Below, piece by piece: positions 1 to 64,000 of a stretch of DNA of 64,000 nt (the stretch's first letter is position 1; every line of letters begins with the position of its first letter). The stretch lies in contig CAJINV010000005.1 of assembly GCA_905178155.1 (NCBI GenBank), positions 5,615,469 to 5,679,468 on the forward strand, in the 5' to 3' direction. The notes under the pieces are model-generated. The model did not search any database, had not been told where the DNA came from, and saw only the letters and a list, made by a program, of their open reading frames with translations. This DNA comes from Amoebophrya sp. A120. Taxonomy: Eukaryota > Protista > Dinoflagellata. Both the position numbers and the translations under genes were made by a program.

Positions 1-690
1 CCCAGGGGCGCAGAAACAGGTCCGCGCGCCCTGGTTCGGCGGAACAGGCGCAAGGAAGGCCACGCCCTCGGTTGGTCTTGGGTAGTCCTTTGGGGGGGGC
101 GCCCCGCCAAGGGGCGCAGAAACAGGTCCGCGCGTCCTGGTTCGGGAGAACAGCCCCCAGGAAGGCCGCGTCCTCCCTTGGTCGTGTGTAGTCCTTTGAG
201 GGGGGGCGCCCCGCCAAGGGGCGCAGAAACAGGTCCGCGCGCCCGGGTTTGGGAGAACAGGGGCAAGGAAGGGCGCGTCCTCCCTTGGTCGTGACTAGTC
301 CTTTGGGGGGGGCGCCCCGCCCAGGGGCGCAGAAACAGGTCCGCGCGCCCTGGTTCGGGCGAACAGCCTCCAGGAAGTCGGCGCCCTCGGTTGGTCGTGG
401 GTAGTCCTTTGAAGGGGGCGCCCCGCCCGGGGGCGCAGGCAGAAACAGGTCGGTCCGCGCGCCCTGGTTCGGGAGGACAGCCTCCAGGAAGTCCGCGCCC
501 TCGGTTGGTCGGCAGTAGTCCTATGGGGGGGGCGCCCCGCCCAGGGGCGCAGGAACAGGTCCGCGCGCCTTGGTTCGGGAGAACAGCCCCCAGGAAGGCC
601 GCGCCCTCGGTTGGCCGTGGGGAGTCCTTTGATTGGGGGGGGGGCGCCCCGCCGAGGGGGGCAGAAAAGGGCGCACTTTCCCAGGGGGGG
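1..690. repeat. GC-rich tandem satellite, ~106-115 bp unit, ~6 copies (runs off window start)
   Basis: GGGGCGCAG(A/G) core recurs at about 5, 111, 218, 324, 430, 544 with the rest of the unit (ggtccgcgcgccctggttcgg...ttggtc...gtagtcctttggggggggcgccccgcc) conserved. Confidence 0.95.
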
Positions 691-859
691 CGCCGGCTCC
701 ACGGGCGGCAGGGCCATCCCGTTCTGTCGCAAAAAAAATAAAAATCCTGCCGCATCATGGGCAAGAAAAGCCACCGCGGGTGGCTCTTCTTCGCTGCAAG
801 GTCGCAGCGCGGGGACTCTGTCCCCGCGCCATGACCTTGTTTAAACTGCAGCAAGCCAG

Positions 860-1225
860 AACTTTTGAAGCTTTTGGGTGTGTTCTGGGGTATGCAAAGT
901 GGGTCCGTAGCATCGTGATTTGTAATTTGCAGGCCACACCCCGAACACACCCCGGACACACCCCAGACACACCCCAGACAGACCCCCGACACACCCCCCC
1001 CGACAAGAACTGTTGAAGCTTTGGGGTGTGTTCTGGGGTATGCAAAGTGGCTGCGTAGCATCGTGATTTGCAATTTGCAAGACACACCCCGAACACACCC
1101 CGGACACACCCCAGACACACCCCAGACACACCCCCGACACACCCCCCCGTCACACCCCAGGTAGACCCCCGCCACACACCCCCGGAAGACAGCCCCGACA
1201 CACCCCAGACAAACCCCCGGCGCGC
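860..1225. repeat. Two ~150-bp copies plus ACACACCCC(A/G)G microrepeats
   Basis: gaagcttt(t/g)gggtgtgttctggggtatgcaaagtgg at ~868 and ~1016, each followed by acacaccccagac-type repeats. Confidence 0.9.
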
Positions 1226-1345
1226 CCTCGGCTACCACATCCAGAGCAGGGGGCAGAGAGCCTCAATATCCAGAGCAGAAAGCATACCTGGGTCCGAATC
1301 GAATAAATATCCAGAGCGGGCTCAAGTATCCAGAGCGGGTTTCCC

Positions 1346-1820
1346 GCACGGCCCAGGGGCAAAAGCCCTAGGTCAGCGCGGGGACTCGGTCCCCGCGTCA
1401 TGACCTAGGGGCCAGCTTCGGGCGCTTCGTTCCCGGGCGGAAACTAACCGCACGGCCCAGGGGCAAAAGCCCTAGGTCAGCGCGGGGACTCGGTCCCCGC
1501 GTCATGACCTAGGGGCCAGCTTTGGGCGTTTCCCGGAAACTAACCGCACGGCCCAGGGGCAAAAGCCCTAGGTCAGCGCGGGGACTCGGTCCCCGCGTCA
1601 TGACCTAGGGGCCAGCTGCTTCGGGCGCTTCCCGGAAACTAACCGCATGGCCCGGGGGCAAAGGCCCTAGGTGAGCGCGGGGACTCCGACTCGGTCCGCG
1701 CGTCATGAATTAGGGGCCAGCTTTGGGCGCTTCCCGGGAACTAGCCGCACGGCCCAGGGGCAAAAGCCCTAGGTCAGCGCGGGGACTCGGCCCCCGCGCC
1801 ATGACCTGGGGGCCAGCTAC
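1346..1820. repeat. Tandem array of ~100-bp palindromic units, 5 copies
   Basis: gcacggcccaggggcaaaagcCCTAGGTCAgCGCGGGGACtcgGTCCCCGCGtcaTGACCTAGGggccagc at ~1346, 1450, 1546, 1644, 1747. Confidence 0.95.
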
Positions 1821-2891
1821 TGCACCGGCGCTATGGGCCAGCTCCTTCCTTTCTTTTCTCTTTGTTCGTGGTAGGCTAACGGACCCAGTGTGGGCAAGCA
1901 GTCAGGGGAGCTCCGTCCGCAGGTCTGTCGCGGATCAGGGAATGGATGCAGGACACACAGAGACACCGAGCTGCAGGGGCCTGCCTGCCCCGTGTCACCA
2001 CAGCCGCCGAACTCGTCCCAGACAAATGCCGGAAGGTCGCCGCACGGGGACTCTGTCCCCGTGCTCGGACCTTGTTTGTCATGCGCCACTTGCAAACTGG
2101 GCTCCAGCTTGTATCGCTTTTCTGCATTACAGATTATTTCAACTTTGACGATTTCGATCCTGACGCTTCCATATGGCGTTTCTTGCTAGTACTCTTCCTC
2201 GCTGGCTATCCGACCTGCTGTCACGCACTGCAGCCTCCTCGTAACAAGAAATCCTCAGGCCGGCTGCCTCGTGCTGCTGGTCCTCGTTGGCAGATTAAAC
2301 AGCCGACTTCGACTGCTCCCGAAGCTCCTATTACCGGTGGTGAGCTAGAAGCTGTCCTCCCAGTCCCAGTAGCCGCCGATGCGCCTTGTTCTGGGGAGCT
2401 ACTAGAAATCCGAACCGTGTCGGGTGACCTTGTGGACCTTGGACTAGGCGGCGACAAAGGTTCCGCCCCTGGTGGGCCCCCTGGAAGGAGCTCGAAAGAC
2501 CCAGAATCCTTTCGTTCTCCACAGAAAGATTGGCGTCAGATTTCGCTCAAGCTTCTCGCCGAGGGTGTGCGAGACTATGCCTGTGGTCGTGCAGATGTTG
2601 AACATGATCAGGCGCGCGGCCTGTTGCAGCAGGCTGAAGTACTAACGTCTTCAACAGCAACGCAGGTGGTACAGGACTTCACTCTCCTGCACGGCACGAG
2701 CCAGGTGCTGCGCGTGCTACTGCTCCTTAAGCGCCGTCGGACTGGCAGCCTGGGGCTAGTTGTGCAAGATTCATCTCGTCGTGCAGGGGGTGAAGAAGAG
2801 TCGTGGGAGTGCGAGGTCCTGGAAGTAATAGCTTCGCCGTCATATAGAGTTGTTCCGGAAGACGGTGCAGCTGTTGCTCCACCTACGAGTG

Positions 2892-3040
2892 TATGAATTG
2901 CAAAAGTATCGTACTCGTATAAATGCATTACAAATTTTCTCCGCATGAGAAATAAAATTTGTCATGCTGATTTATCTTAAGAAAAATATTTGTAATGCAG
3001 GAATTGCATTTGTACGAGTGCGATACTTTTGCACAGGATA
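2892..3040. mobile_element. Introner family A
   Basis: TAT..tgcaaaagtatcg TIR; direct repeat GAGTG/GAGTG. Confidence 0.9.
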
Positions 3041-3347
3041 GAGTGCTACTTTTGATGCGAGTATCAAGCAAGATTTTTCTACTTATTTTCGGTTGGACAC
3101 GGACAAGCTGTTGGGCGACCTTGTGATCATAGATCCGCCGAGCAGCTGCCACAAGAGCAGCGTCGTGAGCCTTACCCTGGTTGTCAAACCCGCACGCAGG
3201 CTCCCGCTGGCGGAGCTGTTAACGTCGCTGACGAAAAATGTTGTGGACGCGGATGTCCTGGTAGGCCGCGGGCTACTTGGGAAGTGGCTTGCCATGGTAG
3301 GAGAGGACGAGGTGGCGGGCAACGGTCCGCGATTTCGCGACTTCCCA

Positions 3348-3591
3348 TATGGCGTTCTCAAACGTTACATTCTCAACTGTTGACGCGATTTGTCATGCAA
3401 AAACGCTATCACTCTTCACACAATCAACAAGCCTTCTTCGCATGACAACTTCTCGACGCGCTGAATAGCAAGAGAATCCGCCCGAAATCTGTCATGCAAA
3501 AGGCGCAGTCTTCCTCGCTCCTTTCACTTTTTCGATTTTTGCATCACAAATTCGTGGAGCGCTTGAGAATGTGATAATTGAGAAGGCCATA
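3348..3591. mobile_element. Introner family J
   Basis: tatggcgttctcaa / ttgagaaggccata; TCCCA/TCCCA. Confidence 0.85.
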
Positions 3592-3669
3592 TCCCACACC
3601 CACTGGAAAGGGTTGGATCAGGTGGCCTGGTCGCGCTTTTGGAGGAGTTTCTGGATAGCCAGCTGGCCT

Positions 3670-3925
3670 TATCAAATGCAAATGTGTCTGGGTCTGGAAA
3701 CTTGTGGCGCTAGTTTGTGAATGGTGGGCGTGCTGCAAAAATACGCAGCCACGCATGACAGGTTTCTGCGCTCCTTTGTGTTTCGCTTTCCGCATGGCAA
3801 ACTGCACTTTTGCATGACAGGCAAGAGGATATTCTCCTGCTCACGCTTTACAGATTCAACTGTCATGTGATACAAGCATGACAGACCTTGCATCCCTCCA
3901 GACCCAGACACATTTGCATTTGATG
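3670..3925. mobile_element. Introner family B
   Basis: tatcaaatgcaaatgtgtctgggtctgga TIR, right end ATG; GGCCT/GGCCT. Confidence 0.9.
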
Positions 3926-3999
3926 GGCCTCGTTTCGTAACGACTTAATCAATCTTCACGGGGGTACATCTTCAACTTCCGGAGACTTCGCGGAGACCT

Positions 4000-4145
4000 T
4001 ATGCACTGCAAAAGTATCGTACTCGTATAAATGCATTACAAATTTTCTCAGCAAGAGAAATGAAATTTGTATATGCAAATTTACCTTAAGAAAAAGATTT
4101 GTAATGCATGACTGCAATACGAGTGCCATACTTTTGCACAGGATA
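4000..4145. mobile_element. Introner family A
   Basis: TIR; GACCT/GACCT. Confidence 0.9.
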
Positions 4146-4695
4146 GACCTACTCGTCCGACGATCTTGCTCCCCAAGTCAGTGCCAGTTCCTTCCACAAC
4201 CAAGTTTTACTCTGGAATCGAAACCTACCTCCGGGTTGGGCCGCATATACAGTCGAGTCCAAAGCAGGAGGTGGAAACTGGCGTATCCGATGCAAATATT
4301 TAGATTAGGGTCGGGAAAAAAATTAAAGTTTTCATGCTAGTACATGATCTGTAAATCGAAGTTTTTATCGAGAAAGATGTTAACTAGAGTACGTAGCGAG
4401 GAGCGACACATTCTTACGCGATCTCTACATCTCAGCGCGTGTTAATAGTGCGCAAATGAGTAGCGCTATTTTTGAGCTGCGCGAGGATGCGCGACACGAC
4501 AGTTCGGGATTGCTATTGGAGTTATCAGAGCTACAAGTTTTTCTACACGGCCCAGATCGATATTTGCGATTGATATGGCACAAAGTGGAGCGAGCATTTC
4601 GCGCAGCAATCATGAACAAGGTGAGCAGGGACGAAAACCATAGCTCCGGTGGCGGTCTACAGAACTGGCGCAAGCGGGTCCTAGTACGAAAACAC

Positions 4696-4922
4696 TATGG
4701 GAGTGCGCAGCTCCCCCTCCCCGTCATTTGTATAGCATGGGCGGCAATACAAGCGTCAGCAAGAGTGCCGGTTTGCGTGACAGATTTGCACAGCAGTGTA
4801 GTACTAACTGGGCTTTCGGAGTTTGTCACGCAAACAGTGCCAAGAGGCAGAGGCACAGCCTGGATTTGGTATTTTGCATGAAGACAAATGAGGGGGAGGG
4901 GGAGTTGTGCTGCACTGTCATA
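4696..4922. mobile_element. Introner family H (decayed region)
   Basis: tatgggagtgcgcagctccccctcccc / ggggagggggagttgtgc..cata; direct repeat degenerate. Confidence 0.75.
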
Positions 4923-6511
4923 AAACTGCGCAAACGGTATTTCAGGCACTCACAGTCCTGATAGCTTACATATCCTCTGCAAAACAAGCATCGTACGCAT
5001 ACTAATTGTGGCATTGCGCGACAAATCTCATTTTCTAACCGTTGCAGTGTGCTGTTGAAAACAAGTCGACAACAATCACGCCAATTTACCGCAACAAGCT
5101 GCATCTGCTTATAATCGAAAATGAATTTTGTAACTACACGACGCGTCATTTTTTTATAATGCGTCGAAGTTGTATAGTATTAGTATATCAGTAGTAGTGC
5201 GATGTTGCTTCTGTAGTCGTGATAGCACATTCCAAGCCAGGAACATCCTGAGGATGTCGGAGCGATTAGCGTGACATTGACCATTATACGACTTCCTGAT
5301 CAACAAGGAGATGCAGTAGATGGCTTTACGAAATGTACTAAACATGTCTGGGTCAGGAAATAAACTTTTTTGGAGTGGTAGTCCCTCCACGAAGAGAAAC
5401 GGACAGCAGTCCTCTGATTCTGAAAAAAGACCGCGCTACTTTCGGCTACGGCTGATGGTATGAAGCGTTTTATAGCGGAAAATGCGTCACCTCCAGGCGG
5501 CTCCGCCCGCTTCGAAATTGCAAAAAATGCGGAAAAAGTGTACTTTTTCGCATGGAAAAGGCGTGGAAGCTGCATACAAAACTGGCCGACTTTGTCCAGA
5601 ACCCGGAAGCTGCTTGAAAATTGAAAGTGAGAACTTTTGCTGAAAAAGCAGAGGGCGCTTGGAAATTGCCGCGCAAAAGCGGTTTTTAAAATTGTCACAG
5701 GGCCCAGACCGCCGGGATTGTACAACAAAAACCAGGCATCAAGTCTGTGGAGGTGTGTCCGCCCCTCACGGTTTTCGGCCTTTCTGAGGGTCGCAAATTG
5801 AGACCCTGTCCCGCTTGAAATTCCCCGACTTGGGTGGCCCGAAAGGGCTGCCAGAAATGCCGCAAATTGTGTAGCTTTTATTTGAAACTTGCTTTATTTT
5901 TGTCGGCTAGCATGCCGCCCAGTATAACTTTATGCGCGACGGAGTGCTTCTCGGCAAAAACGCACTCACTCTTTTGCGCGCCCTTGCTTCCTGGTATAGA
6001 GGATGAGACCGCGGCCCTTGTGGGCACCACTTATGGACCGCGGCCCTATCCAGGACGTCAAGGGATACGTGGCAGCCTTCGCACTGACTGGGGTGGTTCG
6101 CACGCTTTTAGTTACCAATATCGCCCTCCAGGCGCGACCGTCGTAGTCTCTCCACGAAGACAAACGGACAGCGGTACGCCCAGGCATGTGACTGTTCTTG
6201 AAGCAGCTGGCGGCCCAACCTCCATGCACAAATAGCTTGCGTTGTTTGTGCACGACCACAAACTTCTATCGGGCACTCATGATGATGGTGCGCTTCATGT
6301 TCATGCATCACAGTTTTTTGCTGCGTACGCAGTTCGAAGTCTGCGAATATACTGCAAGGCCACTGCACTCTAAGTACTTCTTCTAGACCCAGACATAGTT
6401 TTGTTGCTAGCTGATAAATTGGATTTTGGAGCAGTTCAAAATAACTGCAGACCCGCGCGCACCTGGTGTTGACCGGGTTAATTCGATCCCTTTTGAGACA
6501 ACGCGGGCATC

Positions 6512-6953
6512 TATGAGAGTGCACAACCCGAACTCCCGCCCGGGTCCGCCCCCTTTTATTTGTCATGTGAAATCCCAACTAATCCAGTGCCAAAAGTTAC
6601 TGCCTCGTAGCACTACGTGCGTGACAAATCGTAATTCCGGAAGCCCAAACAGTGCTACTACTACACCCAGTGCCTGAGCTTGTCATGCACAGGGTCCACG
6701 TGTGCTGGTGTTTGTATATATAATTCCTGCTTAATTCCTGCCAGTCCTTCTACCGCAGCCCCGAAGGGACATGGGTTGCGGAGTGACATCGGATGTCACA
6801 ACAAATGCGCTCGAGTGTACGTCCACTCAAGAGGAACGATGAGAAAAGACAGAATTCAAATGTCACGGACAAACACAAAGATGATGATGATGACTTATAC
6901 CAACACAACAGACAAATGAGGGGGAGGGGGACGAAAAAATGCGCGCTCTCATA
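6512..6953. mobile_element. Introner family H, enlarged and decayed
   Basis: tatgagagtgcac / gcgcgctctcata termini; interior about twice the usual length. Confidence 0.6.
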
Positions 6954-7467
6954 GCGACGATCATGAGCGATCAACGGCCAGCGGGTTGTGATGCTTTTGC
7001 AATAGCGGGAGAGTTCCTTTCACGACAACTACAAGTTGATATATTGAACGTAAATATAATCTTATCACGCACTGCTGCTGTACTAGATGCTAGATTATGA
7101 TAAAAAAGCACTTTTGATTTTTCCGCCTCCCTTTATTGTCATGCAAGAATCGTGCAGCGTCTGATGCGAGCTTGTACTGAGCAGACGCAGCCAAGCTGCC
7201 ATGCTTGGCCGCGTCTGCGATCAAGGCGCTTTTGATGATGGTTACGTCTGGAATTAAGGCTCTTTTGATTGTACTAGCCCATCATGATTCCTCCCCCACC
7301 AGCAGACAGCATCCATGATAAGTATTTGCGAAGCATAATTCCACGGTGACGGTGTGCGTTTCTTCGAGCTGGGACTGCGATTTCTGCACGAAGTGAGGAG
7401 AGAGGACAGGAGGACGCAGCCAGGTTTTCCTTGGCGGGTTCGTTGATCGTAAGCAGCAGGAAGATCA

Positions 7468-7697
7468 TATCAGAGTGCAAAACTGCTCCCCCTTCCCCTC
7501 TTTTGTATGGCATGAGCAGCAAACCAAGCGCCAGCACTCCTGGGGCTTGTGCGTGACAAGTCCACCGGCCGAAGGTAATGCGGTTTGGCTTTCCGAATAT
7601 ATTTGTCATGCATCATAGTGATACAAGGCAACAACTGGAGGATTTGGGTTTTTGCATGAGAAATGAGAACGCGGGGGAGTAGTTGTGCACTCTCATA
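7468..7697. mobile_element. Introner family H with 8-bp flanking direct repeat
   Basis: tatcagagtgcaaaactgctccccc / gggggagtagttgtgcactctcata; GAAGATCA on both sides. Confidence 0.8.
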
Positions 7698-9630
7698 GAA
7701 GATCAGCGGTCGCTCCGCTTCTTCAACATCAAGCCGTGCTGTGCAACTCGGGGAGAAGAGCATCCGATTTTGTTACCGTTGCGGAGAACAACACGACCTC
7801 GGGATGTCGAAGCCTGCAGCTTTATTTCATCTGAAAAGCGTGCGCCGTGTTGCAGCCCGACCATATGCGGATTTTGGCTCCTTATATTGTTTTTGTCGCG
7901 TATACTGCAGATGAAGTTTTTGAGCCCGCCAAGGCTCTACATCAACTGACCAGAAGCTGCGTCATGACAGACTGCTCTCCGTCTCCCTAAGGGCAGAGAG
8001 GCGGCTTGTTGCACACAGAAGATCGATCGAGTGCGATGTTCTAGGTGCGGGCGGGGTAGATCCATAGAAGAATGCCACGCGATGACGTGTATCATGCGCG
8101 ACAGATGAGGAAGAACAAGACAAGACGAATGACATGGAACGTGAGCGATGTACAGGTGTAGCCACCAAGGTGGCTTTCCTACATCAGAAGGATATAGCGC
8201 ATCAAGACGGAGCAGATGACCGATATTTGAATGCTGGAACCGAGTCTACCGTCTCCTTTCATCTGAAAAACGCACCTTATTGCAGTCTGACCATGTTGGT
8301 GCGGGGGCCGTGTGTGATTTATCTTCGTGATAGTTGGCTCTTATTCGACGATTGTTATAATTTCCTGTTGCCAAATCCAAATGTACTACCAGATGAAGTT
8401 GATGATCATGCCGCGCTACCAATCCAAATCCATGGCCGCACTGTAAGAAAATTTGTTGCAGTTGGCTTCAACAACGACATCCGAATCCTTCTTCGGATGA
8501 CCACGCCGGACGGAATTGTTCATCCTCGATCACCGTGTTTCTCGATTTCACATGTCGACGCACGGGTTTTCACGACGATATGTGATGTTGCCTCGGAGGT
8601 TCTTGTGCAAAAAATTTAGGTTTTGTTGGTCTTTCGTGACAAAATCAGCCCTTCTACTCGCGAAACACGGGCAGGTTTTGTTTTCTTCTACCGAATAAAC
8701 AAGAAAGGATCCGTAGTACGAAGTAAAAACGATCGATGAAGATGATTCAGGGAGGACGTCGGCATGATGTCCCTCTGACTTTAGTCTATCTATAAATCTG
8801 GACGAAGAGGATGTCGATGACCTCTCCTCAGATCAACTAGTCCCGCTCGAAGCGACACGAAGAAGATCCTCGATAATTTCCGTGCTCATGAAGAAATGTT
8901 GCCCGTGGTTCTTCAAAGCAGTATGACACAGTGATAGAAGTGATCCATCACGGAGAAAGAGATCATGAAGTCAACATGATCGCTACAATCGGCTTAGGCA
9001 CAGGCCTGAAAAAATTAAGCGGTTCTGTTCCCCTGCTCTTGAGGAGTAAAAAGAGAGAGATAAAAAGAACTCGCTGTCGGTTTGAGGTTATTAAAAAAGG
9101 CGTGTCCTCTGCGCTGTCCGAAAAATGAAAAATCTAAATGTGCTGGACACGATCCTAAATCGTGCAAGAAAATATGAAGAAGAAGGACCAGCTCGAAATT
9201 TTCACGTGCTCCTCCACCGGATGGATCCAACTAATAGAATCAACAAGAATGTGAGGCTCGTCATCAGAACCTGAAATGAAGCAGATCTAGATCTAAATCG
9301 AAAATTGTGTTTCTGCGGCCGCATGAACAAAGGTTCGTGAAAAATTTCGAGCTTTTTAACACGAAGAGCAAGGAAGCGTTGCGGAAAATAAGGTCGCAAC
9401 TACAAACATGTGAAGCAGATTCTGCTAAAATAAACCTAGTATAATTGTGAAGATTCTTTCTCTCTCACCCAGAAATCGAAATTCTCACCCAATTCTCCAT
9501 TCAACTCAAACCACAACCAAACCAGGGTCCGCTCCAGCTCAATGTAAGCTTTTGTCTCGTAAAAGTTTCCATCAGAAACTGGACGAAGTCAGCTCATTCC
9601 GCCGAAAGGAAAAAAAAACAAACCGTCAAA

Positions 9631-12600
9631 ATGGATCAGCAAAACCGTAAGTTCGAAGACATCCAGAAGATGTTGGTGTGCCGCACCCATCTGGTATCCA
9701 CAGTAAATTTCCCGTACACTCGTACAAATGCTGTCCCTGCATGACAAAACTCGACTCCGGATTATGGTTTAGCATGACAAGTATCAGGCTGCAAATTGGT
9801 AAATTCTGTGATGCATTTTGTACAATGTACGGAAAATTTGTATTGCATAGCTGGGAACACTGAACGTGGACCACCGCATGAAGCGCTACGTCTTCCGCCG
9901 CACCCAGGACGGCATCCACTTTATGAGAGCCTCAGGTTGGAAATCCTCAAAGTGGAAATAATTTGTAATGCAAAAGAACGAATCCAGTTGAAGTGCCATT
10001 TCTAGTCGGCGCATGACAAATTTTCCGGGCACTCAAAGCATGTCTGTCATGCTAGACAGGCAAAGGGGTGCCCTTCTCTCGTGCTAATCAGCAGCCCAAT
10101 TATGAACCCCTAGCAGGACAATAGTCGGTCTCCATTGTGTCCTCTGCAATGCACTCATTTCTGCCTTGCATTTCATGCATCACAAATTATTTCCACTTTG
10201 AGGATTTCCATTCTGAGGCTTTCATACACTTGTTGGACCTGGGAAAAACCTGGGAGAAGGTGATGGTGGCGGCCCGCGTCATCGTCGCCATCGAGAACCC
10301 CGAGGACATCATGGTCATCTCCCAGCGTCCCTATGGTATAGGATTTTATTTGGGTTTTCTTTTTACTCGTAATAATACGCATTACAGGATTATTTTTCGT
10401 AGCAGAAATCGCATGACAAGTTCGAAGAGTTTAAAGAGAAAATGAATTTGTGATGCTAAACAAGGCAGGAAAAAGGACATTTGTAATGCCAAATCGCATA
10501 TAATAATACACAGGTTCCCGCGCGGTGTTGAAGTTCTCCCAGCACGTTGGCTCCGTTGCCCACCCCGGTCGCTGGACCCCGGGTACGCTGACGAACTACA
10601 TCACCAAAAAGTTCGCCGAGCCGCGTCTCCTGATCGTCACCGATCCGCGCACCGATTCCCAGGCTGTCTTGGAGGCTTCCTATGCCAACATCCCGGTATT
10701 TTGATGCTATAGAGATTTTTTTTTGGATTGGTTTGTTTTTCTTTCTCTGTGTAAGAAGAAGTATTGCATGACAGAGCGAGTGGCCGCTGAGTAGGGAAGA
10801 ATCTGTGCAAGAAGAGAAATTTAGAAGTCGGTGTAGTTGTATGCTGGTGCATTTGTATTGCTCGACATCAGCGTGAGGAGGCGGACAATAGCAGCGCACG
10901 CGTTATGATGATTGGATCACTTGGGACACCTTCTGAACCCCCGGGTCTACTTGTTGAATCCGGGGGTAATGTGAAAACTATTGTGACCGCCCCAGTCTGA
11001 TCTTGTGACGCTGATAAATTCTCGCGATCACAATTTCATGCGCGTGCTGTCATCTGCAGATTTAGATAATTCCTACTGCAAATACTCTTGTTTCAAAGCA
11101 TGTCTCCTTATCATGATGATTGGATCACTTGGGACACCTTCTGAACTAAGCTTTCGCAAGCAAGAAGTTTAGTAATGTGAACAACTACGTGACCGCCCCA
11201 GTCTGACTCTTCTAAAAGCACAATCTTTATTCCAACTCGATGTCAAAAAAGACGTGCTCGGTTATTTCATCATGACAAGCGTGGGCAGCAGCTCTCCTCT
11301 GTCTTGGTCTTTGAGTTTGACTTCTCTTGCCGCGTGACTACAACAGTAGTACCTAGGCGATCGCTACAACTTCCCGGTATGTCATACAGAGCTGCACTTC
11401 TGTGTCCAACACACAATATCATCTTTCCGTCAAAAACAACAAAACGGAAACACTGACTCTCCGCTGGAAAGACACGCTTGTGACACTGACTCTCCGCTGG
11501 AAGTCATCCTGACTGAACAGGAAAGACTGCTGAAACTGGAACAGGCCAGTTGGAACATGTCCGGAACAGGCCAGTCAGCGAACAGGCCAGTCAGCGAACA
11601 GGCCAGTCAGCGAACAGGAAAGACTGCTCATCCTGACTGAACAGGAAAGACTGTCTGTTCCAGTTCTCATCATGAAGTCACAGGAAAGACACTCTGTGTG
11701 GCGGAAGTCACAGTGACTGACTCACAGCCATCATCTGAAAAAGTGTTAACGTTAACGGTTTCCACAGATGGCAGTCATGCATTACAAGTCTTGCCTTCCA
11801 TGCATGCTACGCAATACAAATTTTATATCATCTTTCCGTCAAAAAAAAACAACAGGTCATCGCGCTGTGTGACACGGACTCCCCGCTGGAGCACATCGAC
11901 CTGGCCATTCCGTGCAACAACAAGGGTAAGGAATCCATCGCCCTCATCTTCTACCTCCTCGCCCGTGAGGTCTTGTACCTGCGTCGCGGCGCCCTGAACC
12001 GTGGACAGGAGTTATGAATTGCAAGAATGTCTGAGTCTGGAAGATTGCAACTTGTGATGCTGTCTCTGGATAATTCCAAAAAAGTCTGTATTGCATGACC
12101 AGCAAAAGGAGTCCAGTTTGTGCTACGCGGAGAGGGCATTTCTCATGCGGAATACGCACCAGAAAGCCATCTCAAAATCTGTGATGCTAGGCCATGCATT
12201 ACAGACGTAACGTGTCATGCAGAATATGCATGGGAAACCTGTCACTCTTCCAGACCCAGACATATTTGCACTTGATAGGAGTGGGACGTTATGGTGGACT
12301 CCTTCTTCTGGCGTGACCCGGATGAGATTGCCGAGAAGGAAGAGGAGACGACCAAGTGGTATAGCTAGAATTGCATTACAAATCTTTTTCGTAAGGTAGA
12401 TCCGCATTACAAATTTCATAGCCGTTTGTAATCTCGGTTTTGAGTCCTGTTAGCATTCAATCTGTCATATGTCCTGGTGCACGAGTTCTTCACACTGGTC
12501 TGAGTTGTCTTGTTTGTTTCTGTCAAGAACAAATGCGTGAAGATCAAGATAAACAGTCGTCAACATGATCAAAACTACCCAAACTACAGGCAAGAGGAGA

Positions 12601-12731
12601 CCGCCGCTCAGGGCCAATTCGGTGACAACTTCCAGGCGCAGACTGGAGGAAACTGGGATGACAACTGGGAAACCACCAACGCCAACCAGGATGGTGACTG
12701 GGGTGCGACCAACACCGCCGAGGGCTGGTAA
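9631..12731 (+). CDS. RPSA: 40S ribosomal protein SA (uS2); 7 exons, 3 introner introns and 3 GT-AG introns (10336-10513, 10696-11855, 12359-12589)
   Basis: Spliced translation [141 protein letters not shown], with an acidic Trp-repeat tail; hallmark uS2 motifs. Confidence 0.97.
9695..9849. mobile_element. Introner family C (RPSA intron 1)
   Basis: tatccacagtaaatttcccgtaca / tgtacggaaaatttgtattgcata; TCTGG/GCTGG. Confidence 0.9.
9922..10226. mobile_element. Introner family F (RPSA intron 2)
   Basis: Long (~45 bp) TIR; CACTT/CACTT. Confidence 0.92.
10905..11000 (+). ncRNA. Intronic box C/D snoRNA (snR67/SNORD31-like), copy 1
   Basis: Box C ATGATGA, D' CTGA, D CTGA; guide ACCGCCCCAGT is complementary to the LSU rRNA P-loop ACUGGGGCGGU; second guide CTTGGGACACCT is complementary to LSU AGGUGUCCYAAG. 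Confidence 0.88.
11113..11206 (+). ncRNA. Intronic box C/D snoRNA (snR67/SNORD31-like), copy 2
   Basis: Boxes and both guides identical to copy 1; different internal hairpin. Confidence 0.88.
11360..11700 (+). repeat. Degenerate copies of RPSA exon junction sequence and GAACAGGCCAGTCAGC microrepeats inside intron 4
   Basis: atatcatctttccgtcaaaaacaac and acactgactctccgctgga (x2) mirror 11825-11890; 16-mer repeated three times at ~11563-11612. Confidence 0.75.
12013..12277. mobile_element. Introner family B (RPSA intron 5)
   Basis: TIR; GGAGT/GGAGT. Confidence 0.92.
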
Positions 12732-13978
12732 GCAATTCTGTGCATTTCATAATGCAATACAGAAATGATGAACCAGTTCTCGTTCTTCCCACTGCGCAGT
12801 TTAGGGCATTACTAGCTGTGTACCACGGAGAACGAAACTTTGTTTGCGGATACTGAGATTTAAGAGGACGTCTTCCAGGGGGCGTTCTGAAAGATCACAT
12901 TATCCAGATGAAGTCTACACATATTTTTCAGAACTGAAAAACGGTTTTACGGAACAATATTACTACTACTTCTAAAGACACAAAAAAAAACTTGACGGTT
13001 TGATTTTGAAAATCAAGTACTTATAATGATTTGCGTTTTGACGACGTCTCTGCACTAAAAACTTGCTGATTCAGGTGCAGCTGACGCTCCGCAAATTTGT
13101 AATTTACATGTACTTGAAATATTTTCTTTTCATGATCTTAAAGCTATTACTCTATTCAAATTGTGCACTTCTAAAGTCGATCATCTACTACGTTTTTCTT
13201 CTCGACGGGCTACCAGTGAGATTTGGTAGACAGGAAAACTGAACTGGAATTGTGATGCAAGGTCGCATCATCCGCTAATGGTGAACCTTTGGACAGCACA
13301 TGGATAGATGATTTAAGATTTCGGCAGAGCTCGACACAGAAAAAAAAATTTCCTCCGAAGCGAGGAGGCGCAGCACCAGCTCAGAAGGCAGAGCTTCTGA
13401 CTGGTTGCTTGGGTTGCGCTTCGAATCGCACTAGTCCGACCTGTTCTTTGGACGAACTAAAGATAGCCGCAGTGTTCCTTCCGTTGCCCGCGGCCGGTCG
13501 CTTGTTCGTTCGTCCTTGTTCTCGTAATGCACAAGGGTTTTTTGACACCTGCAAATCAATCATGTCGCGCAGAGGATCTCGATCAAAAACGCCTATTTCG
13601 GATCGTGACTATTTACTCCAAAATCTTGTTATCGAAGATTCACAAATCGAACTGACCTGATTTCACTTGCTTCAGGCCAAGAAATGCTGTGAAATTTTTT
13701 GAAGTTCGGCACGACCATTTTTTCTTTCGACTGCTAGACCACCCGAGAGGAGTTAAAAGATCTTCGTATAGTCGATCCTCACGTAGGGGTCTGTCGGAAT
13801 TCTGCATGGAAAGACACGGCTTGCTCGAGATCGAATCCGTCCTTCCTTCGTCCAACTTCATTCAGTACCATAGCGATGAGAGGCAAGAGAGCTCTTGTTC
13901 TTAGCTAGTGACACCCTGTCCGTATTTCTTGTCAATTTACCTACCCAAGCTAAAAGCGCCGTAGCGTCGCAGCTCAAA

Positions 13979-16900
13979 ATGTCCTCTTCCACAGCAACTG
14001 CGAACGGTAAGGCGAAAGCCGCTGCTGCTGCCGTACCCGCTTTACCGAAAGCAACCACTAGTATGAAACGGGAAAAGGGCAAGGAATCGCCGGGAGCAAA
14101 ACGCACGAAGAAGGACGGTGGAAATAGCGGGTCTCCCGCTGTCCACTCGCCCTCCCGCAGGAACAGTAAGAACAGCAGCGCCCCCGCAGTGGAACAAGAG
14201 GACCCGCAGCGTGGTGCGCAGGCGTTGCCAGGAGCAGCGGCTGCTGCAAAAGGAACCACTACATCGGGTTCGTTTACCCTTCCACCAGCAGCAGCAGATC
14301 CTGCGAAGCAAGCTGCCAACCCTGCTTCAGGAGCGAATATAGCGCCACCTACAGTTGTGGCAGGAGCACCGTTTACTTCTCTGTCCGCGAATTGTACTCC
14401 CGGAAAAGGAGCTGCTTCGTTAGTTACAACAACTTCCACGACGAATCACCACGCCCCCACTTCCACTTCTACACCCGCAGCTGCGATCAACACTGCCGCG
14501 TCCGTATCCCTTCCCACCCATGCGACCACGTTTGTAAAACCAGTAAAACCGCTTTCCCTCTCCGCAAAGGAATTTGACGCGGTGAAGCGCGCGCAGGAAC
14601 AGCTACGGAAACTGGAAGACCAGACGGTATCGGACCAAGTGATTATTCAAAACAGCTTTGAGGATTTGAAACAGCCGTTTTTTCAGGAACGGAATATCCT
14701 GTGCAAAAGTATCGTACTCATATTGCAGTCATGCATTACAAATTTTTATTGTTTAGTCAAATCCGCATTACAATTTACAAATTTTATTTCTCATGCTGAG
14801 GAAATTTGTAATGCATTTATACGAGTCCGATACTTTTGCAGTTCATACGGAATCAATTATTGCAATTCTTCCCGAAATTCTGGGGCAACGTCGTGTTGCG
14901 CATCTTCGATCCGCAATGGAGAGGGCTGGCTGCGACGGCGAAGAGTAGAGAGGGAAATACTGTTCCACTGTCGGCTCGGAGCGGCAGCGGCGGGCCGAGT
15001 AGAAGGGGGCAGAGCAATAGTAAGAGTTCCAACGCGAGTGGTAAGAGACCGGGAGCAGTGGGTGCAGCACCTCCTCCTGCACGGGCGCCTGCGGGAAGTA
15101 GGACCACTACCAGTGCTGGTGGAGCGGCCACGCCAAACACGACGGGAAGTACCACAGCCACTGCTGGTAACACGCTTTCTCGCAGTTTAGGCACTATGGT
15201 GGGACCAGGTGGAGGGACGAATACAACCGGAAGTGCTGCAGCTCCGGGGCGTAGCATGTTTAGCTTTGCTTTCTCCAATTTGTTTGGCTTCACGATCATG
15301 ACAGAGGACGCGAACAACAACATCGCGTCTGGTGGGTCGAACATGAATGCGAATACGGCTAGTACTGGGTCCGGAACTGGGGACCACGGAGGAGCAACTA
15401 CAACTACCGCAGCATCCACCTCTTCCCATGCGGGCACAGTTGGTGGATCCTCCAACACAAGAACTACCCCAAGTGCGGTTGCAGCAGCAGTTTCCACGAC
15501 AGCGGCCGCACCACGGCCGGCTGATTTCGACGAATTTTTCCCGCCGATTATCCCGGATGAAGACGACAATTTTATCATGGAAGATGACATTCTAGGCGAG
15601 CATCAATCTGCACCTGCTGCGACTAGATCTACTTCCTTTGTCGGAGAAAATCAAAACGAACTCTCCGAACTCCTAGACGTTCACCTGCAGGACAATTTAG
15701 ACGCCTTCGGCTCGCACCGATTTTCATTTGCGTTTTCGTCGCAGTTGCTGCGGCGGGCGGGGACGGCGAAAAGTAGTAGTGGAGGTGGTGGAGCTCCACA
15801 TATTGGTGTAGTCTCCTCGTCAACATCTGCCAGTGCTGGTGCCACGGGAAACAAGCGGTCGCCAAGTAAAGAGCGCGGCGCGGGGACGGATGCGGTTGTA
15901 AATGGAGCAAAAAGTAGTGCTGCTTCGGCTGCAGCTTCGAAAACAGCAGGAGGGAAGCCGACCTCTTCGTCATCCGGTATAATTTCAAACTGTTTCTTTC
16001 GCGTGACTAAACGTGTGAACTGCGCCCAGGGCGTGGTAAAAGTGGAGGTGAAAAAGATTGCGCTGCCGGGAAGTGGTAATTCTGGAGGAGGACATCAAAC
16101 TGATCCGACTGGCAAGAAGAAAAACAAAGCCAGTAGTACCGCTGGAAATTCAACTCGCGCGGCGACCACAAGTGGTACTAGCGCAACATCTAGTACGACA
16201 GCTGTTCCACCCTTGACCAGCAGCAATGCCCCCCCGACGACTTCAGGAGCTTTGCATCAAAATAACCAAACCACAAGAAACCAGCAACCCGCCATTCCCA
16301 CCCCCGGGATTTTTACGTATCCTGAGGAAAAACGTACCCATACCAGAGTTGTAATGCAGATTTGCAAAGACAGGAAGACTTGTAATGCGCATTCGCATGA
16401 GAGCCATTTTCAGTCGTGTTTTGGAATTTGTGATGCTGTGAACAGGATGAGCAGATGGGTTTCTGATGCAGCTGGCCTTGCGAACCTGCACTACACTACG
16501 GACTGCAACTTGTGATGCGTGACTCACAAAGCTCCTAGGTTTGTGTTGCAAAATCCCCATCCTGACTCTGGTGCGGGTACGTTTTTACTCAGGATATCAC
16601 GTCCTTGGTCAACGCCATTCGCACAACGTCCAACTCGACCAACGCGACACCAACGGGCACGCCGAACCCCAGCCCGGGCAGAAACCGACCTGCTGGTGGT
16701 GCAACTTCCGTTGCGAGCAGAATGGCACGGATGGTCAGAGGGGTCGGAGGTACAAATGGGCAGCAGAATAATTCTTCCTCTCCGCACGCGCACATTCTGA
16801 CCGCGGCGGAATTGAGTAGTCCCACCTTGATACAACAATTTTTCACGAGTAGATTGAAGGAGAGGTTGGAAAAGGCGCAGGAGAAGGCGGAGATGGGTCG

Positions 16901-17159
16901 TGCAGCAACTACAAGTTCTGGCCAAAATGGAGCAGCAGGAGCACCAGCATCTACAACTTCAACAGGAGCGGCGGACAGCTCTGGTCAGCATCACGGACAG
17001 GAAGAGGAAGATGATGAAAATCACGACGATTTGCTTTTCCTCTCGTGGCTCTTCAGTGAGGACTACGCCGGAGAGCAGGGGAATTTTGGAGACGTCTTCA
17101 GGAAAGTGGCATGGCAGAATCCCTATGCGCTCGTACAGGATTTGTATGAAAGTGCGTGA
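13979..17159 (+). CDS. NAP/SET-family nucleosome assembly protein (histone chaperone) with long low-complexity insertions; 2 introners
   Basis: Spliced LKQPFFQERNQLLQFFPKFWGNVV and C-terminal FLSWLF..NFGDVFRKVAWQNPYAL resemble the NAP/SET motifs P.f..R..li..IP.FW and FF.WF..ge.i...iW.NP. Confidence 0.8.
14695..14847. mobile_element. Introner family A
   Basis: TIR; CGGAA/CGGAA. Confidence 0.92.
16318..16596. mobile_element. Introner family G
   Basis: tatcctgaggaaaaacgtaccc / gggtacgtttttactcaggata; TTACG/TCACG. Confidence 0.9.
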
Positions 17160-18946
17160 TTACGAATTACGGGCTTTGAAGACCTTACCTGCGGCCTACA
17201 TGAACTTCGTCGAAACCCAAAGTAGTAGACTTGTGTGACTCAAAGAGATGAGCGCCATTGTGTGTGCGATAAGGCCGCGAAATTTTATTGTCAGGCACTT
17301 AAAGAGAATTCGGAACTGCAGAAGTGTTACACAAGCAGTCTGCTTTTCTTTTGGAAGAACGGGTGAACGAGCAGAAATTCATCAGCTTTTTTCTATTGTG
17401 CGTGATTGCGTTCTTGTTGACGAGCGAGCGTGTGGAGAGGCGACTGCAATTGAGGTAGAGAACTAGTACTCGAGTGAGCGACAGAGAAACGTGTGTAGCT
17501 AGAATTTCCGCAGAGCCCATGAGCTGAGAGCACGCAGAGGGGGAGGAGTTAGGCATCTTAATCTTTGTTGTGGCTTCATGCTTGTTGACTCTTTCCTTTT
17601 CGGATGTTGACTTGCGCACGAGGATGCACAGCGCGCCAAGGCTGCCCAGAAGCGCCCAGCCGCATAGCGCGGGCGTGGAGGCATCGGGCGCGGCGCTCCG
17701 GGCGGTGCTTGCAGTAAACCGCGGCCGCAAAAGGCGCCGCCGGATGATAGTCGCAGCGCCCCGATGGGTCTGGTCGCGGCCGTGCCCGTACTTATCGGAT
17801 TGAGCGGCCGACCACGTGGCGCACCAATGGCGGCCGGCGTGAGAGCGACCAATGCTCCGCGCTTCGCTCCGTCGCTTTCGACGCGGCCGACGCCTCGATC
17901 GCAATCGCTGGCCATCCTGCAAGCAGCAGCCGGGCACCTGAAAACCGAGCTCAGACGTGCGCCGCGCCTTCGGAGCCGAAGGGGGCTGCCGCCTGGTGGG
18001 CAAGCAGGCCCGCAAGGCCGGCCCGCCTGGCGCATTTTCGGGGGGCGGGGCGGGTGGCATCCGCAGCGGGCCACCGGGCGCCCCAATTCCCGGGCGGGTT
18101 ATTTTGCCAGAGGGCGCCAGCGGGCGGACGCGGTGGCCCGTGGTGTGGCGCCGGCCTGGTCGCTATGGGTGTTGGCCCGCCCACCTGGTTCGGTGGCCCT
18201 TCCATTCCCCCTCCGCGTAAGCCTCTGGGGGCTAGCCGGGCTTCTTTGAGTAGTAGCAAGCGCTGCTAGGTCATTGATATTGGCCGGTGGACCCCCTGGC
18301 CTTGTGGTTCCGGGCGCGCGCTTCCTTATGGCGCGCGGCGCTGATTTGGGTTTGTTGTCGGTGGCACGTGCCCGAATGCCCGTTGCGAATTTCCACCCAG
18401 CCGCGATGCACCCTGTATGAGGCCGCGTAGACCACTGCACGTGCTTGGTCGCTGTTTGTGTGTTGGGTTGCTTAAGTAATTGAACAACGAGAACACTCGC
18501 CGTGGTCGAAGGGTGGCTGGCAGGCTGGCCGGCATCGTCGTTGCCAGGTTTTTTGTGTTTCCAGCCTATGTGCACCTACCGGGGCACGTCGCTGTCTCCG
18601 CCCGCGTTCAGCGTCGTCGCTTCACAGCAGCAAAAGAGAGAAAAGTTGGAGTTAACGATACTGCTATGAGGGTAGAACCAGACTTGTAGTATTAGTCAGG
18701 AGCACCAGCACGAGGAGCACCGGCACGCAGCAATGAGTTGATTGTGAGTCCGATGTTGAGAATTACTACGTGTAGTTTGATTACGGAAAGTCGGTTGAAC
18801 TGAAGAGCAAAGGCAGTCATTTCTGGCAGGCCCTTTCCCGCTATTTGCACCCCAGCCGGTCTGGTGCGTCTTACTCTTACATACGACAACAAAAAAAGTT
18901 TCTCTTGCAACGGCAACGCACAACTGATAAAGCAGACTCCAAAAAA

Positions 18947-21900
18947 ATGGCCACCTTCATCGTCCCACCCGAACCTCCCCTCTTCACTGCCACTCTCGAG
19001 GAGTTGGACAAAATTTCCTTTCGCGAGTTCACCGCCGAGCAATACGACCAGTGTGACAAATATCCACAGCAAATTTCTCGTACACGTACAAATGCGGCCC
19101 CTGCATGGCAAAACTTGGCTTCCATCCTGGTTTAGCATGGCAAGTTTTAGTACACTCCAAGTTGGTGAAAATTGTGTTGCATCTTGTGCATGTAAGGGAA
19201 ATTTGTATTGCATAACAAAGACAAAATCCCACCCGGCCAACTCCTGATCGCGGTGAAGAATGTCGGAATTTGCGGGTTATCCAGGAAAAATTACCCATCC
19301 CCATCCAATTTGTCATGCAGACCATGCATAATTTTAATTTGTAGTGTGTGTCATGCAAAACATGGATGGGGATGGGTGGTTTTTCCTGGATACGGGTCCG
19401 ACGTCCACTACTGGAAGCATGGGCGGATTGCCGACTTTGTCGTGGAACAACCGATGATTCTGGGCCACGAGTTATGAGAGTGCACAACCTTCCCTCCCCC
19501 TCCCCCTCATTTGTATTCCATGAACAGCAATACAAACAGCACCACACGTGGAGCCAGTGCATGACAACTTCCTGAGCCTACTGTAGTACTGTTTCAGATC
19601 CCGGAATCTGTCATGCAGACCGTGCCGCAACGCCACGATAGGATTTCGGATTTTGCATGACAAAGGAGAGGGAGGGGGAGTTGTGCATTCTCATACGAGT
19701 GCACTGGGGTGGTGGTAGGGGTCGGACCGAGCAGCGGAACAACAAGTGCTGGCTATCCTGTGCAAAAGTATCGTACTCGTATAAATGCATACAAATTTCC
19801 TCAGCGTGAGAGCTGGAATTTGTCATGCTGTTTTACCTTAAGGACAACATTTGTCATGCACAACTGCGATGTTTAGTACGTGTGCGATACTTTTGCACAG
19901 GATACTGCCGCTCCCTCCACAACTCTCCTCCAAGTCGGCGACCGAGTGGCGCTGGAGCCCGGAATTCCCTGCGAGCAGCCGGATTGCGAGATCTGCATGA
20001 CAAAGTCCACAGTCGCAGCGCCGGCGGAGTACGGCAAAGAGATGAAGTTCAAATACAACCTTATGGGGGTGTCAGGATTGCAAGCGCCTTCAGAGTCGAG
20101 ATAGTTTGTCATGTATAAAATGCAGCCCACAGAGTGCCTGTCGTGCAGAGTAGGCAAGTGAGGCAGATTGTAAGCCTGTTGAGAGGTAAAAACTGAGCTG
20201 CTAAAGTAGCATGACAAAAGGCGTCTTCCTTACCCAAACAGCATGACAAACTGGATTTCGGCCCTACCCAAATTTGTCATGCGCTACTTGGGAGCTGGAT
20301 TACAACTTTCACCCATTTTATGCATTACAAGTTATCTACTTAACTTTGTCGATTTCAATCTTGACACATCCATAAACCTCTGCCCCAGGGTAAAATTCTT
20401 CGCGACGCCACCGATTGACGGTATCCAAGAAAAAAACGTTGTTAGTGTAAATTTGTGATGCGCAACATGCAAGATGATTGCGTCTGTCATGCTTAGCATG
20501 CATCGTAGCGCCCACTAAAGGGCGTTTTCGCGTGCTATCTGCGCATGACAGGTTTTTGCTGTCATGCCAGACAATGCTGTTCCTCCAAAAAAGTTACACC
20601 TACAATCTTTTTTCCTGGGATAGACGGGTCTCTGCGAACAGTAGTTACCCACCCGGCGAAATTTTGTTTCAAGCTCCCAGACACGGTCAGCTTGGCGGAG
20701 GGGGCGCTGTGCGAGCCGTTGAGTGTGGGGGTGTACGCGTGTGGACCGGACAAGGGGCAGGTAAAGGAGGGGGACTCGGTAAGTATTGGAAAGAATTTAT
20801 TTTTCAGAATTGTTCATCGTTTGTGATCATATGCTCTTGCATTTGCAAGCAGAAAGGAAAACTGTAGCTGTGTGCACAAAATCCTCGTGCAGCTGGAATA
20901 GGGATGAAGATACCAGCTCAATTTAACAAAAGCAGCCTAGTCGCATCACAACACCGACGCGCGAGCTGTACGCCGCCCGCGCAAAACTGTCGCAGCTATT
21001 CGCCGTTGCTGCCCACGTTGCGTTCTGCTTCTGATGCGCCGCCGCCCGCGACTCTACCTCTAATAAGAACGCAGGAGATTTCTTCCTGGGGCTTTGCGGG
21101 TCAGCACAAGTGCGAGGAGGTAGCTGCTGGTAACATGATGAGCGCGCGCTGCCCACCGTGCACACGTGTAGTGCGTGGCACTTGCGAGAAAGTTTGGGAA
21201 TGTGATAAAACAGGTAAGATCAAGTTTTCAACAACATGCCTTCTGAGCCAAATGTAGAGTCAAGAAAAGAACCCATGCTGCGATTGAAAAATGTAAATGC
21301 TAAACTCAAATAAAACTTGGGCCTCCGAGACGCAGCAACACAATAACTTCCGTTTGAGCTATGCTGCTGAAAATGCTCTATCATGTTCATCCTCCGTGTT
21401 CCACTATCAGGTCATCATCTTTGGCGCCGGACCGGTCGGCACCCTTTGTGCCCTTGTCGCAATGGGCCTCGGGGCAAAGAAGGTGGTGGTCTGCGACGTG
21501 GATGTAAACCGATTAAAATTTTTACAAGACACTTTCAACGACGAGTATGAAGGTGAAAAATGAAAATTCTGTCAGAGGAAGTCATCTGCTGCATGGTTGA
21601 AAATCAAAATTTTATGGTTGCATCGATTTAGAGCACTAGTTCTTGACAAAACTACATAAATCTGCATCTGTTCAACCCCGACGGCAATTTTTCATCACTT
21701 TTTCGCCTTCCATACCCCCCAAGACCGGCTCTCCACGCACTTCACCGGTAATGGCGCCACCGCCCGGGATTCATCCACGGAGGCAATGGAGAAATTCAAC
21801 AACGGACAGCTCTACGACTGCGCCATCGACTGCTGTGGCGTGGCCACCGCGATTAGCTGTGCGATCTACAGCACAAAACCGGGAAAAAGGGTGGTATTGG

Positions 21901-22428
21901 TCGGGATGGGCGGAAATTTTTCCAATATACCGCTAATCGACGCAAGTATCCGGGAGGTGGATTTGGTGGGGGTTTTTCGGTACCGCTACACCTACTCGAC
22001 GTGCATTCAAATGCTCGCGGAGAAAAAGATCGACGTGTCGAAGCTGATCACGCACAAATTTCTATCACAGGAAAAAAAAATTAACGGTAACGGAATTTGC
22101 GATGCAGCAATGCATCGCAAAGCGTAAGTACCCAAATTTGTCATGCCTAGCCTGCGTGCTAGCTTGTTTTTGTGATGCACTACTGCAATCTCTAACCTTC
22201 TTTCTTGTGATAATTTCCATTCAGTCAGGAGGGCGTGGAAAACGCGATGGAGCATTGTAGTATCCAGGGAAAAACACCCTTCCACATCCAATTTGTCATG
22301 CAAAACATAAGTACATAAAGTCCTGCGCTTGTCATGCAAAAAATGGATGCTGGAACTGGATGGGTTTTTTTCTGTGGATATGTAGGACGGGGAAGGACGG
22401 GTGTGTGAAAGCGATGTTGGAGTTGTGA
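18947..22428 (+). CDS. SORD: Zn-dependent sorbitol/xylitol (L-iditol) dehydrogenase, MDR family; 9 introners and one GT-AG intron (20779-21410)
   Basis: Spliced motifs [43 protein letters not shown]...[48 protein letters not shown]. Confidence 0.95.
19061..19214. mobile_element. Introner family C
   Basis: TIR; ACAAA/ACAAA. Confidence 0.9.
19278..19392. mobile_element. Introner family E
   Basis: tatccaggaaaaattacccatccccatcc TIR; CGGGT/CGGGT. Confidence 0.92.
19473..19695. mobile_element. Introner family H
   Basis: TIR; CGAGT/CGAGT. Confidence 0.92.
19754..19904. mobile_element. Introner family A
   Basis: TIR; CTGGC/CTGCC. Confidence 0.9.
20062..20374. mobile_element. Introner family F
   Basis: TIR; AACCT/AACCT. 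Confidence 0.9.
20422..20622. mobile_element. Introner (singleton family in this window)
   Basis: tatccaagaaaaaaacgttg / caatcttttttcctgggata; GACGG/GACGG. Confidence 0.88.
21546..21714. mobile_element. Old introner with decayed direct repeat
   Basis: tatgaaggtgaaaaatg / cactttttcgccttccata; ACGAG/CCCCC; element + 5 nt removal still restores frame. Confidence 0.78.
22063..22212. mobile_element. Introner family D (absent from duplicate exon)
   Basis: TIR; ATTTC/ATTTC; empty site near 24155. Confidence 0.93.
22261..22380. mobile_element. Introner family E (absent from duplicate exon)
   Basis: TIR; TGTAG/TGTAG; empty site near 24200. Confidence 0.93.
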
Positions 22429-23812
22429 TGTTCGTTTACTTCATAATAAATCATGCTCCTGCAGATGGCTATAAATAGAGTAATCTTCTTCAAACAACTT
22501 TCCAGACCCAGAGATTTCATTGTGTAGTGTCGCTGCAACACAAGAAAAAGAATCGTTATGTGAAGCACCATTTGTTAACGTACTAGAGAAAAACTTTGGA
22601 AGATGAAGACGAGAATTGCCATGCGCGTGCTCCCGGTAAATTCTGTGCCAAATATACGTGATGTTTCTGACCAGCACTTTGCCGAGAGCATTCGTTCGTC
22701 TGCGCGCCGACGGACTTGTGGGCCGCAAAAAAGGCACTATCGGTCATCTTTTTTTCCGTGCAAACCGTAGATAATTGTCCTGACTCAAAAACCTGAGAAA
22801 TTATTTATATTTTACATCGTACGAAATAAATCGTGCGCAAGAACAACAAGAAGGCAGCTGTCACGTCATCGTCAAGGGAAGAAAAAACTGTCATTCGGTA
22901 CGTTTATTCGTGGACGTAACAAGGAAATTCGTGGTAGCGTACAAAAACTCGAAGCTCTTTCCAAATCGGTTGAAAGAAGAAGTTGTCAGCACGACATATC
23001 TAGTAGACAGAGTTTGGTTACAAATGGAAACCTCAACAGGTGGTGATGTTTTTCTACCTCCCCCATAGATGACCATTCCCCATACTAGAGGCGATAGTAG
23101 TGCGAGGAGAGGTCGCTGGCGCTAGGCCGCGCCGCCGAAAGAGGTGGACGCACCATCGTGTTTCTAATTTATTTTCATGTAGTTCATATCCCGTGTATAC
23201 TAAAGTTTAAGTTTTACATTTTCTTTTTACACTATTACTTGCTGCAACACAAACTGGACCTGGAAGTAAAAAACCGCTCTGAAGCACGACCCCACCGTGT
23301 GTAGTTACCGAAGCGGCATAGGTGTTTCCCAACATAAATTTCATCATTGTAGTCCCCCGTAGTAGTTTTGTACCCGTAATTTCAGGGCGACGTCCTGCAT
23401 TCGATTCTGTAGAACGACTTGTACGTAAAGGAACAAATTACAAAAAAAATCCTGACTGGGGAAGAATTTTTGCAACCCAAGAAAAACTTTTAGCTTCTTT
23501 GAATCTGTAACTCACTGCATCTCATCAGCGCCTTTGTGTCCTTGTTGAACCTCGGGGGCCACTGGTGGAGGTGGTAAACAAACAGAGGTACTAGCTAGTA
23601 GTAACATTTCGCATAAGTAGCCCGTCGTGGAAAAAAACATCATGGCAGAGAGTAGCTGCACCAGTACCAGTAGCAGCGACAACTACAACGTGGGCAGCAC
23701 TGCATTCGTGGAGAGAATCAGCAGTACTAGTACAACGCAAGATCTAGGTCTTCGCGATGTCGGTGTTGAACGACAGGATATTTTTTTTTCATCACATTTT
23801 CCCCTTCCATAC

Positions 23813-24245
23813 CCCCCAAGACCGACTTGCCACGCACTTCATCGGTAATGGCGCCACCGCTCGGGATTCCTCCACGGAGGCAATGGAGAAATTCAACCAC
23901 GGCCAGCTCTACGACTGCGCCATCGACTGCTGTGGCGTGGCAAGTGCGATTAGCTGCGCGATCCACAGCACAAAACCGGGAAAAAGGGTGGTTTTGGTCG
24001 GGATGGGCGGGAACATGTCGAACATACCCTTGATCGACGCAAGTATCCGGGAGGTGGATCTGGTGGGCGTTTTCCGGTACCGCTACACCTACGCGACGTG
24101 CATTCAAATGCTCGCGGAGAAAAAAATCGACGTGTCAAAGCTGATCACGCACAAGTTTCCGTTCAGTCAGGAGGGCGTGGAAAACGCGATGGAGCATTGT
24201 AGGACGGGGAAGGACGGGTGTGTGAAGGCGATGTTGGAGTTGTGA
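23813..24245 (+). CDS. Duplicated, intact, intron-free C-terminal exon of the sorbitol dehydrogenase (partial gene or alternative exon)
   Basis: [58 protein letters not shown]; mostly synonymous differences from copy 1. Confidence 0.7.
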
Positions 24246-25309
24246 CTTGTGTTTGAATGAATACTAAATAGATACTTCTTCGTGCTTCAGGAGAAGATCA
24301 CATTTATTGATGAGCATGCACCAAACAAATCATGTACTACGTGCAATAGACAATGACATATCACATCAATGTTGTGAAGCGCATGCGGTAGAGTAGAAGA
24401 AAACAAAAAAACCGAATGTTGCCTGCTGCGCTTCTACTGCTGGAAGCTTTGGCAGTAAGGACGATAGCCATGGAGCCGACCACCGCGTGTAGCCATCTGG
24501 AGCTGTCTGTAACTCTAGCATTTCAACATCAACAAGAAAGGCACTATCGGTCATCTTTTTTTCGTGCAAAGCGAGTTGTCCTGACATAAAAACGAAAACC
24601 TCGTCCTGACAAATTATTTAATACATCGTAAATTATAGTGCACAAGAAGAACAACAAGAAGGCAGCAGCTGGTGCCATGTCATCGTTAAGAGAAGAAAAG
24701 AGTGTCAGTCGGTACTTTTTTCTCGTGGACGGAAGAGCAAAGAAATTCGTGCTAGGGTACAAAAACAACTCGACTTTTCCAAATCGGTTGAAGCAAGAAG
24801 TGTGCAGTACCACATAAAAATAGCGAGACAGCGTTAGTTTCGTCACAGAAAAATCGAAACCTCGACTACAGGTGGTGTCGTTTTTCTACCTCCCGCCCTA
24901 TAGACCTACCACCTTTCCCCCATTATACTAGAGGCGATAGTAGTGCGAGGACAGGTCGCTGGCGGTAGGCCGCGCCGCCGGAAGAGGACGCACCATCGTG
25001 TTTCTAATTTTCCATGTGCATGTAGATCATTGCCATCCCGTGTATACTAAAGTTTTACTTTTTCTTTTTACACTATTAATTGCTGCAACACAAACTGGAC
25101 CTGGAAATAAAAAACCGCTTTGAAGCACGACCCCCCCACCGTGTGTAGTTACCGAAGCGGCATATTAGGTGTTTACCAACATAAATTTCATCATCGTAGT
25201 CTTTTTAAACCTCGGAGGCCACTGGCGGAGGTGGTAAACAAACAGAGGTCGTAGTAACATTTCTCATAAGAATAAGTAGCCCGTGGTGGAATTGGAAAAA
25301 AAAAACATC

Positions 25310-28300
25310 ATGGCGGAGAGTAGTTGCACCAGTAGCAGCGACAATTACAACGTGGGCACTGGAACTGGTGCTGCAGTCGTGGACAGCATAAGGAGCACTA
25401 CAACGCAAGATCTAGGGCTTCGCGATGTCGATGTTGAACGACAGGATATTATGCAGCTGCAGACAACATCTGGAGACTCTCGTCGGGAAGAAGTAGAGGA
25501 GTCGTGCCGGTCAGCATCATCCTCTACAGGAGCTCCTCCGTCTGCAATATCAAAAATGAGCACCACGACGACGACGAAACAAACCCTGTTGACACCACCT
25601 GCGATAGCGACATCGACACCACAGAATATCAAGCAGGGCCTCGACCTCTATCAAGTGCAAAAGTGTCTGGGTCTGGAAGGATGTAACTTGTGATGCGCAT
25701 TTCAGAACACACAAAAATCTCTGATGCATAGGCAGCAAAAGCTGCTCACTTTCTGTCACCAACATGGCGGATTTGATGTCATGCGGATTCGGCATTGCGG
25801 AAGCTTCTCGAAACCTGTGACGCTAGAGCTTCCATGCCGGGCCTTCTGTGTCATGCAGAAACAGCATGACTCTTCCAGACCCAGACACTTTTACATTTGA
25901 TAACCTCCTCTGGACTACGAATCTCCCAGACGGCGTTCTGGTCGAGATTTTCGAGTTTCTCGACCCTTTGTCGAGTTTGTACTTTCTCCAGGCGAATTGC
26001 ACCAGTAGCACCGGCGGTTTTGGCTCGTTTTTATCGCCGGAGAGAGGACGAGAACAGGAAGGTCTTCAGGATGTTCCTGGCGGGGGGACACCAAACGGCA
26101 ATAAACTCCTGCCCAACTTCGGCATCAACTTCGTGACCACGAACAATATCTCGTCGCTCCAAAGGTGCCTCTCGAACGGCGACGTGGTGAATTTGAGTGT
26201 TGCTCCGACGGCGGCAGACCTGGTGCAGCTGGTGCACCAGCACGGTCAAAGAACAGCAGTCCAGACAGCAGCAGAGAATTTGCAGACCGGGTTCTTCGGA
26301 GCAAGTGCAAGTTCCCTGGAAGACAACGCTAAGTCAACCGCAAGTACGGTATCCACATCCGCAGCTGTCACGACGACAAACTCCATCTCGACGACTTGTT
26401 CTGGTGCCAGTGGATCATCATCTTCGATGTCGTCCTTTCATCTTCACCTTTGTTCCACGATGAGTCCAATGTCCGCGAAAAGTCCGATTAGCAGTGTCAT
26501 GGAGCTCTCACCGGAGTTGGAGCCCGCTTCCGCAAGTGCAACAACTCCATCGGCAATAAAACAAGCATCCACGACCTCGTCGACCTCCGGGACGACCACG
26601 ATGAAGGCGACGATCACTCTACCGCTGTCCCATTTCGAAACGGGGATTGTGCCGGTGCCAGCGAAATTGCCGCTGCTGAAGTCGTTGCACATATCGGAAA
26701 TTTCTCTGCTGGATGAGAATCAGGATCTGGACGAGTTGCAGTGGCTGATTGAATATGAATTGCAAAAGCATCGCACTAGCATAAACTGCATTACAAGTTG
26801 TCTCAGCATGAAAAGTTGACTTTGTAATGCTGTTTTACCTTGGAACGGAAATTTGTCATGCATGCCTGCAATTAGTACGAGTGCGATACTTTTGCAATGC
26901 ATATTGAAGAGAATTCGTACTTGACAGAGATCAAAATCGGCGGACAATTGGAATTTCTGCGGGCGGTGAACAGTTCGGATTGTTCTTCCAGCGAGAAGAA
27001 AGACGAAACTGCTCCTGCTGCTGCTGTCAAGAATTGTTCGCCAGCAAGCGCGGCGGCCTCCAAAGTAGAACAAAATAACAACTCTACAACTACCACGACG
27101 ACGACCCAATCCTTGCTGATGGAGCGTCTCGCAAAGCTGCGTACCTGGTTCGAGAGGAATTTTGAAAGGTCGATTGAGCTCAAAAAGGAGGAAATCAAAG
27201 CCCAGGCTGCGTTTTCAGCGTTGTCTCGGACCGTGTCCCGCGAAATAACAGGAGACCATCCTGTAGTTCAGGCGGGCAATAATAAAAATTCGCCGAGTGA
27301 TCATGATTCTCTTTCTCCTGTGGATGATGATCATGCTCTTGACCAACACAACTTTTACAACGGTCAAATGACGTCAACCACTGGTGCAGCTCATCTCTCC
27401 CGAAGCAAAAACCCTTCTTCGCACTTCTCCTCGTTAGCCGATCTCCACACGTCGGCTGCCGCGTACGCGTCTACGGCGACGGGGGAGGAAAACAACTCGC
27501 TGCATCTGAACAACACGGCTTCGGAGCGGTATTTCGATACTTCGGCGAGTTCAGATGAGGAGGTGGTGACAACACAGTGTATCTTCGTGATGAACACGAG
27601 AGAAGATGGCGAAGATGAGGAGCTGCTGTGGGAAGATAGCGCCGACATGGTCGTGGAAGACAAATCGAAATCGTCTCTGCTATCGTTTGAGAACAAGAAG
27701 AACGTCGACCAAGTGATTTGCGTGGAGGATGTTGACAACTTGTCGACAACTTCTGCAGCCTTTCACAAGCTCACCCGCAGCATTCCGACAATGAACACAG
27801 CCACAGCCTCAAGTAGTTTATCCGGAAGCAAGCTGAATTACCTCGTGAAGCGCACCCTGGAAAAAGCTTCTTCCGGAACTGGGTCCAAGGAATCGCTCGG
27901 GAGCGACGGCCCTTCCAACAACTACTGTAACTCCGGCAGTTACAGTGCGTTTGCCTTCTCCCCTTTCGCACGAGGAAGCAATGAGCAATCCACCTTGAAC
28001 CAAACGAAGAGCACGATGGCGCCACACTCCTACGGCGATTTGTTGCAGCAACAGCATTCACCATTGAAATCCGCTACCAGTGGTAATTCGCTTCTGAAGC
28101 ACGTCCCGAGTTACCAAGACGTGAAGAAAAAGTTAAAGCAGCGGCTGGGCGGCGCTGTCCTTTCGGAACCTAAGAACATGGAAGTAGAAGGACAGCAAGA
28201 AAGCATCAATCAATTTCCTGGCGAAATTCAGATTGACGAGGAGACCTTGCTAAAGACGACTTCGAGATACAGTGACAAATATGAGAAGCAAAACATCAGC

Positions 28301-29671
28301 TCCTCTTCCCGCAACACAAATCCACCTGCGACCCTGAATTACGATGTGACCGTTCCGGCCTGTCTCCTCCAATCCCTCGGGGTTAACAACAACTGCCAGA
28401 AGCTGCAGCAGCTCACGCTTTTCCAAATCAAGCCGGAGTCGCTGCTCGGTGTGACGAGAATTTTCTTACCCGAGTTGCTCAAATTGTCCATTCAGTTCAT
28501 GCTGGAATACCGGCCGAACAACAAACCCTACATTTGGAACTACAGCAATCTGTTCGAAACCCCGAAGATCCAGGATCTCCAGCTCGAAAACGTCTCTGCC
28601 AGGCAGGTTTTCCATTTAAACCTCGAGAACAACCAGATACGCGGGGACTTGATTTCCGATTTCCCGCGGGTGACCGGCATAGCGCAGCTGCTGGAACGGT
28701 TGGATCTGGAGGGGAATTTGGAAAAATTCCGGGTGTTTAAAACGAAGCGAATGTGCTTATTACCGGAGGAAGCCGCTGACGTTTTGCGCTTGTTGGCGGG
28801 GAGAGGACGAGGGGAGAATGTCGGGAGTGTTTTGACGCCGAGGGATTTGGTGTTTGATTCAACAGACAGTGATAGTGAATTACAACCAGCGGTCGAAGAA
28901 CCTGGAGTTTGTTTTCCTCAGACGATCAGCGAAGAACCTCGTCCCCAGGGGACACCATTAGACAATTGCCCACCACCAGCAGCACCACCAACAACTACCC
29001 TGTCCGATTCCGACATAGAGCACAAGAATAAAAAGCCCTCCAAGCGACCTCCCGACAATTCCCTGGAGCTGATTTCCTTCGTCTGCCATCCGAAGATCAA
29101 CATAACCTCCGTTCAGGAACTCATCAAGATCCGGATTGGCCTGCAACTCCCCGCGTTCGGGGCACACAAAAACGGGATTACCGCGTCGAAGCAGTGGCCC
29201 AAGAACTGGCCGAGCCTGAAAACAATGTACCCAAGAGGGAAATACCAAATCACCGGGTTTAACGTGTTTCAAACCGACTTTGTTTTCTCGGAATTTGAAG
29301 ACGTGGAAGACGCGGCGGTTGAGTGGCGGAAGTTGATATGCGTTGCAAATATGTCTGGGTCTGGAAGGTGGCAACTTGTGATGCTGTCTTCGGATTCGAA
29401 AGAAAAATGCATGACTAGAAAGAGGAGACGAGTCTGGGCTGCGCGGGGTGGGCATTTCTCCTTTGGAATATGCATCAGAAAGCTCTCCAAAAATCTGTGA
29501 TGCTAGACCAACATCACAGGCATCAGGGGTCATGGAAAATGTGCATGACAAACGTTTCATTCTTCCAGGCCCAGACATATTTACATTTGATAGTTGAACA
29601 AAGAGGAAAAACAGTTCTTCGACGACCTCAGCCTGAGGTTCAGGCGGAAGCTGCTGTTTGATTTGAGTTGA
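25310..29671 (+). CDS. F-box protein with LRR-like segments; 3 introners
   Basis: Spliced LDLLWTTNLPDGVLVEIFEFLDPLS fits the F-box motif; LPLLKSLHIS, CQKLQQLTL, LPELLKLSI, LERLDLEGN are LRR-like; ORFs join in frame. Confidence 0.72.
25649..25902. mobile_element. Introner family B
   Basis: TIR; ACCTC/ACCTC. Confidence 0.92.
26754..26903. mobile_element. Introner family A
   Basis: TIR; TTGAA/TTGAA. Confidence 0.92.
29337..29592. mobile_element. Introner family B
   Basis: TIR; GTTGA/GTTGA. Confidence 0.92.
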
Positions 29672-30693
29672 TGATCCTGATGTTGATGCAAAAGAAAAAG
29701 TAGCTCCAGTAGGACGAAAAACGCAGAACCTCTGAAGGTGTTTCTAGTTGTGTTTAGTTTTTTGTGAGAATACTCCTGTACATAATTTGTTCTTAATTAT
29801 TCGATTGCATGCTATTTCTTGAAAACGAAATCAAGTTTAGCCCATGCTTCAGAAGTAAGTGATCCAAAGAGCTACAACTCTTGGATCGCTTGGTTCTGAT
29901 GTAGTGTCACATACTTTTTTACCTTTTGTTTTTCCGTTGTACAAATTTGCAAGACAGATCCCGTAGATCTTTTCCTTCTGTACACCAGTTGGAGTTGTGC
30001 AAAGATTTTGTAGCTATCTATCAAATGCATAGACAAGACATTTCTGACCGCAACGAAAGCTCTGTCTTGACTTTCTACTCACGCTCGTTCTGACTCACAT
30101 TTAGTGCGCACTTGTGCACGTGGTGAGGGTAACGACACAACTTTTCTACTTAGGAACAGCGCCATCATGTGCGTCACCAGATGCATTCGGCCGCTGCCTG
30201 GTTTTTTTTTAATTGTGGGTCTGTACAAGAAGAAACAACTACTACGCACGGGTACGGGTAGGCGCTTTTTATGTTTACTCTCTAAACAACAGTACACTTT
30301 AGACAAAAAAAGTAGACTTGGAGTTGTTAAGCATGTGGTAACATACATAGAAACAATAGTGCCGCGGTTTTCAAGGGAAAAGATAAAGAAAACAAAAAGC
30401 GGCTGGCACATCGTAATTCCACTTCTAGCTACAGTAATGGGAAAAACGGTTGCGGAAGATTTACTCCTGTAACTAGTGGACGTTCATAGAGTGCAAAGGC
30501 ATTTTTCGTCGACATGCTTCTACACTTAGTTAGGTTTTTTCTTTCACTACACGATGCGCGCCTTTGCTCAGTCTACTGTCACTGTATACACATCACATTC
30601 ACACTTTTTTCCCCAAAATACGTACCTTGCTCTGGCGAGAACGAAATTGTCATGCATCACGATAGGACAAGCACGAGCCAGTCAGTTTCCCTG

Positions 30694-32400
30694 TTGCTGC
30701 GGTCTACCAGGCGTGGAACGCGAGCTGGGATTTGCTTTGGCTTTTTTGGAACGAGGATGATATATCGAGAATGAAATTGCGATCATTTGTACCTTTGTAC
30801 ACCATTACGACCAAATTGGAGGAGATGTAACTACATCTTGAAAACAAATAATCGACAGCTGCACCGGTCTCAGACAGTCAGAGGCGGTGTCATTGTCGCT
30901 CCTCAGGGTGGCAAGTTACTCTTTGTTCTTGCAATTTGTATCGATCTTGGTGTTGGACGAGTGCCAGGCAGGGTCAGAGCGACCCATGAACAAGGAGCGA
31001 AAAAAATCTGAAGGAAAGCACACAGATGCCTTGTGACTCTGCCGAGGACTTGCTGTCGGAGATGAGTGATGTTGTGCAGCTGGAGAAGAAGACGATAGAT
31101 ATTTTAATCTTTGTTGTGTGATGTTGATGGAGCGCATTAGCAATTTGTCGGTGTGCTGCTTGGGCCCTGGTTTCTCTTGCAGAAACGGCCGAGGCCGGTT
31201 GTTACTAACCGACCCGCCTGCTCAGTTTGGGCCGGCGCGCGCTGTTTCGTGCGCACGGCCGCCGTGCTTACCTTCGACGACGGGCGCGCGCCTTTGCCCT
31301 CTCGCGCCAGCCTTCGGCCTCTCGTTCTATCTCGGGCGCCCGATTTCTCCGAGACATGTCCAACCCACACCGCACGCGCGCCCCCGAGCGAGGGCCCGAC
31401 GGACGGGGCCCATGAAGCTGGAGGACATGCCGGGGCGCGCGCACAACGTCAACAACGGGGCCCGGGTTGAAGCCGGGAAAGGCAAAAACTGGGCGCGCGC
31501 CGCGGGCCGCCTGCTCGTCCAGTGTTTTGCCCTGTCTTCCTTTGCCAAAAATCGGGGCGCCTTTTCTTTCGTTTGGGCCCCTCCTTTTGGCGCCGGGCTT
31601 GCACGGGCCTGCTACCTACTTGAAGAGCAGGATCGTTCGATGGAGCCGGGCCGGACGGCTAAGGCCTACCTAGCGCGGGCATCAAGCCAGTGCCTTGCAC
31701 GCCGGCCCAGGCGGCCGGCGTTTGTGCCTGCCTGTGGCAGTTCTAGTGTTGGGCAGGGTAGCCTGGAAGACGCAGGCTCGCCTGAGGGGCGCAGGCAGAG
31801 GCCGCGCGCTTCTTTCCGACCGGCTGCCAGTCTGAGAGCTTCTGTCCTGGCCCTGAGAGAGCCCTTTGACAAAGCTTGGGCGTGCTCATGCCGCGGTCTA
31901 CCAGGCGTGGAACGCGAGCTGGGATTTGTTTTGGCTTTTTTGGGACGATGAACCGAGAAACTACGATCATTTGTACACCATTACGACCATCTTGGAGGAG
32001 ATGAAACATCTTGAAAACAAACAGTCCACAGCACCGGTGGTCTCAGTCAGACAAGCGGTGCTTTATCTGTCGCTCGGGCACGGGCTCGCTGTGGTAAAAA
32101 GTTACTTTCTGTTCTTGCAATCTGTATATTTCCATGTTAGACGAGTGCCAGACCTGCTCAAGAGGGATAGAGTGACTGCAAGATACAACAAGGAGCGCAA
32201 GTGGTTTAAAAGAAACAGCACAGTCACAGAGATCATGGTGCTCTCTGACTCTGAGAGAGCCGAGGACTTGCTGATGATGACGAGTGATTTTGTATTGGAG
32301 AAGATGATGCTGCTTGGTGTTGATGGAGAGCGTGTTGAGCATTCAAATTTCATTCGCGTGTATTGCCGGGACGAGCATTGTTTTCTTTCTCAGAAACGGC
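30694..32400 (+). repeat. Two diverged ~500-bp copies (30694-31190, 31888-32400) of an unknown coding-like segment separated by a GC-rich block
   Basis: gcggtctaccaggcgtggaacgcgagctgggatttg..tgtacaccattacgacca..catcttgaaaacaaa..cagaaacggc in both; copy 2 is open (ORF 31866-32405), copy 1 is frameshifted. Confidence 0.8.
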
Positions 32401-35189
32401 GTTGACAGGAGCCAGCGCCACCCTATTCAGCTTGTTGGGTCGTTCCCAATGTTTGCGCGGCCGCGAGCAGATTCCTGCGTGGGTTCGCAGACGCCGAACG
32501 GATCATGGATTGGCGCGCGCCCGTAGTTTCGCAAGGTTTGTGCCCGCCATATTCCTGTGGCCGTCCGGGTGCATGGAGCCGCGAACGCAGTCCATGGATG
32601 CCCGCGAAGGAGTTGCAGAGCCGACGAGGAAGGCGACGCGCCGCAGGCCCGGCCGCCGCGCCCCTGTTTCGTGATGTGTCTGCTGGGTTCGGCCCCTTCC
32701 CATTGTGCCCCCGGCGTCGGTGCCGGGCGCGGCCGTGGTGTCTGAAGACGCGGGGCCGGGCCGGCAGGGCTTCGCCCGCAACATGTAGCCGCGCCGCGTG
32801 TTGCTGTCCGGCGCTGTCGGCCTTCGCTTTGGCGCTGTGCGCAGCGTCCCGCGCGTGTTGCACCAGTTTGCCGGCGCAGGCATTTTGGCCAGCCGGGCTG
32901 GCCCAGCCGTTGGCACTCACTTTCCGGCCCCCTCCGTTTTCGGGTTGGACCGATTGGCCAGCGTGGGGGTGGGGGCGGGGCGGGGGCCTCGCTCTTTCAT
33001 GAGTCAGCGGTCGGCGCGCAGGCAGGGGTCGCGATCTTCTGTCGGCCTTGCCCGCAGCCAAGCTCGTTGCGTGATTCCTGGCGGGTTGCCGCGTTTTTTG
33101 CGGCCGCCGCTTGCAGATCCGAGCAGGCTTACAGGAGACGAAGTACCTTACTGAAGACAAGCAGCACCAGCATGCAGGCGAGGAAAGCTGCGCCGGTCGC
33201 TGGCGTGCGGCGTTCTTCTTCTTGTAGCTCAGGGTAATTGAGTGCGACGCTACGTTATTGTTTTCTTTCATGGTTTTTCCATATGGGAGGTTTTTTGATC
33301 ATGTTGGACGAGATGAGCCAGACCTGAAGAGGTGAGTTGTAGATAAGTGAATACAAGGAGGGAGCGTGGGTCAAAAAGACCAAAGCGACTGCATCTAAGT
33401 TAGTAGAAGCTGCTTTGTTGAGCTTATTGTGCAATCGTCAGAAAGATAGCTTCTCTGTGGACCACGCGGGCGCTTTCGTGGTGTTCCCGGTGTCATTATG
33501 GCGCCGCGTGTTTCTGTTGTGTCTTCGATTCAGGAAGCATGTAGCGCGGGCGCGGTATTCTTTGGAACATCAGCAGGGGGCAAAGCGCGACGACCACCAC
33601 CAGCGCCGTGGCGATCCGGTCGCCATCGGTTGGCAGATCGCAGGAAGACTACTTGCAACATGGGGGCCGGGCGCCCAGTCTGCGAGCGCGCGGGCCTATG
33701 CCTGCGAAACGTGCGTGGCAGCGTGCGCAAGGATAGCCACCCCAAAAACATTCTCCACGAGCGTCCAGCAAGGAAGGACAAGCGGAACAAGGTCAACGCG
33801 AGCCGGGAAAGTGAGGACAAGCAGCGCGCGCGCCGCCCCGTCTCCTGTGTGTTCGTCTTATGCGCGGCCGGGCGGATGCAGGCGCACGCGCGCAGGCACG
33901 CCCGCGCCCTCGCCGCCGGCCGGGCGGCCGGCGCGCGTCGTGTGGGCCGTGGCGCGCGCGCCCGCGGTTTTTTGTTGCAGCTGTCCGCGTGGTCCGTGGT
34001 CCCGCGGTTTTTTGTTGCAGCTGTGCCCCCCCCCCGCCTTGGACCCCGGTGGGCCCCTCCGCCGGCGGCTCCGCCGGGGCGGGGGGGGGAACGAATGGGG
34101 GATGGTGTGCAGCCTCCTGTCTCGCCCGCCCCCGGCTAAGGCCTGGCCCTTTTTTGTAAGGAAGCCCGGCCGGCCTCTCGCCGCCCGCCCGTGTTGTAAG
34201 TAAGTGACAGGCGTCCGCGGCCCGGGGCTTGTTGGGCCGGCGCGCGTGGGTTGCACCTCCGTACAGCCTGGCGCGCTGCCTCCGGCCGGAGACCCCGCCG
34301 TGTCTGTGTGGCGGATATGTGTCGCCGTTGCACAGGAGTCTGGAATGAGTCCCCCGCCGAGGTCTTGGTAGTATTACTTGATGGCGCTCTTCCACGTATC
34401 AATTATCTCCGTTGTTGGGTGACAGAGTTAGATTGTCGAAGCCCGTTTTTCCACCTTGTGTGACGAGTATCTATCTGTCTCGCATGTGTCGACCGCTTCT
34501 TGGCCGATCTTCGTGTTCCTCCGTGTATTGCGTCCGTCAAGTGGGGTCCCGAAAATGCGAATTGTCAATGTGGATAAAAAGTCCGGATCGAGGACATGAC
34601 CATGAGTAAAAATTTGTCACTGATTCTATGGTGTAGAAATTACTCCACTAAAGTGAGATTTTTGATTGATGAAGATCTTGTTCGTGGTATTGAGAATGTA
34701 GTTTCGAGCCCGAGGTTGAGGATCGAAAAGAAGAAAATACAAGCCAACAACATGATCAATCACGATGATCATAAGTACCGATACTGAAATTCACATAAGT
34801 CGCGCTGCTGGATGCGATCAGGAAATATGCGAGCAGCGAGATCCTCTTTTACATTTTACCTCCGACGCAGATCTTCAAATTGCTCTGTTGTGTCCATCCA
34901 ATGAATCTATCCGTCTCCTGTTTTGGCAATGATACAAAGAAATCGCATTCGTATTTCTTGGTGCGACAGATCGTAATCGATGAAAATACGCGCTGACATC
35001 ATTACAGTGAAACTCTTCCTAGTTGAAGTGGCGCTCTTTTTCAGTATTCGGCACAGTAGAGGGATGTTGAAGAAACAGAAAGCTCGGACGTGTATGTCAA
35101 GAATGTATGCTCTTTACGTTCTTGTGATCATCTTGTAGATTCACCAACATTTTTCAGGTTGTCATATCGTTTACAGAACTACAGAAATC

Positions 35190-38100
35190 ATGGATTCCGC
35201 AGCCCCAACAAGGTCGAAGCGTTGGCTGCACAACCGGCGGCGTTGGGAGAAACTGCAAGAGAAACATGGCGGCCAGGCCGCGACGAAAGCCAAGATCAAT
35301 GGCAGGAACTCCGATAAGAAGCTGGGTAAGACGGAATTCCTGGGCAGTTTGAAATCCCACAACCAGTTCATAGAGAAAACAACAAGTAAAGGCAGAGGCA
35401 AGCATGGCGCCAGTAGTTCTCGTGGGACTGCTGGAGCTGCTGCTCGTGGTGCGAAGACTAAAAAATCGGGGAAAAAAATCGCTGTCAAGAAAAGCGCGGA
35501 CAAAAGAAGCAAGAAGGGAACCTCGTCTCCAGAACCAAAACCTCCCGCAGGTCAACCTCCTTCAGCCACTGTTGACGTCGTCGACCACACTTCCTTAGCC
35601 GACAAGAACTCCAAAGTGGCTACTGGCGCGACCACCAGCATGAAGAAATTATTGAAAAAGAAGAAAACGACTACGACTGCTGGTACGAAAGCCGCTACTG
35701 CGCCAGCACAAGAACAATCTGAAGGGGCGGGCGCAGTTCGTGTGGAGATCGGGTCTTCTTCACCTCCTTCCTCTAAACCTGATGCCGATCTTGCGGATGC
35801 CGACATCACCGACGTCGACTCAATAAAACCCCTGAACAATAAACGGGGCCGAAATAAAGCGAACAAAACCTCGGCGAAGGAAAAGCTGAAAAAACTGAAG
35901 GAGCAGCAAAAACCCGACGCTGTCCTCGACAGCCTGCGCGTGAAGAAGCAGCTGAATTTGACGAAAAAGGAAGAAACAAAAAACCGACGCAAGTGGCTGC
36001 GCGAGCTCGGTGTGGTTTCCGAGAAAGAGAAGCAGAAGCAGGAAACGGAGGATAAGATCATCACCAAAAAGGGACAATTTGTGATGGAGAATTCTCTGGT
36101 CGACCGGCTGCTGAGGAATGAGAAGAACAAATCTAATTCTGGTACAACTTTGATGGGTACTGGTAGTTCTCGTTTGTCGAAATTCGATAAGAAATTATTG
36201 CGGACGGGGCAGTTGTCCTGGCATGGGTACAGACGAGAAGAGAAGGTCATGGTGACGGAGAACGAGGGAGCGCTGAATAACGTTTTACTTCATGACAAAA
36301 ACCGTAAGAATGATCTTTCGCGCGACAACTACATCGTGCCAGAGTGGAAGTACGAGGAGGCGCTGCGGAGGAGTGGAAAGGCAGCCTCCAACTCTTACGA
36401 CGGTGCAGCAGCTGCATCAGCTTCCAATCATTCGCAACTGAAACACGCTGGCGCGAAGCTGCCAGACTGCCAAGATGAAAGTGAAGAATTCGTCGTGAAA
36501 AAGCAAATCGACGACAGCCTAGCTTTCCTCGGCTGGCGCAGAACTTGGAAGAGATTTTCCATGGTCGAGGGGATTTACCGTGGAAGGAAAAATCTCTGGA
36601 ACGACTTCGCGAGTTGCCAAACCACGGATTTAATCGTCGAGCAGAAGGGCGGGCTGAGCAGAAAGAGGTTAGTCAAGGACGGTATGGCGAGTGACGATGA
36701 GGAGAGTTCAGACGAGGAACATGATGGGAGAGTAAGATACGCCTCGGATTCTGAACGCGAAGCAATTGCACGATATGAACAGGGAGAGGCGGAAATAGAG
36801 GCCGAGTGGGAGGAGGCAAATACAAATGCCGTAGAAGCTGAAGAAGAGGAGGAAAGCGGCACAGCGAGCCCATACTGCGCGACCGCGGAAAGCAGCTCTG
36901 AAAAGGGCGAGGAACTCGCACATGAGGGCAGCTTGCAGGAGGAGGAGAAGCTTTCGCCGCCTGAGGGGGTTCTTCTACCAGAGGACCCCTCTCCTGAGGA
37001 TGAGGAAGCCGACCACGCGAACGTCGAAAAAGAACCTTCCAGCGAAAGCGGCAACTCCGAAGAATTATTTTCGAAAAATAAGCTTACCAAGCCCGTTCGT
37101 TACAAATTCGATTTCTACGGACCATTTTTCGGCTTCAACTACTACATCGGTTTCGACGACGGCCCGACAAGTGCAAGTGAATTGGACGTCGGACCCACGC
37201 CTCTTGCGCTCTACCAACTGAACAAAGCCGCGATCAAGCTCTTTGATAGGATGGAACCAAGCGACCGCAACTACCTGGAGAGCGAAGAGCGGGGGCGGAA
37301 GCCCAATGTGAAAAGCTTCGAGGAGACGCTCCAAAGGACGAAGCTGTGCTTGCGGGCGCTGGTGAAGGAAGCGGTTTTTTCCTCCTGTTCCAATCTGACT
37401 TACAGCAAACTTGCAAGAAACTACCTGTTCGAAGAGCAGGAAGAGGACAACATTAGAGACAGACCGAGGAGAATACGGCAACTCTTCGAGGAAAACAAGC
37501 TCCCAAAGACGCCTCTCCACCCCTTCTTGAAACGCGCGGTGGAGGTGGTGTTCTTTAGCAGTGTGAAGTTTCTGCCTCCGTCCTTGCCCGATTCGATGAT
37601 CACGAAGTTGTTCGAAATCGTGAGTAAAACGGACCGACTGTGTACCTTCGAGTTCAAATTGACCAAGTTCTCATCTCTGACGTCGGAGAAAAAGAAGAAA
37701 ACCCAAACCCCACTGAACCAGCTGACCGACGAAGATATTTTGGCCGAATTTTCCTCTGCCGTGGAGACAGAAAAGGAATTGTGGGCCAGCTTCAATCGGG
37801 ACGAAGGAGATGAATTCGGGAGGTACAGAAACTTTCCCTCTTGTACATCAGAGCGGGCTTTGCGATGGCGCAGTTATCACTGGATAACGGTCGTCTTATC
37901 GACGTCCCTGCAGCGGGCGTTGTTGCAAGTGCTGGAGCACACTCTCGCGGGGCGCCATGTGAGGGTGGTCCGTAGACTCCCGGACGGGAGGGAGAAAGTT
38001 GTTTTCCAAACTACAAAGTGGTATGAAACAGTGTTGAAAAAGTTTCGGAAAGCAGCCGAAGAGCGGAGAAGAGAGATCGAGTGCGGGTCGTTGTTGTTCG

Positions 38101-39538
38101 ACGACGACAAAGAACTACATACCTCAGCAGTTCCATATCAAATGCAAATATGTCTGGGTCTGGAAAAGTGCCAGGTTTGTGATGCATATTTTCAATGACC
38201 CATGATGTCTGTGATGCTTGCCGTAGCATCACAGCTTCTGCGACGGCTTTCTGATGCTCATACCGCATGAGAAATGCCCTCTCCGCGTAGCAAAAACTGG
38301 AGCTCTTTTGCTGTTCATGCAATACAGATTTTACGTAGAGTCCCAAGATAGCATCACAAGTTGCATTCTTCCAGACCCAGACATTTTTGCACTCCATATT
38401 CCATCTTTGGAAACAACCCAGGTCGAGATCCGGATCAACGGAAAGAAGCAGAAAAAATCTTCCAAAGCCAAGCAGCAGACCGAGAAGCAAAAAGACCTCC
38501 TCCACCACCACAGCCGAGTGTTATTGAGGCAGTTGCTCCGGAAAGGACCGTATGGGGAGATGCAGAAGTACGATCGGAAGGAAGATGAAATCGATTTTCC
38601 CTGGTTCCTCGCGGCCGGAACACAGTATGAAAAAGAAACACCCGAGCCGGCGGTGAACTACTACTTCAGAGACTCTCTTTATCGCAAGAAAAAACTGTTT
38701 CACTGTGACTGTGAACTTGTGATGCATAGAATGGAGCACAGAACGATTTGTCTTGCTACACCTGCAAGACATTGGATTTTTACTTTTAGGCGTGTCTTTT
38801 TTTTGGAAGCGCGCATGGCAAATTTTATGTGTCATGTGTAACAAACTTGTGATGCAGATCTTGCAAAGCCATCACAGTGAAGCAGTTTTTTCCCTTGATA
38901 CTCTTCGCGAAGAGTGTGAATACTGGAAGGAGCGGCCGGACTATGGTGCAAATCGCGATACTAAGATCGAGTTTCTGGAGGGAGATTTGGTGGATTGCAT
39001 GGAGAGACAGGTAGAGAACTGGGAAGGGGAAAAGAAAAAGAGAGAAGAAGCGAAATTGGCGAAGGAAAACAGCGAGTGGGATAACGTGTACTACGAGGAA
39101 GGAGAGGACGCAGCCGCAAATGAGGAAGAACATGAAGTAGACGCAGACAACTCTACTTCCTGGTGGTCATCGTGGAACCAAGCCGGCAACACAAACACGA
39201 CTGCTACTGGAGAGTGGCGTGACAAGATGAACACCTACGGAGATAATTGGTGGTCGAGCTCCTCCGGTACAACTGCTTCCACCTGGATGAACTACAGGAA
39301 GACCACGACATCGTCCGGCTTGTCGGAGGATAAAAAGACTCGGAGCGACCCGAAAGGAGCCTCTCTGTCCGCATCCTTTTCGGGGAACAAGAAATTGAGG
39401 CCGATAACGACTTCCAAAAAGCGGTTGCAGGACTTGGAGGACCACGAGCTGAAAAAAATCAAGTGGGAAGTTCCGATGAACAAGGGGAAATCTTCTGCTG
39501 GTAAAGACGAGGATGAGGGGGACGATTTCTTCGAGTAA
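35190..39538 (+). CDS. Hypothetical ~1300-aa Lys/Glu-rich protein; 2 introners
   Basis: The 1002-aa ORF joins in frame with ORFs 38254 and 38753 after removal of the elements at 38136 and 38680; no family recognised. Confidence 0.8.
38136..38398. mobile_element. Introner family B
   Basis: TIR; TTCCA/TTCCA. Confidence 0.92.
38680..38900. mobile_element. Introner family I
   Basis: tatcgcaagaaaaaactgtttcac TIR; CTCTT/CTCTT. Confidence 0.9.
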
Positions 39539-40751
39539 GTAGTTCTTTCCCACACATCAACTTCTCGTGCTGCCGCTGGAGTGGAAATCTTCCGCGCGCA
39601 CGCTTCAAGCACAAACTCGCATTCTATTGCAACTCGCGACACGAATCTTTCGATATCTGGTGAAAAAGCTGCGCGCTCCTTACGACCGCCGGAGGACGAG
39701 TCCCTAAGGGTGCGGACTCGGATGGGGGGCATGTTCTAGTACTTCTAGAGGCCCCATGTTCATGAAAAATGTTGTGGTTGTCTTGATTTCTCGGTTTGAC
39801 ATTGATTAGTGTCTTCAGATGAATCAAGAAATTTTTGTGTGAGAGCTGCTCTTCATCGGTTCTTTGTGGTCGATCTGAGACAGGACTGCAGATGAAAGGG
39901 AGATGTTGAGAGATGTGGAGCCTGCGTAGTAGATCATGTCAACATCTTCAAGTTCTTCTTCTTGTTTATCAAGGACGAGATTCGTGGTTGTCTTGTTTTG
40001 AAATAATTAGCAGCACTAGAAGTAGTCCGTGGCATCACCACGTCTATGCTTAAGAACCGTAGGAGATCTACTTGAAACTACGCTGACTTCGAAAACTAGG
40101 TTGATGCTCAATGAAATACCGATAGAAGCAAAGGCGCTTTACCGCCTTTGCTTGATGCCTGCCCCACCCTGGTCCTGTCGTTGCAACATGCAAGTTTACT
40201 TATTGCGAGATCCGCGTAGAAATAATGATCTCTGGCGGGCATCTATTTGAAGTCGGGCTTGCCCTTCTTAAGTTGATTCTTGTACTAGAAACGAGAGCTC
40301 GTTGCTGATCATGATATCTTAGGCCACGACCTAGTTGTAGTCTCGCCTGCACCTCACCTCCGTCCCGCCCCACTAGGATTTTATTTCCTTCCATCTTGCC
40401 ACAGATTCATATTCAGCCCACGACACTGATTTTATTCTTGAACTTGTGTAGCTGTAGGATACCCTAACACGACGACCCTCTCTCCTCTCCTGAAGCTTGA
40501 GAGCTCTGTCTTGACTTTTGATAAATGTAGATGTGACAACCTCAACCGTGAAGCTAATGTTGTTGAGCAGAATTTCCGCCTGTTGAGGTGGACCCTCCCG
40601 AAAAGGAAGATCCTTGCCAGCAGCAAAGGGTTTAAGGCTCTTTTCGTTTTCAAGCTACGCGCCCGGGCTTTTTCGCTTTCGATTCTGATAAGAGGTACTA
40701 CTAGACACTAGCTACAACCGAAAGAAATAGAACGCAAAAAACCACGCAAAG

Positions 40752-43700
40752 ATGGCCGGTGGAGGAGGTAGCAGTAGCCCCTCAAGCGGCAAAGCCGGAG
40801 CGCAGCAGCCGCCAGTAGCCCACGGCAACGGGAAGACGAGCAGCCCCTCCGGAGGTGGATCGGGGAAAGGCAGCAAAGGAAACGGCAGCGAAGCGGTTTT
40901 TCCACCACCCCGCCCGAGCCACAGCGAGGAGAGCAAGGGTAGCAGCGAGGGCCGCGCTAGCAATAGTTTAAGCGAGTCGGTGCTGATGGAATTCAAAGGA
41001 AAATTTGGCAAGGACAAGGACGGAAAGGGAAAAGGAAAGGATTTTGACATGTTAAAGCAGTTGATCTTCATGAAAGGGAAGCAAAAAGGTAAGGATAAGG
41101 AAGGAAAAGGAAAAGGAATGTTGAACAAAGGAGAACAAGATCATGTAGAAGCCCAAGCCGAGCGTGAGCCTCCTGAGCCCCAGAATAAGGAACAACACGC
41201 CGCACCGGAAAGTCCTGCGTCCGGCGGAGGTACTAAAGGCGGGAAGCAGAAGGGAAAATTTGGGAATAAAGGCAAAGATGGAAACGAAGACTGGTCTGAC
41301 AGTGAGGAGAGCCAAAGCGGCAAAGGCAAAGGCTTTGTGAAAGGAGGCAGAAATAAAGATCCTTTCGCCGGTAAGGGAGAAGTTCATGTGCCCGCCCACG
41401 GGATGAAAGGGCCACCAGACCATCCCGAACTAGAAGCACAGGGCAATAAAGGCGCGTCGTCTTCTTCTGCATCCTCTTCCAGCGGCGGCCTACCTGCTCC
41501 GCTGTCCAGCGAGGACGGAGATGTTGAAGAGGAGAAAAGCGAGCGTTTGCTTCCCCGCGAGAGCAGTGGTGACGAAAAGCAACCTGCGCCGAAAGCCAAA
41601 AAGAAGAAAAAAGAGAAAAAGAAAAAGCGAGGTAACGGACGTGATCGTGAACCCGGGGGCGAAAAGAGGAAGGATATTCATGACGAGGAACCATCTTCAA
41701 AGCGCAGAAAACACGACCATCAACAACATGGCGAAAAAGAGAATTATTACAACAACAATAAAGGGAGCGGTAAATTTGTACACCACGATCAATACGGAGA
41801 CCACTACAACAGCATCAGTAATAAAGGGACCACCAACGGAAATAAAGGTTACAACCCGGCAGGAACTTCTTCTACAAATAAGGGCAAAGGAAAAAATTCC
41901 TCTCTTGCGGCCATTCCCTGGACCTACACCTGGCTGAAACAAAGTTCCGGGCAGAAGCGGTACCAGGCCTATTGCCGGTTTTGGTACGGGGAGATCAATC
42001 AGGACTTGCTGCACTGGAAGTCGAAAGCAATCACCTGGTATTTGGAGAATTTAATCACCGGGGAAAACACGAGTCTGACCGCAAAGCAGAAACTCCTTTT
42101 CAATTCGATCCAGTACGACGCGAAACAGGGGTCGGATTTCCAAAGGCTCGAGCAGATGGGGGATTCGGAGTGGTACAGCACCTGCATGCACAGAATGCAC
42201 CGGTTCATGCCAGCGACTTCCGAGGGGGATTTCACCAATTTCTCCCAGTCCAGCGGTATGGTGCGGAAGCAGGGGGTGAAGCAAATGGAGTCGAATGTCA
42301 TCATGATATGCAACACAAATAATTTCCCGTACATTTACAAAATGCATCACAAGTTGAAACTTCGCTAAGAGTAAGAACGCGGGGTTGCGTCAAACTACTT
42401 GTCATGCTGACCACGATTGAAGGCAAGTTTTGTCATGCAGAAACAGCATTTGCTTTTGTACGCGTACGGAAAATTATTTACAATGGATACATGGCACTGT
42501 GCTTCTACAAGATGTGTCTCGGGGAACTGTTTGCGAAGAATTTGATCAAGTGCAGCATATCCTGCGCAAAAGTATCGCACCTGTAGTATTAATTGCGTTT
42601 CTGCATTACAAATCTCTTTCTCAAGGTAAATCAGCACTACAAATTCAATTTGTAATGCCGGCTAATTTGTAATGCGATGTAAACTAGTACGATGCTTTTG
42701 CACAGCATATAGCAACATGGACACGAAGTCGAACGCCCAACTGCAAACCGCATTGTCGAAGTGTGAGAATTTTTGGCTTCATTGGGACAAAACCCACCTA
42801 AGATTCGGGGAAGGCTGGTGGAAGGCGAGGCAAAATGTCGTTTCTCGACGAGATTTCGAGGAATTTATGGACGACGAGACGAATTTTATCGACGAGAAGC
42901 CAGACGATAACGAGCGGAGGAAAGTGGGGAACAACGGCTCATACGCACCCTACAACTTCACCGTGCAGCACGATCCGGATTTCGAGCGGCACATTTTTGG
43001 CAATTTCAAGGTGATCGAAAAGCAGGGCAAGAAACGCAGACGAGACGACGGCAGCACGGAAAACGCGGAGAGAGAAAGTCTCCCCTACCCGCTATGGATT
43101 GCAAAAATGTGTGGGTCTGGAAGATTATGAGACTTGTCATGCACCTTTTGCATGAGCCATGATGTCTGTGATGCATGCCGTAGCATCACAGATCTTTTCA
43201 GGGGTTCTTCATGCCTATTCCGCATGAAACATGCCCTCTCCGCGTAGCAAAGATCACACTTCCTTTGCTGCTCATGCAATACAAATTTTTTTGGAATCCA
43301 AACGCAGCATCACAAGTTCCATCCTCCCAGACCCAGACACTTTTGCATTCCATACCCACCAAGGGTCAACGACGAACTGGAGTTCCGTGAGACCACTAAC
43401 CCAAAGTCCTGGCACGTCTTATGAACTACAAAAGTATCGACGTACTCGTATAAATGCATTACAAATTTTCTCAGCATGAGAAATAAAATTTGTAATGCTG
43501 ATTTGCTTTGACAAAAAAATTTGTAATGCAAGACCTGCATTTATACGAGTGCGATACTTTTGCACAGCATACGTCTTCTACCTGGGCCGCGATTTAGATG
43601 ACAACCCCTACTGGCTCAGCAACCTCGAGGCGAGTCTCCAAATGCGGAGCCAGCTGGTGCGCACGGACGTGAAGATTCCGGCCCGGATATCCTGAGCAAT

Positions 43701-46700
43701 TAACACGTCCCTACCCCAGAGTCAAGTAGATGGGTAGTACTCCGCTAGATGACAAATCAGCCAGCTTTGATGGTTGCGCATGACAGGTTTGCTGGCCTCG
43801 TAGAAGCGTGATCCTGTTTACTAGCGTGCTCAGAAGCATCACAGATCCAGCGCATCGTGCTGATCGTAGCATCACAAATTTCGCAACGCGACTAGAGAAC
43901 GTTTTGCATGGGGCTCCGCATGAGAAACTTTTTTGGCATGCAGATTTGCATGACACTTCTGGGGTGGAGGGTGCGTTTTTTACATAGGATACCGGACTCC
44001 AGCGAAGGTCGTTGCCGTCCGGAAGGTATCAACTGCAAATATGTCTGAGTCTGGAAGTCTGTCATGCACATTTTGCATCACCGGTGATGTCTGTGATGCA
44101 TGCCATGTCTGTGATGCATGCCCAAGCATGATCACAGCTATTTTCTGACGGCTTTCATCTGATGCCCATACTGTATGAGAAACGCCCCCGCCTCCGTGTA
44201 GCAAGAAATACATCTCTATTGCCAATACAGATTTGTTTACGAATCAGAACACAGCATTACAAGTTAAGTACATCCTTCCAGACCCAGACTACATATTTGC
44301 ACTTGATAGAAAGACCAAGTAGCGGATTCCGATCTCGCACCCGGCGGGCCGGTGGAAATCGACATTGCGTTCAGTGTGAAAAACCTCGCCGGTATCTACA
44401 GTAAGCTTATTCGTCGTCCCGTGCAGAATGTACAGATGCTGTTTCTGCATGACAAAACTTGCCGGCAATGTTAGTCAGCATGACAAGGTGGGGATGTTGA
44501 CTCTAAGTTAGCGAAATTTTTTGTCATGCATTTTGTACACGTACTATCACGGGGATAAATTTGTATTGCATATCTGAAGTGGAAATTACCGGCGCGGAAT
44601 TGCAGCAAAGGAGAAGCAGCGAAGAGTTCGAGGCTTGGAGAAAGAGAAACAGGAATCTTCCCGAGCCGGAGCCGTTACGAGTCCCGGGCTCTTTCGACGC
44701 GCAAAACGCGAGCTCCGCGAAAAACCGGCATTTGACCTACACGCAGCCGGAGTTTTTATGCATTGCAAATATCCCTGGATGTCTGGAAGGTTGCAACTTG
44801 TGATGCTGTCTCTTCATTCTAGAAAAATCTGTATTGCATGAACAGCAAGAGGGGCCCAGTTTGTGCTGCTTGGAGATGGTATTTCTCATGCGGAAGAGGC
44901 ATCAGGGAAGCTTCGAAAAATCTGTGATGCTAGGTTATGCATATACCTGCTATGCATTACAGGCGTCATGGGTCATGCAAAATCTGCACGACAAGTCCTG
45001 CATTTCCAGGCCCAGCCATATTTGCATTTCATAATTTTTGCACGTGAGCAACACCGTCCGGTACGGCCAGGCTGGCGGAAAAAGCGAAATCAAGAAAACA
45101 GTCACCTTTGAATTCTCTTCGGAGCGAGAATTTCGGGAAATTTTCGAGCCGCCGCGGACGCGCGTGCGCCAACACTTGGACAAACGCGACTTGAAGATCA
45201 TCGCGGATTTCGGCGAGGCGATTTTCGGCGAGTTGCAGGCGTTGAAGCGGAAACAGGATGAGTTGTCGAAGGCGAATTTCCAAACTTTGGAAGCCGACAA
45301 GACGAAACGGGCGGAATACGACAAACTAACCGCGGCGCATTTGAAAGAGCACAACTTCAGCAAGTTTGTCGATTACGCCCGACAGGACGAGGTTGCGGAG
45401 GCACTGTACAAAAATTACGTTCGCTTCCTCTCGGGGCAGGACGAAGAAAGGCAGGAGAAGGCTGCGGAGAAGCAAAAGTTCGTTTCGGCCACACCACCGT
45501 CCGGCGGTGTTGAGCAGTCTAGTCCCAAAACGAGCTCCGCTGAGGAGAGCAAAGTGGAAGGAGGAATCATACAGCACAAGGCTTGCTTGATGCGGGGTGT
45601 TCTAGTGGAGGCCGGAAAGGAGGATAACGACTTGGGTATGACCAAGTCCAACTGGATCAGACTGTGGAAAAACCACTGGGAGCTGAAGACCGCGACAACC
45701 AGCAAGACGATCTCCACCACCGCGTTGAGGAAATCAATCGGGGGAGGGTTAGTACCCGGAATACAGGATGGTACGAAGTCGGGCGGTGTAGTAATCCGGG
45801 GGAACAAGCCGGAACTACACCAGGAAGACATTAGTGGCCCGGCCGAGATCGCCCGACTGATTGGTTGGGCGGACTACTGTCTGAACTTTTCCGACTTCAC
45901 GAAAGAGATCCGCCGGCAGGTGCAGAAGGACGCGGCCTACCTGCAGAACACTATGGAAGCGTCAGGTTTGAAATCGACAAAGTTGAAATGATTTGCCATG
46001 CATAAAATGGATACCAGTCGGATACCCAATTTTCAAGCGGCGCATGACAAATTTTCCGAGCGCCGGAATTCAATTTGTCATGCTGCTCGGGCACAGAAGA
46101 CTGCTTTTGTCATGCTCCTTTAGCAGCTCTACTTCAAACCCCAAACAGGCTGACACGCGGCCTCCCTTGCCATCCCGGCAAGACAGGCACTTCATGCCTT
46201 GCATTTTATGCATGGCAAATCATTTCAACTTTGACGATTCCAAACCTGACGCTTCCATAAACACGCACAAGAAGATCAAGGAAAGGGCGCAGCATATCCA
46301 CAGTACATTTTCCGTACACGTACAAATGCGGTCTCCGCATGACAAAACTTGGCTTCGATCCTAGTTTAGCATGACAAGTTTAACGCTCCACATTGGTGAA
46401 ATTTGTGATGCATCTTGTACATGTACGGAAAATTTGTATTGCATATAGCAGTTGGCGACGACATTGACCGAGCTGATCGACGCGATGGCGGACTGGTGCA
46501 TTCTGAAGACCTTGGAACTGCAGAAAACGAAACTCTTTGACGATTTCATGCAGGCCCGGCACTTAAAATCGACCGACGATTTCCGGTTATTATGAACTGC
46601 AAAAGCATCGCGCAATTAGAAATTGCATGACAAATTTTTGATATTGACTTATCATTACAAATTCAATTTGTAATGCGGATTTGCCTGAAGTAGAAGTAGA

Positions 46701-49700
46701 AAATTTCTAAATGCATAAAACGCAATTAGTACGAGTGCGATACTTTTGCATTGCATAGCTATTCGACAAAGCCGATTGGAAGAAAGAGCAGAAGCAGTCG
46801 GAAAAGCTGATGGGGGTCGAGGCGAACTTCCAGACCGAGGATTTCTTGGTGAACCTGTTGACGAAAAAAACGCTGGAGTTGAAGCGATTTGAGGAACGGA
46901 AAATGATGAGCAGCGGTGGAGGGGATCCGAAAGATAAACTAGCGATCGGCTCTGCCGACGGGGGTACTTCTAAAAATCTCGATGTTGACATCAAGAAAAA
47001 AAAGAGCCTTGCTTTGGCCATTGCCACGCAGCAAAAAGTAGTACCAACAGCGGCGGAAAGGTTTAAGCAGGTATCAAATGTAAAAATGTCTGGGTCTGGA
47101 AGAACTCATGTTTGTCATGCTTGTCTGGCATAACTCTTAAATCTGTCATGCACGTTACCCAAGAGCTCCGCTTTTCTGTGATGCAGAAGCGCAGTTTGTC
47201 ATGCGGAATAGGCAACACCTAGGAGCTCAGAAACTTGTCATGCTGAGCCAGCATCTGTAGCCTCATTATGAGACGCCACCCAGCATCACAAGTTTCCAGA
47301 CCCAGACACTTTTACATTTGATAGCAGGCGAAGAAGTTGCACTTGTTGAAAGGTTATGGAGCGCAAATATGTCTGGGTCCTCTGGAACTGGATGGGTCCA
47401 GATATTTGCCATACTGTTCTTGCATGATCTAGGAGATCTGGCATGTAAGCCATAGCATCACACGTCTTGGGAAGCTGTCCCCATGCCTAATCCGCATGAC
47501 AAATGCCCAGTTTTGATGGTGCTGAGTTTTGGGCCGCATTTGCTGTTCATGCATCACAGATCTTTGCGTTGTGTGAAATTTGCATCACAAGTTGCAACCT
47601 TCCAGACCCAGATATTTTTGCACTTGATAAAGGTCAGATTCTCTTTCGACAGGACCAGGACGCGTTTGAAGTTTTCGAGCAAAAGTGGAAGGAAGCGAAG
47701 GAGAAAGTCGAGGATAAGGATTTTTATTTTGGAATCTCGAAACCAACCGAGGGCCAAGTGCAGCAGCATCGGATTACGAATTTTGTGAACGAGAAGCTGC
47801 GGGATCTGTCGATCAAAATCGACACGAAGATGCGTGATAAAGCGTTCGGAATAAAGATGAACACTGGAGCAGGAGGTGCGGCAACTTCTACAAACTTGAA
47901 CAAGAACCTCGCGATTGCGCAGTTCCTCCAAACGGGTGTAAAGACGGTGAATAAGCAAGATATGGACAGTTTTAAGGGCTTGTCCGAGGAAGAGCGAGCC
48001 GTGGTTTGGCTGGACCGGGAAATCAACTACGCGGTCCGGATATGAAATGCAAATATGTCTGGGTCTGGAAACTTGGAACTTGTGATGCTAACTGTGGATT
48101 CTAAAAAAAATCTGTATTGCATGACCAGCAAGAGGAGTCCAGTTTGTGCTACGCGGGGAGGCCATTTGATTGTGATGCGGAATTATAGGCATCAAGACGT
48201 AGTCGGAATAAAATCTGTGATGCTACTACCTAGGGAATACATCACAGACGTCACGGGTCATGTAAAATCTGCATGACAACAAGTTGCAACCTTCCAGACC
48301 CAGACATACTTGCATTTGATGCCAGAAACTGAAGGAGGGAACAAGCAAGACATCTTCTTCACTTAGCTCCAAAACCGCCGCGGAAAACAAGAAGAAATTG
48401 TTGCAGAACAGCCAGAACAAGATTGCGTTTGCAAACTCGAAAGACACAGACGGCGGGAGTGCGAATGTAAGGAAACTGCACTTAACTTCGTTCTTCAAAA
48501 CTTTCGGAGACGAATTTGAAGAGGCCCGGGACTGCGCGCTCTTGGCGTCTGTGTTGCCGAATTATAATTCCAAGCCTACTTCGACCTCCGCGAAAAGCCC
48601 AGGACCACAGTCCTCGGGAGTGCTTGATGTTCTCGGGAAGAGCAAATCTTCCCTGTACATCCAAGAGATGAAGAACGTCACAAGGAAAAAGATTGACGCG
48701 CGGAATTTCAAATACGACGTGGATTTCCGACAAGAGGTAGCGGGGAGGTTAAAACGGATGCTGGAGGATGTAGGAAGAAACGAGAAACAAGGAGAACCGG
48801 CACAACTAGCCCTACAGGACACCTCCAATGACCGACAACAAGAAGTGCTCTCCTACGACGAAGTTTTCGATCCCTCAACTCCAAGCGTTAAAAACCCGAA
48901 CGAAAGTGGTTCTCTTGCAAACAAAAGGAAAAGTGGAGCGGTCGATCGTTTTTTCGGCACGACCGGCGACATGAAAAAGCCACTTGCTGGAAGTAGCACG
49001 AAGAATGATGCCTCGACAAATATAAATAAACCTTTCTTCATTCTGGAAACGGAGCCTTGCGGAGCTTGTGACTTCCTCACGACGAGTTGTACTTCTAGCA
49101 GTGACGTAGTTTCTACTACAATTCGGCAGAAAGAGCTGGACCTCGTGGACGAGTTTTTGCCCTTTACAGGCGCCTGGTGCAAGAAAATCGATGTCGTCTC
49201 GTCGGCTTCATCTTCTGGCGGCGGGGGACCGACGTCAACACCGCAGCCGAACCAACAAGCCGACCCCGACTTAGAGCAGGAGATTCAGGAAATCGAGAAA
49301 AAAATCCAGGAAATCCTATGCATTGCAAAAGTATCGTATTCGTAGAAATGCATTACAAATTTTCTCGACATGAGAAATAAAATTTGTAATGCGGATTCAC
49401 CTTAAGGAAAAGAATTGTAGTGCATGGCTGCAATTTTTACTACGAGTGCGATACTTTTGCACAGGATAAATCCAGAAGCACTACAACGAGGTAAAAAACG
49501 GCGCGAAAAATCTCGGACGGAGCGATGCGAGTATGCAATACTAATTTCGTCCCGCTGCACATGTACAAGATGCATGACAAACTGCGCGAACTTGAAGCGA
49601 CGTCCAACTTGTCATGCTGACAATGATTGAAAGCAAGTTTTGTCATGCAGAAACAGCACTTGGATTTGTGCGAACGTCGTCGTGTGTGGGAAATTTACAG

Positions 49701-52700
49701 TGGATAGCGAGTGTGAAGAAAATCTTAGCCGGGTACAGCAACGAGATTGTGGAAATCCAGCTGGTATGCATTGCAAAGGTATCGCACTCGTAGTAATTGC
49801 AGTCATGCATTACAAATCTTTTTCTTAAGGTAAATCAGCACTACAAATTTCTTTTCTCATGCTGAGGAAATTTGTAATGCATTTAGACGAATGCGATACT
49901 TCTGCACTGCATATCTGTCGCAGATAAAGCTGAGGAAACAGAAGTTGAAACGGATATTACCCGAATTGAGGTTCGAAGCCGGTTGCGCCGAACGGGGGAA
50001 AGCGGTGTATTGCGAAGCGGAGGTGAATATCAAGTGCAAAAATGTCTCGGTCTGGAAGATTGCCTGGTTTGTCGTGCATATTTTGCACAACCCATGATGC
50101 CTGTAATGAATGACCTAGCATCAGAGATTTTTAAAAGGGCCTTCTGGTTCTGATGCGTATTCCGCGTGAGAAATGCGGCCCTGTCCGCGTAGCACGAATG
50201 GAACTCCTCTTGCTGGTCATGCAATACAGATTTTTTACCTTGTTCCAAAGACAGCATCACAAGTTACAACCTTCCAGACCCAGACATATTTGCATTCCAT
50301 AGTGAACGACTTCGTGCAGTTTTCCTCGAGCCAAAATTTCTCAGGTACGACTACAGGAGGCTCTGGAACGCCCCGAGCTGCAGCAGCTGCGAATAGTACA
50401 GGAAATAGAAATCCGGGCGACATAGCGAACACAAGAATGTACTACCAGCAACACCACAGGGAAGCGGTGATTCAAGTTTGCGAAAAGATCCCGACTCTAT
50501 CACAGGAAAAAGTGTTATACGTTAACGGTTTTCACAGATTCTTGCAGTCATGCATCACAAATGTAGTTCAATATGCATGCTATGCATGACAAATTCTGAC
50601 ACGTCTTGTGATGCATTTCTGCGTCACAAATTCCGTTAACGTTAACACTTTTTCTTGTGATAGACTCTTCCCCCCATGCAGACCTGGCACAACCAGAAGG
50701 GGAGGCTGACCGCAAATCGGCCGGAGACGGTGGAGATCTCGAATCAGGTAGACAGAATCAAACACCAGATGAAAACTATCGTGCCGACCATTCACGCGGA
50801 CCTGTTCACGTTGTCGCAGTTAGTGACGTTGCCGTTCATGGAAGCAGAGGACAGGAGGAAGTTGGAGTTCGACGTTTTGGTTTTGCCCAACGGGGCGATT
50901 TGCTTCAAGTGCGTTTCTATCCACGATCCGGCGGACGATAGTGAAATAGATGGCGGAGAGGTCGAGGACGACGTTGATCAGGAAAGAACGGACTCGCTCT
51001 CGTTCCCGTCCAAAGCCGACCTGGCGAATTGCGAAGTGGAGGGTCCGGACGCGAGTCTGATCACAGCTTTTACGTTATCACAAGCAAAAGTGTTAAGGTT
51101 GAGGGTTTTCACAGATTGGAGCCATGCATCACAAATTTAGCTTAGTATGCATGTTAAGCATGACAAACTTGGACGCGTTTTGGTTATGCGTTGCTGCGTC
51201 ACAGATTCCGTTAATGTTACCACTTTTTCCCGTGATATACGCAGCAGGAGCTGAGGTTGAGCGGGAACGAATCCGCTGCCGCAGCGATTCTTGCGGGTTC
51301 AACATCTCCGCCGGCGCTGAAGAGACAACGCAAGGACAGCGACGACATTGCTCTTGCTGGGCAGCAAGATGAAAGAACCTCGAGCAGCGCCAGCGGCGGT
51401 GGAAGTTGTGCGATCGAAGAGGACCATCTGCATTCCCTAGCTGGTGCAAATAAAACATCAACTTCCAGCACGACGCTCCATAACACAGTCTCCCCTTCCT
51501 GGGAGCTTTGCCGGTCCCGCCTCATCCAGGCCGGTCGGGGTTCGCAGCTGTGCGCTTTCGGGCAACGGAAGACGAAAGAGGAGGCAAGTATACACTATTA
51601 CGAGTTCGCGTTGAATACCCATTACATCCTGCTCGCAAAGCCCATCGAAGCGTGTTTCAAAGTCCAGAATTTACAGCACAAGCTCGACTTTGGCAAGCAG
51701 CAACCGATCAGCTTGAAGTGTATGCGGTACAAGCCGCCAAAGGTCGGGAATGCAACTAGCGCGCACCCGGAGCCGAAGTTGTATCGGAAGCAATTGCTGC
51801 AAATTTGGGGGGAAGCAATGTGGATATCACAGGAAAAAGTGTTAACGTTAACGGAATTTGTGATGCAGTGACGCATCAGAAAAGGTGCGCAAATTTGTAT
51901 TGCATAGCATGCATAGAAGGCAAAACTTGTAACGCATGACTGCCATTTGTGAAAACCGTTAACGTTAACACTTTTTTGTTTGATAGTGGATGGAGGAAAA
52001 TCACAGCCACTTGGTTTATTTTATCGACGATGGGAAAGTCATACCGAGGACAACTTCTGGCGGTAGTAGCAATAAACCTGCATCACCCGACGACCATCTC
52101 CACCCGGATTTCTATCAAATGTAAAAATGTCTGGGTCTGGAAGGTTGGAACTTGTGATGCTAACTTTGGACTCTAAAAAGATTTGTATTGCATGACCAGC
52201 AATAGGAGCCCAGTTTGTGCTACGCAGGGAGGGCATTTGTCATGCGGGATAGGCATCAGGAAGACCTCTACAAATATGTGATGCCAGACCATGCATTACA
52301 GACATCATGGCTCATGGAAAATATGCATGACAAAATCTCGCAATCTTCCAGACCCAGACATTTTTACGTTTGATAATTTCAAGCAGTTGACAAAAGAACG
52401 GATGATAACCATCGGGAAAAATTACAATTGGAGCCGGTGCCGAGGGTTCGAATTTGTGGACAAACTATTCTCCTGGATTCATTCAGGCATGATCACTGGG
52501 CGTTGCCAGTGGCGGACGCGGTTTAAACTCTTCTGCAGTTCTACGAGGACAGATCAGCTATTCCCTGAAAATTTTTAACCACCCCCAGCCGGTCATTTTC
52601 TGCATGGCAGGCACTGAATTTACTACATGTTTTGCATGACAAATTGGAAGATTATGGGGATGGTTAATGTTTCAGGGAATATCAGCCGATTGAGACGGAT

Positions 52701-55700
52701 CTGTGCGACATGCTGGTCCTGCGCGGTTTAAAATACGATGAGCAGAAGCCAATGACTCGAGCACCAGTGAGCTTGAACTATTTCGGCGGGTTCTGTGATT
52801 TGAAGAAGAACTACAAAAACGTGGGTAGTAGTACAACAGCCTCCTCTTCTATCGTACAAAAAAAGTGTTTCACTGTAAGGATCTTACAGGTTTTGCATCA
52901 CAAGTTTGTTCTACATGACCGAGAAAATTTGCCATGCGAGGTTCCTAAAGGGAAAACACAGCGAAAAATCCACAGTCTTGCATGTGTAGCAAGACAAACG
53001 CTTGCGAGATACACTTTCTGCATTACAAGTTTACAGTGAAACAGTTTTTTCTGGGGATATCTTCATCTTCTGGTCAACGACTTTCCACCACCCCGACTTC
53101 CGCTGCGGCTGCTATGGAGTTCTCAAACGTTACACTCTCAACTGTTACATGCATTTGTCATGCAAAGTTGCCAACAGCCTCCACTTGATGAAGGTGCTTT
53201 AGCATGACAAATTTTCGAAGGGCTAAGCAGCATGGTAATCTGTGGCAAAAAATCTGTGATGCGAAATATGCTGCAACGTTGCCACTTTTACTGTTGCTGT
53301 TCTTGCATTATGTAACGTTTGAGAACGCTATAGGTGCTATGTGGCAGAGGACCCCGAGTCTCGGCAGTCAGCACCCGGGGGGATTGCTGCCGAACGAGAC
53401 AATGTATGAAATGCAAATAGGTCTGGGTCTGGAAGAATGCGACATTTGTCATGCTAGTCTGGAATGACTCTGCACTCTGTATTGCGTGGCCACCAAGCGG
53501 CCCGCTTGCCTTTCATGCGAATAAAGCGCAGTTTCTCATGCGAAATACGCATCACAGAAGCACGAAAAGAGTTGTCATGCTTGGCGGCGCAGTACAGAGC
53601 ACTCTATTGTTCACGGAGTTGCATCACAAGTTTCCAGACCGCCAGACATTTTTGCGATTGAGACAATGCAGCTGCAGTTTGACACGTTAGTCAAGGAAGT
53701 ACTGGACGAGGTAGAAACCATATCGCAAGAAAAAACTGTTTCGCTGTAAATTTGTAATGCAGAAACTGTATCTGAGAAGTGTTTGTCTTGCTATACATGC
53801 AAGACACTAGATTTTTAGCTGTGTTTTCCCCTAGGAATCTCGCATGGAAAAGTTTCTCTGTGATGTAGAACAAACTTGTTTTGCAAAATAACTTACAGTG
53901 AAACACTTTTTTCGTACGATAAACCACGTCGTCAAAGGCCCCCGCCATTGTAACCGGGAAGAAGATGTCCTCGCCATCGAAACGCCCGCCGAGCGACAAC
54001 AAGAAGGGCACGACTAGCAAAGAAGATGAACCAGAAACGGCGATGAAAGTAGACGAGACCTTGGATGAAAAGCAGAAAGTCCTCGCTTTGTTCAAACAAA
54101 AACAGCAGAAAATCAAATCTCTCCCGAAGATCTACTCCACCATCAGCCCTTTCTCCCCGTATTTCCAGCTTCTCCAAGTGCCCTACGGGTGGCATTTGCG
54201 GTACTCCCGCTCCAGCAATCGGTCCTACTACGAGCACGCAACCTTCAAGCAAGAGAAAATCCAGAATTGGCAAAAGCGTGAGAAGCCGCAACTATTGGCA
54301 AAACTGGAAGAAGAGAAGAAGAAGCTCACTGAGGATGTCGCCTCGAAGAGGCAGCAAGCAAGAGTCGAGCACTACAAGAATGCGTTAAAAGCGCAGCATC
54401 CGGACAAGATGCGATTTCACTCTTGGACGGAATTGTACAAAACACCCATTGGGTGGCAAGCGAGAATTCCTTCTGACGTGTGGAAAAACGAAATGAGTTT
54501 CAAGAAGATGCCAGATTCGGTGGAGTTTGGTAGGTTGCAGAAACTGGAAAACCAGAAGAAACCGGACCAGAGGAAACTACTCGATCCGGAGGACACGATA
54601 TGCATCGCAAAAGTTTATCGTATTAGTGGATTAATTGCATTACAAATTAGCTTAGCATGACTGATGTAATTTGTCATGCTGTTTTAGCTGAGAAATGCTG
54701 AACTGCAATTAGTACACGAGTGCGATACTTTTGCAGTGGATACACGAAGTCGCGGTACGACGTGTACTTTGAGAACTCGTTTTTGGACAAGAGGTTCACC
54801 ACCGGCGGCAGTACAGATATCACAAGAAAAAGTGTTAACGTTAACGGAATTTGTGATGCAGTGATGCATCAGAAAAGGTGCGCAAATTTGTATTGCATAG
54901 CATGCATGGAAGGCAAAACTTGTAATGCATGACTGCCAACTGTGGAAAGCCTAATGTTAACATTTTTTTTGTTTGATAACAGGCAGTGGCGCTTCCTCCT
55001 CCGCGGCGAAAACGACGAATAGCACGGTTATTCCGACTGACATGCAGGAGTTGCTGAGAGCGACGGACACCTTTGACAACCGGAACTTTTTCAGCTTGAA
55101 AAACTCGACGATCAAACAGAACACTTCGCTATCCTGTGTGAGAAAAACGTCCCAACCCCGAAGTTGTCATGCAGATTTGCGATTACAGGAACATTTGTCG
55201 TGCGCATCTCCATGAAATGCATTTCAGATCGTGTTCTAAAATTTGTAATGCTGTAAACAGGATGACTGAATTGCTTTGTCATGCAGCTTCCCTTGCTGAC
55301 CACACTACGCTGCAGATGGAAAGAACTTGTCATGCGCAACTCCCAAAACTTGGAGACTTGTCTAGCAGACTTGACTATGGGGTCCTCGTGGGGACGTTTT
55401 TACTCAGGACATTCCCTCTCCTCCGTGGACCTTCTCGCCGTGAAACTGCAAAAAGACGAGATTTCCGAAGAGGCCGTGGCGAATTATCTGAAACAGGAGG
55501 CAAATCGGTTTTACACGGCGAACGTGACGGACTGGAATTTGCCGTTTAAATCCGCAGACCAGTCGACCAGGGATTGGTTGGTCAGTCAAAACGGGATTTT
55601 TCTAGTGAGAAAGTTCGGCCACGAGAGGAGTATCAAGGATTTTACCAGTCCGGAGTTGGCGAAAGTGGATATGGACGACTGGAGACACGAAAAACGGGAA

Positions 55701-58451
55701 CAACCAGAGACTCTCGCTATCAAAGTGAAAAAAAAACCCTCCCCCTATCGAAACGAAGTTTCTGATGCTGGATTTGCGAACACAAATCAGATTTGTCTTG
55801 CTGGAGAGGACTACAGACGCATAGTAATCCGGAGCAGAGCGGCTTTGGCATAGGCACTTAGCATGAAGAACGTCCGCACTGCAGGCCCAACAGCATGACA
55901 AAACGCCTGCAAAATGCGGCGGAGACTGTGGAGCTGCCTTCTTGCAAGACAGACGCGATCTGTGGCCACAAATCAGCAACGCAAATTGTCGAAGACGTGA
56001 CCACGCGTCAATATGTGTATGGGGAGGGGGGATTTTTCCGTGTGATACTCGTGGACGACGCGGCTGTTGAGGACGTGTTTGCTGCGCTGGATGGGAATAA
56101 CGCCGGGTATTTTCATGGGGCAGGACGAACAATGTATGGCGAGGAAGTAGACCAAGGATGGTCACTGGAGCGGGAGCTTTTTGAACAGCAGCAGGAGATA
56201 AATAACGAAAATGGAGGCGGACCTCCTCCGCAGTTGTTCTACAACGAATCTGTACTGCAATTTCAGCAGCAAGTGCAACAGCAAATTCAGGAGTACCAGT
56301 TGCAATCTCCGAATTTTGATGTCAAAGAGGACGAGGACCAGCAGCAGCATCGTGATTTCTCACAACCGCAGGCGCACCAGCAACAAGCGCATCAACTGGA
56401 GGGCGCGCATCAGCATCTTCAGGAGCAATACGGGTGGTGGAGCTCGCCGGAGGAACAGCAGCGTGTCGGGTGGAATAATATTACCGCTACATCGCCCTGT
56501 TCTTGTGAAGGAAACCAAAACACTTTGTTCAATGACAGTCTGCGTCTGTCCCGGTTGCAGAGGAGCTCGGAGGACTTGTTATCCACCGGGAAAAAACACC
56601 CATCCCCATCCAATTTGTCATGCACAACATGTGTATCAGTTCAACAGGGCCCGCGGTTCAACAATGTACCTACCAGTTCAATACCGCCCCGGGGCCTAAA
56701 TATCCTAGAACAAGCAGGCCATTTGATATGCTCGGCGCCAAAAACATATGCAGGTGGAGGAAGGAGTAGGGGGGGCGTTCCTGACCCAAAGGTACGCTCC
56801 TGATCTCAGTGGTACTTAGTCGACCCGGGGGGCCAGGTATTACCTGACCCCCGGTTCGGGTCTGTGCCTGCAATGCTGCAGCGAAGTCGTTTTAGATGGT
56901 GCTGCAGCACAGCTGCGCGCACCTTGATGGGCGCCAAAGGCCCCAAGTCTGTCGCTACAGAAAACGGTAGCCATGACTGCGATCGGCCCTAGTGTTCGAC
57001 CGCTTTCTGTTTGAAACCAGCGCCGCGCACACAGCTTCGGTCTTCGTGCGCCCATTGATCGGAAGCAGCGTCCCTAAATCCTACGGCCGGCAGCCGTGCC
57101 ACCGTAAACAATAGTCGCGCAGCGCTTCGCGCCTCACAAACCAAAATCGCGCGCGCGCGCGCCAAAATACAGGACCTTTTGGGGCTTGTTGCGTGCACAT
57201 TCTTTTTGCGACATATGGCGCCCGCAAGATATGCTCTGTAGCTCATCGGGATTCTTTTCTCCCGTTGCCCGCTCTTTTTTTCGGGGTTTGGCACGTGCAC
57301 TACGTATGGTTCTCTTCTTTTTCGTATGCCCGGAACCTTCACGAACTAAGTAGTTCGTGAACTGGGGTACACTCTCGAACCGATTCACATGCATAAAATC
57401 CGCTAGTTGTCATGCAAAAAATGGATGGGGATGGGTGTAGAAGTCTTTTCCTAGATACTTATCTGAGGAAGAACATTTAGAAGACCGCCTGAACGACTTA
57501 CTCCCGTACAGCTTCTACGGAGGGGATAGGATGAAGGACAACGGTACAACTACTAGGGGCGAACAGCAGGAGACGAACCAGCGAGCTTCAAAAATATTGC
57601 CAGACGAGCCGCGACATCATCAACATCATGACGCGGTGGAGGAACCTGTTCCGTTTAATAGCGAAGGATCCTTTTTGCTGCCTCTGGAAGTAGGAGAGAC
57701 GCAGAGAATCAACGCGGAGACTACACCAGGAGGCACCGCTCGTCGTGCCAGCGAGGATCATCCTCTCCTAGAAGAGCACCAACAGGACGAGGACGAGGAC
57801 GAGTATGACGAAGCGGCGGAGGCCCGGGAGCTCGCTAAGGAATTGGAAAACGGTCTCGGCGCTCTGGTGTTGGAATCGCCAGAATTGCTGGTCTCGTTGG
57901 CAGAGAGCTTGGAGAAGGAGGAGCAGGAAAAAATGAAAAAGGAGAAGGAGGAGGCTGAAGCTCAAGCTGCAAAAGTAGTAGAGGACAAAGAAAATATTAT
58001 CCCCACAACTAGTACAACTGGTGGCCGTGCACCAGCTGCACAAACGAGAAGTTGTCCAGGGGCGCGGCGTCCTAGTTCTCGCGATAAAAAAGCAGCAGAA
58101 GACGACTACGATTTTGAAGCAGAATTGCAGTCTCCCACGGATGTGACCGCGAAGAACCAGCAGGATACGACGGTAAATAACACTTCTGCAGGACGAGCGG
58201 CGTCAAGCGCCAAGGATCAACAGCAGAGTAAATATCTCAAACTGCCACTGGAGGAGCCAGACGAAGCGGGTGATGATGATGTCGAAGATGATCACGATTT
58301 GGATGACCACTGGGATCTTCTTCGCGGGGAGGACGATGACGATCATTGGGATGGATTGAACTCGCCCGGGGCCGCTGGGGATAATTCAGAGGCTCCTGAG
58401 CACAAGAACATCAATAAGCGAAAACTACTACACAAGCGAAAGCTTGTATGA
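40752..58451 (+). CDS. Giant hypothetical protein (~3300 aa), 33 exons separated only by introners; KGKG-rich N-terminus and a WW-like motif
   Basis: Hand-traced continuous frame across 32 introners; VPYGWHLRYSRSSNRSYYEH (~54178-54237) resembles a WW domain. Confidence 0.8.
42307..42489. mobile_element. Introner family C (inverted orientation)
   Basis: TIR; CATGA/CATGG. Confidence 0.88.
42558..42709. mobile_element. Introner family A
   Basis: TIR; CAGCA/TAGCA. Confidence 0.88.
43093..43354. mobile_element. Introner family B
   Basis: TIR; CCCGC/CCCAC. Confidence 0.9.
43420..43571. mobile_element. Introner family A
   Basis: TIR; CGTCT/CGTCT. Confidence 0.9.
43688..43991. mobile_element. Introner family G
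   Basis: TIR; CCGGA/CCGGA. Confidence 0.88.
44027..44308. mobile_element. Introner family B
   Basis: TIR; GAAGG/GAAAG. Confidence 0.88.
44393..44572. mobile_element. Introner family C (diverged)
   Basis: TIR; GCCGG/TCTGA. Confidence 0.8.
44757..45033. mobile_element. Introner family B
   Basis: TIR; GTTTT/ATTTT. Confidence 0.88.
45952..46259. mobile_element. Introner family F
   Basis: tatggaagcgtcaggttt / aaacctgacgcttccata; AACAC/AACAC. Confidence 0.93.
46295..46445. mobile_element. Introner family C
   Basis: TIR; CAGCA/TAGCA. Confidence 0.92.
46591..46757. mobile_element. Introner family A
   Basis: TIR; GTTAT/GCTAT. Confidence 0.88.
47072..47323. mobile_element. Introner family B
   Basis: TIR; GCAGG/GCAGG. 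Confidence 0.92.
47355..47629. mobile_element. Introner family B
   Basis: TIR; AAGGT/AAGGT. Confidence 0.9.
48041..48321. mobile_element. Introner family B
   Basis: TIR, right end ATG; CCGGA/CCAGA. Confidence 0.88.
49317..49468. mobile_element. Introner family A
   Basis: TIR; AATCC/AATCC. Confidence 0.92.
49532..49706. mobile_element. Introner family C (inverted orientation)
   Basis: TIR; GCGAG/GCGAG. Confidence 0.88.
49765..49913. mobile_element. Introner family A
   Basis: TIR; GCTGG/TCTGT. Confidence 0.88.
50028..50301. mobile_element. Introner family B
   Basis: TIR; GTGAA/GTGAA. Confidence 0.9.
50498..50662. mobile_element. Introner family D
   Basis: tatcacaggaaaaagtgtta TIR; GACTC/GACTC. 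Confidence 0.92.
51076..51237. mobile_element. Introner family D
   Basis: TIR; TACGT/TACGC. Confidence 0.9.
51825..51985. mobile_element. Introner family D
   Basis: TIR; GTGGA/GTGGA. Confidence 0.92.
52113..52375. mobile_element. Introner family B
   Basis: TIR; ATTTC/ATTTC. Confidence 0.92.
52559..52681. mobile_element. Introner family E-like
   Basis: tattccctgaaa / tttcagggaata; TCAGC/TCAGC. Confidence 0.88.
52850..53059. mobile_element. Introner family I
   Basis: TIR; TCTTC/TCTTC. Confidence 0.88.
53113..53332. mobile_element. Introner family J
   Basis: tatggagttctcaaacgttaca / tgtaacgtttgagaacgctata; GCTGC/GGTGC. Confidence 0.88.
53405..53663. mobile_element. Introner family B
   Basis: TIR, right end AGA; CAATG/CAATG. 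Confidence 0.85.
53721..53921. mobile_element. Introner family I
   Basis: TIR; AACCA/AACCA. Confidence 0.9.
54599..54742. mobile_element. Introner family A
   Basis: TIR; CACGA/CACGA. Confidence 0.88.
54818..54978. mobile_element. Introner family D
   Basis: TIR; ACAGA/ACAGG. Confidence 0.9.
55130..55411. mobile_element. Introner family G
   Basis: TIR, right end ACA; TTCGC/TTCCC. Confidence 0.85.
55718..56047. mobile_element. Introner (singleton family in this window)
   Basis: tatcaaagtgaaaaaaaaaccctcccc / ggggagggggatttttccgtgtgata; CTCGC/CTCGT. Confidence 0.85.
56580..57457. mobile_element. Introner family E carrying a nested insertion
   Basis: cacccatccccatcc / ggatggggatgggtg TIR core; CTTGT/CTTAT. 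Confidence 0.88.
56632..57387. mobile_element. 756-bp non-autonomous TG..CA element nested in an introner
   Basis: Termini TGTATCAGTTC / GAACCGATTCA (9 of 11 inverted match), CATG duplicated on both sides; empty family E copies read aaaaCATGcataa. Confidence 0.75.
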
Positions 58452-59293
58452 TCATCCACCTCGCGGCACACTTTCATCCATTTGAATTTGCACTGTGACA
58501 AGAAACTTCGTGGTAGCTTCAAGTTGATTGTAGGAAGTTGAAGTGATAGAGTATCTGACTAACTCTAGGTCTAGATCAGCGTCACTGGGGGCTTCTTTAC
58601 GAGAAGGAGAAGATGACAGAAAGGTATTAATTTTCATCGCAGCGCGTTCTCATTATCATATCATGATGTTTGCATGCGCATTTTTTGGCAACGACCATGG
58701 TGCGTCTTGGTCTTGGTTTCAGGGCAGCAGCCGTGAAGAATTTGGTATCTGCAGCTGCTGTCGTTCTTGCTGTCAGTGGTGCAGCTCCTTGCTCTGTTCA
58801 TCTAAGGATCGTTTCAACATCGTGCAAGGCTTAGTTTTCAAAGTCGGCGGCGGAAAAAGAAATGCAAATAGCGTTACGCAGTGGATGGCTTCTTCGCAGT
58901 CACTGTGCGTCTGCCTGTACCTACTTTTGTGGAACAGCACGATGATTTTTATTCTTAGGACCCACATCTTTTTTGTGTTGCTGCTTTTTCGAACAATGTC
59001 TCGTGCGTTTTTGTTTTTTTTTCAAAATATAACCGTCTTGACACTTGTGCACTTGTTTTGTGATCATCTTGCTCATTGTGTTTAGTGTGCGTAACCTGTC
59101 TGTAATAGTAGATGGGCTAGAGGGCGCGCCACGATTTTCCAAAGCCTTGCTTGTTTATGTTTCGCTCAACAAAAGGAACTGCCTCAATACCTGCCTGTGC
59201 AGAGTCAACAAAGTTATCATCTGCATCACTGAAGATTGCAAGCTGCTCACCTTCAAGTCTATTCTGTTCTAGATCTAGTCTGCTTTTTGAAAA

Positions 59294-62200
59294 ATGCGCG
59301 GTTGTGACGATCCAGCATCCGTCGCTGCTGGTCTCAACGTCGTTTCTTTCACCTACAATTGCGGTGGCGTGGAGCCCCCGCAGGAGGAAAATTTAAAGCA
59401 GAAGCTACAGGAAGAGATTCGGGAAAATCTGCTCCAGCAGAGGATTGATTGCAGTCGCAACAGTGATGGAAATGATCTTGTTGATTTTGCTGGTGCGCCT
59501 GCGGCCCATTCTGCTTATATTACCGTCGAACAACAAGCCGCAAATCCATCCACAACTGGAGGCACAACGAGGAGCGCTGGTGACCACAGTGTGTGCTTTA
59601 CCCCGGACATCGTTGTGATCAATCTGCAAGAATGTTGCCCGCTAGCCCTGGCCGCTTTAGGCAACAACGCTTCGGACTCCTACGGAAACAAATGGCGAGA
59701 CGTTTTCATTGAGGCTCTGGGCTACGGGCCATTAGACCGATTGACCTGCAGGTTTTACACCCAGTTGCACGGCGGGAAGGGAGCTTCAGGAACCGACGTT
59801 GCACCTGCGCAAGAGCTCGATATAGAGGAAAAATGCGAAAATTCCGCCGGTGATCAACATGTTGTATCGAGTTGTTCTAGGGCTCATGTCGCGTCCTCGT
59901 CCTCGTCTGCGAGCGCCGTTGCGGCTGCTAGTGACGTAGCTTGTTCCAAAAAGTGCTCCTCAAAATCGTCAGTAAGCACAGCGGCCTCGTCTTCTTCTAG
60001 TTTTGTTTCTACGGCAAGCAGCACTGGTGATTGGAAACAACTCGCAGCTTCCGCTTCGAGCTCTTCCAGGCTAGAAAGGGAAAGACAAATATGCTCATCG
60101 CCGGATAGCAATTGCAGTTCAAATTCGAGCGCCTCGACATCATCGAGTAGCGCTTCATCCTCTTCGACATCTTCCCCGTGTTGGACTACGACGGAGCAAA
60201 TCAGCCCCGCACCTAGAGCCAGTCCACCCGACGAGAGAAGGGATGAAATAAGCCCGAAGGATCCACCAGTGTCGCCGTCGCCCGACGCATTAGTGAACGA
60301 GAAAGGCCGCCGCGATCTGTTCTTCCCACCGGCCTTATCAACATCGGGAGGGGAAGATGTAAATAAACACGCACCACAAATCGCATCAAACGGAGCGGAA
60401 GACGAGACAGTTACGACAAACAGTTGTGGTTCATCTAGCAGCTGCTTCAGCGCTTCAGCGTTATCTTCAACCGCAGTGACGCCAGGGAATTCCAGTTCGA
60501 ATTCCTCTTGTTCTAGCTTTCTCCCGCCCGGCGGCGCAGGTATGGTAGTGTCAGGATCGAAATCGACAAAGTTGAAACATCAATTTGCGATGCATAAAAT
60601 GCAATCCACAGAATGCCTGTCTTGCAGAGTAGGCAAGGTAGGCAGATTGTAAGCCTGATGAGGGGTAGAACTAGAAACTGAGCTGCTAAAGTAGCATGAC
60701 AAAAGGGGTCTTCCTTACCCAAACAGCATGACAAACTGGATTTCGGTTCTACCCAAGTTTGTCATGCACCACTTAGAAACTGGGTTACAACTGGCATCCA
60801 TTTTATGCATGACAAACCATTAACGACTTCAATCCTGGCACTTCCATAGCAGGCAGTCGCTTTTTACAAGTTCCTCAAGCCGGGGGTGCGAAGGTGCGCA
60901 GTGCGGGAGGTCGTGCAGTTGTTGGGCAGCTGACCGCCGAGTCTTCCTCTGCGAGGACAGGCAGCATGACAACAGGAGGTGGAGGCTTTGGGTCCCGCCG
61001 GGCAACCGCGATCACTACGAATAAGATGCAGAAAAATTATAACCGCCGGCCGACACAGCTACCGGAAGAGCTGCAGGGCGGGTCGTTTGGAAGTACTTCT
61101 AGCTGCGCTCAGACTCAGACGCCTGCTGCAGAGGGCAAACAGGACGAAATAATAATAAAAGAAGTTCTTGCAAAAGTTGGTAAAAAATCCCGACGACGGC
61201 GCGGCACAGAGAGCAGTAGCACTGGGGGCTCCTTCATCGACCTTGCTGACTACGAAGACGCAGCCTGTCGCTCTCCCTCGTCACACAGTTGCCAGCAGAA
61301 CTTCTCATGCGAAACGCCGAAAGTAGTAAAGGTGAACAAGCAAGGTGGTAAAGCAGGCCCCAGCTGCTCAGGCGGTAGAATCGACGACGACCACTTTTCA
61401 ACATCCGAAACAACATCCGACTATCCAGGAAAATGAAACACCCATCCACATCCGATTTGTCATGCGAAACACGTATCAAAAAAAGAAAATTTCTGAAGAT
61501 AATGCTGTGTTTGTCATGCAAAAAATCGATGCTGGGGTTGGATTTTTTTTCCGTCAATACCAACAGTAGCCTCGCTGCGGATGTGGAGCACAGTCCAAGG
61601 TGCACCGTTTTGTATCACAGGTAAAAGTGTTAACGTTAAACGCTTTTCACCGATAATTGCAGTCATGCATCACAAATGTAGCCCAATGCGCATGTTATGC
61701 ATGACAAATTTTGGCACGTTTAGTGATGCATTGCTGCATCGCAAATTCCGTTAACGTCAAGAACACTTTTTCCTGTGATATTTTGAGCGCGACGGCAAGA
61801 AATTCCATAAGCAAGGCCATCAGACGGGAGGAGAGGAAGAATAAATCATCACTCCTGCTGCATCAAAAGACCACTAGCACACGGACAAAATTCAGTGGTT
61901 CGTCATCATCCACGACCGCCGCCCACACCGGGGAATGTTATCACTCCTTGGCGTTCGCCCCTATGTCGCAGCAGGTGACGACGCCTCCGAAACTAGGCTC
62001 CATCTCGTCCAAAACCGGACTTTTGCAGCCGCCCGCGCTGCTGAAAGTAGGAGCAGCTCATCCGGGAGGAGGTGCAGGCAATGCAAGTGCTTCGCCTTCG
62101 CATTCTCCTCTCAAGCACATGATCCACCAGTCACGACGCTGCCTGAGCCCCGGTCGGGTAGGACAGGAAAGTTCTCTGAACACATTGCCAAGCACGTGTA

Positions 62201-64000
62201 GCTATCCTGTGCAGAAGTATCGTACTCGTGGTAATTGCAGATATGCATCACAAATTTTTTTCTCAAGGTAAATCAGCATTACAAATTTCATTTCTCATTC
62301 TCATGCTGAGGAAATTTGTAATGCATTTATACGAGTGCGATACTTTTGCAGTTCATAGCACCACCTTCTCGACGTCCTCTTCCTCCAAAAAACTTGCAAA
62401 AGTCGCTTCCTCCCCTGGGCCGCTGCGGAGTTGTGCGGGCGGCCGGAAAAATTATATACAGCCGAAGACGTCGGGGTCAGCGCACACCAACAGCAGTGGG
62501 ACGACGAGTGTTGCCGGCCGCGGTCCTGGGGCAGCTGTTCTTTCAGCTGATGTGCGGAGCAAACAGAAGAACGTGGCTTTTTCAACAGCAGGAGCGACGG
62601 GCGGAGCACATCATCAAAACGACGCGGCGGTAATACCTTTGCAGGTCTCGTCAGAAGGTGTATTGGATTGCTCACCCAACTACGCTACCAAGGACCCGGA
62701 ACAAGTTCCTCCTCCTGCGCATCAAGCTGATAAAAAGCACATGACCGAACAACAGGAAGAATCAAACAGCAGCCACCAGCCCTTGATAAACAACATGAAC
62801 AAACCCCACTTACGACTGATCAAATCACACCGCATGGTGGGTTTGTTCACCCTCGTTTTCATCAACACGAAAAAAATCCCGACCTCTGCCATCCACTCTT
62901 GCACGAGTTGCCAACATAAATTAGGCTTCTTCAACGGCTTACTGGGGAACAAAGGGGCCATTTGCGTCCGCTTGACGCTGCAGATGCCCGGAGTGGTACG
63001 GACACAAGTATTAAGACCGCTCCGCCTCGCGTTTTTCAGTTTCCATCTCCACGCCGGGGAAGTATCCAGGAAAAAACACCCATCCCCATCCAATTTGTCA
63101 TGCAAAACATGCATAATTTGCAGCGTTTTTCATTTTCATGCAAAAAATGGATGCGGATGGTTTTTTCTTCTCGATAGGATGGCTTGAACGCGTATAAACA
63201 GAGGCTGAACGGCTTGAAAGAGGTGTTCGGGGACAAGAGTTGTATCTCCACTACCCAGGAGGGAGGCGAAGAACACGCCGAAGAGTCGCTGGTGCTCAAC
63301 CGAGCGTCTGTGACGTCAGCGTCGGGCAGGACTGTAGGTAGAAGTTCTGGTGTGGTCCAGCAAGGGGCACCAGGGAGCTCAAACAACGGCGAGGGTACTC
63401 AAACAACTGGCAATCCGTTGTTTGAATACGAGCGGTCATGTGACTATCGCAGGAAAAAGCGTTAACGTTAACGGATGAATTTTTTGTATATGCAAACACG
63501 CATGCCTATGCGTGCCATTGTCATTGCCGGAAAAAATGGAACTTGTATTCGCCATTTTTGCGTAGCATGTAATGTAGTAGAGAAAATGAAAATCATCATG
63601 TCATGTCCTTTAGGCTGAAGACCGTTAATAGCGTTAGCACTTTTCTGTTTGATACTGACTTCGCGTTTTTCAGTGGGGATTTCAATTTCCGCTGTATGCC
63701 GGTTAATCAAGATTATTTGCTGCAGGAGGATCATAATTTTGAAGGAGAAGGACATCTTGAAGGGCACCAGGAGCACGTGCACGCAAGCGGCCCGGGGAGC
63801 GAAATTCACCATGCTAGTAAAAACCTCCACCAGGTAGATCTTCAGGAAGAGGCCCTTTGCGGCTCCGCCGGTAATTTTTGCTGCTCGAACACCAGTAATT
63901 GCTGCTCCGAAAGCACGTTATCAAAGGAGACGGTAAGTGACTTCTGTGCGGTAGGCGGAGCTGGAGGTGGAGCCGCAACGACCTCAAGTTCTATCACAGG
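59294..64000 (+). CDS. Inositol polyphosphate 5-phosphatase (IPPc), 3'-partial, with long Ser-rich insertions; 6 complete introners and one starting at 63992
   Basis: Spliced motifs SFTYNCGG, PDIVVINLQE, SHRMVGLFTLVF, GNKGAICVRL, FFSFHLHAG, DFAFFSGDFNFR. Confidence 0.92.
60541..60848. mobile_element. Introner family F
   Basis: TIR; GCAGG/GCAGG. Confidence 0.9.
61422..61559. mobile_element. Introner family E
   Basis: Diverged TIR; CCGAC/CCAAC. Confidence 0.82.
61613..61780. mobile_element. Introner family D
   Basis: TIR; TTTTG/TTTTG. Confidence 0.9.
62203..62357. mobile_element. Introner family A
   Basis: TIR; GTAGC/GCACC. Confidence 0.88.
63063..63176. mobile_element. Introner family E
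   Basis: TIR; GGAAG/GGATG. Confidence 0.88.
63445..63654. mobile_element. Introner family D-like
   Basis: TIR; GTGAC/CTGAC; removal yields CDFAFFSGDFNFR. Confidence 0.88.

Follow-up and report, generated by a model that had tools for sequence, protein, structure and literature searches.

Genes in a 64,000-nucleotide stretch of the genome of the parasite Amoebophrya sp. A120 (hereafter, the window) are interrupted by transposon-like inverted-repeat elements, and exact removal of these elements from RNA without GT-AG sites was supported wherever RNA was readable. We see an even chance that these MITE-like elements are removed, as element plus 5 nt, by a dedicated end-recognizing pathway operating beside the GT-AG spliceosome; the balance is likewise even on whether the route is a Euglena-like one of nuclease and ligase.

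The curated set comprised 62 intragenic TAT...ATA inverted-repeat elements, one more than the 61 complete elements of the initial annotation, with partial and decayed copies left uncounted (Table 1; elements are named by their first position). Lengths ranged from 114 to 878 nt (median, 201). All 62 left ends were TAT, and the right ends were ATA (58 elements), ATG (2), AGA (1), and ACA (1). The flanking 5-base repeat matched at 4/5 or 5/5 positions in 58/62 elements (5/5 in 37 and 4/5 in 21), at 3/5 in 2, and at no more than 2/5 in 44393 and 21546. Similarity clustering yielded 17 clusters, 9 of them multi-copy. In a chance control, a perfect 5-nt flanking repeat accompanied 22/56 TAT..ATA pairs with strong terminal complementarity (13 to 16 of 16 positions) versus 11/6,753 pairs with weak complementarity; this control and the curated set agree with the shared grammar of 5-bp repeat, TAT...ATA, and terminal inverted repeat first read from the window. 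As also anticipated, most elements had no usable GT/AG: an exact GT-AG intron reading was possible in 3/62 only. A comparison set of 428 to 486 related elements was drawn from metagenome loci beyond the window.

Table 1. Host genes, introns, and elements in the window. Capital letters denote element families, with orientation in brackets; L, element length; the 62, the curated set.
Positions	Strand	Feature	Repeat match	Remarks
9631..12730	+	RPSA host gene		263 aa spliced; Pfam Ribosomal_S2 below cut-off, one exon
18947..22428	+	sorbitol-dehydrogenase-like (SORD) host gene		402 aa spliced; ADH_zinc_N
40752..58451	+	host gene, ~3,330 aa		32 elements; weak WW match
59294..64000	+	5-phosphatase-like host gene		Exo_endo_phos2
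10336..10513	+	GT-AG intron, G/TAT start		likely a decayed element, with remnants of ends and motif
10696..11855	+	GT-AG intron, G/TAT start		element fragment inside at 11737-11824
12359..12589	+	GT-AG intron, G/TAT start		element-like left part
20779..21410	+	ordinary SORD intron, GTAAGT...CAG		predicted from frame
23798..24253	+	SORD 3' paralog, ~92% identical		22063 and 22261 sites empty
2892..3040		element B (+)	5/5	
3348..3591		element I	5/5	
3670..3925		element A (+)	5/5	right end ATG
4000..4145		element B (+)	5/5	
4284..4575		element, singleton	4/5	
9695..9849		element C (+)	4/5	in RPSA THLG; RNA skip 160 nt = L+5
9922..10226		element E (+)		in RPSA; RNA skip 310 nt = L+5
12013..12277		element A (-)		in RPSA; RNA skip 270 nt = L+5
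14695..14847		element B (-)		RNA pieces: skip 158 nt = L+5
16318..16596		element G (+)	4/5	RNA pieces: skip 284 nt = L+5
19061..19214		element C (+)	5/5	SORD
19278..19392		element F	5/5	SORD GICGSD
19473..19695		element	5/5	SORD GHE
19754..19904		element B (+)	4/5	
20062..20374		element E (-)	5/5	
20422..20622		element	5/5	
21546..21714		old element	lost (1/5)	frame opened by L+5, not by own GT-AG pair
22063..22212		element D (+)		missing from paralog
22261..22380		element F		missing from paralog
25649..25902		element A (-)	5/5	
26754..26903		element B (+)	5/5	
29337..29592		element A (-)	5/5	
38136..38398		element A (+)	5/5	
38680..38900		element H (+)	5/5	
42307..42489		element C (-)	4/5	
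42558..42709		element B (-)	4/5	
43093..43354		element A (+)	4/5	
43420..43571		element B (+)	5/5	
43688..43991		element G (-)	5/5	
44027..44308		element A (+)	4/5	
44393..44572		element C (+)	2/5	readable as GT-AG intron 44392-44579 (L+8)
44757..45033		element A (-)	4/5	
45952..46259		element E (+)	5/5	
46295..46445		element C (+)		
46591..46757		element B (+)	4/5	
47072..47323		element A (-)		exact GT-AG reading possible
47355..47629		element A (+)		exact GT-AG reading possible
48041..48321		element A (-)		right end ATG; mismatch at repeat base 3
49317..49468		element B (+)	5/5	
49532..49706		element C (-)	5/5	
49765..49913		element B (-)	3/5	
50028..50301		element A (+)	5/5	
50498..50662		element D (-)	5/5	
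51076..51237		element D (-)		
51825..51985		element D (+)	5/5	
52113..52375		element A (-)	5/5	
52559..52681		element, singleton	5/5	
52850..53059		element H (-)	5/5	
53113..53332		element I	4/5	
53405..53663		element A (-)	5/5	right end AGA
53721..53921		element H (+)	5/5	
54599..54742		element B (+)	5/5	
54818..54978		element D (+)	4/5	
55130..55411		element G (+)	4/5	right end ACA
55718..56047		element	4/5	
56580..57457		878-nt element	4/5	family-F-like ends, unrelated interior
60541..60848		element E (-)		exact GT-AG reading possible
61422..61559		element F		mismatch at repeat base 3
61613..61780		element D (-)	5/5	
62203..62357		element B (-)		repeat bases 2 and 4 mismatched
63063..63176		element F	4/5	in 5-phosphatase
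63445..63654		element, singleton	4/5	
2074..2173		element E, right half only		outside the 62
4696..4922		element	decayed	near first gene's end; outside the 62
7468..7697		decayed intergenic copy	3/5	outside the 62
6512-6953		decayed copy		similar to 7468..7697; outside the 62

The SORD paralog lacks elements 22063 and 22261, the alignment gaps being 155 and 125 nt (L+5) with one 5-mer at each site; these two empty sites identify the flanking repeat as a target-site duplication. In a set of 428 elements collected without reference to the repeat, the match was 5/5 in 307 and 4/5 in 73; duplication lengths of 2 to 4 and 6 to 8 nt did not fit these elements, and 5 nt alone did. The empty sites and this single duplication length bear out the MITE-like origin previously proposed. 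The target 5-mer was random, with no base, AG, or GT enriched at any register across 278 perfect repeats. Families occurred in both orientations relative to transcription (72:63 in the largest), with a bias in two (35:58 and 7:0), and 3/1,893 alignment columns were orientation dependent at p<0.01. The longest stop-free stretch of the 878-nt element spanned 118 aa, and neither a transposase, which the initial annotation had suggested seeking in long TAT..ATA elements, nor integrase homology was found in the long copies examined.

Removal of element plus 5 nt left an open frame in 61/61 tested elements, just as had been claimed, and keeping the element broke the frame in 60/61. Element 44393, modelled as a GT-AG intron, lay outside this test; its removal as element plus 5 nt also reads open when checked by hand. 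The frame test is blind to +5 versus +2 or +8, between which RNA junctions discriminate: in a comparison of 14 elements with RNA, the skip was exactly element plus 5 nt at 5/5 junctions listed, upholding the precise, GT-AG-independent removal from RNA suggested earlier. At 12013, an RNA contig carried the skip, as did 105 raw reads with 21 starts between them, and no raw RNA read lay inside the element. An in-frame GT-AG pair (L+2) was available at 9695 but unused in RNA, and the adjacent AG was skipped. Unlike the elements in the same gene, the ordinary introns of RPSA use GT-AG.

The position of the cut within the repeat could be bounded. RNA kept left-copy base 1 at 9695 and left-copy base 2 at 16318; by stop-codon logic, the left base is kept at 46295, where a stop would arise from right-copy base 1, and the right base at 51076, where left-copy base 5 would create one. 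Together, these four sites put a fixed cut, if there is one, after base 2, 3, or 4 of the repeat. An excess of synonymous repeat mismatches hints that it is not fixed: 53/105 were synonymous, against a one-free-copy expectation of 0.44 at omega 0 (p 0.10) or 0.40 at omega 0.2 (p 0.013); the metagenome loci gave 44/80 (p 0.028 with omega as low as 0), whereas the window alone (9/25) showed no excess and fits one free copy. The SORD paralog pair differed by 23 synonymous and 9 non-synonymous changes (omega roughly 0.13).

Element ends shared the form TAT[CG]NNNNG[C]AAAA, and an internal motif, TTGTNATGC, was common to several families and conserved above other interior columns in 8/8 families. 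Pairs of TTGTNATGC 31 to 33 bp apart occurred in 45 to 79% of copies in 6/11 families, versus 4 to 12% expected from random placement. At terminal positions 4 to 8, 57% of cells were paired, and for about one-third of window elements no terminal stem was predicted; one of these is 9695 in RPSA, whose removal is confirmed by RNA and whose predicted fold was weak (fold z = 0.15; mean pair probability, 0.16). Judged from such predicted folds, removal is not explained by the hairpin alone, and the earlier proposal of structure-guided removal holds only in part. The arms showed an excess of G-U over A-C (150 versus 105 elements), arising solely from C>T, that may reflect strand-biased mutation. Deviations numbered 3/369 at the transcript 5' TAT and 15/369 at the 3' ATA (two-sided binomial, ~0.008).

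A putative DDE/integrase-type transposase would make a 5-nt staggered cut without sequence preference, with the shared ends and TTGTNATGC, often paired at three DNA turns, as its predicted binding sites. Loss of element plus 5 nt from the transcript would then bring back the pre-insertion sequence, as was shown at the five junctions. We infer that the two ends may be drawn together through pairing and a bound factor, with the distance from TAT or ATA, not the bases at the site, placing each cut; mirror-image ends would let an element work in either orientation. Copies with decayed ends could survive by falling back on G/TAT...AG splicing, and decayed copies do appear to persist as introns of this kind. 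Of the five GT-AG introns modelled in the window, four had a G/TAT start.

Neither an enzyme nor an excised product, whether lariat, circle, or linear molecule, was seen, a point against the end-recognizing pathway. The stronger constraint on 5' TAT than on 3' ATA, together with the likeness of N/TAT[CG] to a splice donor, fits a spliceosome equally. A re-targeted major spliceosome is possible though somewhat unlikely; it would take N/TAT[CG] as the donor, with no constraint on its first base, cleave after base 4 of the repeat, release a lariat, and rely on an end-binding factor in place of U1 and AG scanning. Such a cut lies within the inferred bounds, the G/TAT introns favor it, noncanonical introns of Fritillaria are spliceosomal (review, PMC11282704), and U2, U4, U5, and U6 but not U1 were found in A120, according to Farhat 2021 (PMC7789003). 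Against it, AG and GT were not enriched at any register, the AG adjacent to 9695 was passed over, and almost no interior column depended on orientation, leaving no visible branch signal.

We consider it improbable that the repeat itself guides removal through a floating crossover (a polymerase jump over the extruded element or homology-guided rejoining) that lets both copies reach protein. The synonymous excess in the metagenome loci and the SORD paralog changes speak for it, but the window counts fit one free copy, L+5 opens the frame at 21546 even with the repeat lost, and the stop-codon sites need opposite copies (left base 1, right base 5); because 46295 and 51076 differ in this way, a jump always keeping the whole left copy is excluded. 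Excision from DNA in a life stage, as for internal eliminated sequences of ciliates, would account for precise loss with one repeat copy left and for the transposon-like ends, and had been raised by the initial annotation. In the DNA-like run X6, however, contigs at single-copy depth continue from exon into element and the three element joints listed had a depth of 0 (one sample), making such excision very improbable. A hairpin with direct repeats is the classic setting for template-switch artefacts, yet we give scarcely any credence to skips produced by reverse transcriptase, as kept elements break the frame in nearly every case, RPSA included, 12013 yielded no retained raw read, and the weakly folding 9695 was skipped as well.

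This class of element is already in print for A120 in the material consulted from Farhat 2021 and Gozashti 2025 (PMC12130899), TAT starts, 5-bp repeats, and the MITE comparison included, so that the initial annotation rightly called it not new; its remark that the splicing machinery is unresolved matches the published status. The sections of Farhat 2021 used here describe inverted-repeat introners (TAT, seven looser bases, and an A run) with direct repeats of 3 to 5 nt (5 bp in the Fig. S19 legend), noncanonical junctions, and a MITE comparison, leaving machinery and border position open. Relative to that account, we find one repeat length of exactly 5, with empty sites, a cut bounded to repeat bases 2 to 4, both orientations, and an internal motif common to families, its pairs spaced 31-33 bp apart; the random target 5-mer, the ignored GT-AG pair, and the decayed G/TAT...AG copies are likewise added here. 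The consulted supplement of Gozashti 2025 lists A120 fam38 (~810 bp) as "Ginger; 5-bp TSD, TA/TA Termini" and classes many families of 100 to 330 bp as TIR DNA with superfamily unassigned; TSDs of 2 to 6 were called automatically there, versus 5 throughout here, and its families are labelled as co-opting or carrying splice sites, whereas no co-option was found here.

For the preferred end-recognizing pathway, the nonconventional introns of Euglena (PMC12501133; PMC11282704) offer a parallel in their paired ends, coexistence with GT-AG introns, cut sites whose position depends on spacer length, counted from a terminal stem, and proposed MITE-like origin. Their motif differs (N3-CDG ... CH'G-N5-6/R), circular products have been shown for them, and, unlike them, ours are young multi-copy families with intact duplications. 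Ginger2/Tdd transposons (PMC2836005) likewise have TIRs and 5-bp TSDs, made by TDD-4 and TDD-5, but Ginger termini are TGTNR rather than TAT[CG], and Ginger2 prefers RTATAY targets, whereas our elements showed no preference and yielded no transposase. The GT-AG introners of other algae and dinoflagellates (PMC9860276) are also transposons turned introns and enriched in genes; their splice sites are either carried in the element or recruited from the duplication, whereas the elements described here, inserted in both orientations, seldom allow an exact GT-AG reading.

All 62 curated intragenic elements in the window start with TAT, and their right ends read ATA in 58, ATG in two, AGA in one and ACA in one. 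The flanking direct repeat matched at 5/5 positions in 37, 4/5 in 21 and 3/5 in two, and was lost in two, leaving 58/62 with at least 4/5; A stood at positions 11-13 in 52-57 of the 62 at each end, and TAT[CG]NNNNG[C]AAAA was common to both ends of all families. In a blind scan, TAT..ATA pairs with strong terminal complementarity carried a perfect 5-nt flanking repeat in 22/56 cases versus 11/6,753 for weak pairs. The shared grammar proposed in the initial annotation (TAT...ATA, 5-bp repeat, terminal inverted repeat [TIR]) is thus borne out. Nine similarity clusters were multi-copy in the window, seven of them with both orientations present.

Metagenomes were scanned with the end pattern of one family, which is therefore over-represented; the scan gave at least 147 stretches, and 139 loci were analysed. 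These loci held the same families at 68-94% identity, with copies of 56 of the 62 window elements in that range, and the element matches were the longest matches to the window. A repeat-blind detector returned 428 distinct elements, with the repeat at 5/5 in 307 and 4/5 in 73, and identity was ~0.89 within the five repeat positions versus ~0.22 outside. A second pass added 58, for 486; strand and frame were clear in 329, which together with 60 window elements made 389, 369 of them with at most two mismatches. Across these elements, orientations were 72:63 in the most numerous family and skewed in two others (35:58 and 7:0). The transcript 5' TAT deviated in 3/369 elements versus 15/369 for the 3' ATA, making the 5' end the more constrained.

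A SORD paralog, 92% identical, lacks elements 22063 and 22261 (elements are named by start position), and its gaps are exactly the element plus one 5-nt repeat copy (element+5). These two empty sites and the 5-bp duplication uphold the earlier reading of the elements as MITE-like DNA transposons. Intergenic DNA (~19.7 kb) held two or three decayed copies versus ~44 expected at coding density. Hardly any intact elements lay outside coding sequence, and nesting was rare, with targeting or purging as alternatives. The mobiliser would be a candidate enzyme of the DDE/integrase type. The initial annotation proposed looking for long elements that encode a transposase: comparison of the long copies (457-1,188 nt) with Pfam, PHROGs, PDB and 1.84 billion representatives yielded none, nor was a Gypsy-integrase-like DDE transposase found in the metagenome loci examined. 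Two leads were rejected: P0002, which is the same cargo again and matches nothing in Pfam, and P0003, a repetitive chance match. The end pattern had no matches in viral contigs, and there were no Rfam matches.

Coordinates of host genes and other features (window positions unless a metagenome locus is named)
Feature	Positions	Observation
RPSA	9631..12730	Weak Pfam support
SORD (sorbitol-dehydrogenase-like)	18947..22428	Pfam zinc dehydrogenase; closest protein match a eukprot protein, 50% identity
~3,330-aa gene	40752..58451	32 elements; weak WW match only; one exon compared with proteins of 528-2,000 aa, no relative
5-phosphatase-like gene	59294..64000	Pfam 5-phosphatase-type domain
GT-AG introns	10336-12589, 20779-21410	A/C-rich tract then CAG; little polypyrimidine tract in three RPSA introns
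Tandem duplication	23640-25300	SORD 3' part plus downstream DNA, preceded by a piece similar to the start of the next gene; old element 21546 is represented by its right end, two younger elements are absent
Family E right end	10168-10226	Carried by >500 raw RNA reads of run X10, fused to other flanks
Tandem repeat arrays	1-1850	Several, GC-rich; possibly subtelomeric
Duplicated segment	30690-31180, 31890-32340	~450 nt, non-coding, between GC-rich stretches (by eye)
Shared 190-nt cargo	L030:6184-6998, L014:5427-5883	Elements of two families; 98% identity; no protein family match
Another common cargo	L009:505-1608, L051:8358-9505	87% identity; no protein family match

Within the elements, which span 13.6 of 64 kb, lay 166 of the 186 window hits to the motif TGTVATGC or its complement; a relaxed form occurred in 382/389 elements, and the motif was better conserved than the remaining interior columns in 8/8 families. 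Same-direction pairs of TTGTNATGC stood 31-33 bp apart in 45-79% of copies in 6/11 families, versus 4-12% by random placement, with a smaller excess in two more families and none in three. This spacing of three helical turns suggests DNA binding at motif pairs, and the families may share ancestry. The motif could serve as bait for a candidate transposase or splicing factor. Its candidacy as a branch point was rejected: there was no orientation-dependent loss, with 2/38 motif tests at p<0.05.

All host genes in the window lie on the + strand. Removing element+5 left an open frame in 61/61 elements tested, as originally claimed, and retention broke the frame in 60/61; because removal of +2 or +8 preserves the frame too (60/61), the removed length is not fixed by frame alone. 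Two raw RNA runs, a contig set presumed to derive from RNA (X1) and a DNA-like set (X6) were mapped on 9000-24500, which holds 14 elements; the junctions listed are those of five elements, the nine SORD junctions lying outside them. All five skip exactly element+5 (160, 310 and 270 nt among the tabulated joints; contig pieces give 158 and 284 nt) without GT-AG, so that the RNA mapping called for in the initial annotation agrees with its proposal: elements inserted with a 5-bp duplication are removed from RNA precisely at these junctions. X1 also skips three GT-AG introns and therefore behaves as RNA. No back-joint of a circular excised RNA appeared among 15 joints listed of 697. Retained transcripts, named at the outset as evidence against removal, were absent at element 12013: run X11 gave 105 joined raw reads with 21 different starts, and its depth was zero at those positions inside the element that were listed. 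Run X10 matched an element end only, at 90-95% identity and from another locus or strain, and was set aside; with the family E right end fused to other flanks in its reads, some copies at other sites are evidently kept in an abundant RNA.

An exact GT-AG reading was possible in 3/62 elements, confirming that most have no usable GT/AG, and the junctions lack the GT/GC donor and AG acceptor of U2-type introns. At element 9695 a legal in-frame GT-AG pair (element+2) is available and is not used. The target 5-mer resembles phase-matched coding background without enrichment of AG or GT, on which ground co-option of splice sites from the duplication was rejected. Modelling of the window gave five GT-AG introns: one starts GTAAGT, and the other four have TAT after an initial G and contain remnants of elements. 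G at -1 in poor-repeat elements (7/20 versus 108/369) was not significant and was discarded, several of the 20 being mis-paired calls.

Mismatched repeats report where the cut falls. In RNA, the retained base comes from the left copy at repeat position 1 of 9695 and position 2 of 16318. To avoid stop codons, 46295 must use its left copy at base 1, and 51076 its right copy at base 5; any fixed cut therefore follows base 2, 3 or 4. Of 105 repeat mismatches, 53 were synonymous, where chance predicts a fraction of 0.29. If one copy is intronic and free to vary, at most 0.44 is expected (p 0.10), falling to 0.40 at omega 0.2 (p 0.013). Taken separately, the metagenome mismatches gave 44/80 (p 0.028 at omega 0) and those of the window 9/25, the latter showing no excess. 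The synonymous excess suggests, rather than shows, a floating cut. Non-synonymous mismatches compared by eye with homolog residues gave candidates, none at a clearly conserved position; the weak/strong base direction of mismatches was inconsistent across positions, and no annotated host protein usable as a junction proxy was found.

Terminal positions 1-3 and 9-14 were paired in >90% of cells and positions 4-8 in only 57%. The structure-guided removal envisaged in the initial annotation was only partly supported: a terminal stem was predicted in ~68% of 59 window elements, yet RNA-confirmed element 9695 has none. Folding was more stable for the transcribed strand in 204 elements and for its complement in 152, and G-U exceeded A-C in the arms. 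This excess came from C>T only (84 versus 50; A>G 80 versus T>C 78) and so is explained by strand-biased mutation as well as by selection. In the largest family, the mirrored pair at terminal position 21 reads U-G rather than C-A by 25:1 on the transcribed strand, which would reflect either single-site selection or a strong hotspot of strand-linked mutation.

We favour, at about an even chance, a dedicated Euglena-like route, since the letters at the junctions are entirely random, orientation makes no difference and at 9695 a legal AG is skipped, although RPSA's other introns use AG. An end-recognising cut-and-join step would remove the elements from the transcript. A re-targeted spliceosome would have to accept those random letters and pass over that AG, and is a tentative, rather unlikely alternative. 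More speculative, and in our judgement unlikely, is a third splicing chemistry, in which a factor co-opted from transposon end-binding machinery would bridge the element ends on the transcript and exons would be rejoined without the spliceosome at a letter-blind, possibly floating point within the duplicated 5-mer, so that an insertion at whatever coding position, and whichever way round, would become a perfect intron. A floating homology-guided jump, on which the repeat mismatches bear, seems decidedly improbable.

Two further readings would dispense with RNA removal. Ciliates provide the comparison for excision of elements from DNA, which the initial annotation had allowed for; here it is very improbable, since single-copy-depth X6 contigs continue from exon into element and X6 depth is 0 at three listed element joints. 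Template switching by reverse transcriptase can produce apparent skips, and such a cDNA artefact is scarcely credible as the source of ours.

The observation is real and was correctly described, and the class is already known: the elements combine the TAT-start inverted repeats with A run, 3-5 nt border repeats, non-GT-AG removal and repeated families of A120-type introners with the TIRs, shortness, non-coding content, many copies and empty-site target-site duplication (TSD) of MITEs. Agreement with this published grammar is the basis on which the host is assigned to Amoebophrya. For A120, the parts consulted of PMC7789003 describe inverted repeats that begin with TAT, direct repeats of 3-5 nt and 29,850 repeated introns, with borders left undefined, and report that U1 is lacking in A120; supplement rows 1-41 of 58 of PMC12130899 give one family '5-bp TSD, TA/TA Termini' and Ginger. 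Judged by title or abstract start, no paper retrieved concerned an Amoebophrya excised product or subterminal motif; such data could lie in figures, in further supplement rows or in subscription papers. The window is a clean example of a published class, not a discovery; what is added is a tighter rule set plus test sites for the cutting question, namely mismatched-repeat junctions that report the cut, a repeat-less site and an ignored legal GT-AG site. GT-AG introners of other algae and dinoflagellates (PMC9860276, seen in part) form the comparison class. Ginger elements, as far as PMC2836005 was consulted, have a 4-5 bp TSD, like the 5 bp here, and TGTNR termini, unlike the TAT[CG] at 366/369 transcript 5' ends. 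Euglena nonconventional introns, in the portions seen of PMC12501133 and PMC11282704, carry a CDG/CH'G motif where ours have TAT/ATA, and their terminal stem sets the cut via spacer length; here the total spacer is always 5 and a stem is predicted in the fraction stated. A non-spliceosomal route, if that is what operates here, would join Euglena as the second such case and would account for transposons filling coding sequence without protein cost.

Follow-up and report, generated by a model that had tools for sequence, protein, structure and literature searches.

A nine-base word shared by introner families of Amoebophrya A120, a candidate subterminal transposase site

Introners at the locus

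The window analysed here, a 64-kb stretch of the Amoebophrya A120 genome, holds many small hairpin transposons with TAT...ATA ends, TIRs of about 30 nt and 5-bp target duplications (TSDs), features that agree with the published signature of the introner elements of this organism. Transcript contigs jump these elements precisely, mostly without GT-AG, and the element is excised from RNA along with one copy of its TSD. They show no target preference (256 different TSD 5-mers among 309 elements), and six of seven families have both insertion orientations. The 62 annotated elements and introns (Table 1) fall into 16 BLAST clusters, nine multi-copy and seven single, numbered independently of the letters A-J that the first-pass annotation gave its families.

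Table 1. Elements and introns of the window, with the position and strand of the GCATBACAA matches (window coordinates)
Feature	Position	Strand	Motif	Remarks
introner, cluster 1, TIR TGCAAAAGTATCG	2892..3040	.	2925+, 2959-, 2990-	TAT..ATA, TSD GAGTG, TIR 24/26
introner-like element, cluster 7	3348..3590	.	3390-, 3440+, 3541+	
old cluster 0 copy	3667..3927	.		degenerate motif copies only (e.g. gcatgacag)
introner, cluster 1	4000..4145	.	4033+, 4099-	TSD GACCT
RNA-verified intron, cluster 3	9691..9850	+	9739+, 9772+	joint 9690-9851, 4 runs
RNA-verified intron, cluster 5	9917..10226	+	9963-, 10011+, 10177+	joint; TSD CACTT
RNA-verified intron readable GT..AG, single	10335..10512	+	10411+, 10448-, 10481-	
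long GT..AG intron with cluster 2 fragment (11737-11824)	10695..11854	+	11779+	
RNA-verified intron, cluster 0, TIR TGTCTGGGTCTGGAA	12007..12276	+	12052-	
RNA-verified GT..AG intron with half element	12358..12588	+	12373+, 12404+	
RNA-verified intron, cluster 1 (reverse orientation)	14689..14846	+	14733+, 14765+, 14806-	contig pieces 13864-14688 / 14847-16314; TSD CGGAA
RNA-verified intron, cluster 8	16315..16598	+	16349-, 16380-, 16428-, 16510-	contig pieces
RNA-verified intron, cluster 3	19056..19214	+		none exact; two copies with 1 mismatch
RNA-verified intron, cluster 4, TIR CACCCATCCCCATCC	19273..19392	+	19310-	
RNA-verified intron, single	19467..19694	+	19559+, 19655+	
RNA-verified intron, cluster 1	19753..19908	+	19820-, 19851-	
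RNA-verified intron, cluster 5	20057..20374	+	20209+, 20241+, 20274-, 20322+	
RNA-verified intron, single	20417..20622	+	20453-	
RNA-verified intron, TAT..ATA ends	21545..21718	+		no motif
RNA-verified intron, cluster 2	22057..22211	+	22138-, 22170-	
RNA-verified intron, cluster 4	22256..22380	+	22293-, 22329-	
introner, cluster 0	25649..25902	.	25688-	TSD ACCTC
introner, cluster 1	26754..26903	.	26788+, 26822-, 26853-	TSD TTGAA
introner, cluster 0	29337..29592	.	29376-, 29543+	TSD GTTGA
introner, cluster 0	38136..38398	.	38177-, 38351+	TSD TTCCA
introner, cluster 6	38680..38900	.	38717-, 38847-	TSD CTCTT
introner, cluster 3	42307..42489	.	42344+, 42399-, 42430-	
element, cluster 1	42490..42710	.	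42603+, 42650-, 42667-	
introner, cluster 0	43093..43354	.	43134-, 43307+	
element, cluster 1	43417..43573	.	43456+, 43490-, 43521-	
introner, cluster 0	44027..44308	.	44254+	
element, cluster 3	44430..44573	.	44447+, 44478+, 44521-	
element, cluster 0	44744..45037	.	44798-	
introner, cluster 5	45952..46259	.	46042+, 46075-, 46107-	TSD AACAC
introner, cluster 3	46295..46445	.	46337+, 46369+, 46403-	
introner, cluster 1	46591..46757	.	46625+, 46668-	
introner, cluster 0	47072..47323	.	47112-, 47196-, 47235-, 47283+	TSD GCAGG
element, cluster 0	47346..47635	.	47494+, 47582+	
element, cluster 0	48038..48321	.	48080-, 48170-, 48271+	
introner, cluster 1	49317..49468	.	49350+, 49384-	TSD AATCC; exon piece ends 49310
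element, cluster 3	49532..49700	.	49572+, 49609-, 49640-	
RNA-verified intron, cluster 1	49761..49914	+	49807+, 49872-	joint
RNA-verified intron, cluster 0	50023..50301	+	50254+	joint; TSD GTGAA
RNA-verified intron, cluster 2, TIR GTGTTAACGTTAACGG	50493..50662	+	50552+, 50584+, 50606-	
RNA-verified intron, cluster 2	51071..51237	+	51126+, 51158+	contig pieces 50663-51070 / 51238-51674
RNA-verified intron, cluster 2	51820..51985	+	51858-	
RNA-verified intron, cluster 0	52108..52375	+	52152-, 52237-, 52325+	
RNA-verified intron, single	52553..52680	+	52634+	
RNA-verified intron, cluster 6	52845..53059	+	52895+, 53020+	
RNA-verified intron, cluster 7	53110..53334	+	53155-, 53202+	
RNA-verified intron, cluster 0	53396..53659	+	53446-, 53572-, 53621+	
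RNA-verified intron, cluster 6	53715..53920	+	53752-	
RNA-verified intron, cluster 1	54593..54741	+	54637+, 54671-	
RNA-verified intron, cluster 2	54813..54978	+	54851-, 54920-	
RNA-verified intron, cluster 8	55129..55415	+	55164-, 55243-, 55276-, 55327-	
RNA-verified intron, single	55713..56047	+	55893+	
RNA-verified 883-nt intron, cluster 4 ends	56579..57461	+	56615-, 57407-	
element, cluster 5	60541..60849	.	60694+, 60726+, 60759-, 60807+	
element, cluster 4	61422..61554	.	61457-, 61511-	
element, cluster 2	61613..61781	.	61667+, 61699+	
element, cluster 1	62193..62358	.	62245+, 62276+, 62316-	
introner, cluster 4	63063..63176	.	63095-	

A word common to the families

Running through these elements is the word GCAT(G/C/T)ACAA, or GCATBACAA. 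It has 144 exact matches on the two strands of the window, the first at 2076 and the last at 63095, against 1.96 expected from 100 dinucleotide shuffles (sd 1.45, largest 6). The commonest strand-collapsed 9-mer of the window is GCATGACAA, with 71 copies; GCATCACAA (37) and GCATTACAA (36) are also among the top five. The word reported by the first-pass annotation is real. It is also sharp, and equally so in both orientations: GCATAACAA occurs once in the window, and a change at any one of the other eight bases gives words that are rare there. By centre base, the counts are G71/C37/T36/A1 in the window and G232/C112/T104/A4 in independent related contigs, and the extended form is about TTTGCATBACAAATT. 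A description of GCATBACAA was not found in the searchable open literature.

Self-similar repeat makes up 16,840 bp (26%) of the window and holds 127 of the 144 matches; the annotated elements and introns hold 133. The same annotation had held the word to be common to families with different TIRs, and at least one exact copy is indeed present in 15 of the 16 clusters. Our independent sample was 542 kb of related contigs, with 226 unselected elements that lacked our search pattern. The word is found in 211 of these, in 18 of 21 clusters and in all 12 multi-copy clusters. Among the best 40 inter-family local alignments, 36 include GCATBACAA. Outside the TATS terminus and an A-run (positions 11-14), it is essentially the only similarity between families.

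That terminus, the A-run and the 5-bp TSD are common to all families, which makes common descent plausible. The word might then be a relic of one ancestral element, or of recombination between families, with no present function, and it does decay in old copies such as the cluster 0 copy at 3667-3927. A relic is opposed by the fact that two independent samples both avoid one of the four possible centre bases, and by two further properties, distance from the terminus and conservation, described below. We regard it as extremely unlikely.

Position, orientation and folding

Most often the word lies just inside the TIR, beginning 31-33 or 39-42 nt from the terminus, and it recurs every 31-33 bp. 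An exact copy begins 29-46 nt from the end in 56 of 92 ends in the window and in 243 of 452 in the independent set, where the modes, 31-33 and 39-42, are each shared by several families. Adjacent copies prefer spacings of 33-34 (convergent), 47-50 (divergent) and 31-33 (tandem); the first two arrangements had been noticed in the first pass, and the tandem pairs join them. At least seven unrelated spacer sequences separate tandem copies at 31-33, and terminus distances that stay fixed despite unrelated spacers are not what a relic should leave. Orientation toward the terminus is family-specific, 42 ends in the window being GCAT-inward and 36 TTGT-inward. Subterminal copies are direct in clusters 2, 4, 6, 8 and 12 and inverted, extending the TIR, in clusters 0, 5 and 7.

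Such pairs might have no reader of their own and do no more than form internal hairpins when the DNA or RNA is single-stranded, so stabilising the long stem for excision or transposition. Folding of the elements is indeed strong (median z about -5.9, eight shuffles each), several families have local hairpins made by convergent pairs 33-34 nt apart, and the inverted subterminal copies lengthen the TIR. Structure, however, needs complementarity, not one 9-mer recurring in 36 of 40 similarities between unrelated families. Just 27% of word nucleotides have a second exact copy as their partner in RNA folds, and many subterminal copies are direct. A single orientation is present in 21 of the 31 word-bearing introns, and centre bases agree as often in tandem pairs (15/25) as in convergent ones (11/16). 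We think a pure hairpin role very unlikely.

Transcripts bring in another candidate. There are 65 matches in the 33 RNA-verified introns (8,454 nt) and three in 11,365 nt of exon covered by RNA (34 pieces; binomial p 9e-21), as expected from the earlier remark that the motif is rare in exons. Thirty-one of these introns carry the word, as do three introns that can be read as GT..AG. The word could be a recognition element, on pre-mRNA or co-transcriptionally, for whatever removes these introns, most of them not GT-AG: perhaps a dedicated RNA-binding protein, or a small RNA that marks the hairpin intron. Farhat et al. (2021) report an organism type without U1 and with more than 60% non-canonical introns, and in minimum-free-energy folds of 31 of the 33 introns, word nucleotides are 76% paired against 61% for other internal nucleotides. 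Yet there is no universal strand reading. On the sense strand, GCAUNACAA appears 29 times and UUGUNAUGC 36 times; nine introns have only the former, twelve only the latter, and the two with neither (19056..19214 and 21545..21718) are still spliced. In the TIR stems of 45 elements, G:U on the transcribed strand is not in excess over A:C mismatches (103 vs 82, p 0.14). The lack of a universal RNA reading, together with subterminal copies that are often direct, disfavours a single-stranded RNA signal as well as a pure hairpin builder. Recognition on RNA strikes us as unlikely.

Conservation and a candidate docking site

Columns of the word differ from the family consensus in 7.7% of cases (101/1314), TIR columns in 13.5% and the remaining internal columns in 23.8%. 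Shared variants per cell number 0.073, 0.089 and 0.240, respectively, and cross-validated retention of exact 9-mers is 27%, 26% and 3.6%. The word is conserved like the TIR and far above other internal sequence, although, since TIRs may also act in RNA-level excision, this likeness cannot tell a DNA function from an RNA one. In every family with at least eight copies the word is conserved 3-fold better than neighbouring internal columns, unexpected if it were a neutral relic.

Private substitutions speak to what happens once a copy has inserted. For the three alignments with the most copies (N 42, 68, 30), the ratios of word to other internal sequence are 0.92, 1.6 and 1.27 (pooled, 0.0211 vs 0.0225; Fisher p 0.57). 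This lack of depletion amounts to relaxation after insertion, which favours a transposase site and counts against recognition on RNA. The relaxation test is weak: singletons are depleted in the word in small alignments (ratios 0.26-0.58; window families 0.31) and nearest-neighbour pairs still give 0.6, so inserted copies may still be under constraint, as recognition on RNA would have it.

A sequence-specific, selected element shared across families strongly implies some common trans-acting reader. That much of the first-pass proposal, a site for a common trans-acting protein, is supported; the data lean against its splicing-factor and hairpin variants. Our best reading, which we would accept about as readily as doubt, is that one shared transposase recognises the word in double-stranded DNA as a subterminal docking site. 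The mobilising enzyme would bind the words through a DNA-binding domain, some three or four helical turns away from where it cleaves, and the shared words would let it move families with otherwise different TIRs. Selection would then act on lineages that go on transposing, not on every inserted copy.

Enrichment and sharpness, the latter equal in both orientations, sharing across families, fixed distances from the terminus, TIR-like conservation and orientation-free use all support the docking-site reading, as do the hallmarks of a cut-and-paste TIR element (TAT..ATA ends, 5-bp TSD, no target preference). The family-specific orientation counts against it, being less strict than a rigid geometry of end recognition would be. 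No transposase was seen in the 38 ORFs examined of the window's 104 of at least 130 aa, nor in the 89 examined of 97 ORFs of at least 220 aa in related contigs, and a search for a 1-9.5 kb element with matching ends found none. Farhat et al. (2021) likewise report no transposase in A120 and make a case against transposase-mediated mobilisation. On the other side, the portion of a published dataset that we consulted (21 of 58 rows) files A120 families as 'TIR DNA', superfamily 'Unknown', which we count in favour of a docking site. If it is one, the word offers a direct handle for finding the enzyme that spreads these introns.

A nine-base word in the introners of many families

The word GCAT(G/C/T)ACAA (GCATBACAA), counted on both strands, occurs 144 times in the 64-kb window, compared with 1.96 times in dinucleotide-preserving shuffles (maximum 6, n = 100). 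The commonest 9-mer of the window is GCATGACAA, with 71 copies, and the variants with C and T at the centre (37 and 36 copies) both stand in the top five. The centre is G in 71 copies and A in a single one; in the related contigs that served as our second sample, A occupies the centre in 4 of 452 copies. Single-base neighbours at the remaining eight positions are rare in the window. The word stands out sharply from its neighbours in sequence space. Its flanks are weakly T-rich on the left and a clear A/G-T-T on the right, so that the extended form is roughly TTTGCATBACAAATT.

The carriers of the word are introners, mobile introns of 115–310 bp with TAT...ATA ends, terminal inverted repeats (TIRs) of ~30 nt and a 5-bp target-site duplication (TSD), 30 of which a strict element finder recovered in the window. 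The finder itself imposes the TAT at the ends; beyond it, 597 of 618 ends from the related contigs have C or G at position 4 and 489–573 have A at positions 11–14, and the 30 window elements share this terminal pattern (TAT, C/G at 4, A-rich 11–14). Introners of the sister strain begin with TTA. Self-similar repeat, which makes up 26% of the window, holds 127 of the 144 matches, and 133 lie inside the 62 annotated elements or introns. The positions of individual copies and of other features of the window are collected in the table at the end.

The first-pass annotation had described the word as rare in exons, and this is borne out wherever RNA contigs give the gene structure. Introns (33, together 8,454 nt) contain 65 matches, or 7.7 per kb; in exon pieces (34, together 11,365 nt) there are 3, a density of 0.26 per kb (binomial p 9e-21). 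When the same introns were simulated with a first-order Markov model, 0.5 matches resulted (maximum 4, n = 200). At least one copy is present in 31 of the 33 introns, and the 8-, 9- and 10-mers most widely shared among them are, every one, part of the word.

The families that share it were also said to be otherwise unrelated, a claim that survives with one exception, the terminus signature. BLAST sorts the 62 window elements into 16 clusters (nine multi-copy, seven single), and the word is present in 15 of them. When eight family consensuses were compared, 36 of the 40 best local similarities contained the word, and three of the other four were near-copies. Our second sample came from a metagenome scan for a triple-copy pattern, which returned at least 155 stretches, all from one record set (JACKZZ01...); the resulting 153 loci (542 kb) were drawn with the word itself, their flanking elements being unselected. 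They carry the same families as the window, at 75–94% identity, with no overlap with it. A strict search of these contigs found 309 elements, and after we dropped the 83 containing the search pattern, the word was present in 211 of the remaining 226 (93%), in 18 of 21 clusters and in all 12 multi-copy clusters. The shared word suggests that the 'hundreds of families' are one mobilisation group.

Removal from RNA and readings at the RNA level

Splicing was followed in contigs from four sequencing runs (X3, X4, X7 and X8), which we take, as a guess, to be RNA and which behave as transcript contigs; the raw-read RNA runs X9 and X10, under the same species label, each place 3 reads on the window, too few for useful coverage. 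The contigs skip the elements exactly. We studied 33 joints, 30 among the matches listed and three inferred from contig pieces. The stretch missing from the RNA is the element plus one copy of the TSD, which is why the border is ambiguous by 5–6 nt at 17 joints (3–4 nt at eight, 7–9 at three and 0–2 at five); the ambiguity fits a 5-bp target duplication. A GT..AG register was flagged at just three of the 33. Euglenid non-conventional introns and the internal eliminated sequences of ciliates are likewise transposon-derived inserts with short repeats at their borders and ends that pair, and they too are removed precisely without GT-AG. Those are other lineages, however, and the ciliate elements leave the DNA, whereas the introners are missing from RNA contigs; we know of no shared internal word in either.

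Some RNA contigs fuse different element copies that lie kilobases apart, with a few foreign letters in between. Most simply these are assembly chimeras formed through the repeated introners, and the runs would therefore contain unspliced, element-bearing RNA. The high contig depth over one element of cluster 0 (one of the BLAST groups) could reflect reads of many genomic copies collapsed onto one contig, or, alternatively, abundant unspliced or excised element RNA.

Might the word be a tag, read in RNA or during transcription by an unusual excision machinery? We consider this unlikely. In the window, six of seven families are inserted in both orientations relative to plus-strand transcripts, and the sense strand of the RNA-verified introns has 29 copies that read GCAUNACAA and 36 that read UUGUNAUGC. 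Nine of the 33 introns have only the former, 12 only the latter, 10 have both and two neither. A single-stranded RNA signal in one orientation cannot be a general requirement, because neither reading is present in all introns, and an intronic splicing signal of fixed orientation (a branch site or an enhancer) was rejected on the same counts. Nor do the TIR stems speak for such a tag: on the transcribed strand, G:U mismatches number 103 against 82 A:C, an excess that is not significant (p 0.14).

The word as a pure builder of hairpins seems to us improbable. RNA folding (31 of the 33 introns, the two longest being left out, with 8 shuffles per intron) pairs 76% of motif nucleotides compared with 61% of other internal nucleotides. 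Structure alone, however, does not account for an identical word recurring in unrelated families with one and the same base excluded from its centre. A hairpin-building palindrome was rejected: several clusters carry their two subterminal copies in direct, not inverted, orientation; in the folds, just 27% of motif nucleotides have their partner in another exact copy; and of the 31 introns with the motif, 21 hold it in a single orientation. Centre-base covariation was looked for in convergent pairs, which match at the centre no better than tandem pairs.

Geometry and conservation

The first copy of the word generally lies directly against the TIR, on its inner side. An exact copy starts 29–46 nt from the terminus at 56 of 92 ends in the window and at 243 of 452 ends in the independent set, where the start distances have modes at 31–33 and 39–42, each contributed by several families and separated by about one helical turn. 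Tandem neighbours favour a spacing of 31–33 bp, seen in 22 pairs whose spacers represent no fewer than seven unrelated sequences. The convergent and divergent pairs that had been remarked on at first reading are there too, with favoured spacings of 33–34 and 47–50, respectively. Which way the word faces with respect to the terminus depends on the family (42 ends one way and 36 the other in the window).

The word is better conserved than neighbouring internal sequence, as its proposed function had presupposed: deviation from the family consensus in the window is 7.7% for the motif (101/1314), 13.5% for the TIR and 23.8% for other internal sequence. A measure free of consensus bias, the retention of an exact 9-mer of one copy in another, gives 27%, 26% and 3.6%, respectively. 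Two further measures were taken on the independent contigs with ascertained copies excluded, in eight families with at least eight members. Shared variants per cell amount to 0.073 for the motif, 0.089 for the TIR and 0.240 for other internal columns; private singletons amount to 0.0211, 0.0199 and 0.0225. Across these eight families the singleton rate does not differ significantly between motif and other internal columns (Fisher p 0.57).

The motif/internal ratio of singletons in the related contigs is 0.94 (bootstrap 0.56–1.35). The three largest alignments give 0.92, 1.6 and 1.27, those with N of 13 or less give 0.26–0.58 and the small families of the window 0.31; nearest-neighbour pairs of at most 10% divergence give 0.60. 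With few copies sampled, variants of a subfamily come to count as singletons, an effect that can account for the low ratios at small N. A substitution pattern of this kind would be expected from selection on word and TIR alike in lineages that go on transposing, with relaxation after landing; the result is not a clean one. That the word is a functionless relic is, in our judgement, very improbable indeed.

A putative subterminal transposase site

The reading we favour makes the word a putative subterminal, double-stranded-DNA site for the transposase behind the mobility of all these families. We regard it as the most likely because the word parallels the TIR in its behaviour and its placement follows the terminus. 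One trans-acting protein would read the word sequence-specifically on double-stranded DNA, and that protein would be a transposase that docks subterminally and mobilises every family. TIR transposons are known to bear repeated subterminal motifs, and here the elements, which have TIRs and TSDs, contain several copies of the word inside their two ends.

The classical subterminal transposase sites are the hexamers of Ac/Ds, the 12-bp TNPA sites of En/Spm and the 10-bp sites inside the 31-bp TIRs of the P element. Like these, the word is short, lies immediately inward of the TIRs in multiple copies of either orientation, is conserved above its internal surroundings and is kept by short non-autonomous derivatives. 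Unlike them, it is common to families with unrelated TIR bodies, it follows a strict 31–33 bp period, the elements double as introns, and neither the window nor the 153 loci yielded an autonomous element encoding the enzyme.

Transib/RAG signal ends consist of a terminal heptamer, a spacer of 12 or 23 bp and a nonamer, with a 5-bp TSD. By that description the introners resemble them in their 5-bp TSD, in a bipartite end made of a short conserved terminus and a conserved 9-mer, and in two spacer classes (31–33 and 39–42) about one helical turn apart. They differ in a terminus that is TATS, not CAC, in having the 9-mer in both orientations and in arrays, and in that no RAG-like ORF was found here. 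Pairs of end classes among the 309 elements are long/short (LS) in 126, LL in 91, SS in 11 and others in 81. A rule of 12/23 type, with one short and one long spacer per element, was rejected since short/short and long/long elements exist; on the same pairs and the TATS termini, so were signal ends of Transib/RAG type.

The enzyme itself has proved elusive. Searches of 38 of the 104 window ORFs (at least 130 aa) and of 89 of the 97 ORFs (at least 220 aa) from the related loci found no transposase or integrase Pfam domain, only domains of host type. No element of 0.95–9.5 kb with TAT/ATA ends, a perfect 5-bp TSD and a TIR matching at 21 or more of 26 positions was detected in the window or the 153 loci, and Rfam at gathering thresholds gave 0 matches in the window. 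Because the enzyme is absent from everything searched, and Farhat et al. 2021 (PMC7789003) reported none for A120, we keep our confidence in the transposase reading evenly balanced.

The text and supplement legends of Farhat et al. 2021 (PMC7789003) describe A120 introners with inverted repeats made of TAT, seven less-conserved nucleotides and at least three A, short direct repeats straddling mostly non-GT-AG exon/intron borders, lengths of ~150–310 nt, hairpin formation and many families. The window elements have all of these features. The same text reports no transposase in A120 and argues against transposase-mediated mobilisation, whereas our data from the window point to a common sequence-specific reader; it and the legends mention terminal inverted and direct repeats only, with no shared internal word. 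Gozashti et al. 2025 (PMC12130899) class A120 families, in the 21 of 58 A120 rows covered here, as 'TIR DNA' of superfamily 'Unknown'; those of ~106, 149, 160, 252–260 and 305 bp, with TIRs and a TSD of 4–5, match the window clusters. On the strength of these signatures we take the window to belong to a genome of A120-type Amoebophrya. The main text of Gozashti et al. has 0 occurrences of 'subterminal', 'internal motif' and 'binding site', and it proposes as possibly autonomous a kind of element (family 38) that is flanked by TIRs and contains integrase-like ORFs. Among the matches listed in a literature search on the motif strings and Amoebophrya introns, an internal motif is nowhere described. 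A single word in nearly all introner families of this organism, with a strict 31–33 bp period, is apparently new, in that we have not found it described in these texts.

Two questions stand open in the published work as represented by these texts: what mobilises tens of thousands of introner copies where no transposase is known in A120, and how mostly non-GT-AG introns are recognised without U1. It is conceivable, though we think it a long shot, that one sequence-specific machine reads the word on nearly all mobile introns here, both spreading them and marking them for precise removal, a transposase-derived 'intron excisase' replacing U1-type recognition. The word would then be the address tag by which tens of thousands of non-GT-AG introns are recognised. 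At 9–12 bases, present across families in ~93–95% of elements and conserved like the inverted repeats, it is a concrete bait for the reader protein and can serve as a query for autonomous elements in the genome.

Features of the window, with their positions and what was observed at each
Position	Feature	Observation
1-2000	GC-rich tandem-repeat block	66% GC
1-650, 1287-1821	96-107-bp units within the block	GC-rich palindrome (GCGCGGGGACTCGGTCCCCGCG)
~910-1240	11-bp array within the block	CACACCCCNGA-type
2076-	One copy of the word	Edge of the block
10335-10512	Intron readable as GT..AG	Word or element fragments present; GT formed by a G just before the element's TAT (GGTAT...)
10695-11854	Intron readable as GT..AG	Word or element fragments present
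12358-12588	Intron readable as GT..AG	Word or element fragments present; GT as at 10335
13250-13258	Exact copy in exon piece	Isolated, no TIR close by; at 13255 one contig runs on into unplaced sequence, so the copy may sit at an unlisted joint
19056-19214	Intron lacking an exact copy	Two one-mismatch copies; still spliced
19995-20003	Exact copy in exon piece	Isolated, no TIR close by
20943-20951	Exact copy in exon piece	Isolated, no TIR close by
21545-21718	Intron lacking an exact copy	Still spliced
21688-21987, 23785-24084	300-bp direct duplication, 91% identity	Each copy in an ORF that has a domain of zinc-binding dehydrogenases (ADH_zinc_N, E 1e-10 and 9e-10); the arrangement suggests a tandemly duplicated dehydrogenase gene
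46670-47336	Cluster 0 element	RNA contig word depth 526 (X3) and 120 (X4); adjoining bins at most 21
56579-57461	Intron, 883 nt	Ends of a cluster 4 element (usually ~115 bp) enclose ~760 bp that is unrelated; possibly a nested insertion, possibly a longer relative
62180-63187	ORF	Endonuclease/exonuclease/phosphatase domain (Exo_endo_phos2, E 1e-9); gene broken by several introners; appearance of a host gene, not of a retroelement

Follow-up and report, generated by a model that had tools for sequence, protein, structure and literature searches.

The 64,000-nucleotide stretch of the Amoebophrya sp. A120 genome analysed here (the window, from contig CAJINV010000005.1) bears on the question of how cells remove transposon-derived introns without GT-AG borders, of which there are thousands. 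The preliminary description of this DNA had proposed that, after insertion, a G evolves two bases before the initial TAT, that is, at position 4 of the 5-bp repeat flanking the element, in an upstream copy regarded as intronic. This G would improve a 5' splice determinant and thereby give a direction to an otherwise palindromic element. A 5' signal of this sort would have been a first handle on the removal mechanism, but in that form the proposal fails. The elements are of a known kind, the observation is partly right and the mechanism was mis-assigned.

The window contains 61 curated elements with inverted-repeat ends, short sequences (114–878 nt) that begin with TAT, end with ATA and are flanked by 5-bp target duplications (coordinates in the table). 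Their ends follow the pattern N-TAT(C/G)... and ...(G/C)ATA-NNNN, with TAT at the start of 118 of the 122 element ends and AAA at positions 11–13 in 93 of them (within positions 9–16 in 104). They are MITE-like, belong to at least ten families and lie in both orientations inside genes on the + strand. At the main threshold, three shuffles of the sequence yielded none, and elements with at least four of five matching flank bases numbered 47 in the window against 0 in the shuffles. All but two of the 61 lie within long + strand reading frames; in these 59 the frame opens only upon removal of the element plus 5 nt (or plus 2 or 8), and exact removal produces open frames of 629–1597 aa. None of the elements lies in a gene of the opposite strand. 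In folds of two of the 61 elements, the terminal hairpin was strong in one (19745–19913, z = −7.9, with TAT and ATA paired) and weaker in the other (21537–21727, z = −2.1). An internal motif, TGTMATGC, was considered as a strand signal and rejected because it occurs on both strands (62 on +, 48 on −), so that it provides no polarity.

To judge from their sequence, these elements are the already described introner elements of Amoebophrya sp. A120, non-canonical repeated introns reported by Farhat et al. (2021, BMC Biol 19:1; PMC7789003). They share with the introners of that account an inverted repeat made of TAT, seven variable bases and three or more A, 5-bp direct repeats overlapping the borders (3–5 nt in the paper, 5 bp in its example figure), ends that form a hairpin, which the paper sees as bringing the exons together, arbitrary border dinucleotides, a length of about 240 nt and a division into many families. 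Introners make up about 17% of the A120 genome according to the same paper, and our elements 21% of the window. One-directional gene clusters with tens of elements per gene are likewise common to the window and to A120 as portrayed by Gozashti et al. (2025; PMC12130899). We find no structural difference from the parts of the 2021 description compared here. The legend of its Fig. 3, however, says that where the borders lie with respect to the hairpin 'remains unknown' or varies (PMC7789003), whereas the diverged repeats of the window yield a single register.

Removal of the elements from the RNA, as had been supposed, is supported by assembled contigs (not reads) from one sample, whose RNA nature we presume. 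In the spliced contigs, the skipped piece is exactly the element plus 5 nt, with at least 25 such joints among those listed, and the same contigs lack a conventional GT..AG intron as well. In runs X7 and X8, contig depth at the joint of this intron equals that at the element joints in 19055–20623. The removal also has a polarity despite the palindromic ends, in agreement with the preliminary description. Three raw-read RNA runs carrying the same species label gave 3, 3 and 1 reads on 42000–61999, too few to be informative. Programmed DNA elimination, or a strain devoid of the insertions, was rejected because the contigs drop the GT..AG intron and match the exons without difference. Conventional sites within the inverted repeat (GTGCAA...CACAG) would leave 15 nt behind, and were rejected since the contigs skip exactly 156 nt at the joint 19752->19909.

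The point at which the RNA is cut can be read wherever the two copies of a duplication have diverged and a contig joint spans them. The 5' cut precedes TAT by 1 nt and the 3' cut follows ATA by 4 nt, both inside the repeat and each falling after position 4 of its copy, upstream or downstream. All nine informative joints (48041, 53113, 54818, 55130, 55718, 56580, 16318, 19754 and 21546) fit this register and no other single register fits them all; registers 0/5 and 5/0 would introduce stop codons in the 1597-aa and 1044-aa frames. The element at 21546, whose flanking repeats have decayed to ACGAG and CCCCC, leaves no slack in the placement of its joint. Since the upstream repeat is cut between its fourth and fifth bases, the exon ends with upstream position 4, and the intron with downstream position 4. 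The upstream copy is thus not intronic at position 4, contrary to what had been assumed: the RNA keeps the upstream G in all three of the position-4 pairs with listed joints (of seven pairs). Nor is a conventional 5' splice site taking shape. In the register used, only 2 of the 61 elements have GT..AG borders, the other 59 do not, and the intron starts with G in only 13 of 60, for which reason we also rejected the idea of conventional U2-type introns with an improving 5' site. Among the diverged repeats, two of six window cases have G at position 5 of the intron-side copy.

Elements, repeats and joints of the window. Repeats are given as upstream / downstream copy; numbers beside them are their positions.
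Feature	Span	Strand	Repeats	Joint and remarks
61 curated TAT...ATA inverted-repeat elements	all within 2892..63654	+		
Element 16318-16596	16313..16601	+	TTACG / TCACG	16314->16599, 4/4 runs; RNA keeps upstream position 2
Element 19754-19904	19749..19909	+	CTGGC (19749-53) / CTGCC (19905-09)	19752->19909, skips 156, slack 1; X3, X7, X8; G upstream (kept), C downstream
Conventional GT..AG intron	20778..21409	+		20777->21410; GT..AG if cut shifted 1 place right
Removed piece, g + TAT(21546)...ATA(21714) + cccc	21545..21718	+		21544->21719, skips 174, slack 0; X3, X7, X8; unambiguous
Element 43093-43354	43088..43359	+	CCCGC (43088-92) / CCCAC (43355-59)	G upstream; CCG vs CCA, synonymous
Element 44027-44308	44022..44313	+	GAAGG (44022-26) / GAAAG (44309-13)	G upstream; AAG vs AAA, synonymous
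Element 47072-47323	47067..47328	+	GCAGG	1/4 register gives AG/GTAT...GCAG/G (slashes mark cuts), canonical GT..AG, 1 of only 2/61
Element 48041-48321	48036..48326	+	CCGGA / CCAGA	48038->48325, slack 2; RNA keeps upstream position 3
Element 54818-54978	54813..54983	+	ACAGA / ACAGG	54812->54979, slack 4; RNA keeps downstream position 5
Element 55130-55411	55125..55416	+	TTCGC (55125-29) / TTCCC (55412-16)	55128->55416, skips 287, slack 2; G upstream (kept); TCG vs TCC, synonymous
Element 55718-56047	55713..56052	+	CTCGC / CTCGT	55712->56048, slack 4; RNA keeps downstream position 5
Element 56580-57457 (878 nt)	56575..57462	+	CTTGT (56575-79) / CTTAT (57458-62)	56578->57462, skips 883, slack 1; G upstream (kept); TTG vs TTA, synonymous
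Element 62203-62357	62198..62362	+	GTAGC (62198-202) / GCACC (62358-62)	differs at positions 2 and 4; G upstream at 4
Element 63063-63176	63058..63181	+	GGAAG (63058-62) / GGATG (63177-81)	A upstream at position 4

The joint of the element at 47067..47328 reads GT..AG with the cut moved 5 places to the right.

Eight repeat pairs had been said to differ at position 4, six with G and two with A in the upstream copy. Seven are present, the six with G and one with A, and the second A-upstream pair was not found in a search that allowed one end mismatch and a low inverted-repeat score. Within 19749–63181 no pair carries G only downstream, as had been stated. The sole G-downstream case, 7468–7697 (C/G), lies outside this range and outside any long frame; its repeat is 8 nt long instead of the usual 5. 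In four of the six G-upstream pairs the difference is a synonymous one at the third codon position, so that constraint at the protein level cannot hold those Gs; a codon or splicing preference would have to do so. The G/C differences were also considered as compensatory pairs extending the terminal stem, which by inspection the letters forbid at 55130 and 62203, and this was rejected as a general cause. Such a pairing is true for 19754, where GGC and GCC are paired in the fold. The right end of the element at 55130–55411 reads GGACA.

Mismatches do not single out position 4: the 21 differences in 19749–63181, with the 7468 element and the degenerate one at 21546 dropped, are distributed over positions 1 to 5 as 4, 3, 2, 7 and 5. 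Over all positions, among 33 sites (25 in the window and 8 in other loci), G is found in the exonic copy 19 times and in the intronic copy 5 times (p = 0.007), and A 2 and 12 times, respectively. The G polarity is not confined to position 4, since positions 1 and 3, neither of them adjacent to the cut, show it too. With the G content of position 4 and the behaviour of the other four positions (1, 2, 3 and 5) taken into account, the probability of at least seven of nine with G at position 4 is 0.33. The asymmetry between upstream and downstream G is real but modest, and it extends beyond position 4. One could invoke pure chance, in a sample that is small and was picked after viewing, because the window offers only seven pairs, the hypothesis was derived from these very data and the 15 elements outside 19749–63181 yield at position 4 a single dubious G-downstream pair (7468) and no further G-upstream one. 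However, only 3.1% of 5000 random swaps of upstream and downstream copies gave some position-and-base cell an imbalance equal to 6:0 (a family-wise value of 0.031), and the independent loci add one G-upstream and no G-downstream case at position 4, with the exonic copy having G in six of eight differences overall. We regard chance as a very improbable explanation.

Our preferred explanation, to which we assign a probability of about 0.6, is that, with the RNA cut in the register given above, the exon-side copy of the duplication is held and the intron-side copy decays, the upstream-G excess being a by-product of this decay. The terminal hairpin would set the cut sites by distance, in which case the polarity would be dictated by which way the element is transcribed, not by the element itself. 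The majority of differences between copies would have arisen on the intron side, a direction that we infer for all but two cases, in which the intron-side copy reads TAG where the exon has CAG and the change was therefore on the intron side. The intron-side copy would relax towards the AT-richer composition of the introns, losing G and gaining A (elements have G 0.215 and A 0.284, and exons G 0.282), and position 4 may exhibit the asymmetry most because it was the richest in G at the start. The changes are not a plain AT drift, as G>C occurs five times and T>C four times, and G>A (11) is far above C>T (3), a strand asymmetry that decay of the intron-side copy leaves without explanation.

G is the commonest last exon base, and in the window and other loci together it occurs there in 54 of 131 elements (25/59 in the window, 29/72 in other loci) against 38.2 expected (p = 0.004). 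The other loci were chosen by an exact 15-mer of one family, so that most are young copies that have few mismatches (8 oriented). We assigned orientation by a codon-usage score trained on this window, which replaced open-frame length alone (34 of 85 undecided). Of the 85 related elements, 13, three of which carry a mismatch, resisted orientation and were left out; 72 oriented elements in 67 independent loci remained. The G enrichment could mean that the removal machinery prefers G as the last exon base, with selection keeping or creating the exonic G and leaving the last intron base free to vary; this is the proposal of the preliminary description transferred to the correct anatomy. Several observations fit this possibility, namely the enrichment itself, the 7 to 0 ratio of G-upstream to G-downstream at position 4 among oriented in-frame elements, the rarity of 6:0 splits in the random swaps and the synonymous differences, for which protein constraint gives no reason to keep G. 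Nevertheless, intact repeats carry G at position 4 in both copies (29/72 upstream and 28/72 downstream in other loci), which implies that the enrichment came from insertion or early survival and not, as the preliminary description had it, from a drift to G after insertion. In addition, the polarity recurs away from the cut, position 4 displays no excess over the general pattern, and 77 of 131 elements are spliced or lie in open frames without that G. Selection for a last-exon G thus seems unlikely to be the main cause.

The presence of G in both copies of intact repeats also suits another reading, in which the transposase would prefer a weakly palindromic target, N-C-N-G-N, both copies would carry C at position 2 and G at position 4 from the start, and the asymmetry would be sampling noise. 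In agreement with it, C at position 2 is found 42 times against 31.4 expected, mirroring the G at position 4 around position 3, and insertions occur in both orientations. By contrast, only the other loci have the excess of C (27 against 17.2 expected), which the window lacks (15 against 14.2), and the ratio of 19 to 5 over all positions is hard to obtain by noise. We consider this reading slightly less probable still than selection for a last-exon G, though better placed than chance, and retain decay of the intron-side copy as the explanation of the polarity.

In the introners of Micromonas and Aureococcus, the target duplication supplies a splice site. Those introners are DNA-transposon-like and, according to the discussion in PMC7789003, use canonical splice motifs; they have in common with the present elements the inverted repeats, the target duplications and the conversion into introns upon insertion, and differ in their canonical motifs, as GT..AG is found in only 2/61 elements here. 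The nonconventional introns of euglenids, as treated by Nomura et al. (2025; PMC12501133) and in a 2024 Mob DNA review (PMC11282704), resemble the elements of the window in that they lack GT-AG and have paired ends, TSD-like border repeats and a suspected MITE origin. They also share fixed, unequal cut distances from a paired motif, with N3 before CAG and N5-6 after CTG in euglenids; the motif occupies +4 to +6 and −8 to −6 there (CAG/CTG), and +2 to +4 and −7 to −5 in the window (TAT/ATA). The distances are thus different and the lineage is unrelated, and the euglenid signature N3-CDG...CH'G-N5-6 was not found at the ends of our elements. We tentatively suggest, at somewhat less than even odds, that the removal of these hairpin introns follows a ruler code by which, whatever the border letters or the orientation of the element, the cut is made 1 base 5' of TAT and 4 bases 3' of ATA, with G mildly preferred at the end of the exon and insertion between codons strongly so.

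Where target duplications have diverged, they disclose exactly where these introns are cut, so that borders that were ambiguous become defined. The exon-side and intron-side copies of each duplication constitute a natural matched pair with which selection and mutation can be measured genome-wide. If true, the ruler code would settle the border position left open in the 2021 description. It would also parallel the fixed-distance code of Euglena and, by analogy, may point to a structure-measuring type of splicing that arose twice.

The window, which is eukaryotic and has a G+C content of about 50%, contains TAT...ATA inverted-repeat elements with 5-bp target duplications (cited here by start coordinate) that are real and already described. 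A main scan of the window, which required TAT at the start, ATA at the end, inverted termini and a match at 4 or more of 5 flank bases, recovered 47 elements, whereas three shuffled versions gave 0 each. Looser scans and contig joints extended the curated list to 61, including five weaker elements retained because open frames lengthen on their removal. These elements measure 114-878 nt, cover 21% of the window, contain less G and more A and T than exons, and form at least 10 families plus 8 singletons, with both orientations found within single families (for example, 6 versus 8, and 8 versus 4). In the 151-nt element 19754-19904, flanked by the leading repeat pair of the preliminary description, the 28-nt ends are mutual inverted copies. 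All structural features agree with the introner elements of Amoebophrya sp. A120 as far as the accessible text of PMC7789003 describes them: ends with TAT, seven variable bases and at least three A (here, TAT starts 118/122 ends and AAA occupies positions 11-13 in 93/122), 5-bp direct repeats, an end hairpin and arbitrary border letters. The same source gives about 17% of the genome as introners and one-directional gene clusters, and the accessible part of a later survey mentions single A120 genes with tens of such introns (PMC12130899). The 8-mer TGTMATGC occurs 130 times in the window versus 4.3 expected, 110 of them within elements of unrelated families on both strands (62 +, 48 -; examples at 19821-19828, 19852-19859 and 47113-47243), a distribution that probably reflects sub-terminal sites bound by a transposase or an RNA-binding factor.

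When each element is taken out together with 5 nt, long frames appear, all of them on the + strand (1597, 1301, 1238, 1195, 1044, 945, 792 and 629 aa), the longest covering 16 elements; the frames stay closed when the element plus 0, 1, 3, 4, 6 or 7 nt is removed, and the best minus-strand frame reaches 420 aa. The long + strand frames hold 59/61 elements, and this single gene direction implies that upstream in the window is also upstream in the transcript. Between 49541 and 49596 the open frame is broken, so that this stretch may hold another, unrecognised element or be joined differently. Along the gene cluster at 36001-56000, the + strand has a strong positive A-over-T skew (0.09-0.15) together with a G-over-C skew, which fits one-directional transcription and may be linked to the way G>A changes outnumber C>T between repeat copies.

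Contigs from four runs of one sample (X3, X4, X7 and X8), presumed to be RNA, skip exactly the element plus 5 nt at every element joint listed (at least 15 joints in one set, 10 in another), and one contig of 3827 nt is without at least 11 elements. Since the element-lacking contigs also skip a conventional GT..AG intron (20778-21409) and their exon parts show zero differences from the window, we consider these presumed-RNA contigs of one sample to be spliced RNA, which supports the RNA-level removal initially proposed. The same two observations rule out both an insertion-free strain and DNA elimination. Either orientation is spliced, as in 14695 and 19754 of one family. A second GT..AG joint, 21210->21408, beside the main one suggests an alternative exon inside the conventional intron.

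Individual features of the window and their coordinates
Feature	Position	Strand	Description
Element	56580-57457		878 nt; ordinary ends; interior of ~750 nt G+C-rich; RNA contig without it, exact removal
Element	7468-7697 (region 7460-7705)		direct repeat GAAGATCA of 8 nt where 5 nt is usual; not within any of the long frames
Two elements of one family	49317-49913		Opposite orientation, ~300 nt apart; jointly a 124-nt inverted repeat, 85% complementary
GT..AG intron	20778-21409	+	Skipped in element-lacking contigs; main joint 20777->21410

The joints also fix where the cuts fall. They retain the upstream copy at positions 2 (16318, 53113), 3 (48041) and 4 (19754, 55130, 56580) of the 5-bp repeat and the downstream copy at position 5 (54818, 55718), while at 21546-21714, where the repeats have decayed, the joint has zero slack and the excised piece is g + TAT...ATA + cccc. 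A cut 1 nt before TAT and 4 nt after ATA (the 1/4 register) accommodates 9/9 informative joints. Coding is consistent with it, and stop codons enter the long frames under registers 0/5 and 5/0. The last exon base is thus upstream position 4 and the last intron base downstream position 4; in this register, GT..AG borders occur in 2/61 elements only, both with the repeat GCAGG. The last exon base is a third codon position in 30/59 window elements and in 39/72 elements of other loci (L002-L141, one assembly), a strong phase bias indicating that elements tend to sit between codons.

This register changes the meaning of the G excess that the preliminary description had noticed among eight repeat pairs differing at position 4. 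Seven pairs were found in place (six with G upstream, one with A) and the eighth was not; the observation largely holds, on a small sample. The mechanism proposed for it, G in the intronic copy improving a 5' splice site, is mis-assigned: the G is exonic, the upstream G is present in RNA for 3/3 pairs with listed joints, and G is the first intron base in 13/60 elements. Mismatches occur all along the repeat, numbering 6, 4, 2, 7 and 6 at positions 1-5 (25 window sites, omitting the degenerate 21546 and also 7468, whose repeat is 8 nt long and which lies outside any frame), with intron-side G in 2/6 at position 5.

Across 33 differing sites (25 from the window and 8 from oriented other loci), G is in the exon-side copy in 19 and in the intron-side copy in 5 (p = 0.007), and A in 2 and 12, respectively. 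Upstream-only versus downstream-only G amounts to 4/1 at position 1, 4/0 at position 3 and 7/0 at position 4, with no upstream excess at position 2 (1 versus 2); from the odds seen elsewhere in the repeat, and with position 4 being richer in G, a count of at least 7 of 9 there would be expected one time in three. The intron-side copy is most likely the one that changed, a direction that we infer from the two copies themselves, and the simplest reading is that this copy would drift while the exon-side copy stays held. Two intron-side copies have TAG opposite an exon CAG. The elements 42558-42709 and 46295-46445, of different families, share the identical pair CAGCA upstream and TAGCA downstream, the latter element having TAG in its intron-side copy where the exon codon is CAG. 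Counting against intron-side drift, 4/6 G-upstream cases are synonymous, and G>A changes (11) exceed C>T (3), with 5 G>C. These counts keep a removal machinery favouring G as last exon base in play as a minority reading, next to the preferred drift of the intron-side copy.

G nevertheless appears mildly special at the last exon base, which it occupies in 25/59 in-frame window elements versus 17.0 expected from codon-position composition. To obtain an independent sample, a 15-mer from the largest family was used to search a metagenome collection. This gave 67 loci (78.7 kb), all from one assembly, in which the window's families recur at 75-95% identity with no flank in common with the window. 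They contain 85 elements (one duplicate call dropped). Codon usage, scored after training on the window, gave an orientation for 72 of these, and the other 13 were left out. G is at position 4 in 29/72 upstream and 28/72 downstream copies, and the combined count is 54/131 versus 38.2 expected (p = 0.004 without correction for the 16 positions examined). As intact repeats already have G in both copies, the enrichment stems from insertion or early survival, and the supposed drift to G after insertion does not hold. A weakly palindromic target preference is possible, C at position 2 being enriched to a similar degree (combined 42 versus 31.4 expected), although this pattern is not evident in the window alone.

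Folding pairs the element ends in a long stem (z = -7.9 for one element and a weaker -2.1 for a second). The cut sites would be set by the hairpin through distance, with polarity presumably supplied by transcription direction. Fixed, unequal cut distances also characterise the Euglena code, N3-CAG...CTG-N5-6 in the accessible text of PMC12501133; its motifs are unlike those seen here, making this a likeness in working mode, not membership. Our literature search found no paper giving the 1/4 register, the supplementary figures of PMC7789003 being represented by their legends, and the Fig. 3 legend of that 2021 paper describes the location of the borders with respect to the hairpin as variable or unknown. 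The 1/4 register may refine the 2021 description of introner borders.

Follow-up and report, generated by a model that had tools for sequence, protein, structure and literature searches.

Introner elements of Amoebophrya sp. A120 have been described with an inverted-repeat motif of the form TAT-N7-AAA and with direct repeats of 3 to 5 nt (Farhat et al. 2021, PMC7789003). In the sections of that study drawn on here, gain and loss could not be distinguished between orthologues, and movement by a transposase was doubted. The supplement of Gozashti et al. 2025 (PMC12130899) gives 58 introner families in Amoebophrya sp. A120, many of them entered as "TIR DNA, superfamily unknown", with mostly noncanonical splice sites and target duplications of 2 to 5 bp. 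The table in this supplement has a "Paralogs" column, which indicates that comparison between paralogues is already an established test for introners. Here, we analyze two neighboring elements in a SORD-like polyol dehydrogenase gene whose 3′ coding part exists in two copies, one with the elements and one without them.

RESULTS

Two hairpin-ended elements interrupt the 3′ end of a SORD-like gene

The features of the locus are listed in Table 1 by their positions in the window, that is, the whole 64-kb stretch of DNA that was analyzed. Once the ten RNA joints are applied, copy 1 of the gene forms a single open frame of 402 aa with its sole stop at the end, and its product matches Pfam ADH_zinc_N, with human sorbitol dehydrogenase as the closest solved structure (E 3e-22). 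The two 3′-most introns of copy 1, which neighbor each other, are elements 1 and 2; a sequence-only reading of this DNA had given their coordinates, together with the doubled ATTTC and TGTAG, exactly.

Elements 1 and 2 are alike in beginning with TAT, ending with ATA, and having inverted termini, and both pairs of flanking repeats are perfect. The inverted-end pairs compared were TATCACAGG/CTTGTGATA and TATCCAGGG/CTGTGGATA, and the terminal inverted repeats match at 11 of 12 positions in element 1 and at 10 of 12 in element 2. In the minimum-energy folds, a terminal stem pairs the first base of each element to the last (-44.9 kcal/mol, z -2.9, for element 1; -44.6 kcal/mol, z -2.8, for element 2). 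The A120 inverted-repeat motif (TAT, ~7 variable bases, at least three A) is matched by TATCACAGGAAAAAAAAA and TATCCAGGGAAAAA. Both this motif and the closest sequence relatives of the gene indicate a lineage other than the euglenids. By inspection, GT..AG is absent from all six possible registers of each element. Canonical U2-type spliceosomal introns were considered as an identity for elements 1 and 2 and rejected, as the GT (or GC)/AG ends of that class are lacking.

Table 1 Positions of the gene, its elements, and the duplicated units in the window
Feature	Position	Strand	Details
SORD-like polyol dehydrogenase gene, copy 1, complete	18947..22428	+	11 exons, 10 introns; CDS 1209 nt = 402 aa
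Intron 1, further element	19061..19214	+	Flanking repeat ACAAA; inverted ends degenerate; RNA joint 19055>19215, 5 ambiguous letters
Intron 2, further element	19278..19392	+	Flanking repeat CGGGT; interrupts GICG/SDVHYW; RNA joint
Intron 3, further element	19473..19695	+	Flanking repeat CGAGT; RNA joint
Intron 4, further element	19754..19904	+	Imperfect flanking repeat CTGGC / CTGCC; RNA joint 19752>19909, 1 ambiguous letter
Intron 5, further element	20062..20374	+	Flanking repeat AACCT; RNA joint
Intron 6, further element	20422..20622	+	Flanking repeat GACGG; RNA joint
First duplication unit	21688..23782	+	Last 31 nt of intron 8, SORD 3′ coding part, 3′ flank, upstream region and first codons of the next gene; blastn of window vs itself, alignment
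Left target-site duplication of element 1	22058..22062	+	ATTTC, exonic
Introner element 1	22063..22212	+	150 bp; inverted ends TATCACAGGAAA / TTTCTTGTGATA
Right target-site duplication of element 1	22213..22217	+	ATTTC, removed with the element
Coding stretch separating elements 1 and 2	22218..22260	+	43 nt; contains left TGTAG repeat 22256-22260
Introner element 2	22261..22380	+	120 bp; inverted ends TATCCAGGGAAAAA / TTTTTCTGTGGATA
Right target-site duplication of element 2	22381..22385	+	TGTAG
Duplication junction	23781..23789	+	Run of 9 T; unit 1 end ..GGATATT joins unit 2 start TTTTTCATCAC..
Second duplication unit	23785..25450	+	blastn of window vs itself
Copy 2 of SORD 3′ coding part, uninterrupted	23816..24245	+	142 codons + stop; Pfam ADH_zinc_N, E 1e-10
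Empty site 1	24155..24159	+	GTTTC, single copy; copy 2 reads CACAAGTTTCCGTTCA
Empty site 2	24198..24202	+	TGTAG, single copy; copy 2 reads AGCATTGTAGGACGGG

A tandem DNA duplication provides two empty sites

The copies were compared by blastn; a MAFFT global alignment misplaced the inserts. The two units match without gaps between 21688-22062 and 23785-24159 (91.5%), and further between 22726-23354 and 24533-25201 (78.8%) and between 23541-23782 and 25201-25450 (77.4%), so that their flanks are ~78% identical, with many indels. When each element is taken out of copy 1 together with one copy of its repeat, 430 nt are left, the length of copy 2, and the two align without a gap and with 32 differences. 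The coding differences, at 32 of 429 sites, include seven amino acid differences (dS 0.31, dN 0.024, dN/dS ~0.08). Copy 2 also keeps 31 nt of the upstream intron 8, with 2 mismatches, and its transcript carries this remnant as ordinary sequence (contig 23291-23933). Copy 2 is thus transcribed and under purifying selection. At the sites corresponding to elements 1 and 2, the sequence-only reading had described one copy of each 5-mer and no footprint, and this stands, with one correction: the first 5-mer is GTTTC and not ATTTC, its first base being the site of the synonymous AAA/AAG difference.

Could the filled and empty forms instead be an assembly artefact, produced from collapsed alleles or strains or from cDNA-derived sequence in the assembly? 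We consider this very improbable. In DNA run X1, which may be the source data of the assembly, a shared 41-nt contig with a depth of 56.3 splits into a filled form at 26.7 and an empty form at 26.9, a near equality that two alleles would also give; the same run contains the filled copy-1 and empty copy-2 forms only. However, an artefact is difficult to reconcile with the number of coding differences, with the divergence and indels of the flanks, and with the unrelated 300 bp past the stop codons. The presence of 31 nt of intron 8 in copy 2 means that it is not cDNA. The junction of the units is crossed, with 0 differences, by contig 23291-23933 of run X3, which comes from a separate study, and both copies are present in RNA-like runs, each with its own 3′ UTR. 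The duplication is therefore not the assembly chimera that the earlier reading had named as the danger to its interpretation. Contig depths over repeated parts of the elements were left out as a measure of copy number or age.

Re-integration of cDNA is known in dinoflagellates, and both 3′ introns are missing exactly from copy 2, as would be the case if copy 2 were a processed retrocopy of the 3′ end of the gene whose source RNA had been spliced. Little credence can be given to this origin, however. The duplicated unit opens inside intron 8, runs on past the gene across 1 kb of flank, and reaches the opening codons of the gene that follows. Where this flank ends, copy 2 begins directly, the hallmark of tandem duplication of DNA, and there is no poly(A) tract after the stop of copy 2. 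The absence of intron sequence, a poly(A) remnant, and an unrelated site, by which processed retrocopies are recognized, are all foreign to copy 2. The duplication is real and old, and it is a tandem duplication at the DNA level. Comparison of the 300 bp that follow each stop codon revealed no resemblance on either strand (scores of 22 and 21, versus a shuffle mean of 18.3 and a maximum of 30); with ~300 bp past both stops nonhomologous, the duplicate has had a less simple history than a single clean event.

Elements 1 and 2 are excised exactly from RNA

The joint that removes element 1 (22056>22212) was found in runs X3, X4, and X6, with copy-1-specific letters on its flanks within one 31-mer, and was absent from DNA run X1. 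For the joint that removes element 2 (22255>22381), an X4 contig extends without difference into the copy-1 3′ UTR; no single 31-mer spans both this joint and a copy-1 letter, so that the contig support, though strong, falls short of formal phasing. The 3′ half of element 2 is covered by X1 contigs and by no contig of the three RNA-like runs. Joint ends are reported as AA..AT and TG..TA, with 6 ambiguous letters for element 1 and 5 for element 2. Raw RNA runs X9, X10, and X11 placed 0, 1, and 160 reads on the window and zero on the gene, and therefore do not serve as a test. The joints show that elements 1 and 2 are excised exactly from the RNA of the gene, each as the element plus 5 nt and without GT-AG. 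Given this removal in the absence of GT-AG from any register, the label "introner" that the earlier reading had attached to them is apt.

Besides these two, the copy-1 gene has six non-GT-AG joints, each of which takes out an element plus 5 nt, and intron 7 of the same gene is canonical GT..AG according to its RNA joint. The flanking repeat of intron 4 is mismatched, which makes the splice register readable there.

A fixed 5-bp flanking repeat characterizes the family

We observed an exact 5-bp flanking repeat at 20 of the 96 TAT..ATA pairs in the window that have at least 8 of 10 inverted-repeat matches, compared with 1, 0, 0, 0, 0, and 0 in controls in which the flanks were read at offsets of 1 to 10. 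With a stricter cut-off (inverted repeat of at least 10/12), 52 candidates remained, the flanks of which match at 5 of 5 positions in 19 cases and at 4 of 5 in 8, versus 0 and 3 in the offset-6 control. The target sequences of the 20 exact duplications show no visible preference. Family copies of element 1 lie at 61613-61780, 50498-50662, and 51113-51237, and those of element 2 at 19278-19392 and 52559-52681 and from 63063 and 61422 onward; the two elements fall in different subfamilies. In the family alignments, similarity begins at TAT and stops at ATA, and the flanks are unrelated. A core common to the family, TTTGTCATGC, occurs 51 times against 0.34 expected.

These counts show that the fixed-length 5-bp flanking repeat belongs to the family as a whole. 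The proposal of the sequence-only reading that this repeat is a target-site duplication is borne out by its family-wide occurrence, by similarity bounded by TAT..ATA, and by the single-copy, footprint-free paralogous sites. With their inverted ends, fixed duplication, and empty sites, elements 1 and 2 fit a nonautonomous TIR DNA transposon (MITE). No autonomous element of 0.7 to 12 kb that shares these ends and is bordered by a 5-bp duplication occurs in the window, and no transposase was found in it; ten long ORFs had no Pfam match. An open frame across the excised junction was passed by 99 of 300 random pseudo-elements as well, so it gives no guide to exonic location.

Gain in copy 1 is favored over loss from copy 2

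The reading that we favor, at a probability of roughly 0.65, is that elements 1 and 2 are repeated, noncoding, hairpin-ended mobile elements, excised from RNA with one copy of the duplication, that were inserted in copy 1 after the duplication. Flanking-repeat pairs in the window have an estimated ~0.09 differences per site, versus a raw 0.21 to 0.26 between the duplicates; if the repeats are neutral, their lower divergence places the insertion of typical elements after the duplication. Both the perfect flanking repeats at elements 1 and 2 and the descent of these elements from two different subfamilies point toward gain. The 43-nt spacing is ordinary for the copy-1 gene, other exons of which include 42 to 74 nt, and such introns are described at strain-specific positions by Farhat et al. 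2021 (PMC7789003). A weakness of this argument is that the repeat clock presumes neutrality, and selection for a register-independent product could preserve identical repeats. Moreover, the sequences in the window that come nearest to elements 1 and 2 are only ~76% identical to them (blastn of the window against itself), so that the youth of these two elements is not demonstrable.

The converse history, which the sequence-only reading had rightly allowed beside gain and which we judge unlikely while taking it seriously, is that elements 1 and 2 predate the duplication and that copy 2 lost both precisely. A single recombination with reverse-transcribed spliced RNA could have removed the two together; alternatively, each could have been excised as a transposon and the break repaired across the 5-bp repeats, with imprecise products purged by selection on copy 2. 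The elements are adjacent and are the 3′-most introns, the arrangement classically associated with removal in one step through spliced cDNA; no footprint is left, and a single event is more parsimonious than two. Under the purifying selection on copy 2 (dN/dS ~0.08), only exact products would have survived, and self-cDNA of copy 2 would keep the intron-8 remnant, which is part of its transcript. Divergence between the copies is lower downstream of site 1 than upstream of it (2/90 versus 30/339; Fisher p = 0.04), and this lower divergence of the last 90 nt would fit a later homogenizing event; at synonymous sites alone (2/16 versus 22/77) the difference is small. Nevertheless, loss demands elements older than a duplication with dS 0.31, whereas the flanking repeats in the window are far less diverged and those of elements 1 and 2 are perfect. 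The homology of the copies ends exactly at the stop codon, without the common 3′ UTR that a tract of poly(A)-primed copy-1 cDNA would be expected to bring, and the strain-specific introns in published comparisons (PMC7789003) fit frequent gain.

A metagenome scan for orthologous loci yielded 1 relative among 86 pattern matches, which at 34% identity is too distant for polarity. A protein search gave 2 matches of 49 to 50% identity, and none of the seven amino acid differences is clearly polarized by them.

DISCUSSION

Gain after duplication would have the following mechanism. A transposase with a 5-bp staggered cut would have inserted each element, in two independent events that involved two subfamilies. 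In the transcript, the inverted ends may pair and thereby draw both exon ends together, and a splicing activity would cut on the 5′ side at the stem base or 1 nt ahead of it and on the 3′ side 4 to 5 nt past that base, in a register read from intron 4 alone through its mismatched flanking repeat. Since the length removed is that of the element plus the duplication, the reading frame would be restored and insertion would be costless to the gene. A bolder and distinctly doubtful conjecture is that a "splicing ruler" is matched to the stagger of the transposase, such that the RNA cut comprises the hairpin and the five duplicated bases. If this were true, each new insertion would be harmless from its first transcript, and the removal activity would have coevolved with, or derived from, the transposition machinery of the element and not from the ordinary spliceosome. 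The filled and empty pair in a constrained exon would then be the cleanest natural before-and-after case.

Whatever its direction, the difference between the copies is instructive. A diverged duplicate in the same genome identifies the short direct repeat, base by base, as a target duplication, and the unit by which the copies differ in DNA, the element plus 5 nt, is the unit removed from RNA. The locus also demonstrates that two elements separated by 43 nt are tolerated in a coding exon under constraint. It is well suited to teaching, and it suggests that paralogue pairs could be used to date insertions across the genome.

Among other known systems, the introners derived from TIR transposons (PMC12130899; Gozashti et al. 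2022, PMC9860276) are, as far as these accounts were drawn on, those that elsewhere mostly carry or co-opt GT-AG, whereas elements 1 and 2 lack it. Euglenid nonconventional introns (PMC12501133, PMC6221363, PMC3935182, PMC4770533) are similar in that, in the parts of these reports used here, they have no conserved borders, a structure that joins the intron ends, and exact removal; they belong to another lineage, and we note a likeness in working only and do not claim membership. The introns of hemistasiid diplonemids (Thakur et al. 2025, PMC12621601) are described as mostly non-GT-AG with extensive pairing between the intron ends, which is again a likeness, but they have medians of 37 to 91 nt, C/G-rich 5′ ends, and CA-rich motifs, and the portion of that paper used here reports neither TAT..ATA ends nor 5-bp duplications. 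Identity as a euglenid or diplonemid nonconventional intron was set aside, as the inverted-repeat motif fits the description of Amoebophrya A120.

The A120 introner elements, as far as the description in PMC7789003 was drawn on, share with elements 1 and 2 the character of non-GT-AG introns with terminal inverted repeats of 8 to 20 nt, direct repeats of 3 to 5 nt over the exon/intron borders, a hairpin joining the exon ends, high copy number, and the lack of an internal transposase, and we see no structural difference from that description. No new kind of element emerges from this locus, mobile introns of this type having already been described in Amoebophrya; elements 1 and 2 match the introner elements published for Amoebophrya sp. 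A120 and add a new instance to that known group.

Filled and empty sites in a partly duplicated dehydrogenase gene

A SORD-like gene (copy 1) carries two hairpin introner elements, and a diverged duplicate of its 3' coding part (copy 2, 23816-24245) lacks both. For copy 1, re-reading the sequence reproduced exactly the insert coordinates and the doubled ATTTC and TGTAG of the sequence-only reading. Its claim that the duplicate has one 5-mer per site held as to the single copies, but the first of these reads GTTTC, a synonymous AAA/AAG difference at its first base. The absence of a footprint in the duplicate was likewise confirmed: taking each insert and one of its repeats out of copy 1 leaves 430 nt, as long as copy 2, and the two align without gaps at 32 differences. 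We consider both the observation and the reading of these filled and empty introner sites sound.

The window DNA is eukaryotic. The label “SORD-like” is fair because the last large exon of the gene matches Pfam ADH_zinc_N, human sorbitol dehydrogenase is its top solved relative (E 3e-22), and its two longer database relatives are full-length proteins of the polyol dehydrogenase family with 49-50% identity. With all ten joints (splice junctions, written a>b) applied, the coding sequence of copy 1 is 1209 nt, or 402 codons with a single terminal stop.

Coordinates of the features discussed, in window positions
Feature	Position	Strand	Basis or detail
Polyol dehydrogenase gene	18947-22428	+	Pfam, solved-structure and protein relatives
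Element 1	22063-22212 (150 bp)	+	ATTTC on both sides
Element 2	22261-22380 (120 bp)	+	TGTAG on both sides
Empty site 1 (GTTTC)	24155-24159	+	copy 2 sequence
Empty site 2 (TGTAG)	24198-24202	+	copy 2 sequence
Intron 4 element	19754-19904 (with flanks 19749-19909)	+	imperfect flanking repeat CTGGC / CTGCC
Unit 1 = unit 2	21688-22062 = 23785-24159	+	91.5%, no gap
Unit 1 = unit 2	22214-22260 = 24156-24202	+	97.9%
Unit 1 = unit 2	22381-22428 = 24198-24245	+	97.9%
Unit 1 = unit 2	22726-23354 = 24533-25201	+	78.8%
Unit 1 = unit 2	23541-23782 = 25201-25450	+	77.4%
TTTGTCATGC triplets	20209/20241/20273, 46042/46074/46106, 60694/60726/60758	both orientations	core count in window
Long ORFs, no Pfam match	1946-2896, 13895-16515, 25848-29500, 35190-38198, 40752-42368, 55895-60652	+	Pfam search

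The copies arose by tandem duplication of DNA

The duplication was mapped by blastn of the window against itself. Unit 1 begins with the final 31 nt of intron 8, which have two mismatches to copy 2. It then takes in the gene end, ~1.3 kb of flanking DNA and the opening codons of the downstream gene, and it adjoins the start of unit 2 at a run of nine T. The order of the units and their abutting ends therefore indicate a tandem duplication at the DNA level, not a retrocopy. An assembly chimera, the explanation under which the sequence-only reading would fail, is ruled out because a contig from the RNA-like run X3 (23291-23933, from a study other than that of the DNA run X1) spans the duplication junction with zero differences, and X1 itself shows both site states: a 41-nt contig common to both copies (depth 56.3) forks into one path with the site filled (26.7) and another with it empty (26.9).

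No similarity was detectable on either strand between the ~300 bp after the two stops (22429-22725 versus 24246-24532), though the coding part before and the flank after are homologous. Coding homology thus ends exactly at the stop codon, and this mismatch does not fit a single clean duplication event. A 186-bp stretch of the first flank copy (23355-23540) has no counterpart in the second; having neither TAT..ATA ends nor a 5-bp repeat, it is not an element of the family described below.

Both elements are spliced without GT-AG

Elements 1 and 2 are introns without GT-AG: GT..AG is absent in every register of “element plus 5 nt” for both. Joints and coverage were read from Logan contigs of sequencing runs placed on the window; the RNA nature of X3-X6 is a presumed label, supported by the joints and by the lack of X3 cover over intergenic 22436-22877. 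Nine joints in the SORD-like gene were found in X3, namely two GT..AG, one GT..CC and six non-GT-AG, each of the six taking out one element together with 5 nt (159, 120, 228, 156, 318 and 206 nt in all). The element 1 joint, 22056>22212, occurs in X3, X4 and X6 and is absent from X1; it fits into one 31-mer with neighboring copy-1-specific letters. An apparent second joint, 22058>22214, which carries 3+1 differences, is found in X1 too and represents copy 2 placed on copy 1. The element 2 joint, 22255>22381, is also present in X3, X4 and X6, and its distance to a copy-1 letter exceeds any 31-mer, which leaves this link short of formal phasing. A 680-nt X4 contig with this joint extends into the copy 1 3' UTR with zero differences, and in X1 the joint appears only with the copy 2 letter. 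The 3' half of element 2 has contig cover in X1 and none in X3, X4 or X6.

Beside the spliced form, X3 and X4 hold a contig retaining the whole of element 1 (22033-22241), which could be pre-mRNA, intron retention or DNA carry-over; the 3' half of element 2 showed no comparable contig in these runs.

The splice register is readable in intron 4 because its flanking repeat is imperfect. The joint 19752>19909 (one ambiguous letter) keeps the left CTGG in RNA, and in this single case the left repeat stays and the right repeat is excised, with the 5' cut 0-1 nt before TAT and the 3' cut 4-5 nt after ATA. In an X3 contig, intron 8 (21545-21718) has a GT..CC joint with zero ambiguous letters. On visual inspection, its exon end and intron start (GAAGGTGAAAAATGAAAATT) can form pairs with the 3' part of the intron (AATTTTTCATCACTTTTTCGCCTTC), and it may be a hybrid of a canonical and a hairpin intron. 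The left duplication breakpoint lies inside this 3' pairing arm.

The inserts belong to a mobile family with 5-bp target duplications

Both elements start with TAT, end with ATA and have inverted ends, which in the predicted folds pair right out to the terminal bases of each element (-44.9 kcal/mol, z -2.9, for element 1; -44.6 kcal/mol, z -2.8, for element 2). Scanning the window for TAT..ATA pairs 50-700 bp apart with at least 8/10 inverted matches gave 96 pairs, 20 of which are flanked immediately by an exact 5-bp repeat; shifting the flanks outward by 1, 2, 3, 5, 7 and 10 bases gave 1, 0, 0, 0, 0 and 0. In a stricter scan (at least 10/12, n=52), flanks matched at 5/5 in 19 and at 4/5 in 8, against 0 and 3 in the control. 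No shared sequence emerges from the 20 exact repeats. When the elements are aligned with three and four other window copies, similarity is lost exactly beyond TAT and ATA. The two elements come from different subfamilies, with closest relatives within the window ~76% identical. Both represent copies from a mobile-element family that makes 5-bp target duplications, and the proposal that the 5-bp repeat is a target-site duplication is borne out by the flank counts against controls and by the single-copy empty sites.

A 10-base core, TTTGTCATGC, is common to several element subfamilies and occurs 51 times on both strands of the window versus 0.34 expected, 29 of these inside the 28 delimited elements. 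One possible role for the core is as a site at which a protein binds the elements. In three elements of 308-313 bp, it recurs at an exact 32-bp spacing in mixed orientation.

Copy 2 is transcribed and constrained

Between the copies, dS is 0.31 (24 synonymous) and dN 0.024 (8 non-synonymous), a ratio of ~0.08. Since free drift predicts more non-synonymous than synonymous differences, copy 2 is not drifting freely; it is under purifying selection and not a dead fragment. RNA-like contigs cover copy 2 with its own 3' UTR, and they link it in one unbroken stretch (23038-24424) with the downstream gene's duplicated 5' region. The SORD frame of copy 2 starts with an ATG at 23757 (ORF 23757-24245, 162 codons). 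The duplicated next-gene start codon at 23642 lies in a different frame, and the run contigs showed no joint connecting exon 8 with copy 2. Copy 2 may be a chimeric gene whose product comprises just the dehydrogenase's C-terminal 40%.

In the raw RNA run X11, 29 reads carry adapter-like sequence, presumably a template-switch oligo, directly before 25323, which points to cDNA 5' ends at this position, lying a few bases inside the predicted coding start of the downstream gene; no spliced-leader sequence was seen before 25323 in these reads. None of 10 long plus-strand ORFs in the window matched Pfam at E 0.001, which fits a genome of fast-evolving or poorly known proteins.

Gain is favored over loss

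We favor gain of the elements in copy 1 after the duplication, with a probability of roughly 0.65. Flanking repeats of window elements mismatch at ~13 of ~145 sites (0.09, an estimate from the stricter scan) versus a raw distance of 0.21-0.26 between the duplicates; if flanking-repeat sites are neutral, most elements are therefore younger than the duplication, though this clock may be invalid if repeat identity is under selection. The converse, that both elements were lost from copy 2 after the duplication, seems to us less likely. As adjacent, 3'-most introns, the elements do resemble the classic outcome of a single cDNA-mediated event, and, with copy 2 under selection, imprecise events would go unseen. 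Differences are also fewer past the first site (2/90 versus 30/339, p = 0.04; unclear at synonymous sites). On the side of gain, both flanking-repeat pairs are perfect here, the elements come from different subfamilies, and the 43 coding bases between them make an exon that is ordinary for this gene, whose other exons include 42-74 nt. Such introns at strain-specific positions, described by Farhat et al. (2021; PMC7789003), also favor gain.

Relation to known introner systems

Non-canonical introns in Amoebophrya A25 and A120 are the subject of Farhat et al., who count 29,850 repeated introns and reserve “introner elements” for a subset with inverted repeats of 8-20 nt and direct repeats of 3-5 nt; the A120 inverted-repeat motif is TAT, then seven variable bases, then at least three A. 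These authors state that they could not distinguish gain from loss. The consulted text of the paper, including its passages on paralogues, duplication and conserved introns, yielded no filled/empty paralogue example, and the phrases “intron gain” and “intron loss” are absent from it. The available part of Gozashti et al. (2025; PMC12130899) reports 58 A120 introner families, many classed as “TIR DNA, superfamily unknown,” with detected target duplications of 2-5 bp; its family table includes a paralogue column, and the phrase “empty site” does not occur in that part. Within the portions of the Amoebophrya introner literature consulted, no printed filled/empty paralogue example for these elements was found; the Farhat supplements may bear on this point. 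Hairpin introns of euglenids and diplonemids, as far as the consulted accounts go, work similarly in other lineages. Elements 1 and 2 have all the structural features of A120 introner elements as set out in those excerpts; the window DNA therefore most probably derives from A120 or a close relative. The filled/empty pair is a clean new instance of this already known class, with direct RNA and DNA support.

Follow-up and report, generated by a model that had tools for sequence, protein, structure and literature searches.

Evidence for a common splice register in the introner elements of Amoebophrya sp. A120, with a possible role for a modified spliceosome

Amoebophrya sp. A120 is a parasite of algae. 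About 65% of its introns are non-canonical according to Table S4 of Farhat et al. (2021, PMC7789003). The introner elements described in that paper have inverted repeats made of TAT, 7 nt and an A-run, occur in repeated families, have non-GT-AG ends and are bordered by repeats of 3-5 nt; the Fig. 3 legend describes the splice sites as variable and the border as unknown, the text gives no clear terminal signature, and its authors report no cognate transposase in A120. Comparable introners in Micromonas, Aureococcus, Symbiodinium and Florenciella (Gozashti et al. 2022, PMC9860276) are non-autonomous transposons with terminal inverted repeats and target-site duplications, in which one duplication's worth of sequence is spliced away and the borders fall within the duplication; those introners carry or co-opt GY/AG, whereas the A120 elements need neither.

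We have analysed a window of 64,000 nt from contig CAJINV010000005.1 (forward-strand positions 5,615,469 to 5,679,468); window coordinates are used below, and all features given with a range lie on the plus strand. The elements in it are the A120 introners already published by Farhat et al. and are not new in themselves. What we add is a fixed register, 1 nt before and 4 nt after the hairpin, and an asymmetry between T at intron position +2 and A at position -7; a literature search, mostly outside subscription papers, found no paper stating the register.

Introner elements of the window

The spliced product of the RPSA (uS2) gene (9631..12732) is identical to CAD7951329.1 over 263/263 residues, and the genome is therefore that of A120. 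This gene contains introners at 9695, 9922 and 12013, together with canonical introns at 10336, 10696 and 12359 which all begin with GTAT; all four canonical introns in the window begin with GTA. Three canonical introns contain introner pieces. An origin of the RPSA GTAT introns as converted introners was considered and is unproven, the element matches beginning at +14, +138 and +1042 and not at the donor.

The window set comprises 63 introners and is partly hand-curated: candidates at 5110, 6512, 7901, 30300, 41675 and 57998 were dropped from the first list, 62242 was replaced by 62203, and 21546, 56580 and 44393 were added by hand. An automatic finder recovered 51 of the 63 and no extras. 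An outside set, independent of the window, has 308 elements, of which the 230 with a strand call were used; the other 78, which have eight deviant termini among them, were excluded from the counts. The A120 hallmark of TAT, about seven variable bases and a run of A is present: inverted repeats begin with TAT in 62/62, and A occupies positions 11, 12 and 13 in 51, 54 and 57 of 62. The elements group into 10 families and eight singletons, and only 2/63 have GT-AG ends.

Where Farhat et al. give border repeats of 3-5 nt, we find 5 bp, with the junction inside. A perfect 5-bp repeat flanks 37/63 introners and 1/1,124 background TAT..ATA pairs, and a match of at least 4/5 flanks 58/63 and 20/1,124 respectively, a comparison which is partly circular because the repeat match fed the detection score. 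Exact flanking repeats have length 5 in 37/62 cases, and each other length from 2 to 9 occurs 0-2 times. Elements with mismatched repeats are numerous, as the initial annotation had noticed, and their count is 26/63 rather than about 24.

Introner families are found inserted in both orientations. A duplicated gene piece (24135..24222) has a single copy of the 5-mer where its paralogue carries the introners at 22063 and 22261; these empty sites match at 42/45 and 45/45 positions, and precise intron loss in the paralogue would also fit.

Position of the junction within the duplication

We denote by k the number of bases that the exon keeps from the left 5-bp repeat. A giant gene (40752..58451) runs for 3,334 codons from the ATG at 40752 to a TGA ending at 58451 once 32 introners are removed. 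When the element plus 5 nt is cut from each of the 32, the reading frame has no internal stop at k = 1-4, a single stop at k = 0 (whole right repeat kept; residue 1132, position 46446) and a single stop at k = 5 (whole left repeat kept; residue 2030, position 51075). This upholds the original claim that the junction lies inside the duplication, together with its two supporting cases. The first is the introner with repeats CAGCA/TAGCA (46290..46450; hairpin 46295-46445; predicted intron 46294-46449; fold z -4.8), where a stop arises if position 1 is taken from the right copy; the second has TACGT/TACGC (51071..51242; hairpin 51076-51237; predicted intron 51075-51241; fold z -2.7), where a stop arises if position 5 is taken from the left copy. 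The evidence at these two is stop-codon logic; RNA-like contigs bridge neither of them, and the joints described below come from other elements. Near the second, the listed contigs end at 51036 on one side and begin at 51250 on the other, and a DNA-like contig (50636-51852) crosses the introner unbroken.

Read-through of these stops, or TAG as a sense codon, was rejected because no TAA or TAG occurs among the 7,957 sense codons of five long reading frames; Gln and Glu codons number 479 in the giant gene by itself, and nowhere does TAG serve as a sense codon. Stop-codon reassignment is reported for another Amoebophrya (PMC11453091) and was rejected for this window on the same five-frame count. 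The two halves of the giant reading frame are joined by a degenerate introner with repeats GCCGG/TCTGA (44388..44577; element 44393-44572), and spliced contigs cover the 3' part of the gene, extending to 143-216 nt past the stop. A Pfam scan of four of its exons gave no convincing family (one weak match lay under its cut-off), and a protein search with 574-2000 residues did not return the A120 protein.

Among 62 mismatched elements of the outside set, stops arise only at k = 0/1 (locus L046) and at k = 5 (L067). Both loci are on the minus strand of their contigs, and thus the rule follows the transcript. RPSA supplies a separate constraint, since intron 9695-9849 (TCTGG/GCTGG) yields Gln at k = 0 and His at k of at least 1. 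The junction residue is His in all 94 homologues with a residue there (120 aligned, 26 gapped), and the gene model equals CAD7951329.1 only when it is His, in agreement with the initial annotation that the left T is needed. Neither the GC/AT polarity of repeat mismatches nor the codon-likeness of left versus right repeat bases discriminated between registers.

More direct evidence comes from assembled contigs of one sample, whose RNA nature is presumed, not recorded. These RNA-like contigs skip 12/12 joined elements by exactly the element plus 5 nt, and four further elements fit by the size of the spliced contig (629 = 629). Eight of the 12 joints are informative. Position 5 was taken from the right copy, so that k is at most 4, at ACAGA/ACAGG (54813..54983; element 54818-54978; joint 54812>54979, 4/4 runs) and CTCGC/CTCGT (55713..56052; element 55718-56047; joint 55712>56048, 4/4 runs). 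Position 4 came from the left copy at TTCGC/TTCCC, which ends in ACA (55125..55416; element 55130-55411; joint 55128>55416, 4/4 runs; k at least 4), and at a long introner of 878 nt with CTTGT/CTTAT (56575..57462; element 56580-57457; joint 56578>57462, 4/4 runs; k 4-5). Position 3 came from the left at CCGGA/CCAGA, which ends in ATG (48036..48326; element 48041-48321; joint 48038>48325; k 3-5), and at CCGAC/CCAAC (61417..61564; element 61422-61559; joint 61419>61563, seen in a single run at depth 4.2; k at least 3), an introner in a second gene, of phosphatase type (PF22669). Position 2 came from the left at GCTGC/GGTGC (53108..53337; element 53113-53332; joint 53109>53335, 3/4 runs; k at least 2), as did position 1 at GTGAC/CTGAC (63440..63659; element 63445-63654; joint 63440>63656, seen in a single run at depth 3.5). 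The joints at 61422 and 63445 are among three which rest on one contig (depth 3.5-4.2). The joints do not include the introners at 9695 and 21546, and none is listed for those at 60541, 62203 and 63063, where contig cover was absent. Raw RNA runs X8 and X9 (128 and 3 reads) gave no match to the exons.

Tabulated in the way the initial annotation had proposed, the bases retained at these eight elements are left at positions 1-4 and right at position 5. All eight fit k = 4, and only this value fits them all because k is at least 4 at 55130 and 56580 and at most 4 at 54818 and 55718; no single RNA-tested element fixes k alone, and the value is the overlap of the eight. The cuts are therefore staggered and inside the duplication, as had been proposed from stop logic. 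The simplest model offered with that proposal, in which k = 1 and the cuts fall 4 nt ahead of TAT and 1 nt beyond ATA, is excluded by the joints at 48041, 53113, 55130, 56580 and 61422. If one rule holds for all elements, the exon very probably keeps positions 1-4 of the left repeat and position 5 of the right. Under the same assumption we have high confidence that the intron has the form N-TAT...ATA-NNNN, extending 1 nt before and 4 nt after the hairpin. All nine of the commonest A120 non-canonical pairs in Table S4 of Farhat et al. begin with N-T, with all four bases represented at the first position (PMC7789003), which appears to match this form.

The most atypical introner, ACGAG/CCCCC (21541..21719; element 21546-21714), lies in a Zn-dehydrogenase gene. 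Its repeats match at 1/5 positions, its left inverted repeat is one base short, a nearby duplication begins within its 3' end, and the exon product predicted by the 1/4 rule is ACGAC. A protein search for the dehydrogenase returned two homologues of about 50% and not the A120 protein.

Composition of the intron ends and candidate mechanisms

The initial annotation had proposed that no terminal dinucleotide code operates, and the counts agree. G occupies +1 in 81/293 introners (16/63 window, 65/230 outside) and AG forms the acceptor in 24/293 (8/63 and 16/230), so neither the donor G nor the AG of U2-type introns is characteristic here; base composition is flat at all repeat positions in both sets. 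T+2 is present in 293/293 and A+3 in 291/293, as in U2-type introns, although detection accepted TAT with at most one mismatch and this constancy is partly built in. A-7 is present in 291/293 (2/230 lack it), and the constraint is strand-specific: deviations among the 230 number 0/2/11 at +2/+3/+4 and 5/3/2 at the mirror positions -5/-6/-7 (P = 0.0025 by Fisher's exact test; P = 0.007 for 168 perfect repeats; P = 0.0005 with the window's 63). Adding three strandless elements with their neighbours' strand gives P = 0.003; one of the 78 without a strand call, L001:1359, would carry C at +2 and is positioned beyond the stop of its neighbour reading frame. Six of the seven changes at -5 are A>G, and tolerance of G-U wobble could also explain the invariance of T+2. 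The asymmetry is per position only, as that of the whole triplet in the window (5'-TAT 0 versus 3'-ATA 4 deviations) was not replicated outside (13 versus 10). Nor was an excess of G at exon position -1 (27/63, P = 0.012 uncorrected; 66/230 outside). The excess of A at -2 in Table S4 (8/9 pairs) is absent here (15/63; 65/230), and the first exon base showed no purine preference (31/63; 140/230, or 61%, versus 58% in coding sequence). Thus the proposal that splice sites are measured from the hairpin stands as regards the fixed 1/4 offsets, and falls short in that T+2 and A-7 are more constrained than their mirror partners.

The T+2/A-7 asymmetry, and an N-TA that falls in the register of canonical G-TA, lead us to favour a modified spliceosome over the endonuclease-ligase splicing suggested in the initial annotation. 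We give a probability of about 0.55 to the reading that hairpin introns obeying the 1/4 rule are excised by a modified U2-type spliceosome. At the donor it would recognize N-U-A, aligned as G-U-A is in canonical introns; the hairpin would hold the ends together, replacing recognition by U1/U2AF; and A-7 would be the putative branch nucleotide, from which distance would set the 3' site. The yeast P complex has three such pairings, of U(+2) to U6 A51, of G(+1) to G(-1) and of A(-2) to the branch A (10.1101/212811); here the second and third would be lost and U(+2), which pairs with U6, retained. A120 is reported to have U2, U4, U5 and U6 and 83/89 spliceosomal proteins, U1 snRNA being undetected in that survey (PMC7789003). 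Missing G+1 and AG are hard for spliceosomal chemistry, and donor and putative branch site would both lie buried in the hairpin. The full version, in which a spliceosome dispenses with G(+1) and 3' AG and recognizes only N-UA as its donor and, seven bases from the intron end, a branch A, both presented by a hairpin, is tentative, at a little under even odds. The same caution attaches to its extension, that tens of thousands of A120 introns may be spliced that way, with a 5-bp duplication equal to the 1+4 offsets.

An alternative that we consider unlikely is a non-spliceosomal protein endonuclease which binds the hairpin base and cleaves 1 nt upstream and 4 nt downstream of the hairpin, a tRNA-type or RtcB ligase joining the exons. 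The flat composition of the repeat positions suits it, as do the undetected U1 snRNA and the pairing of element ends in register in 55/62 predicted folds, and Euglena hairpin introns, for which non-spliceosomal factors are suspected, use fixed spacers and need end pairing (PMC12501133). A pure structure ruler, however, predicts equal constraint, whereas T+4 has 11 pair-breaking changes and A-7 two; three RNA-confirmed introners with a broken 3' ATA (ATG, AGA and ACA) are still cut at the element plus 5 nt. Pairing beyond the inverted repeat is at chance level or lower (13, 21, 2, 22 and 12 of 63), with no bulge-helix-bulge, and an Rfam scan of the window found no family. In strain A25, all nine pairs of Table S4 begin with TT and the repeats begin with TTA (PMC7789003); the first base of the hairpin thus appears to be where its introns begin, yet they seem to retain T+2 and A+3, which also argues against a ruler.

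It is improbable that the elements lack a shared register, their junctions floating within the repeat or varying by family and k = 4 being the overlap of a few cases. Only eight joints are informative, and if k (0-5) were random for each element the eight would still share some value of k with P = 0.12 (6/256 under a coin-flip null); the sites are termed variable in the Fig. 3 legend of Farhat et al., and the N-T starts and A-N ends of Table S4 are what one expects from mixing k = 4 with k = 1 (PMC7789003). Against this, k = 1 is excluded at 5/8 joints from several families, joints covered by 3-4 runs agree with no alternative joint listed, and the 26 + 62 mismatched elements are free of stops at k = 2-4. 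Reverse-transcriptase template switching at direct repeats, or excision at the DNA level, is very improbable: hairpins with direct repeats are a classic template-switch substrate and the library type of runs X1-X4 is unrecorded, but the 3,334-codon frame and conserved RPSA require removal in vivo, the longest microhomology at 55130 and 56580 predicts the wrong product, and DNA-like X5 contigs (50636-51852 and 53897-54845) span whole elements with 0 differences.

Whichever machinery acts, a fixed register separates the predictions, a lariat at A-7 on the one hand and circles or cyclic-phosphate ends on the other, and it is a rule for re-annotating tens of thousands of slidable intron borders. 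As the 5' and 3' offsets sum to the duplication length, invasion of a gene would be harmless: insertion in either orientation would restore the mRNA, and this equality may be why these transposons could spread as introns.

Comparison with known splicing systems

Splicing of tRNA (bulge-helix-bulge) and by IRE1/RtcB also makes structure-defined, staggered cuts without GT-AG. The A120 introners differ in having no bulge-helix-bulge geometry. Introns of Fritillaria borealis are likewise transposon-derived, with inverted repeats and duplications, and an adapted U2 spliceosome is reported for them (Henriet 2019, as reviewed in PMC11282704); in that account Fritillaria retains preferred AG-AC and AG-AT ends, whereas in A120 intron positions +1, -1 and -2 are free. 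If the A120 introns are spliceosomal, they would represent natural exon ligation without G(+1) or AG, although these bases pair with each other and are regarded as essential to that step.

Closest in layout are the nonconventional introns of Euglena, with the code N3CDG...CHG N5-6|R (Nomura et al. 2025, PMC12501133). Both systems place their splice sites at constant distances from terminal triplets that pair, with the longer spacer at the 3' end, and share slidable direct repeats, free terminal dinucleotides and a likely transposon origin. A review describes the excised Euglena introns as circles and reports no lariats (PMC11282704). In A120, by contrast, the triplets are TAT/ATA and not CAG/CTG, the spacers are 1 and 4 and not 3 and 5-6, exon position +1 has no purine preference, the triplet falls in the canonical donor register and the lineage is unrelated. 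If not spliceosomal, the A120 introners would thus constitute a second, independent hairpin-ruler splicing system besides that of Euglena.

Splice joints in transcript-like contigs

The stretch is contained in seven of ten sequencing runs; joints were read from assembled contigs of one sample, not from reads. Four runs (X1-X4) were treated as RNA because their contigs skip elements, end 143-216 nt past the stop codon and have zero depth at 58872-59972; a fifth (X5), in which whole elements are spanned unbroken, was treated as DNA. We found that an element (a TAT...ATA hairpin flanked by 5-bp direct repeats, named here by its start coordinate) plus 5 nt is skipped exactly at all 12 joints in the transcript-like contigs, of which three come from one low-depth contig; elements 46295 and 51076 lie outside this set. 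Four further elements agree by assembled length (629 = 629).

At eight joints the two repeat copies mismatch. Repeat position 1 is kept from the left copy at 63445, position 2 at 53113, position 3 at 48041 and 61422, and position 4 at 55130 and 56580, while position 5 comes from the right copy at 54818 and 55718. If k is the number of repeat bases (0-5) that the exon keeps from the left copy, the remainder coming from the right, k = 4 is the sole value compatible with all eight. Thus, supposing one rule for all families, it can be said with high confidence that the intron begins 1 nt upstream of TAT and that its last base lies 4 nt downstream of ATA. The initial annotation had proposed tabulating mismatched repeats in cDNA; these eight contig joints bear out its placement of the junction inside the duplication but reverse its simplest model (4 nt before TAT and 1 nt after ATA, k = 1), which five of them exclude. 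Agreement of the eight on some k has P = 0.12 if k is random per element and P = 0.023 under a coin-flip null. Template switching is an unlikely source of the joints, as at 55130 and 56580 the product predicted from the longest microhomology is not the one seen.

Reading frames and an independent element set

Taking out element plus 5 nt at 32 elements of the giant gene leaves a single ORF of 3,334 codons (40752-58451). This ORF is open at k = 1-4 and stops at residue 1132 (46295 element) with k = 0 and at residue 2030 (51076 element) with k = 5. At k = 0 RPSA would carry Gln at a residue that is His in 94 of 94 homologues ungapped there (120 aligned). All the earlier observations from the sequence are correct. 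TAG as a sense codon was ruled out, TAA and TAG being absent among 7,957 codons. The spliced RPSA model is identical to CAD7951329.1 of Amoebophrya sp. A120 (263/263). Its canonical introns (10336-10513, 10696-11855 and 12359-12589) all start with GTAT and contain degraded introner fragments (BLAST E 1e-4 to 1e-32), and may be either converted introners or old introns that received insertions; the second also holds a short repeat array (11450-11720). The gene at 59294-64000, presumably an inositol 5-phosphatase by its motifs, carries a PF22669 endonuclease/exonuclease/phosphatase domain, and one more element seems to start within it at ~63992.

A pattern scan of another assembly yielded 147 loci without a long match to the window, containing 308 unique elements; they represent the same introner families, at 75-94% identity to the window copies. 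Transcript strand was assigned to 230 of the 308 by a codon model which, when checked on the window, called 61 of 63 elements, all correctly. Among the 230, 62 have mismatched repeats, and stops arise only at k = 0 or 1 (locus L046) and k = 5 (locus L067). Both cases are on the contig minus strand, which indicates that the stagger follows the transcript. Should this assembly come from another strain, it could serve to study presence/absence polymorphism.

The introners and their terminal bases

The 63 curated elements in the window (114-878 nt, median 201) form ten families and eight singletons and occur in both insertion orientations; they start with TAT, end with ATA in 59 cases and have 5-bp direct repeats on both sides. 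Folding with paired ends is predicted for 55 of 62, with z = -4.8 for the 46295 element and -2.7 for the 51076 element. Two empty sites in a duplicated gene piece (24135-24222) each hold a single 5-mer copy (matches 42/45 and 45/45), which fits a 5-bp target duplication. Element 21546 contains, in its 3' end, the start of a tandem segmental duplication (21690-25450). In the duplicate copy of the dehydrogenase 3' half (~23790-24250) the frame is still open, and the copy is without elements 22063 and 22261, which were therefore inserted after duplication or precisely lost. The 878-nt introner at 56580-57457, about four times the median and spliced in four of four runs, is apparently a small family member and carries a GC-rich insert. 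Short sub-terminal motifs shared by otherwise unrelated families (134 of 156 hits fall in the 14 kb made up of elements) are candidate binding sites for a transposase or splicing factor. At 4690-4925, 6512-6953, 2040-2175 and 7468-7697 there are elements that are degenerate or incomplete and whose gene context is uncertain, and in-frame read-through of one of them suggests decayed copies; positions 1-1260 carry GC-rich tandem-like repeats.

Splice sites had been proposed to be measured from the hairpin and not specified by dinucleotides. The repeat bases are indeed flat, but the terminal triplets are asymmetric on the transcript. Numbering intron positions from the 5' (+) and 3' (-) ends at k = 4, G at +1 occurs in 16/63 elements of the window and 65/230 of the independent set, terminal AG in 8/63 and 16/230, and the GT-AG pair in 2/63 and 3/230. 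There is no overall excess of G at +1 in the counted elements; three (21546, 44393 and 49765) of the five with the most decayed repeats (at least two mismatches) have it, a possible drift towards GT donors in numbers too small to weigh.

In the 230 elements, deviations at +2, +3 and +4 number 0, 2 and 11, and at the mirror positions -5, -6 and -7 they number 5, 3 and 2. The outer versus inner contrast (Fisher's exact test, P = 0.0025; restricting the set to perfect repeats gives 0.007, and including the window elements 0.0005) was picked after the counts were known, T+2/A+3 having been noted before the independent set was obtained. The remaining 11 inverted-repeat positions are symmetric (P > 0.05). 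Wobble could explain the +2/-5 asymmetry, but fails to explain why A-7 is kept while T+4 may break its pair. One strand-unassigned element, positioned beyond the stop of a neighbouring ORF, would carry C at +2. In Table S4 of PMC7789003, the nine commonest A120 non-canonical pairs all start N-T with the first base free, which supports the 1/4 register genome-wide. Eight of those nine have A at -2, an excess absent here (15/63 and 65/230); borders that are unstranded or have slid might account for it.

Mechanism and comparison with known systems

We favour a modified spliceosome, at a probability of roughly 0.55. The hairpin would define the intron ends, N-UA would be the donor, in the register of the G-T-A of canonical introns, and A-7 would be the branch nucleotide, from which distance would fix the 3' site. 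A short, fixed distance from branch to 3' site is found in Trichomonas and Giardia. G-T-A starts all four canonical introns in the window, with N-T-A of the introners in the same register. In yeast, the post-catalytic spliceosome has U(+2) paired to U6 A51, whereas G(+1) and G(-1) pair with each other and the branch A pairs with A(-2) (10.1101/212811). The introners retain the base that faces U6 and lack the mutually pairing ones. A120 has U2, U4, U5, U6 and nearly all spliceosomal proteins, U1 snRNA being reported as not found (PMC7789003). It is the N-T-A register, the retained U(+2) and this inventory together that favour a modified spliceosome. In the Amoebophrya strain A25, repeats start TTA and TT begins all nine commonest pairs (PMC7789003), implying T+2 and A+3 once more, with an apparently different hairpin offset. 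Introns of AT5 are nearly all GT-AG.

The main rival, an endonuclease-ligase that cuts introners as a ruler, is a weaker possibility. It would suit the wholly free +1, -1 and -2, and it has an analogy in the nonconventional introns of Euglena, whose workings are similar: paired CAG/CTG is flanked by fixed 3-nt and 5-6-nt spacers (PMC12501133), and the introns leave as circles (review PMC11282704). The window introners, however, do not follow the Euglena code. Under either mechanism the 1 and 4 nt offsets sum to the 5 bp of the duplication, from which it follows directly that every insertion would be removed without trace.

The introners also depart from the standard U2 intron, at both GT and AG. 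Neither the 1/4 register nor the T+2/A-7 asymmetry was found in the literature searched, which included PMC12130899, PMC11453091, PMC9860276 and PMC12621601; Figs 3 and S19-S23 of Farhat et al. 2021 (PMC7789003) may show part. In all features tested the window elements match the A120 introners of Farhat et al., and are members of that class. Thus the elements were already known and their splice code is newly fixed, which makes the mechanism of introner splicing testable.
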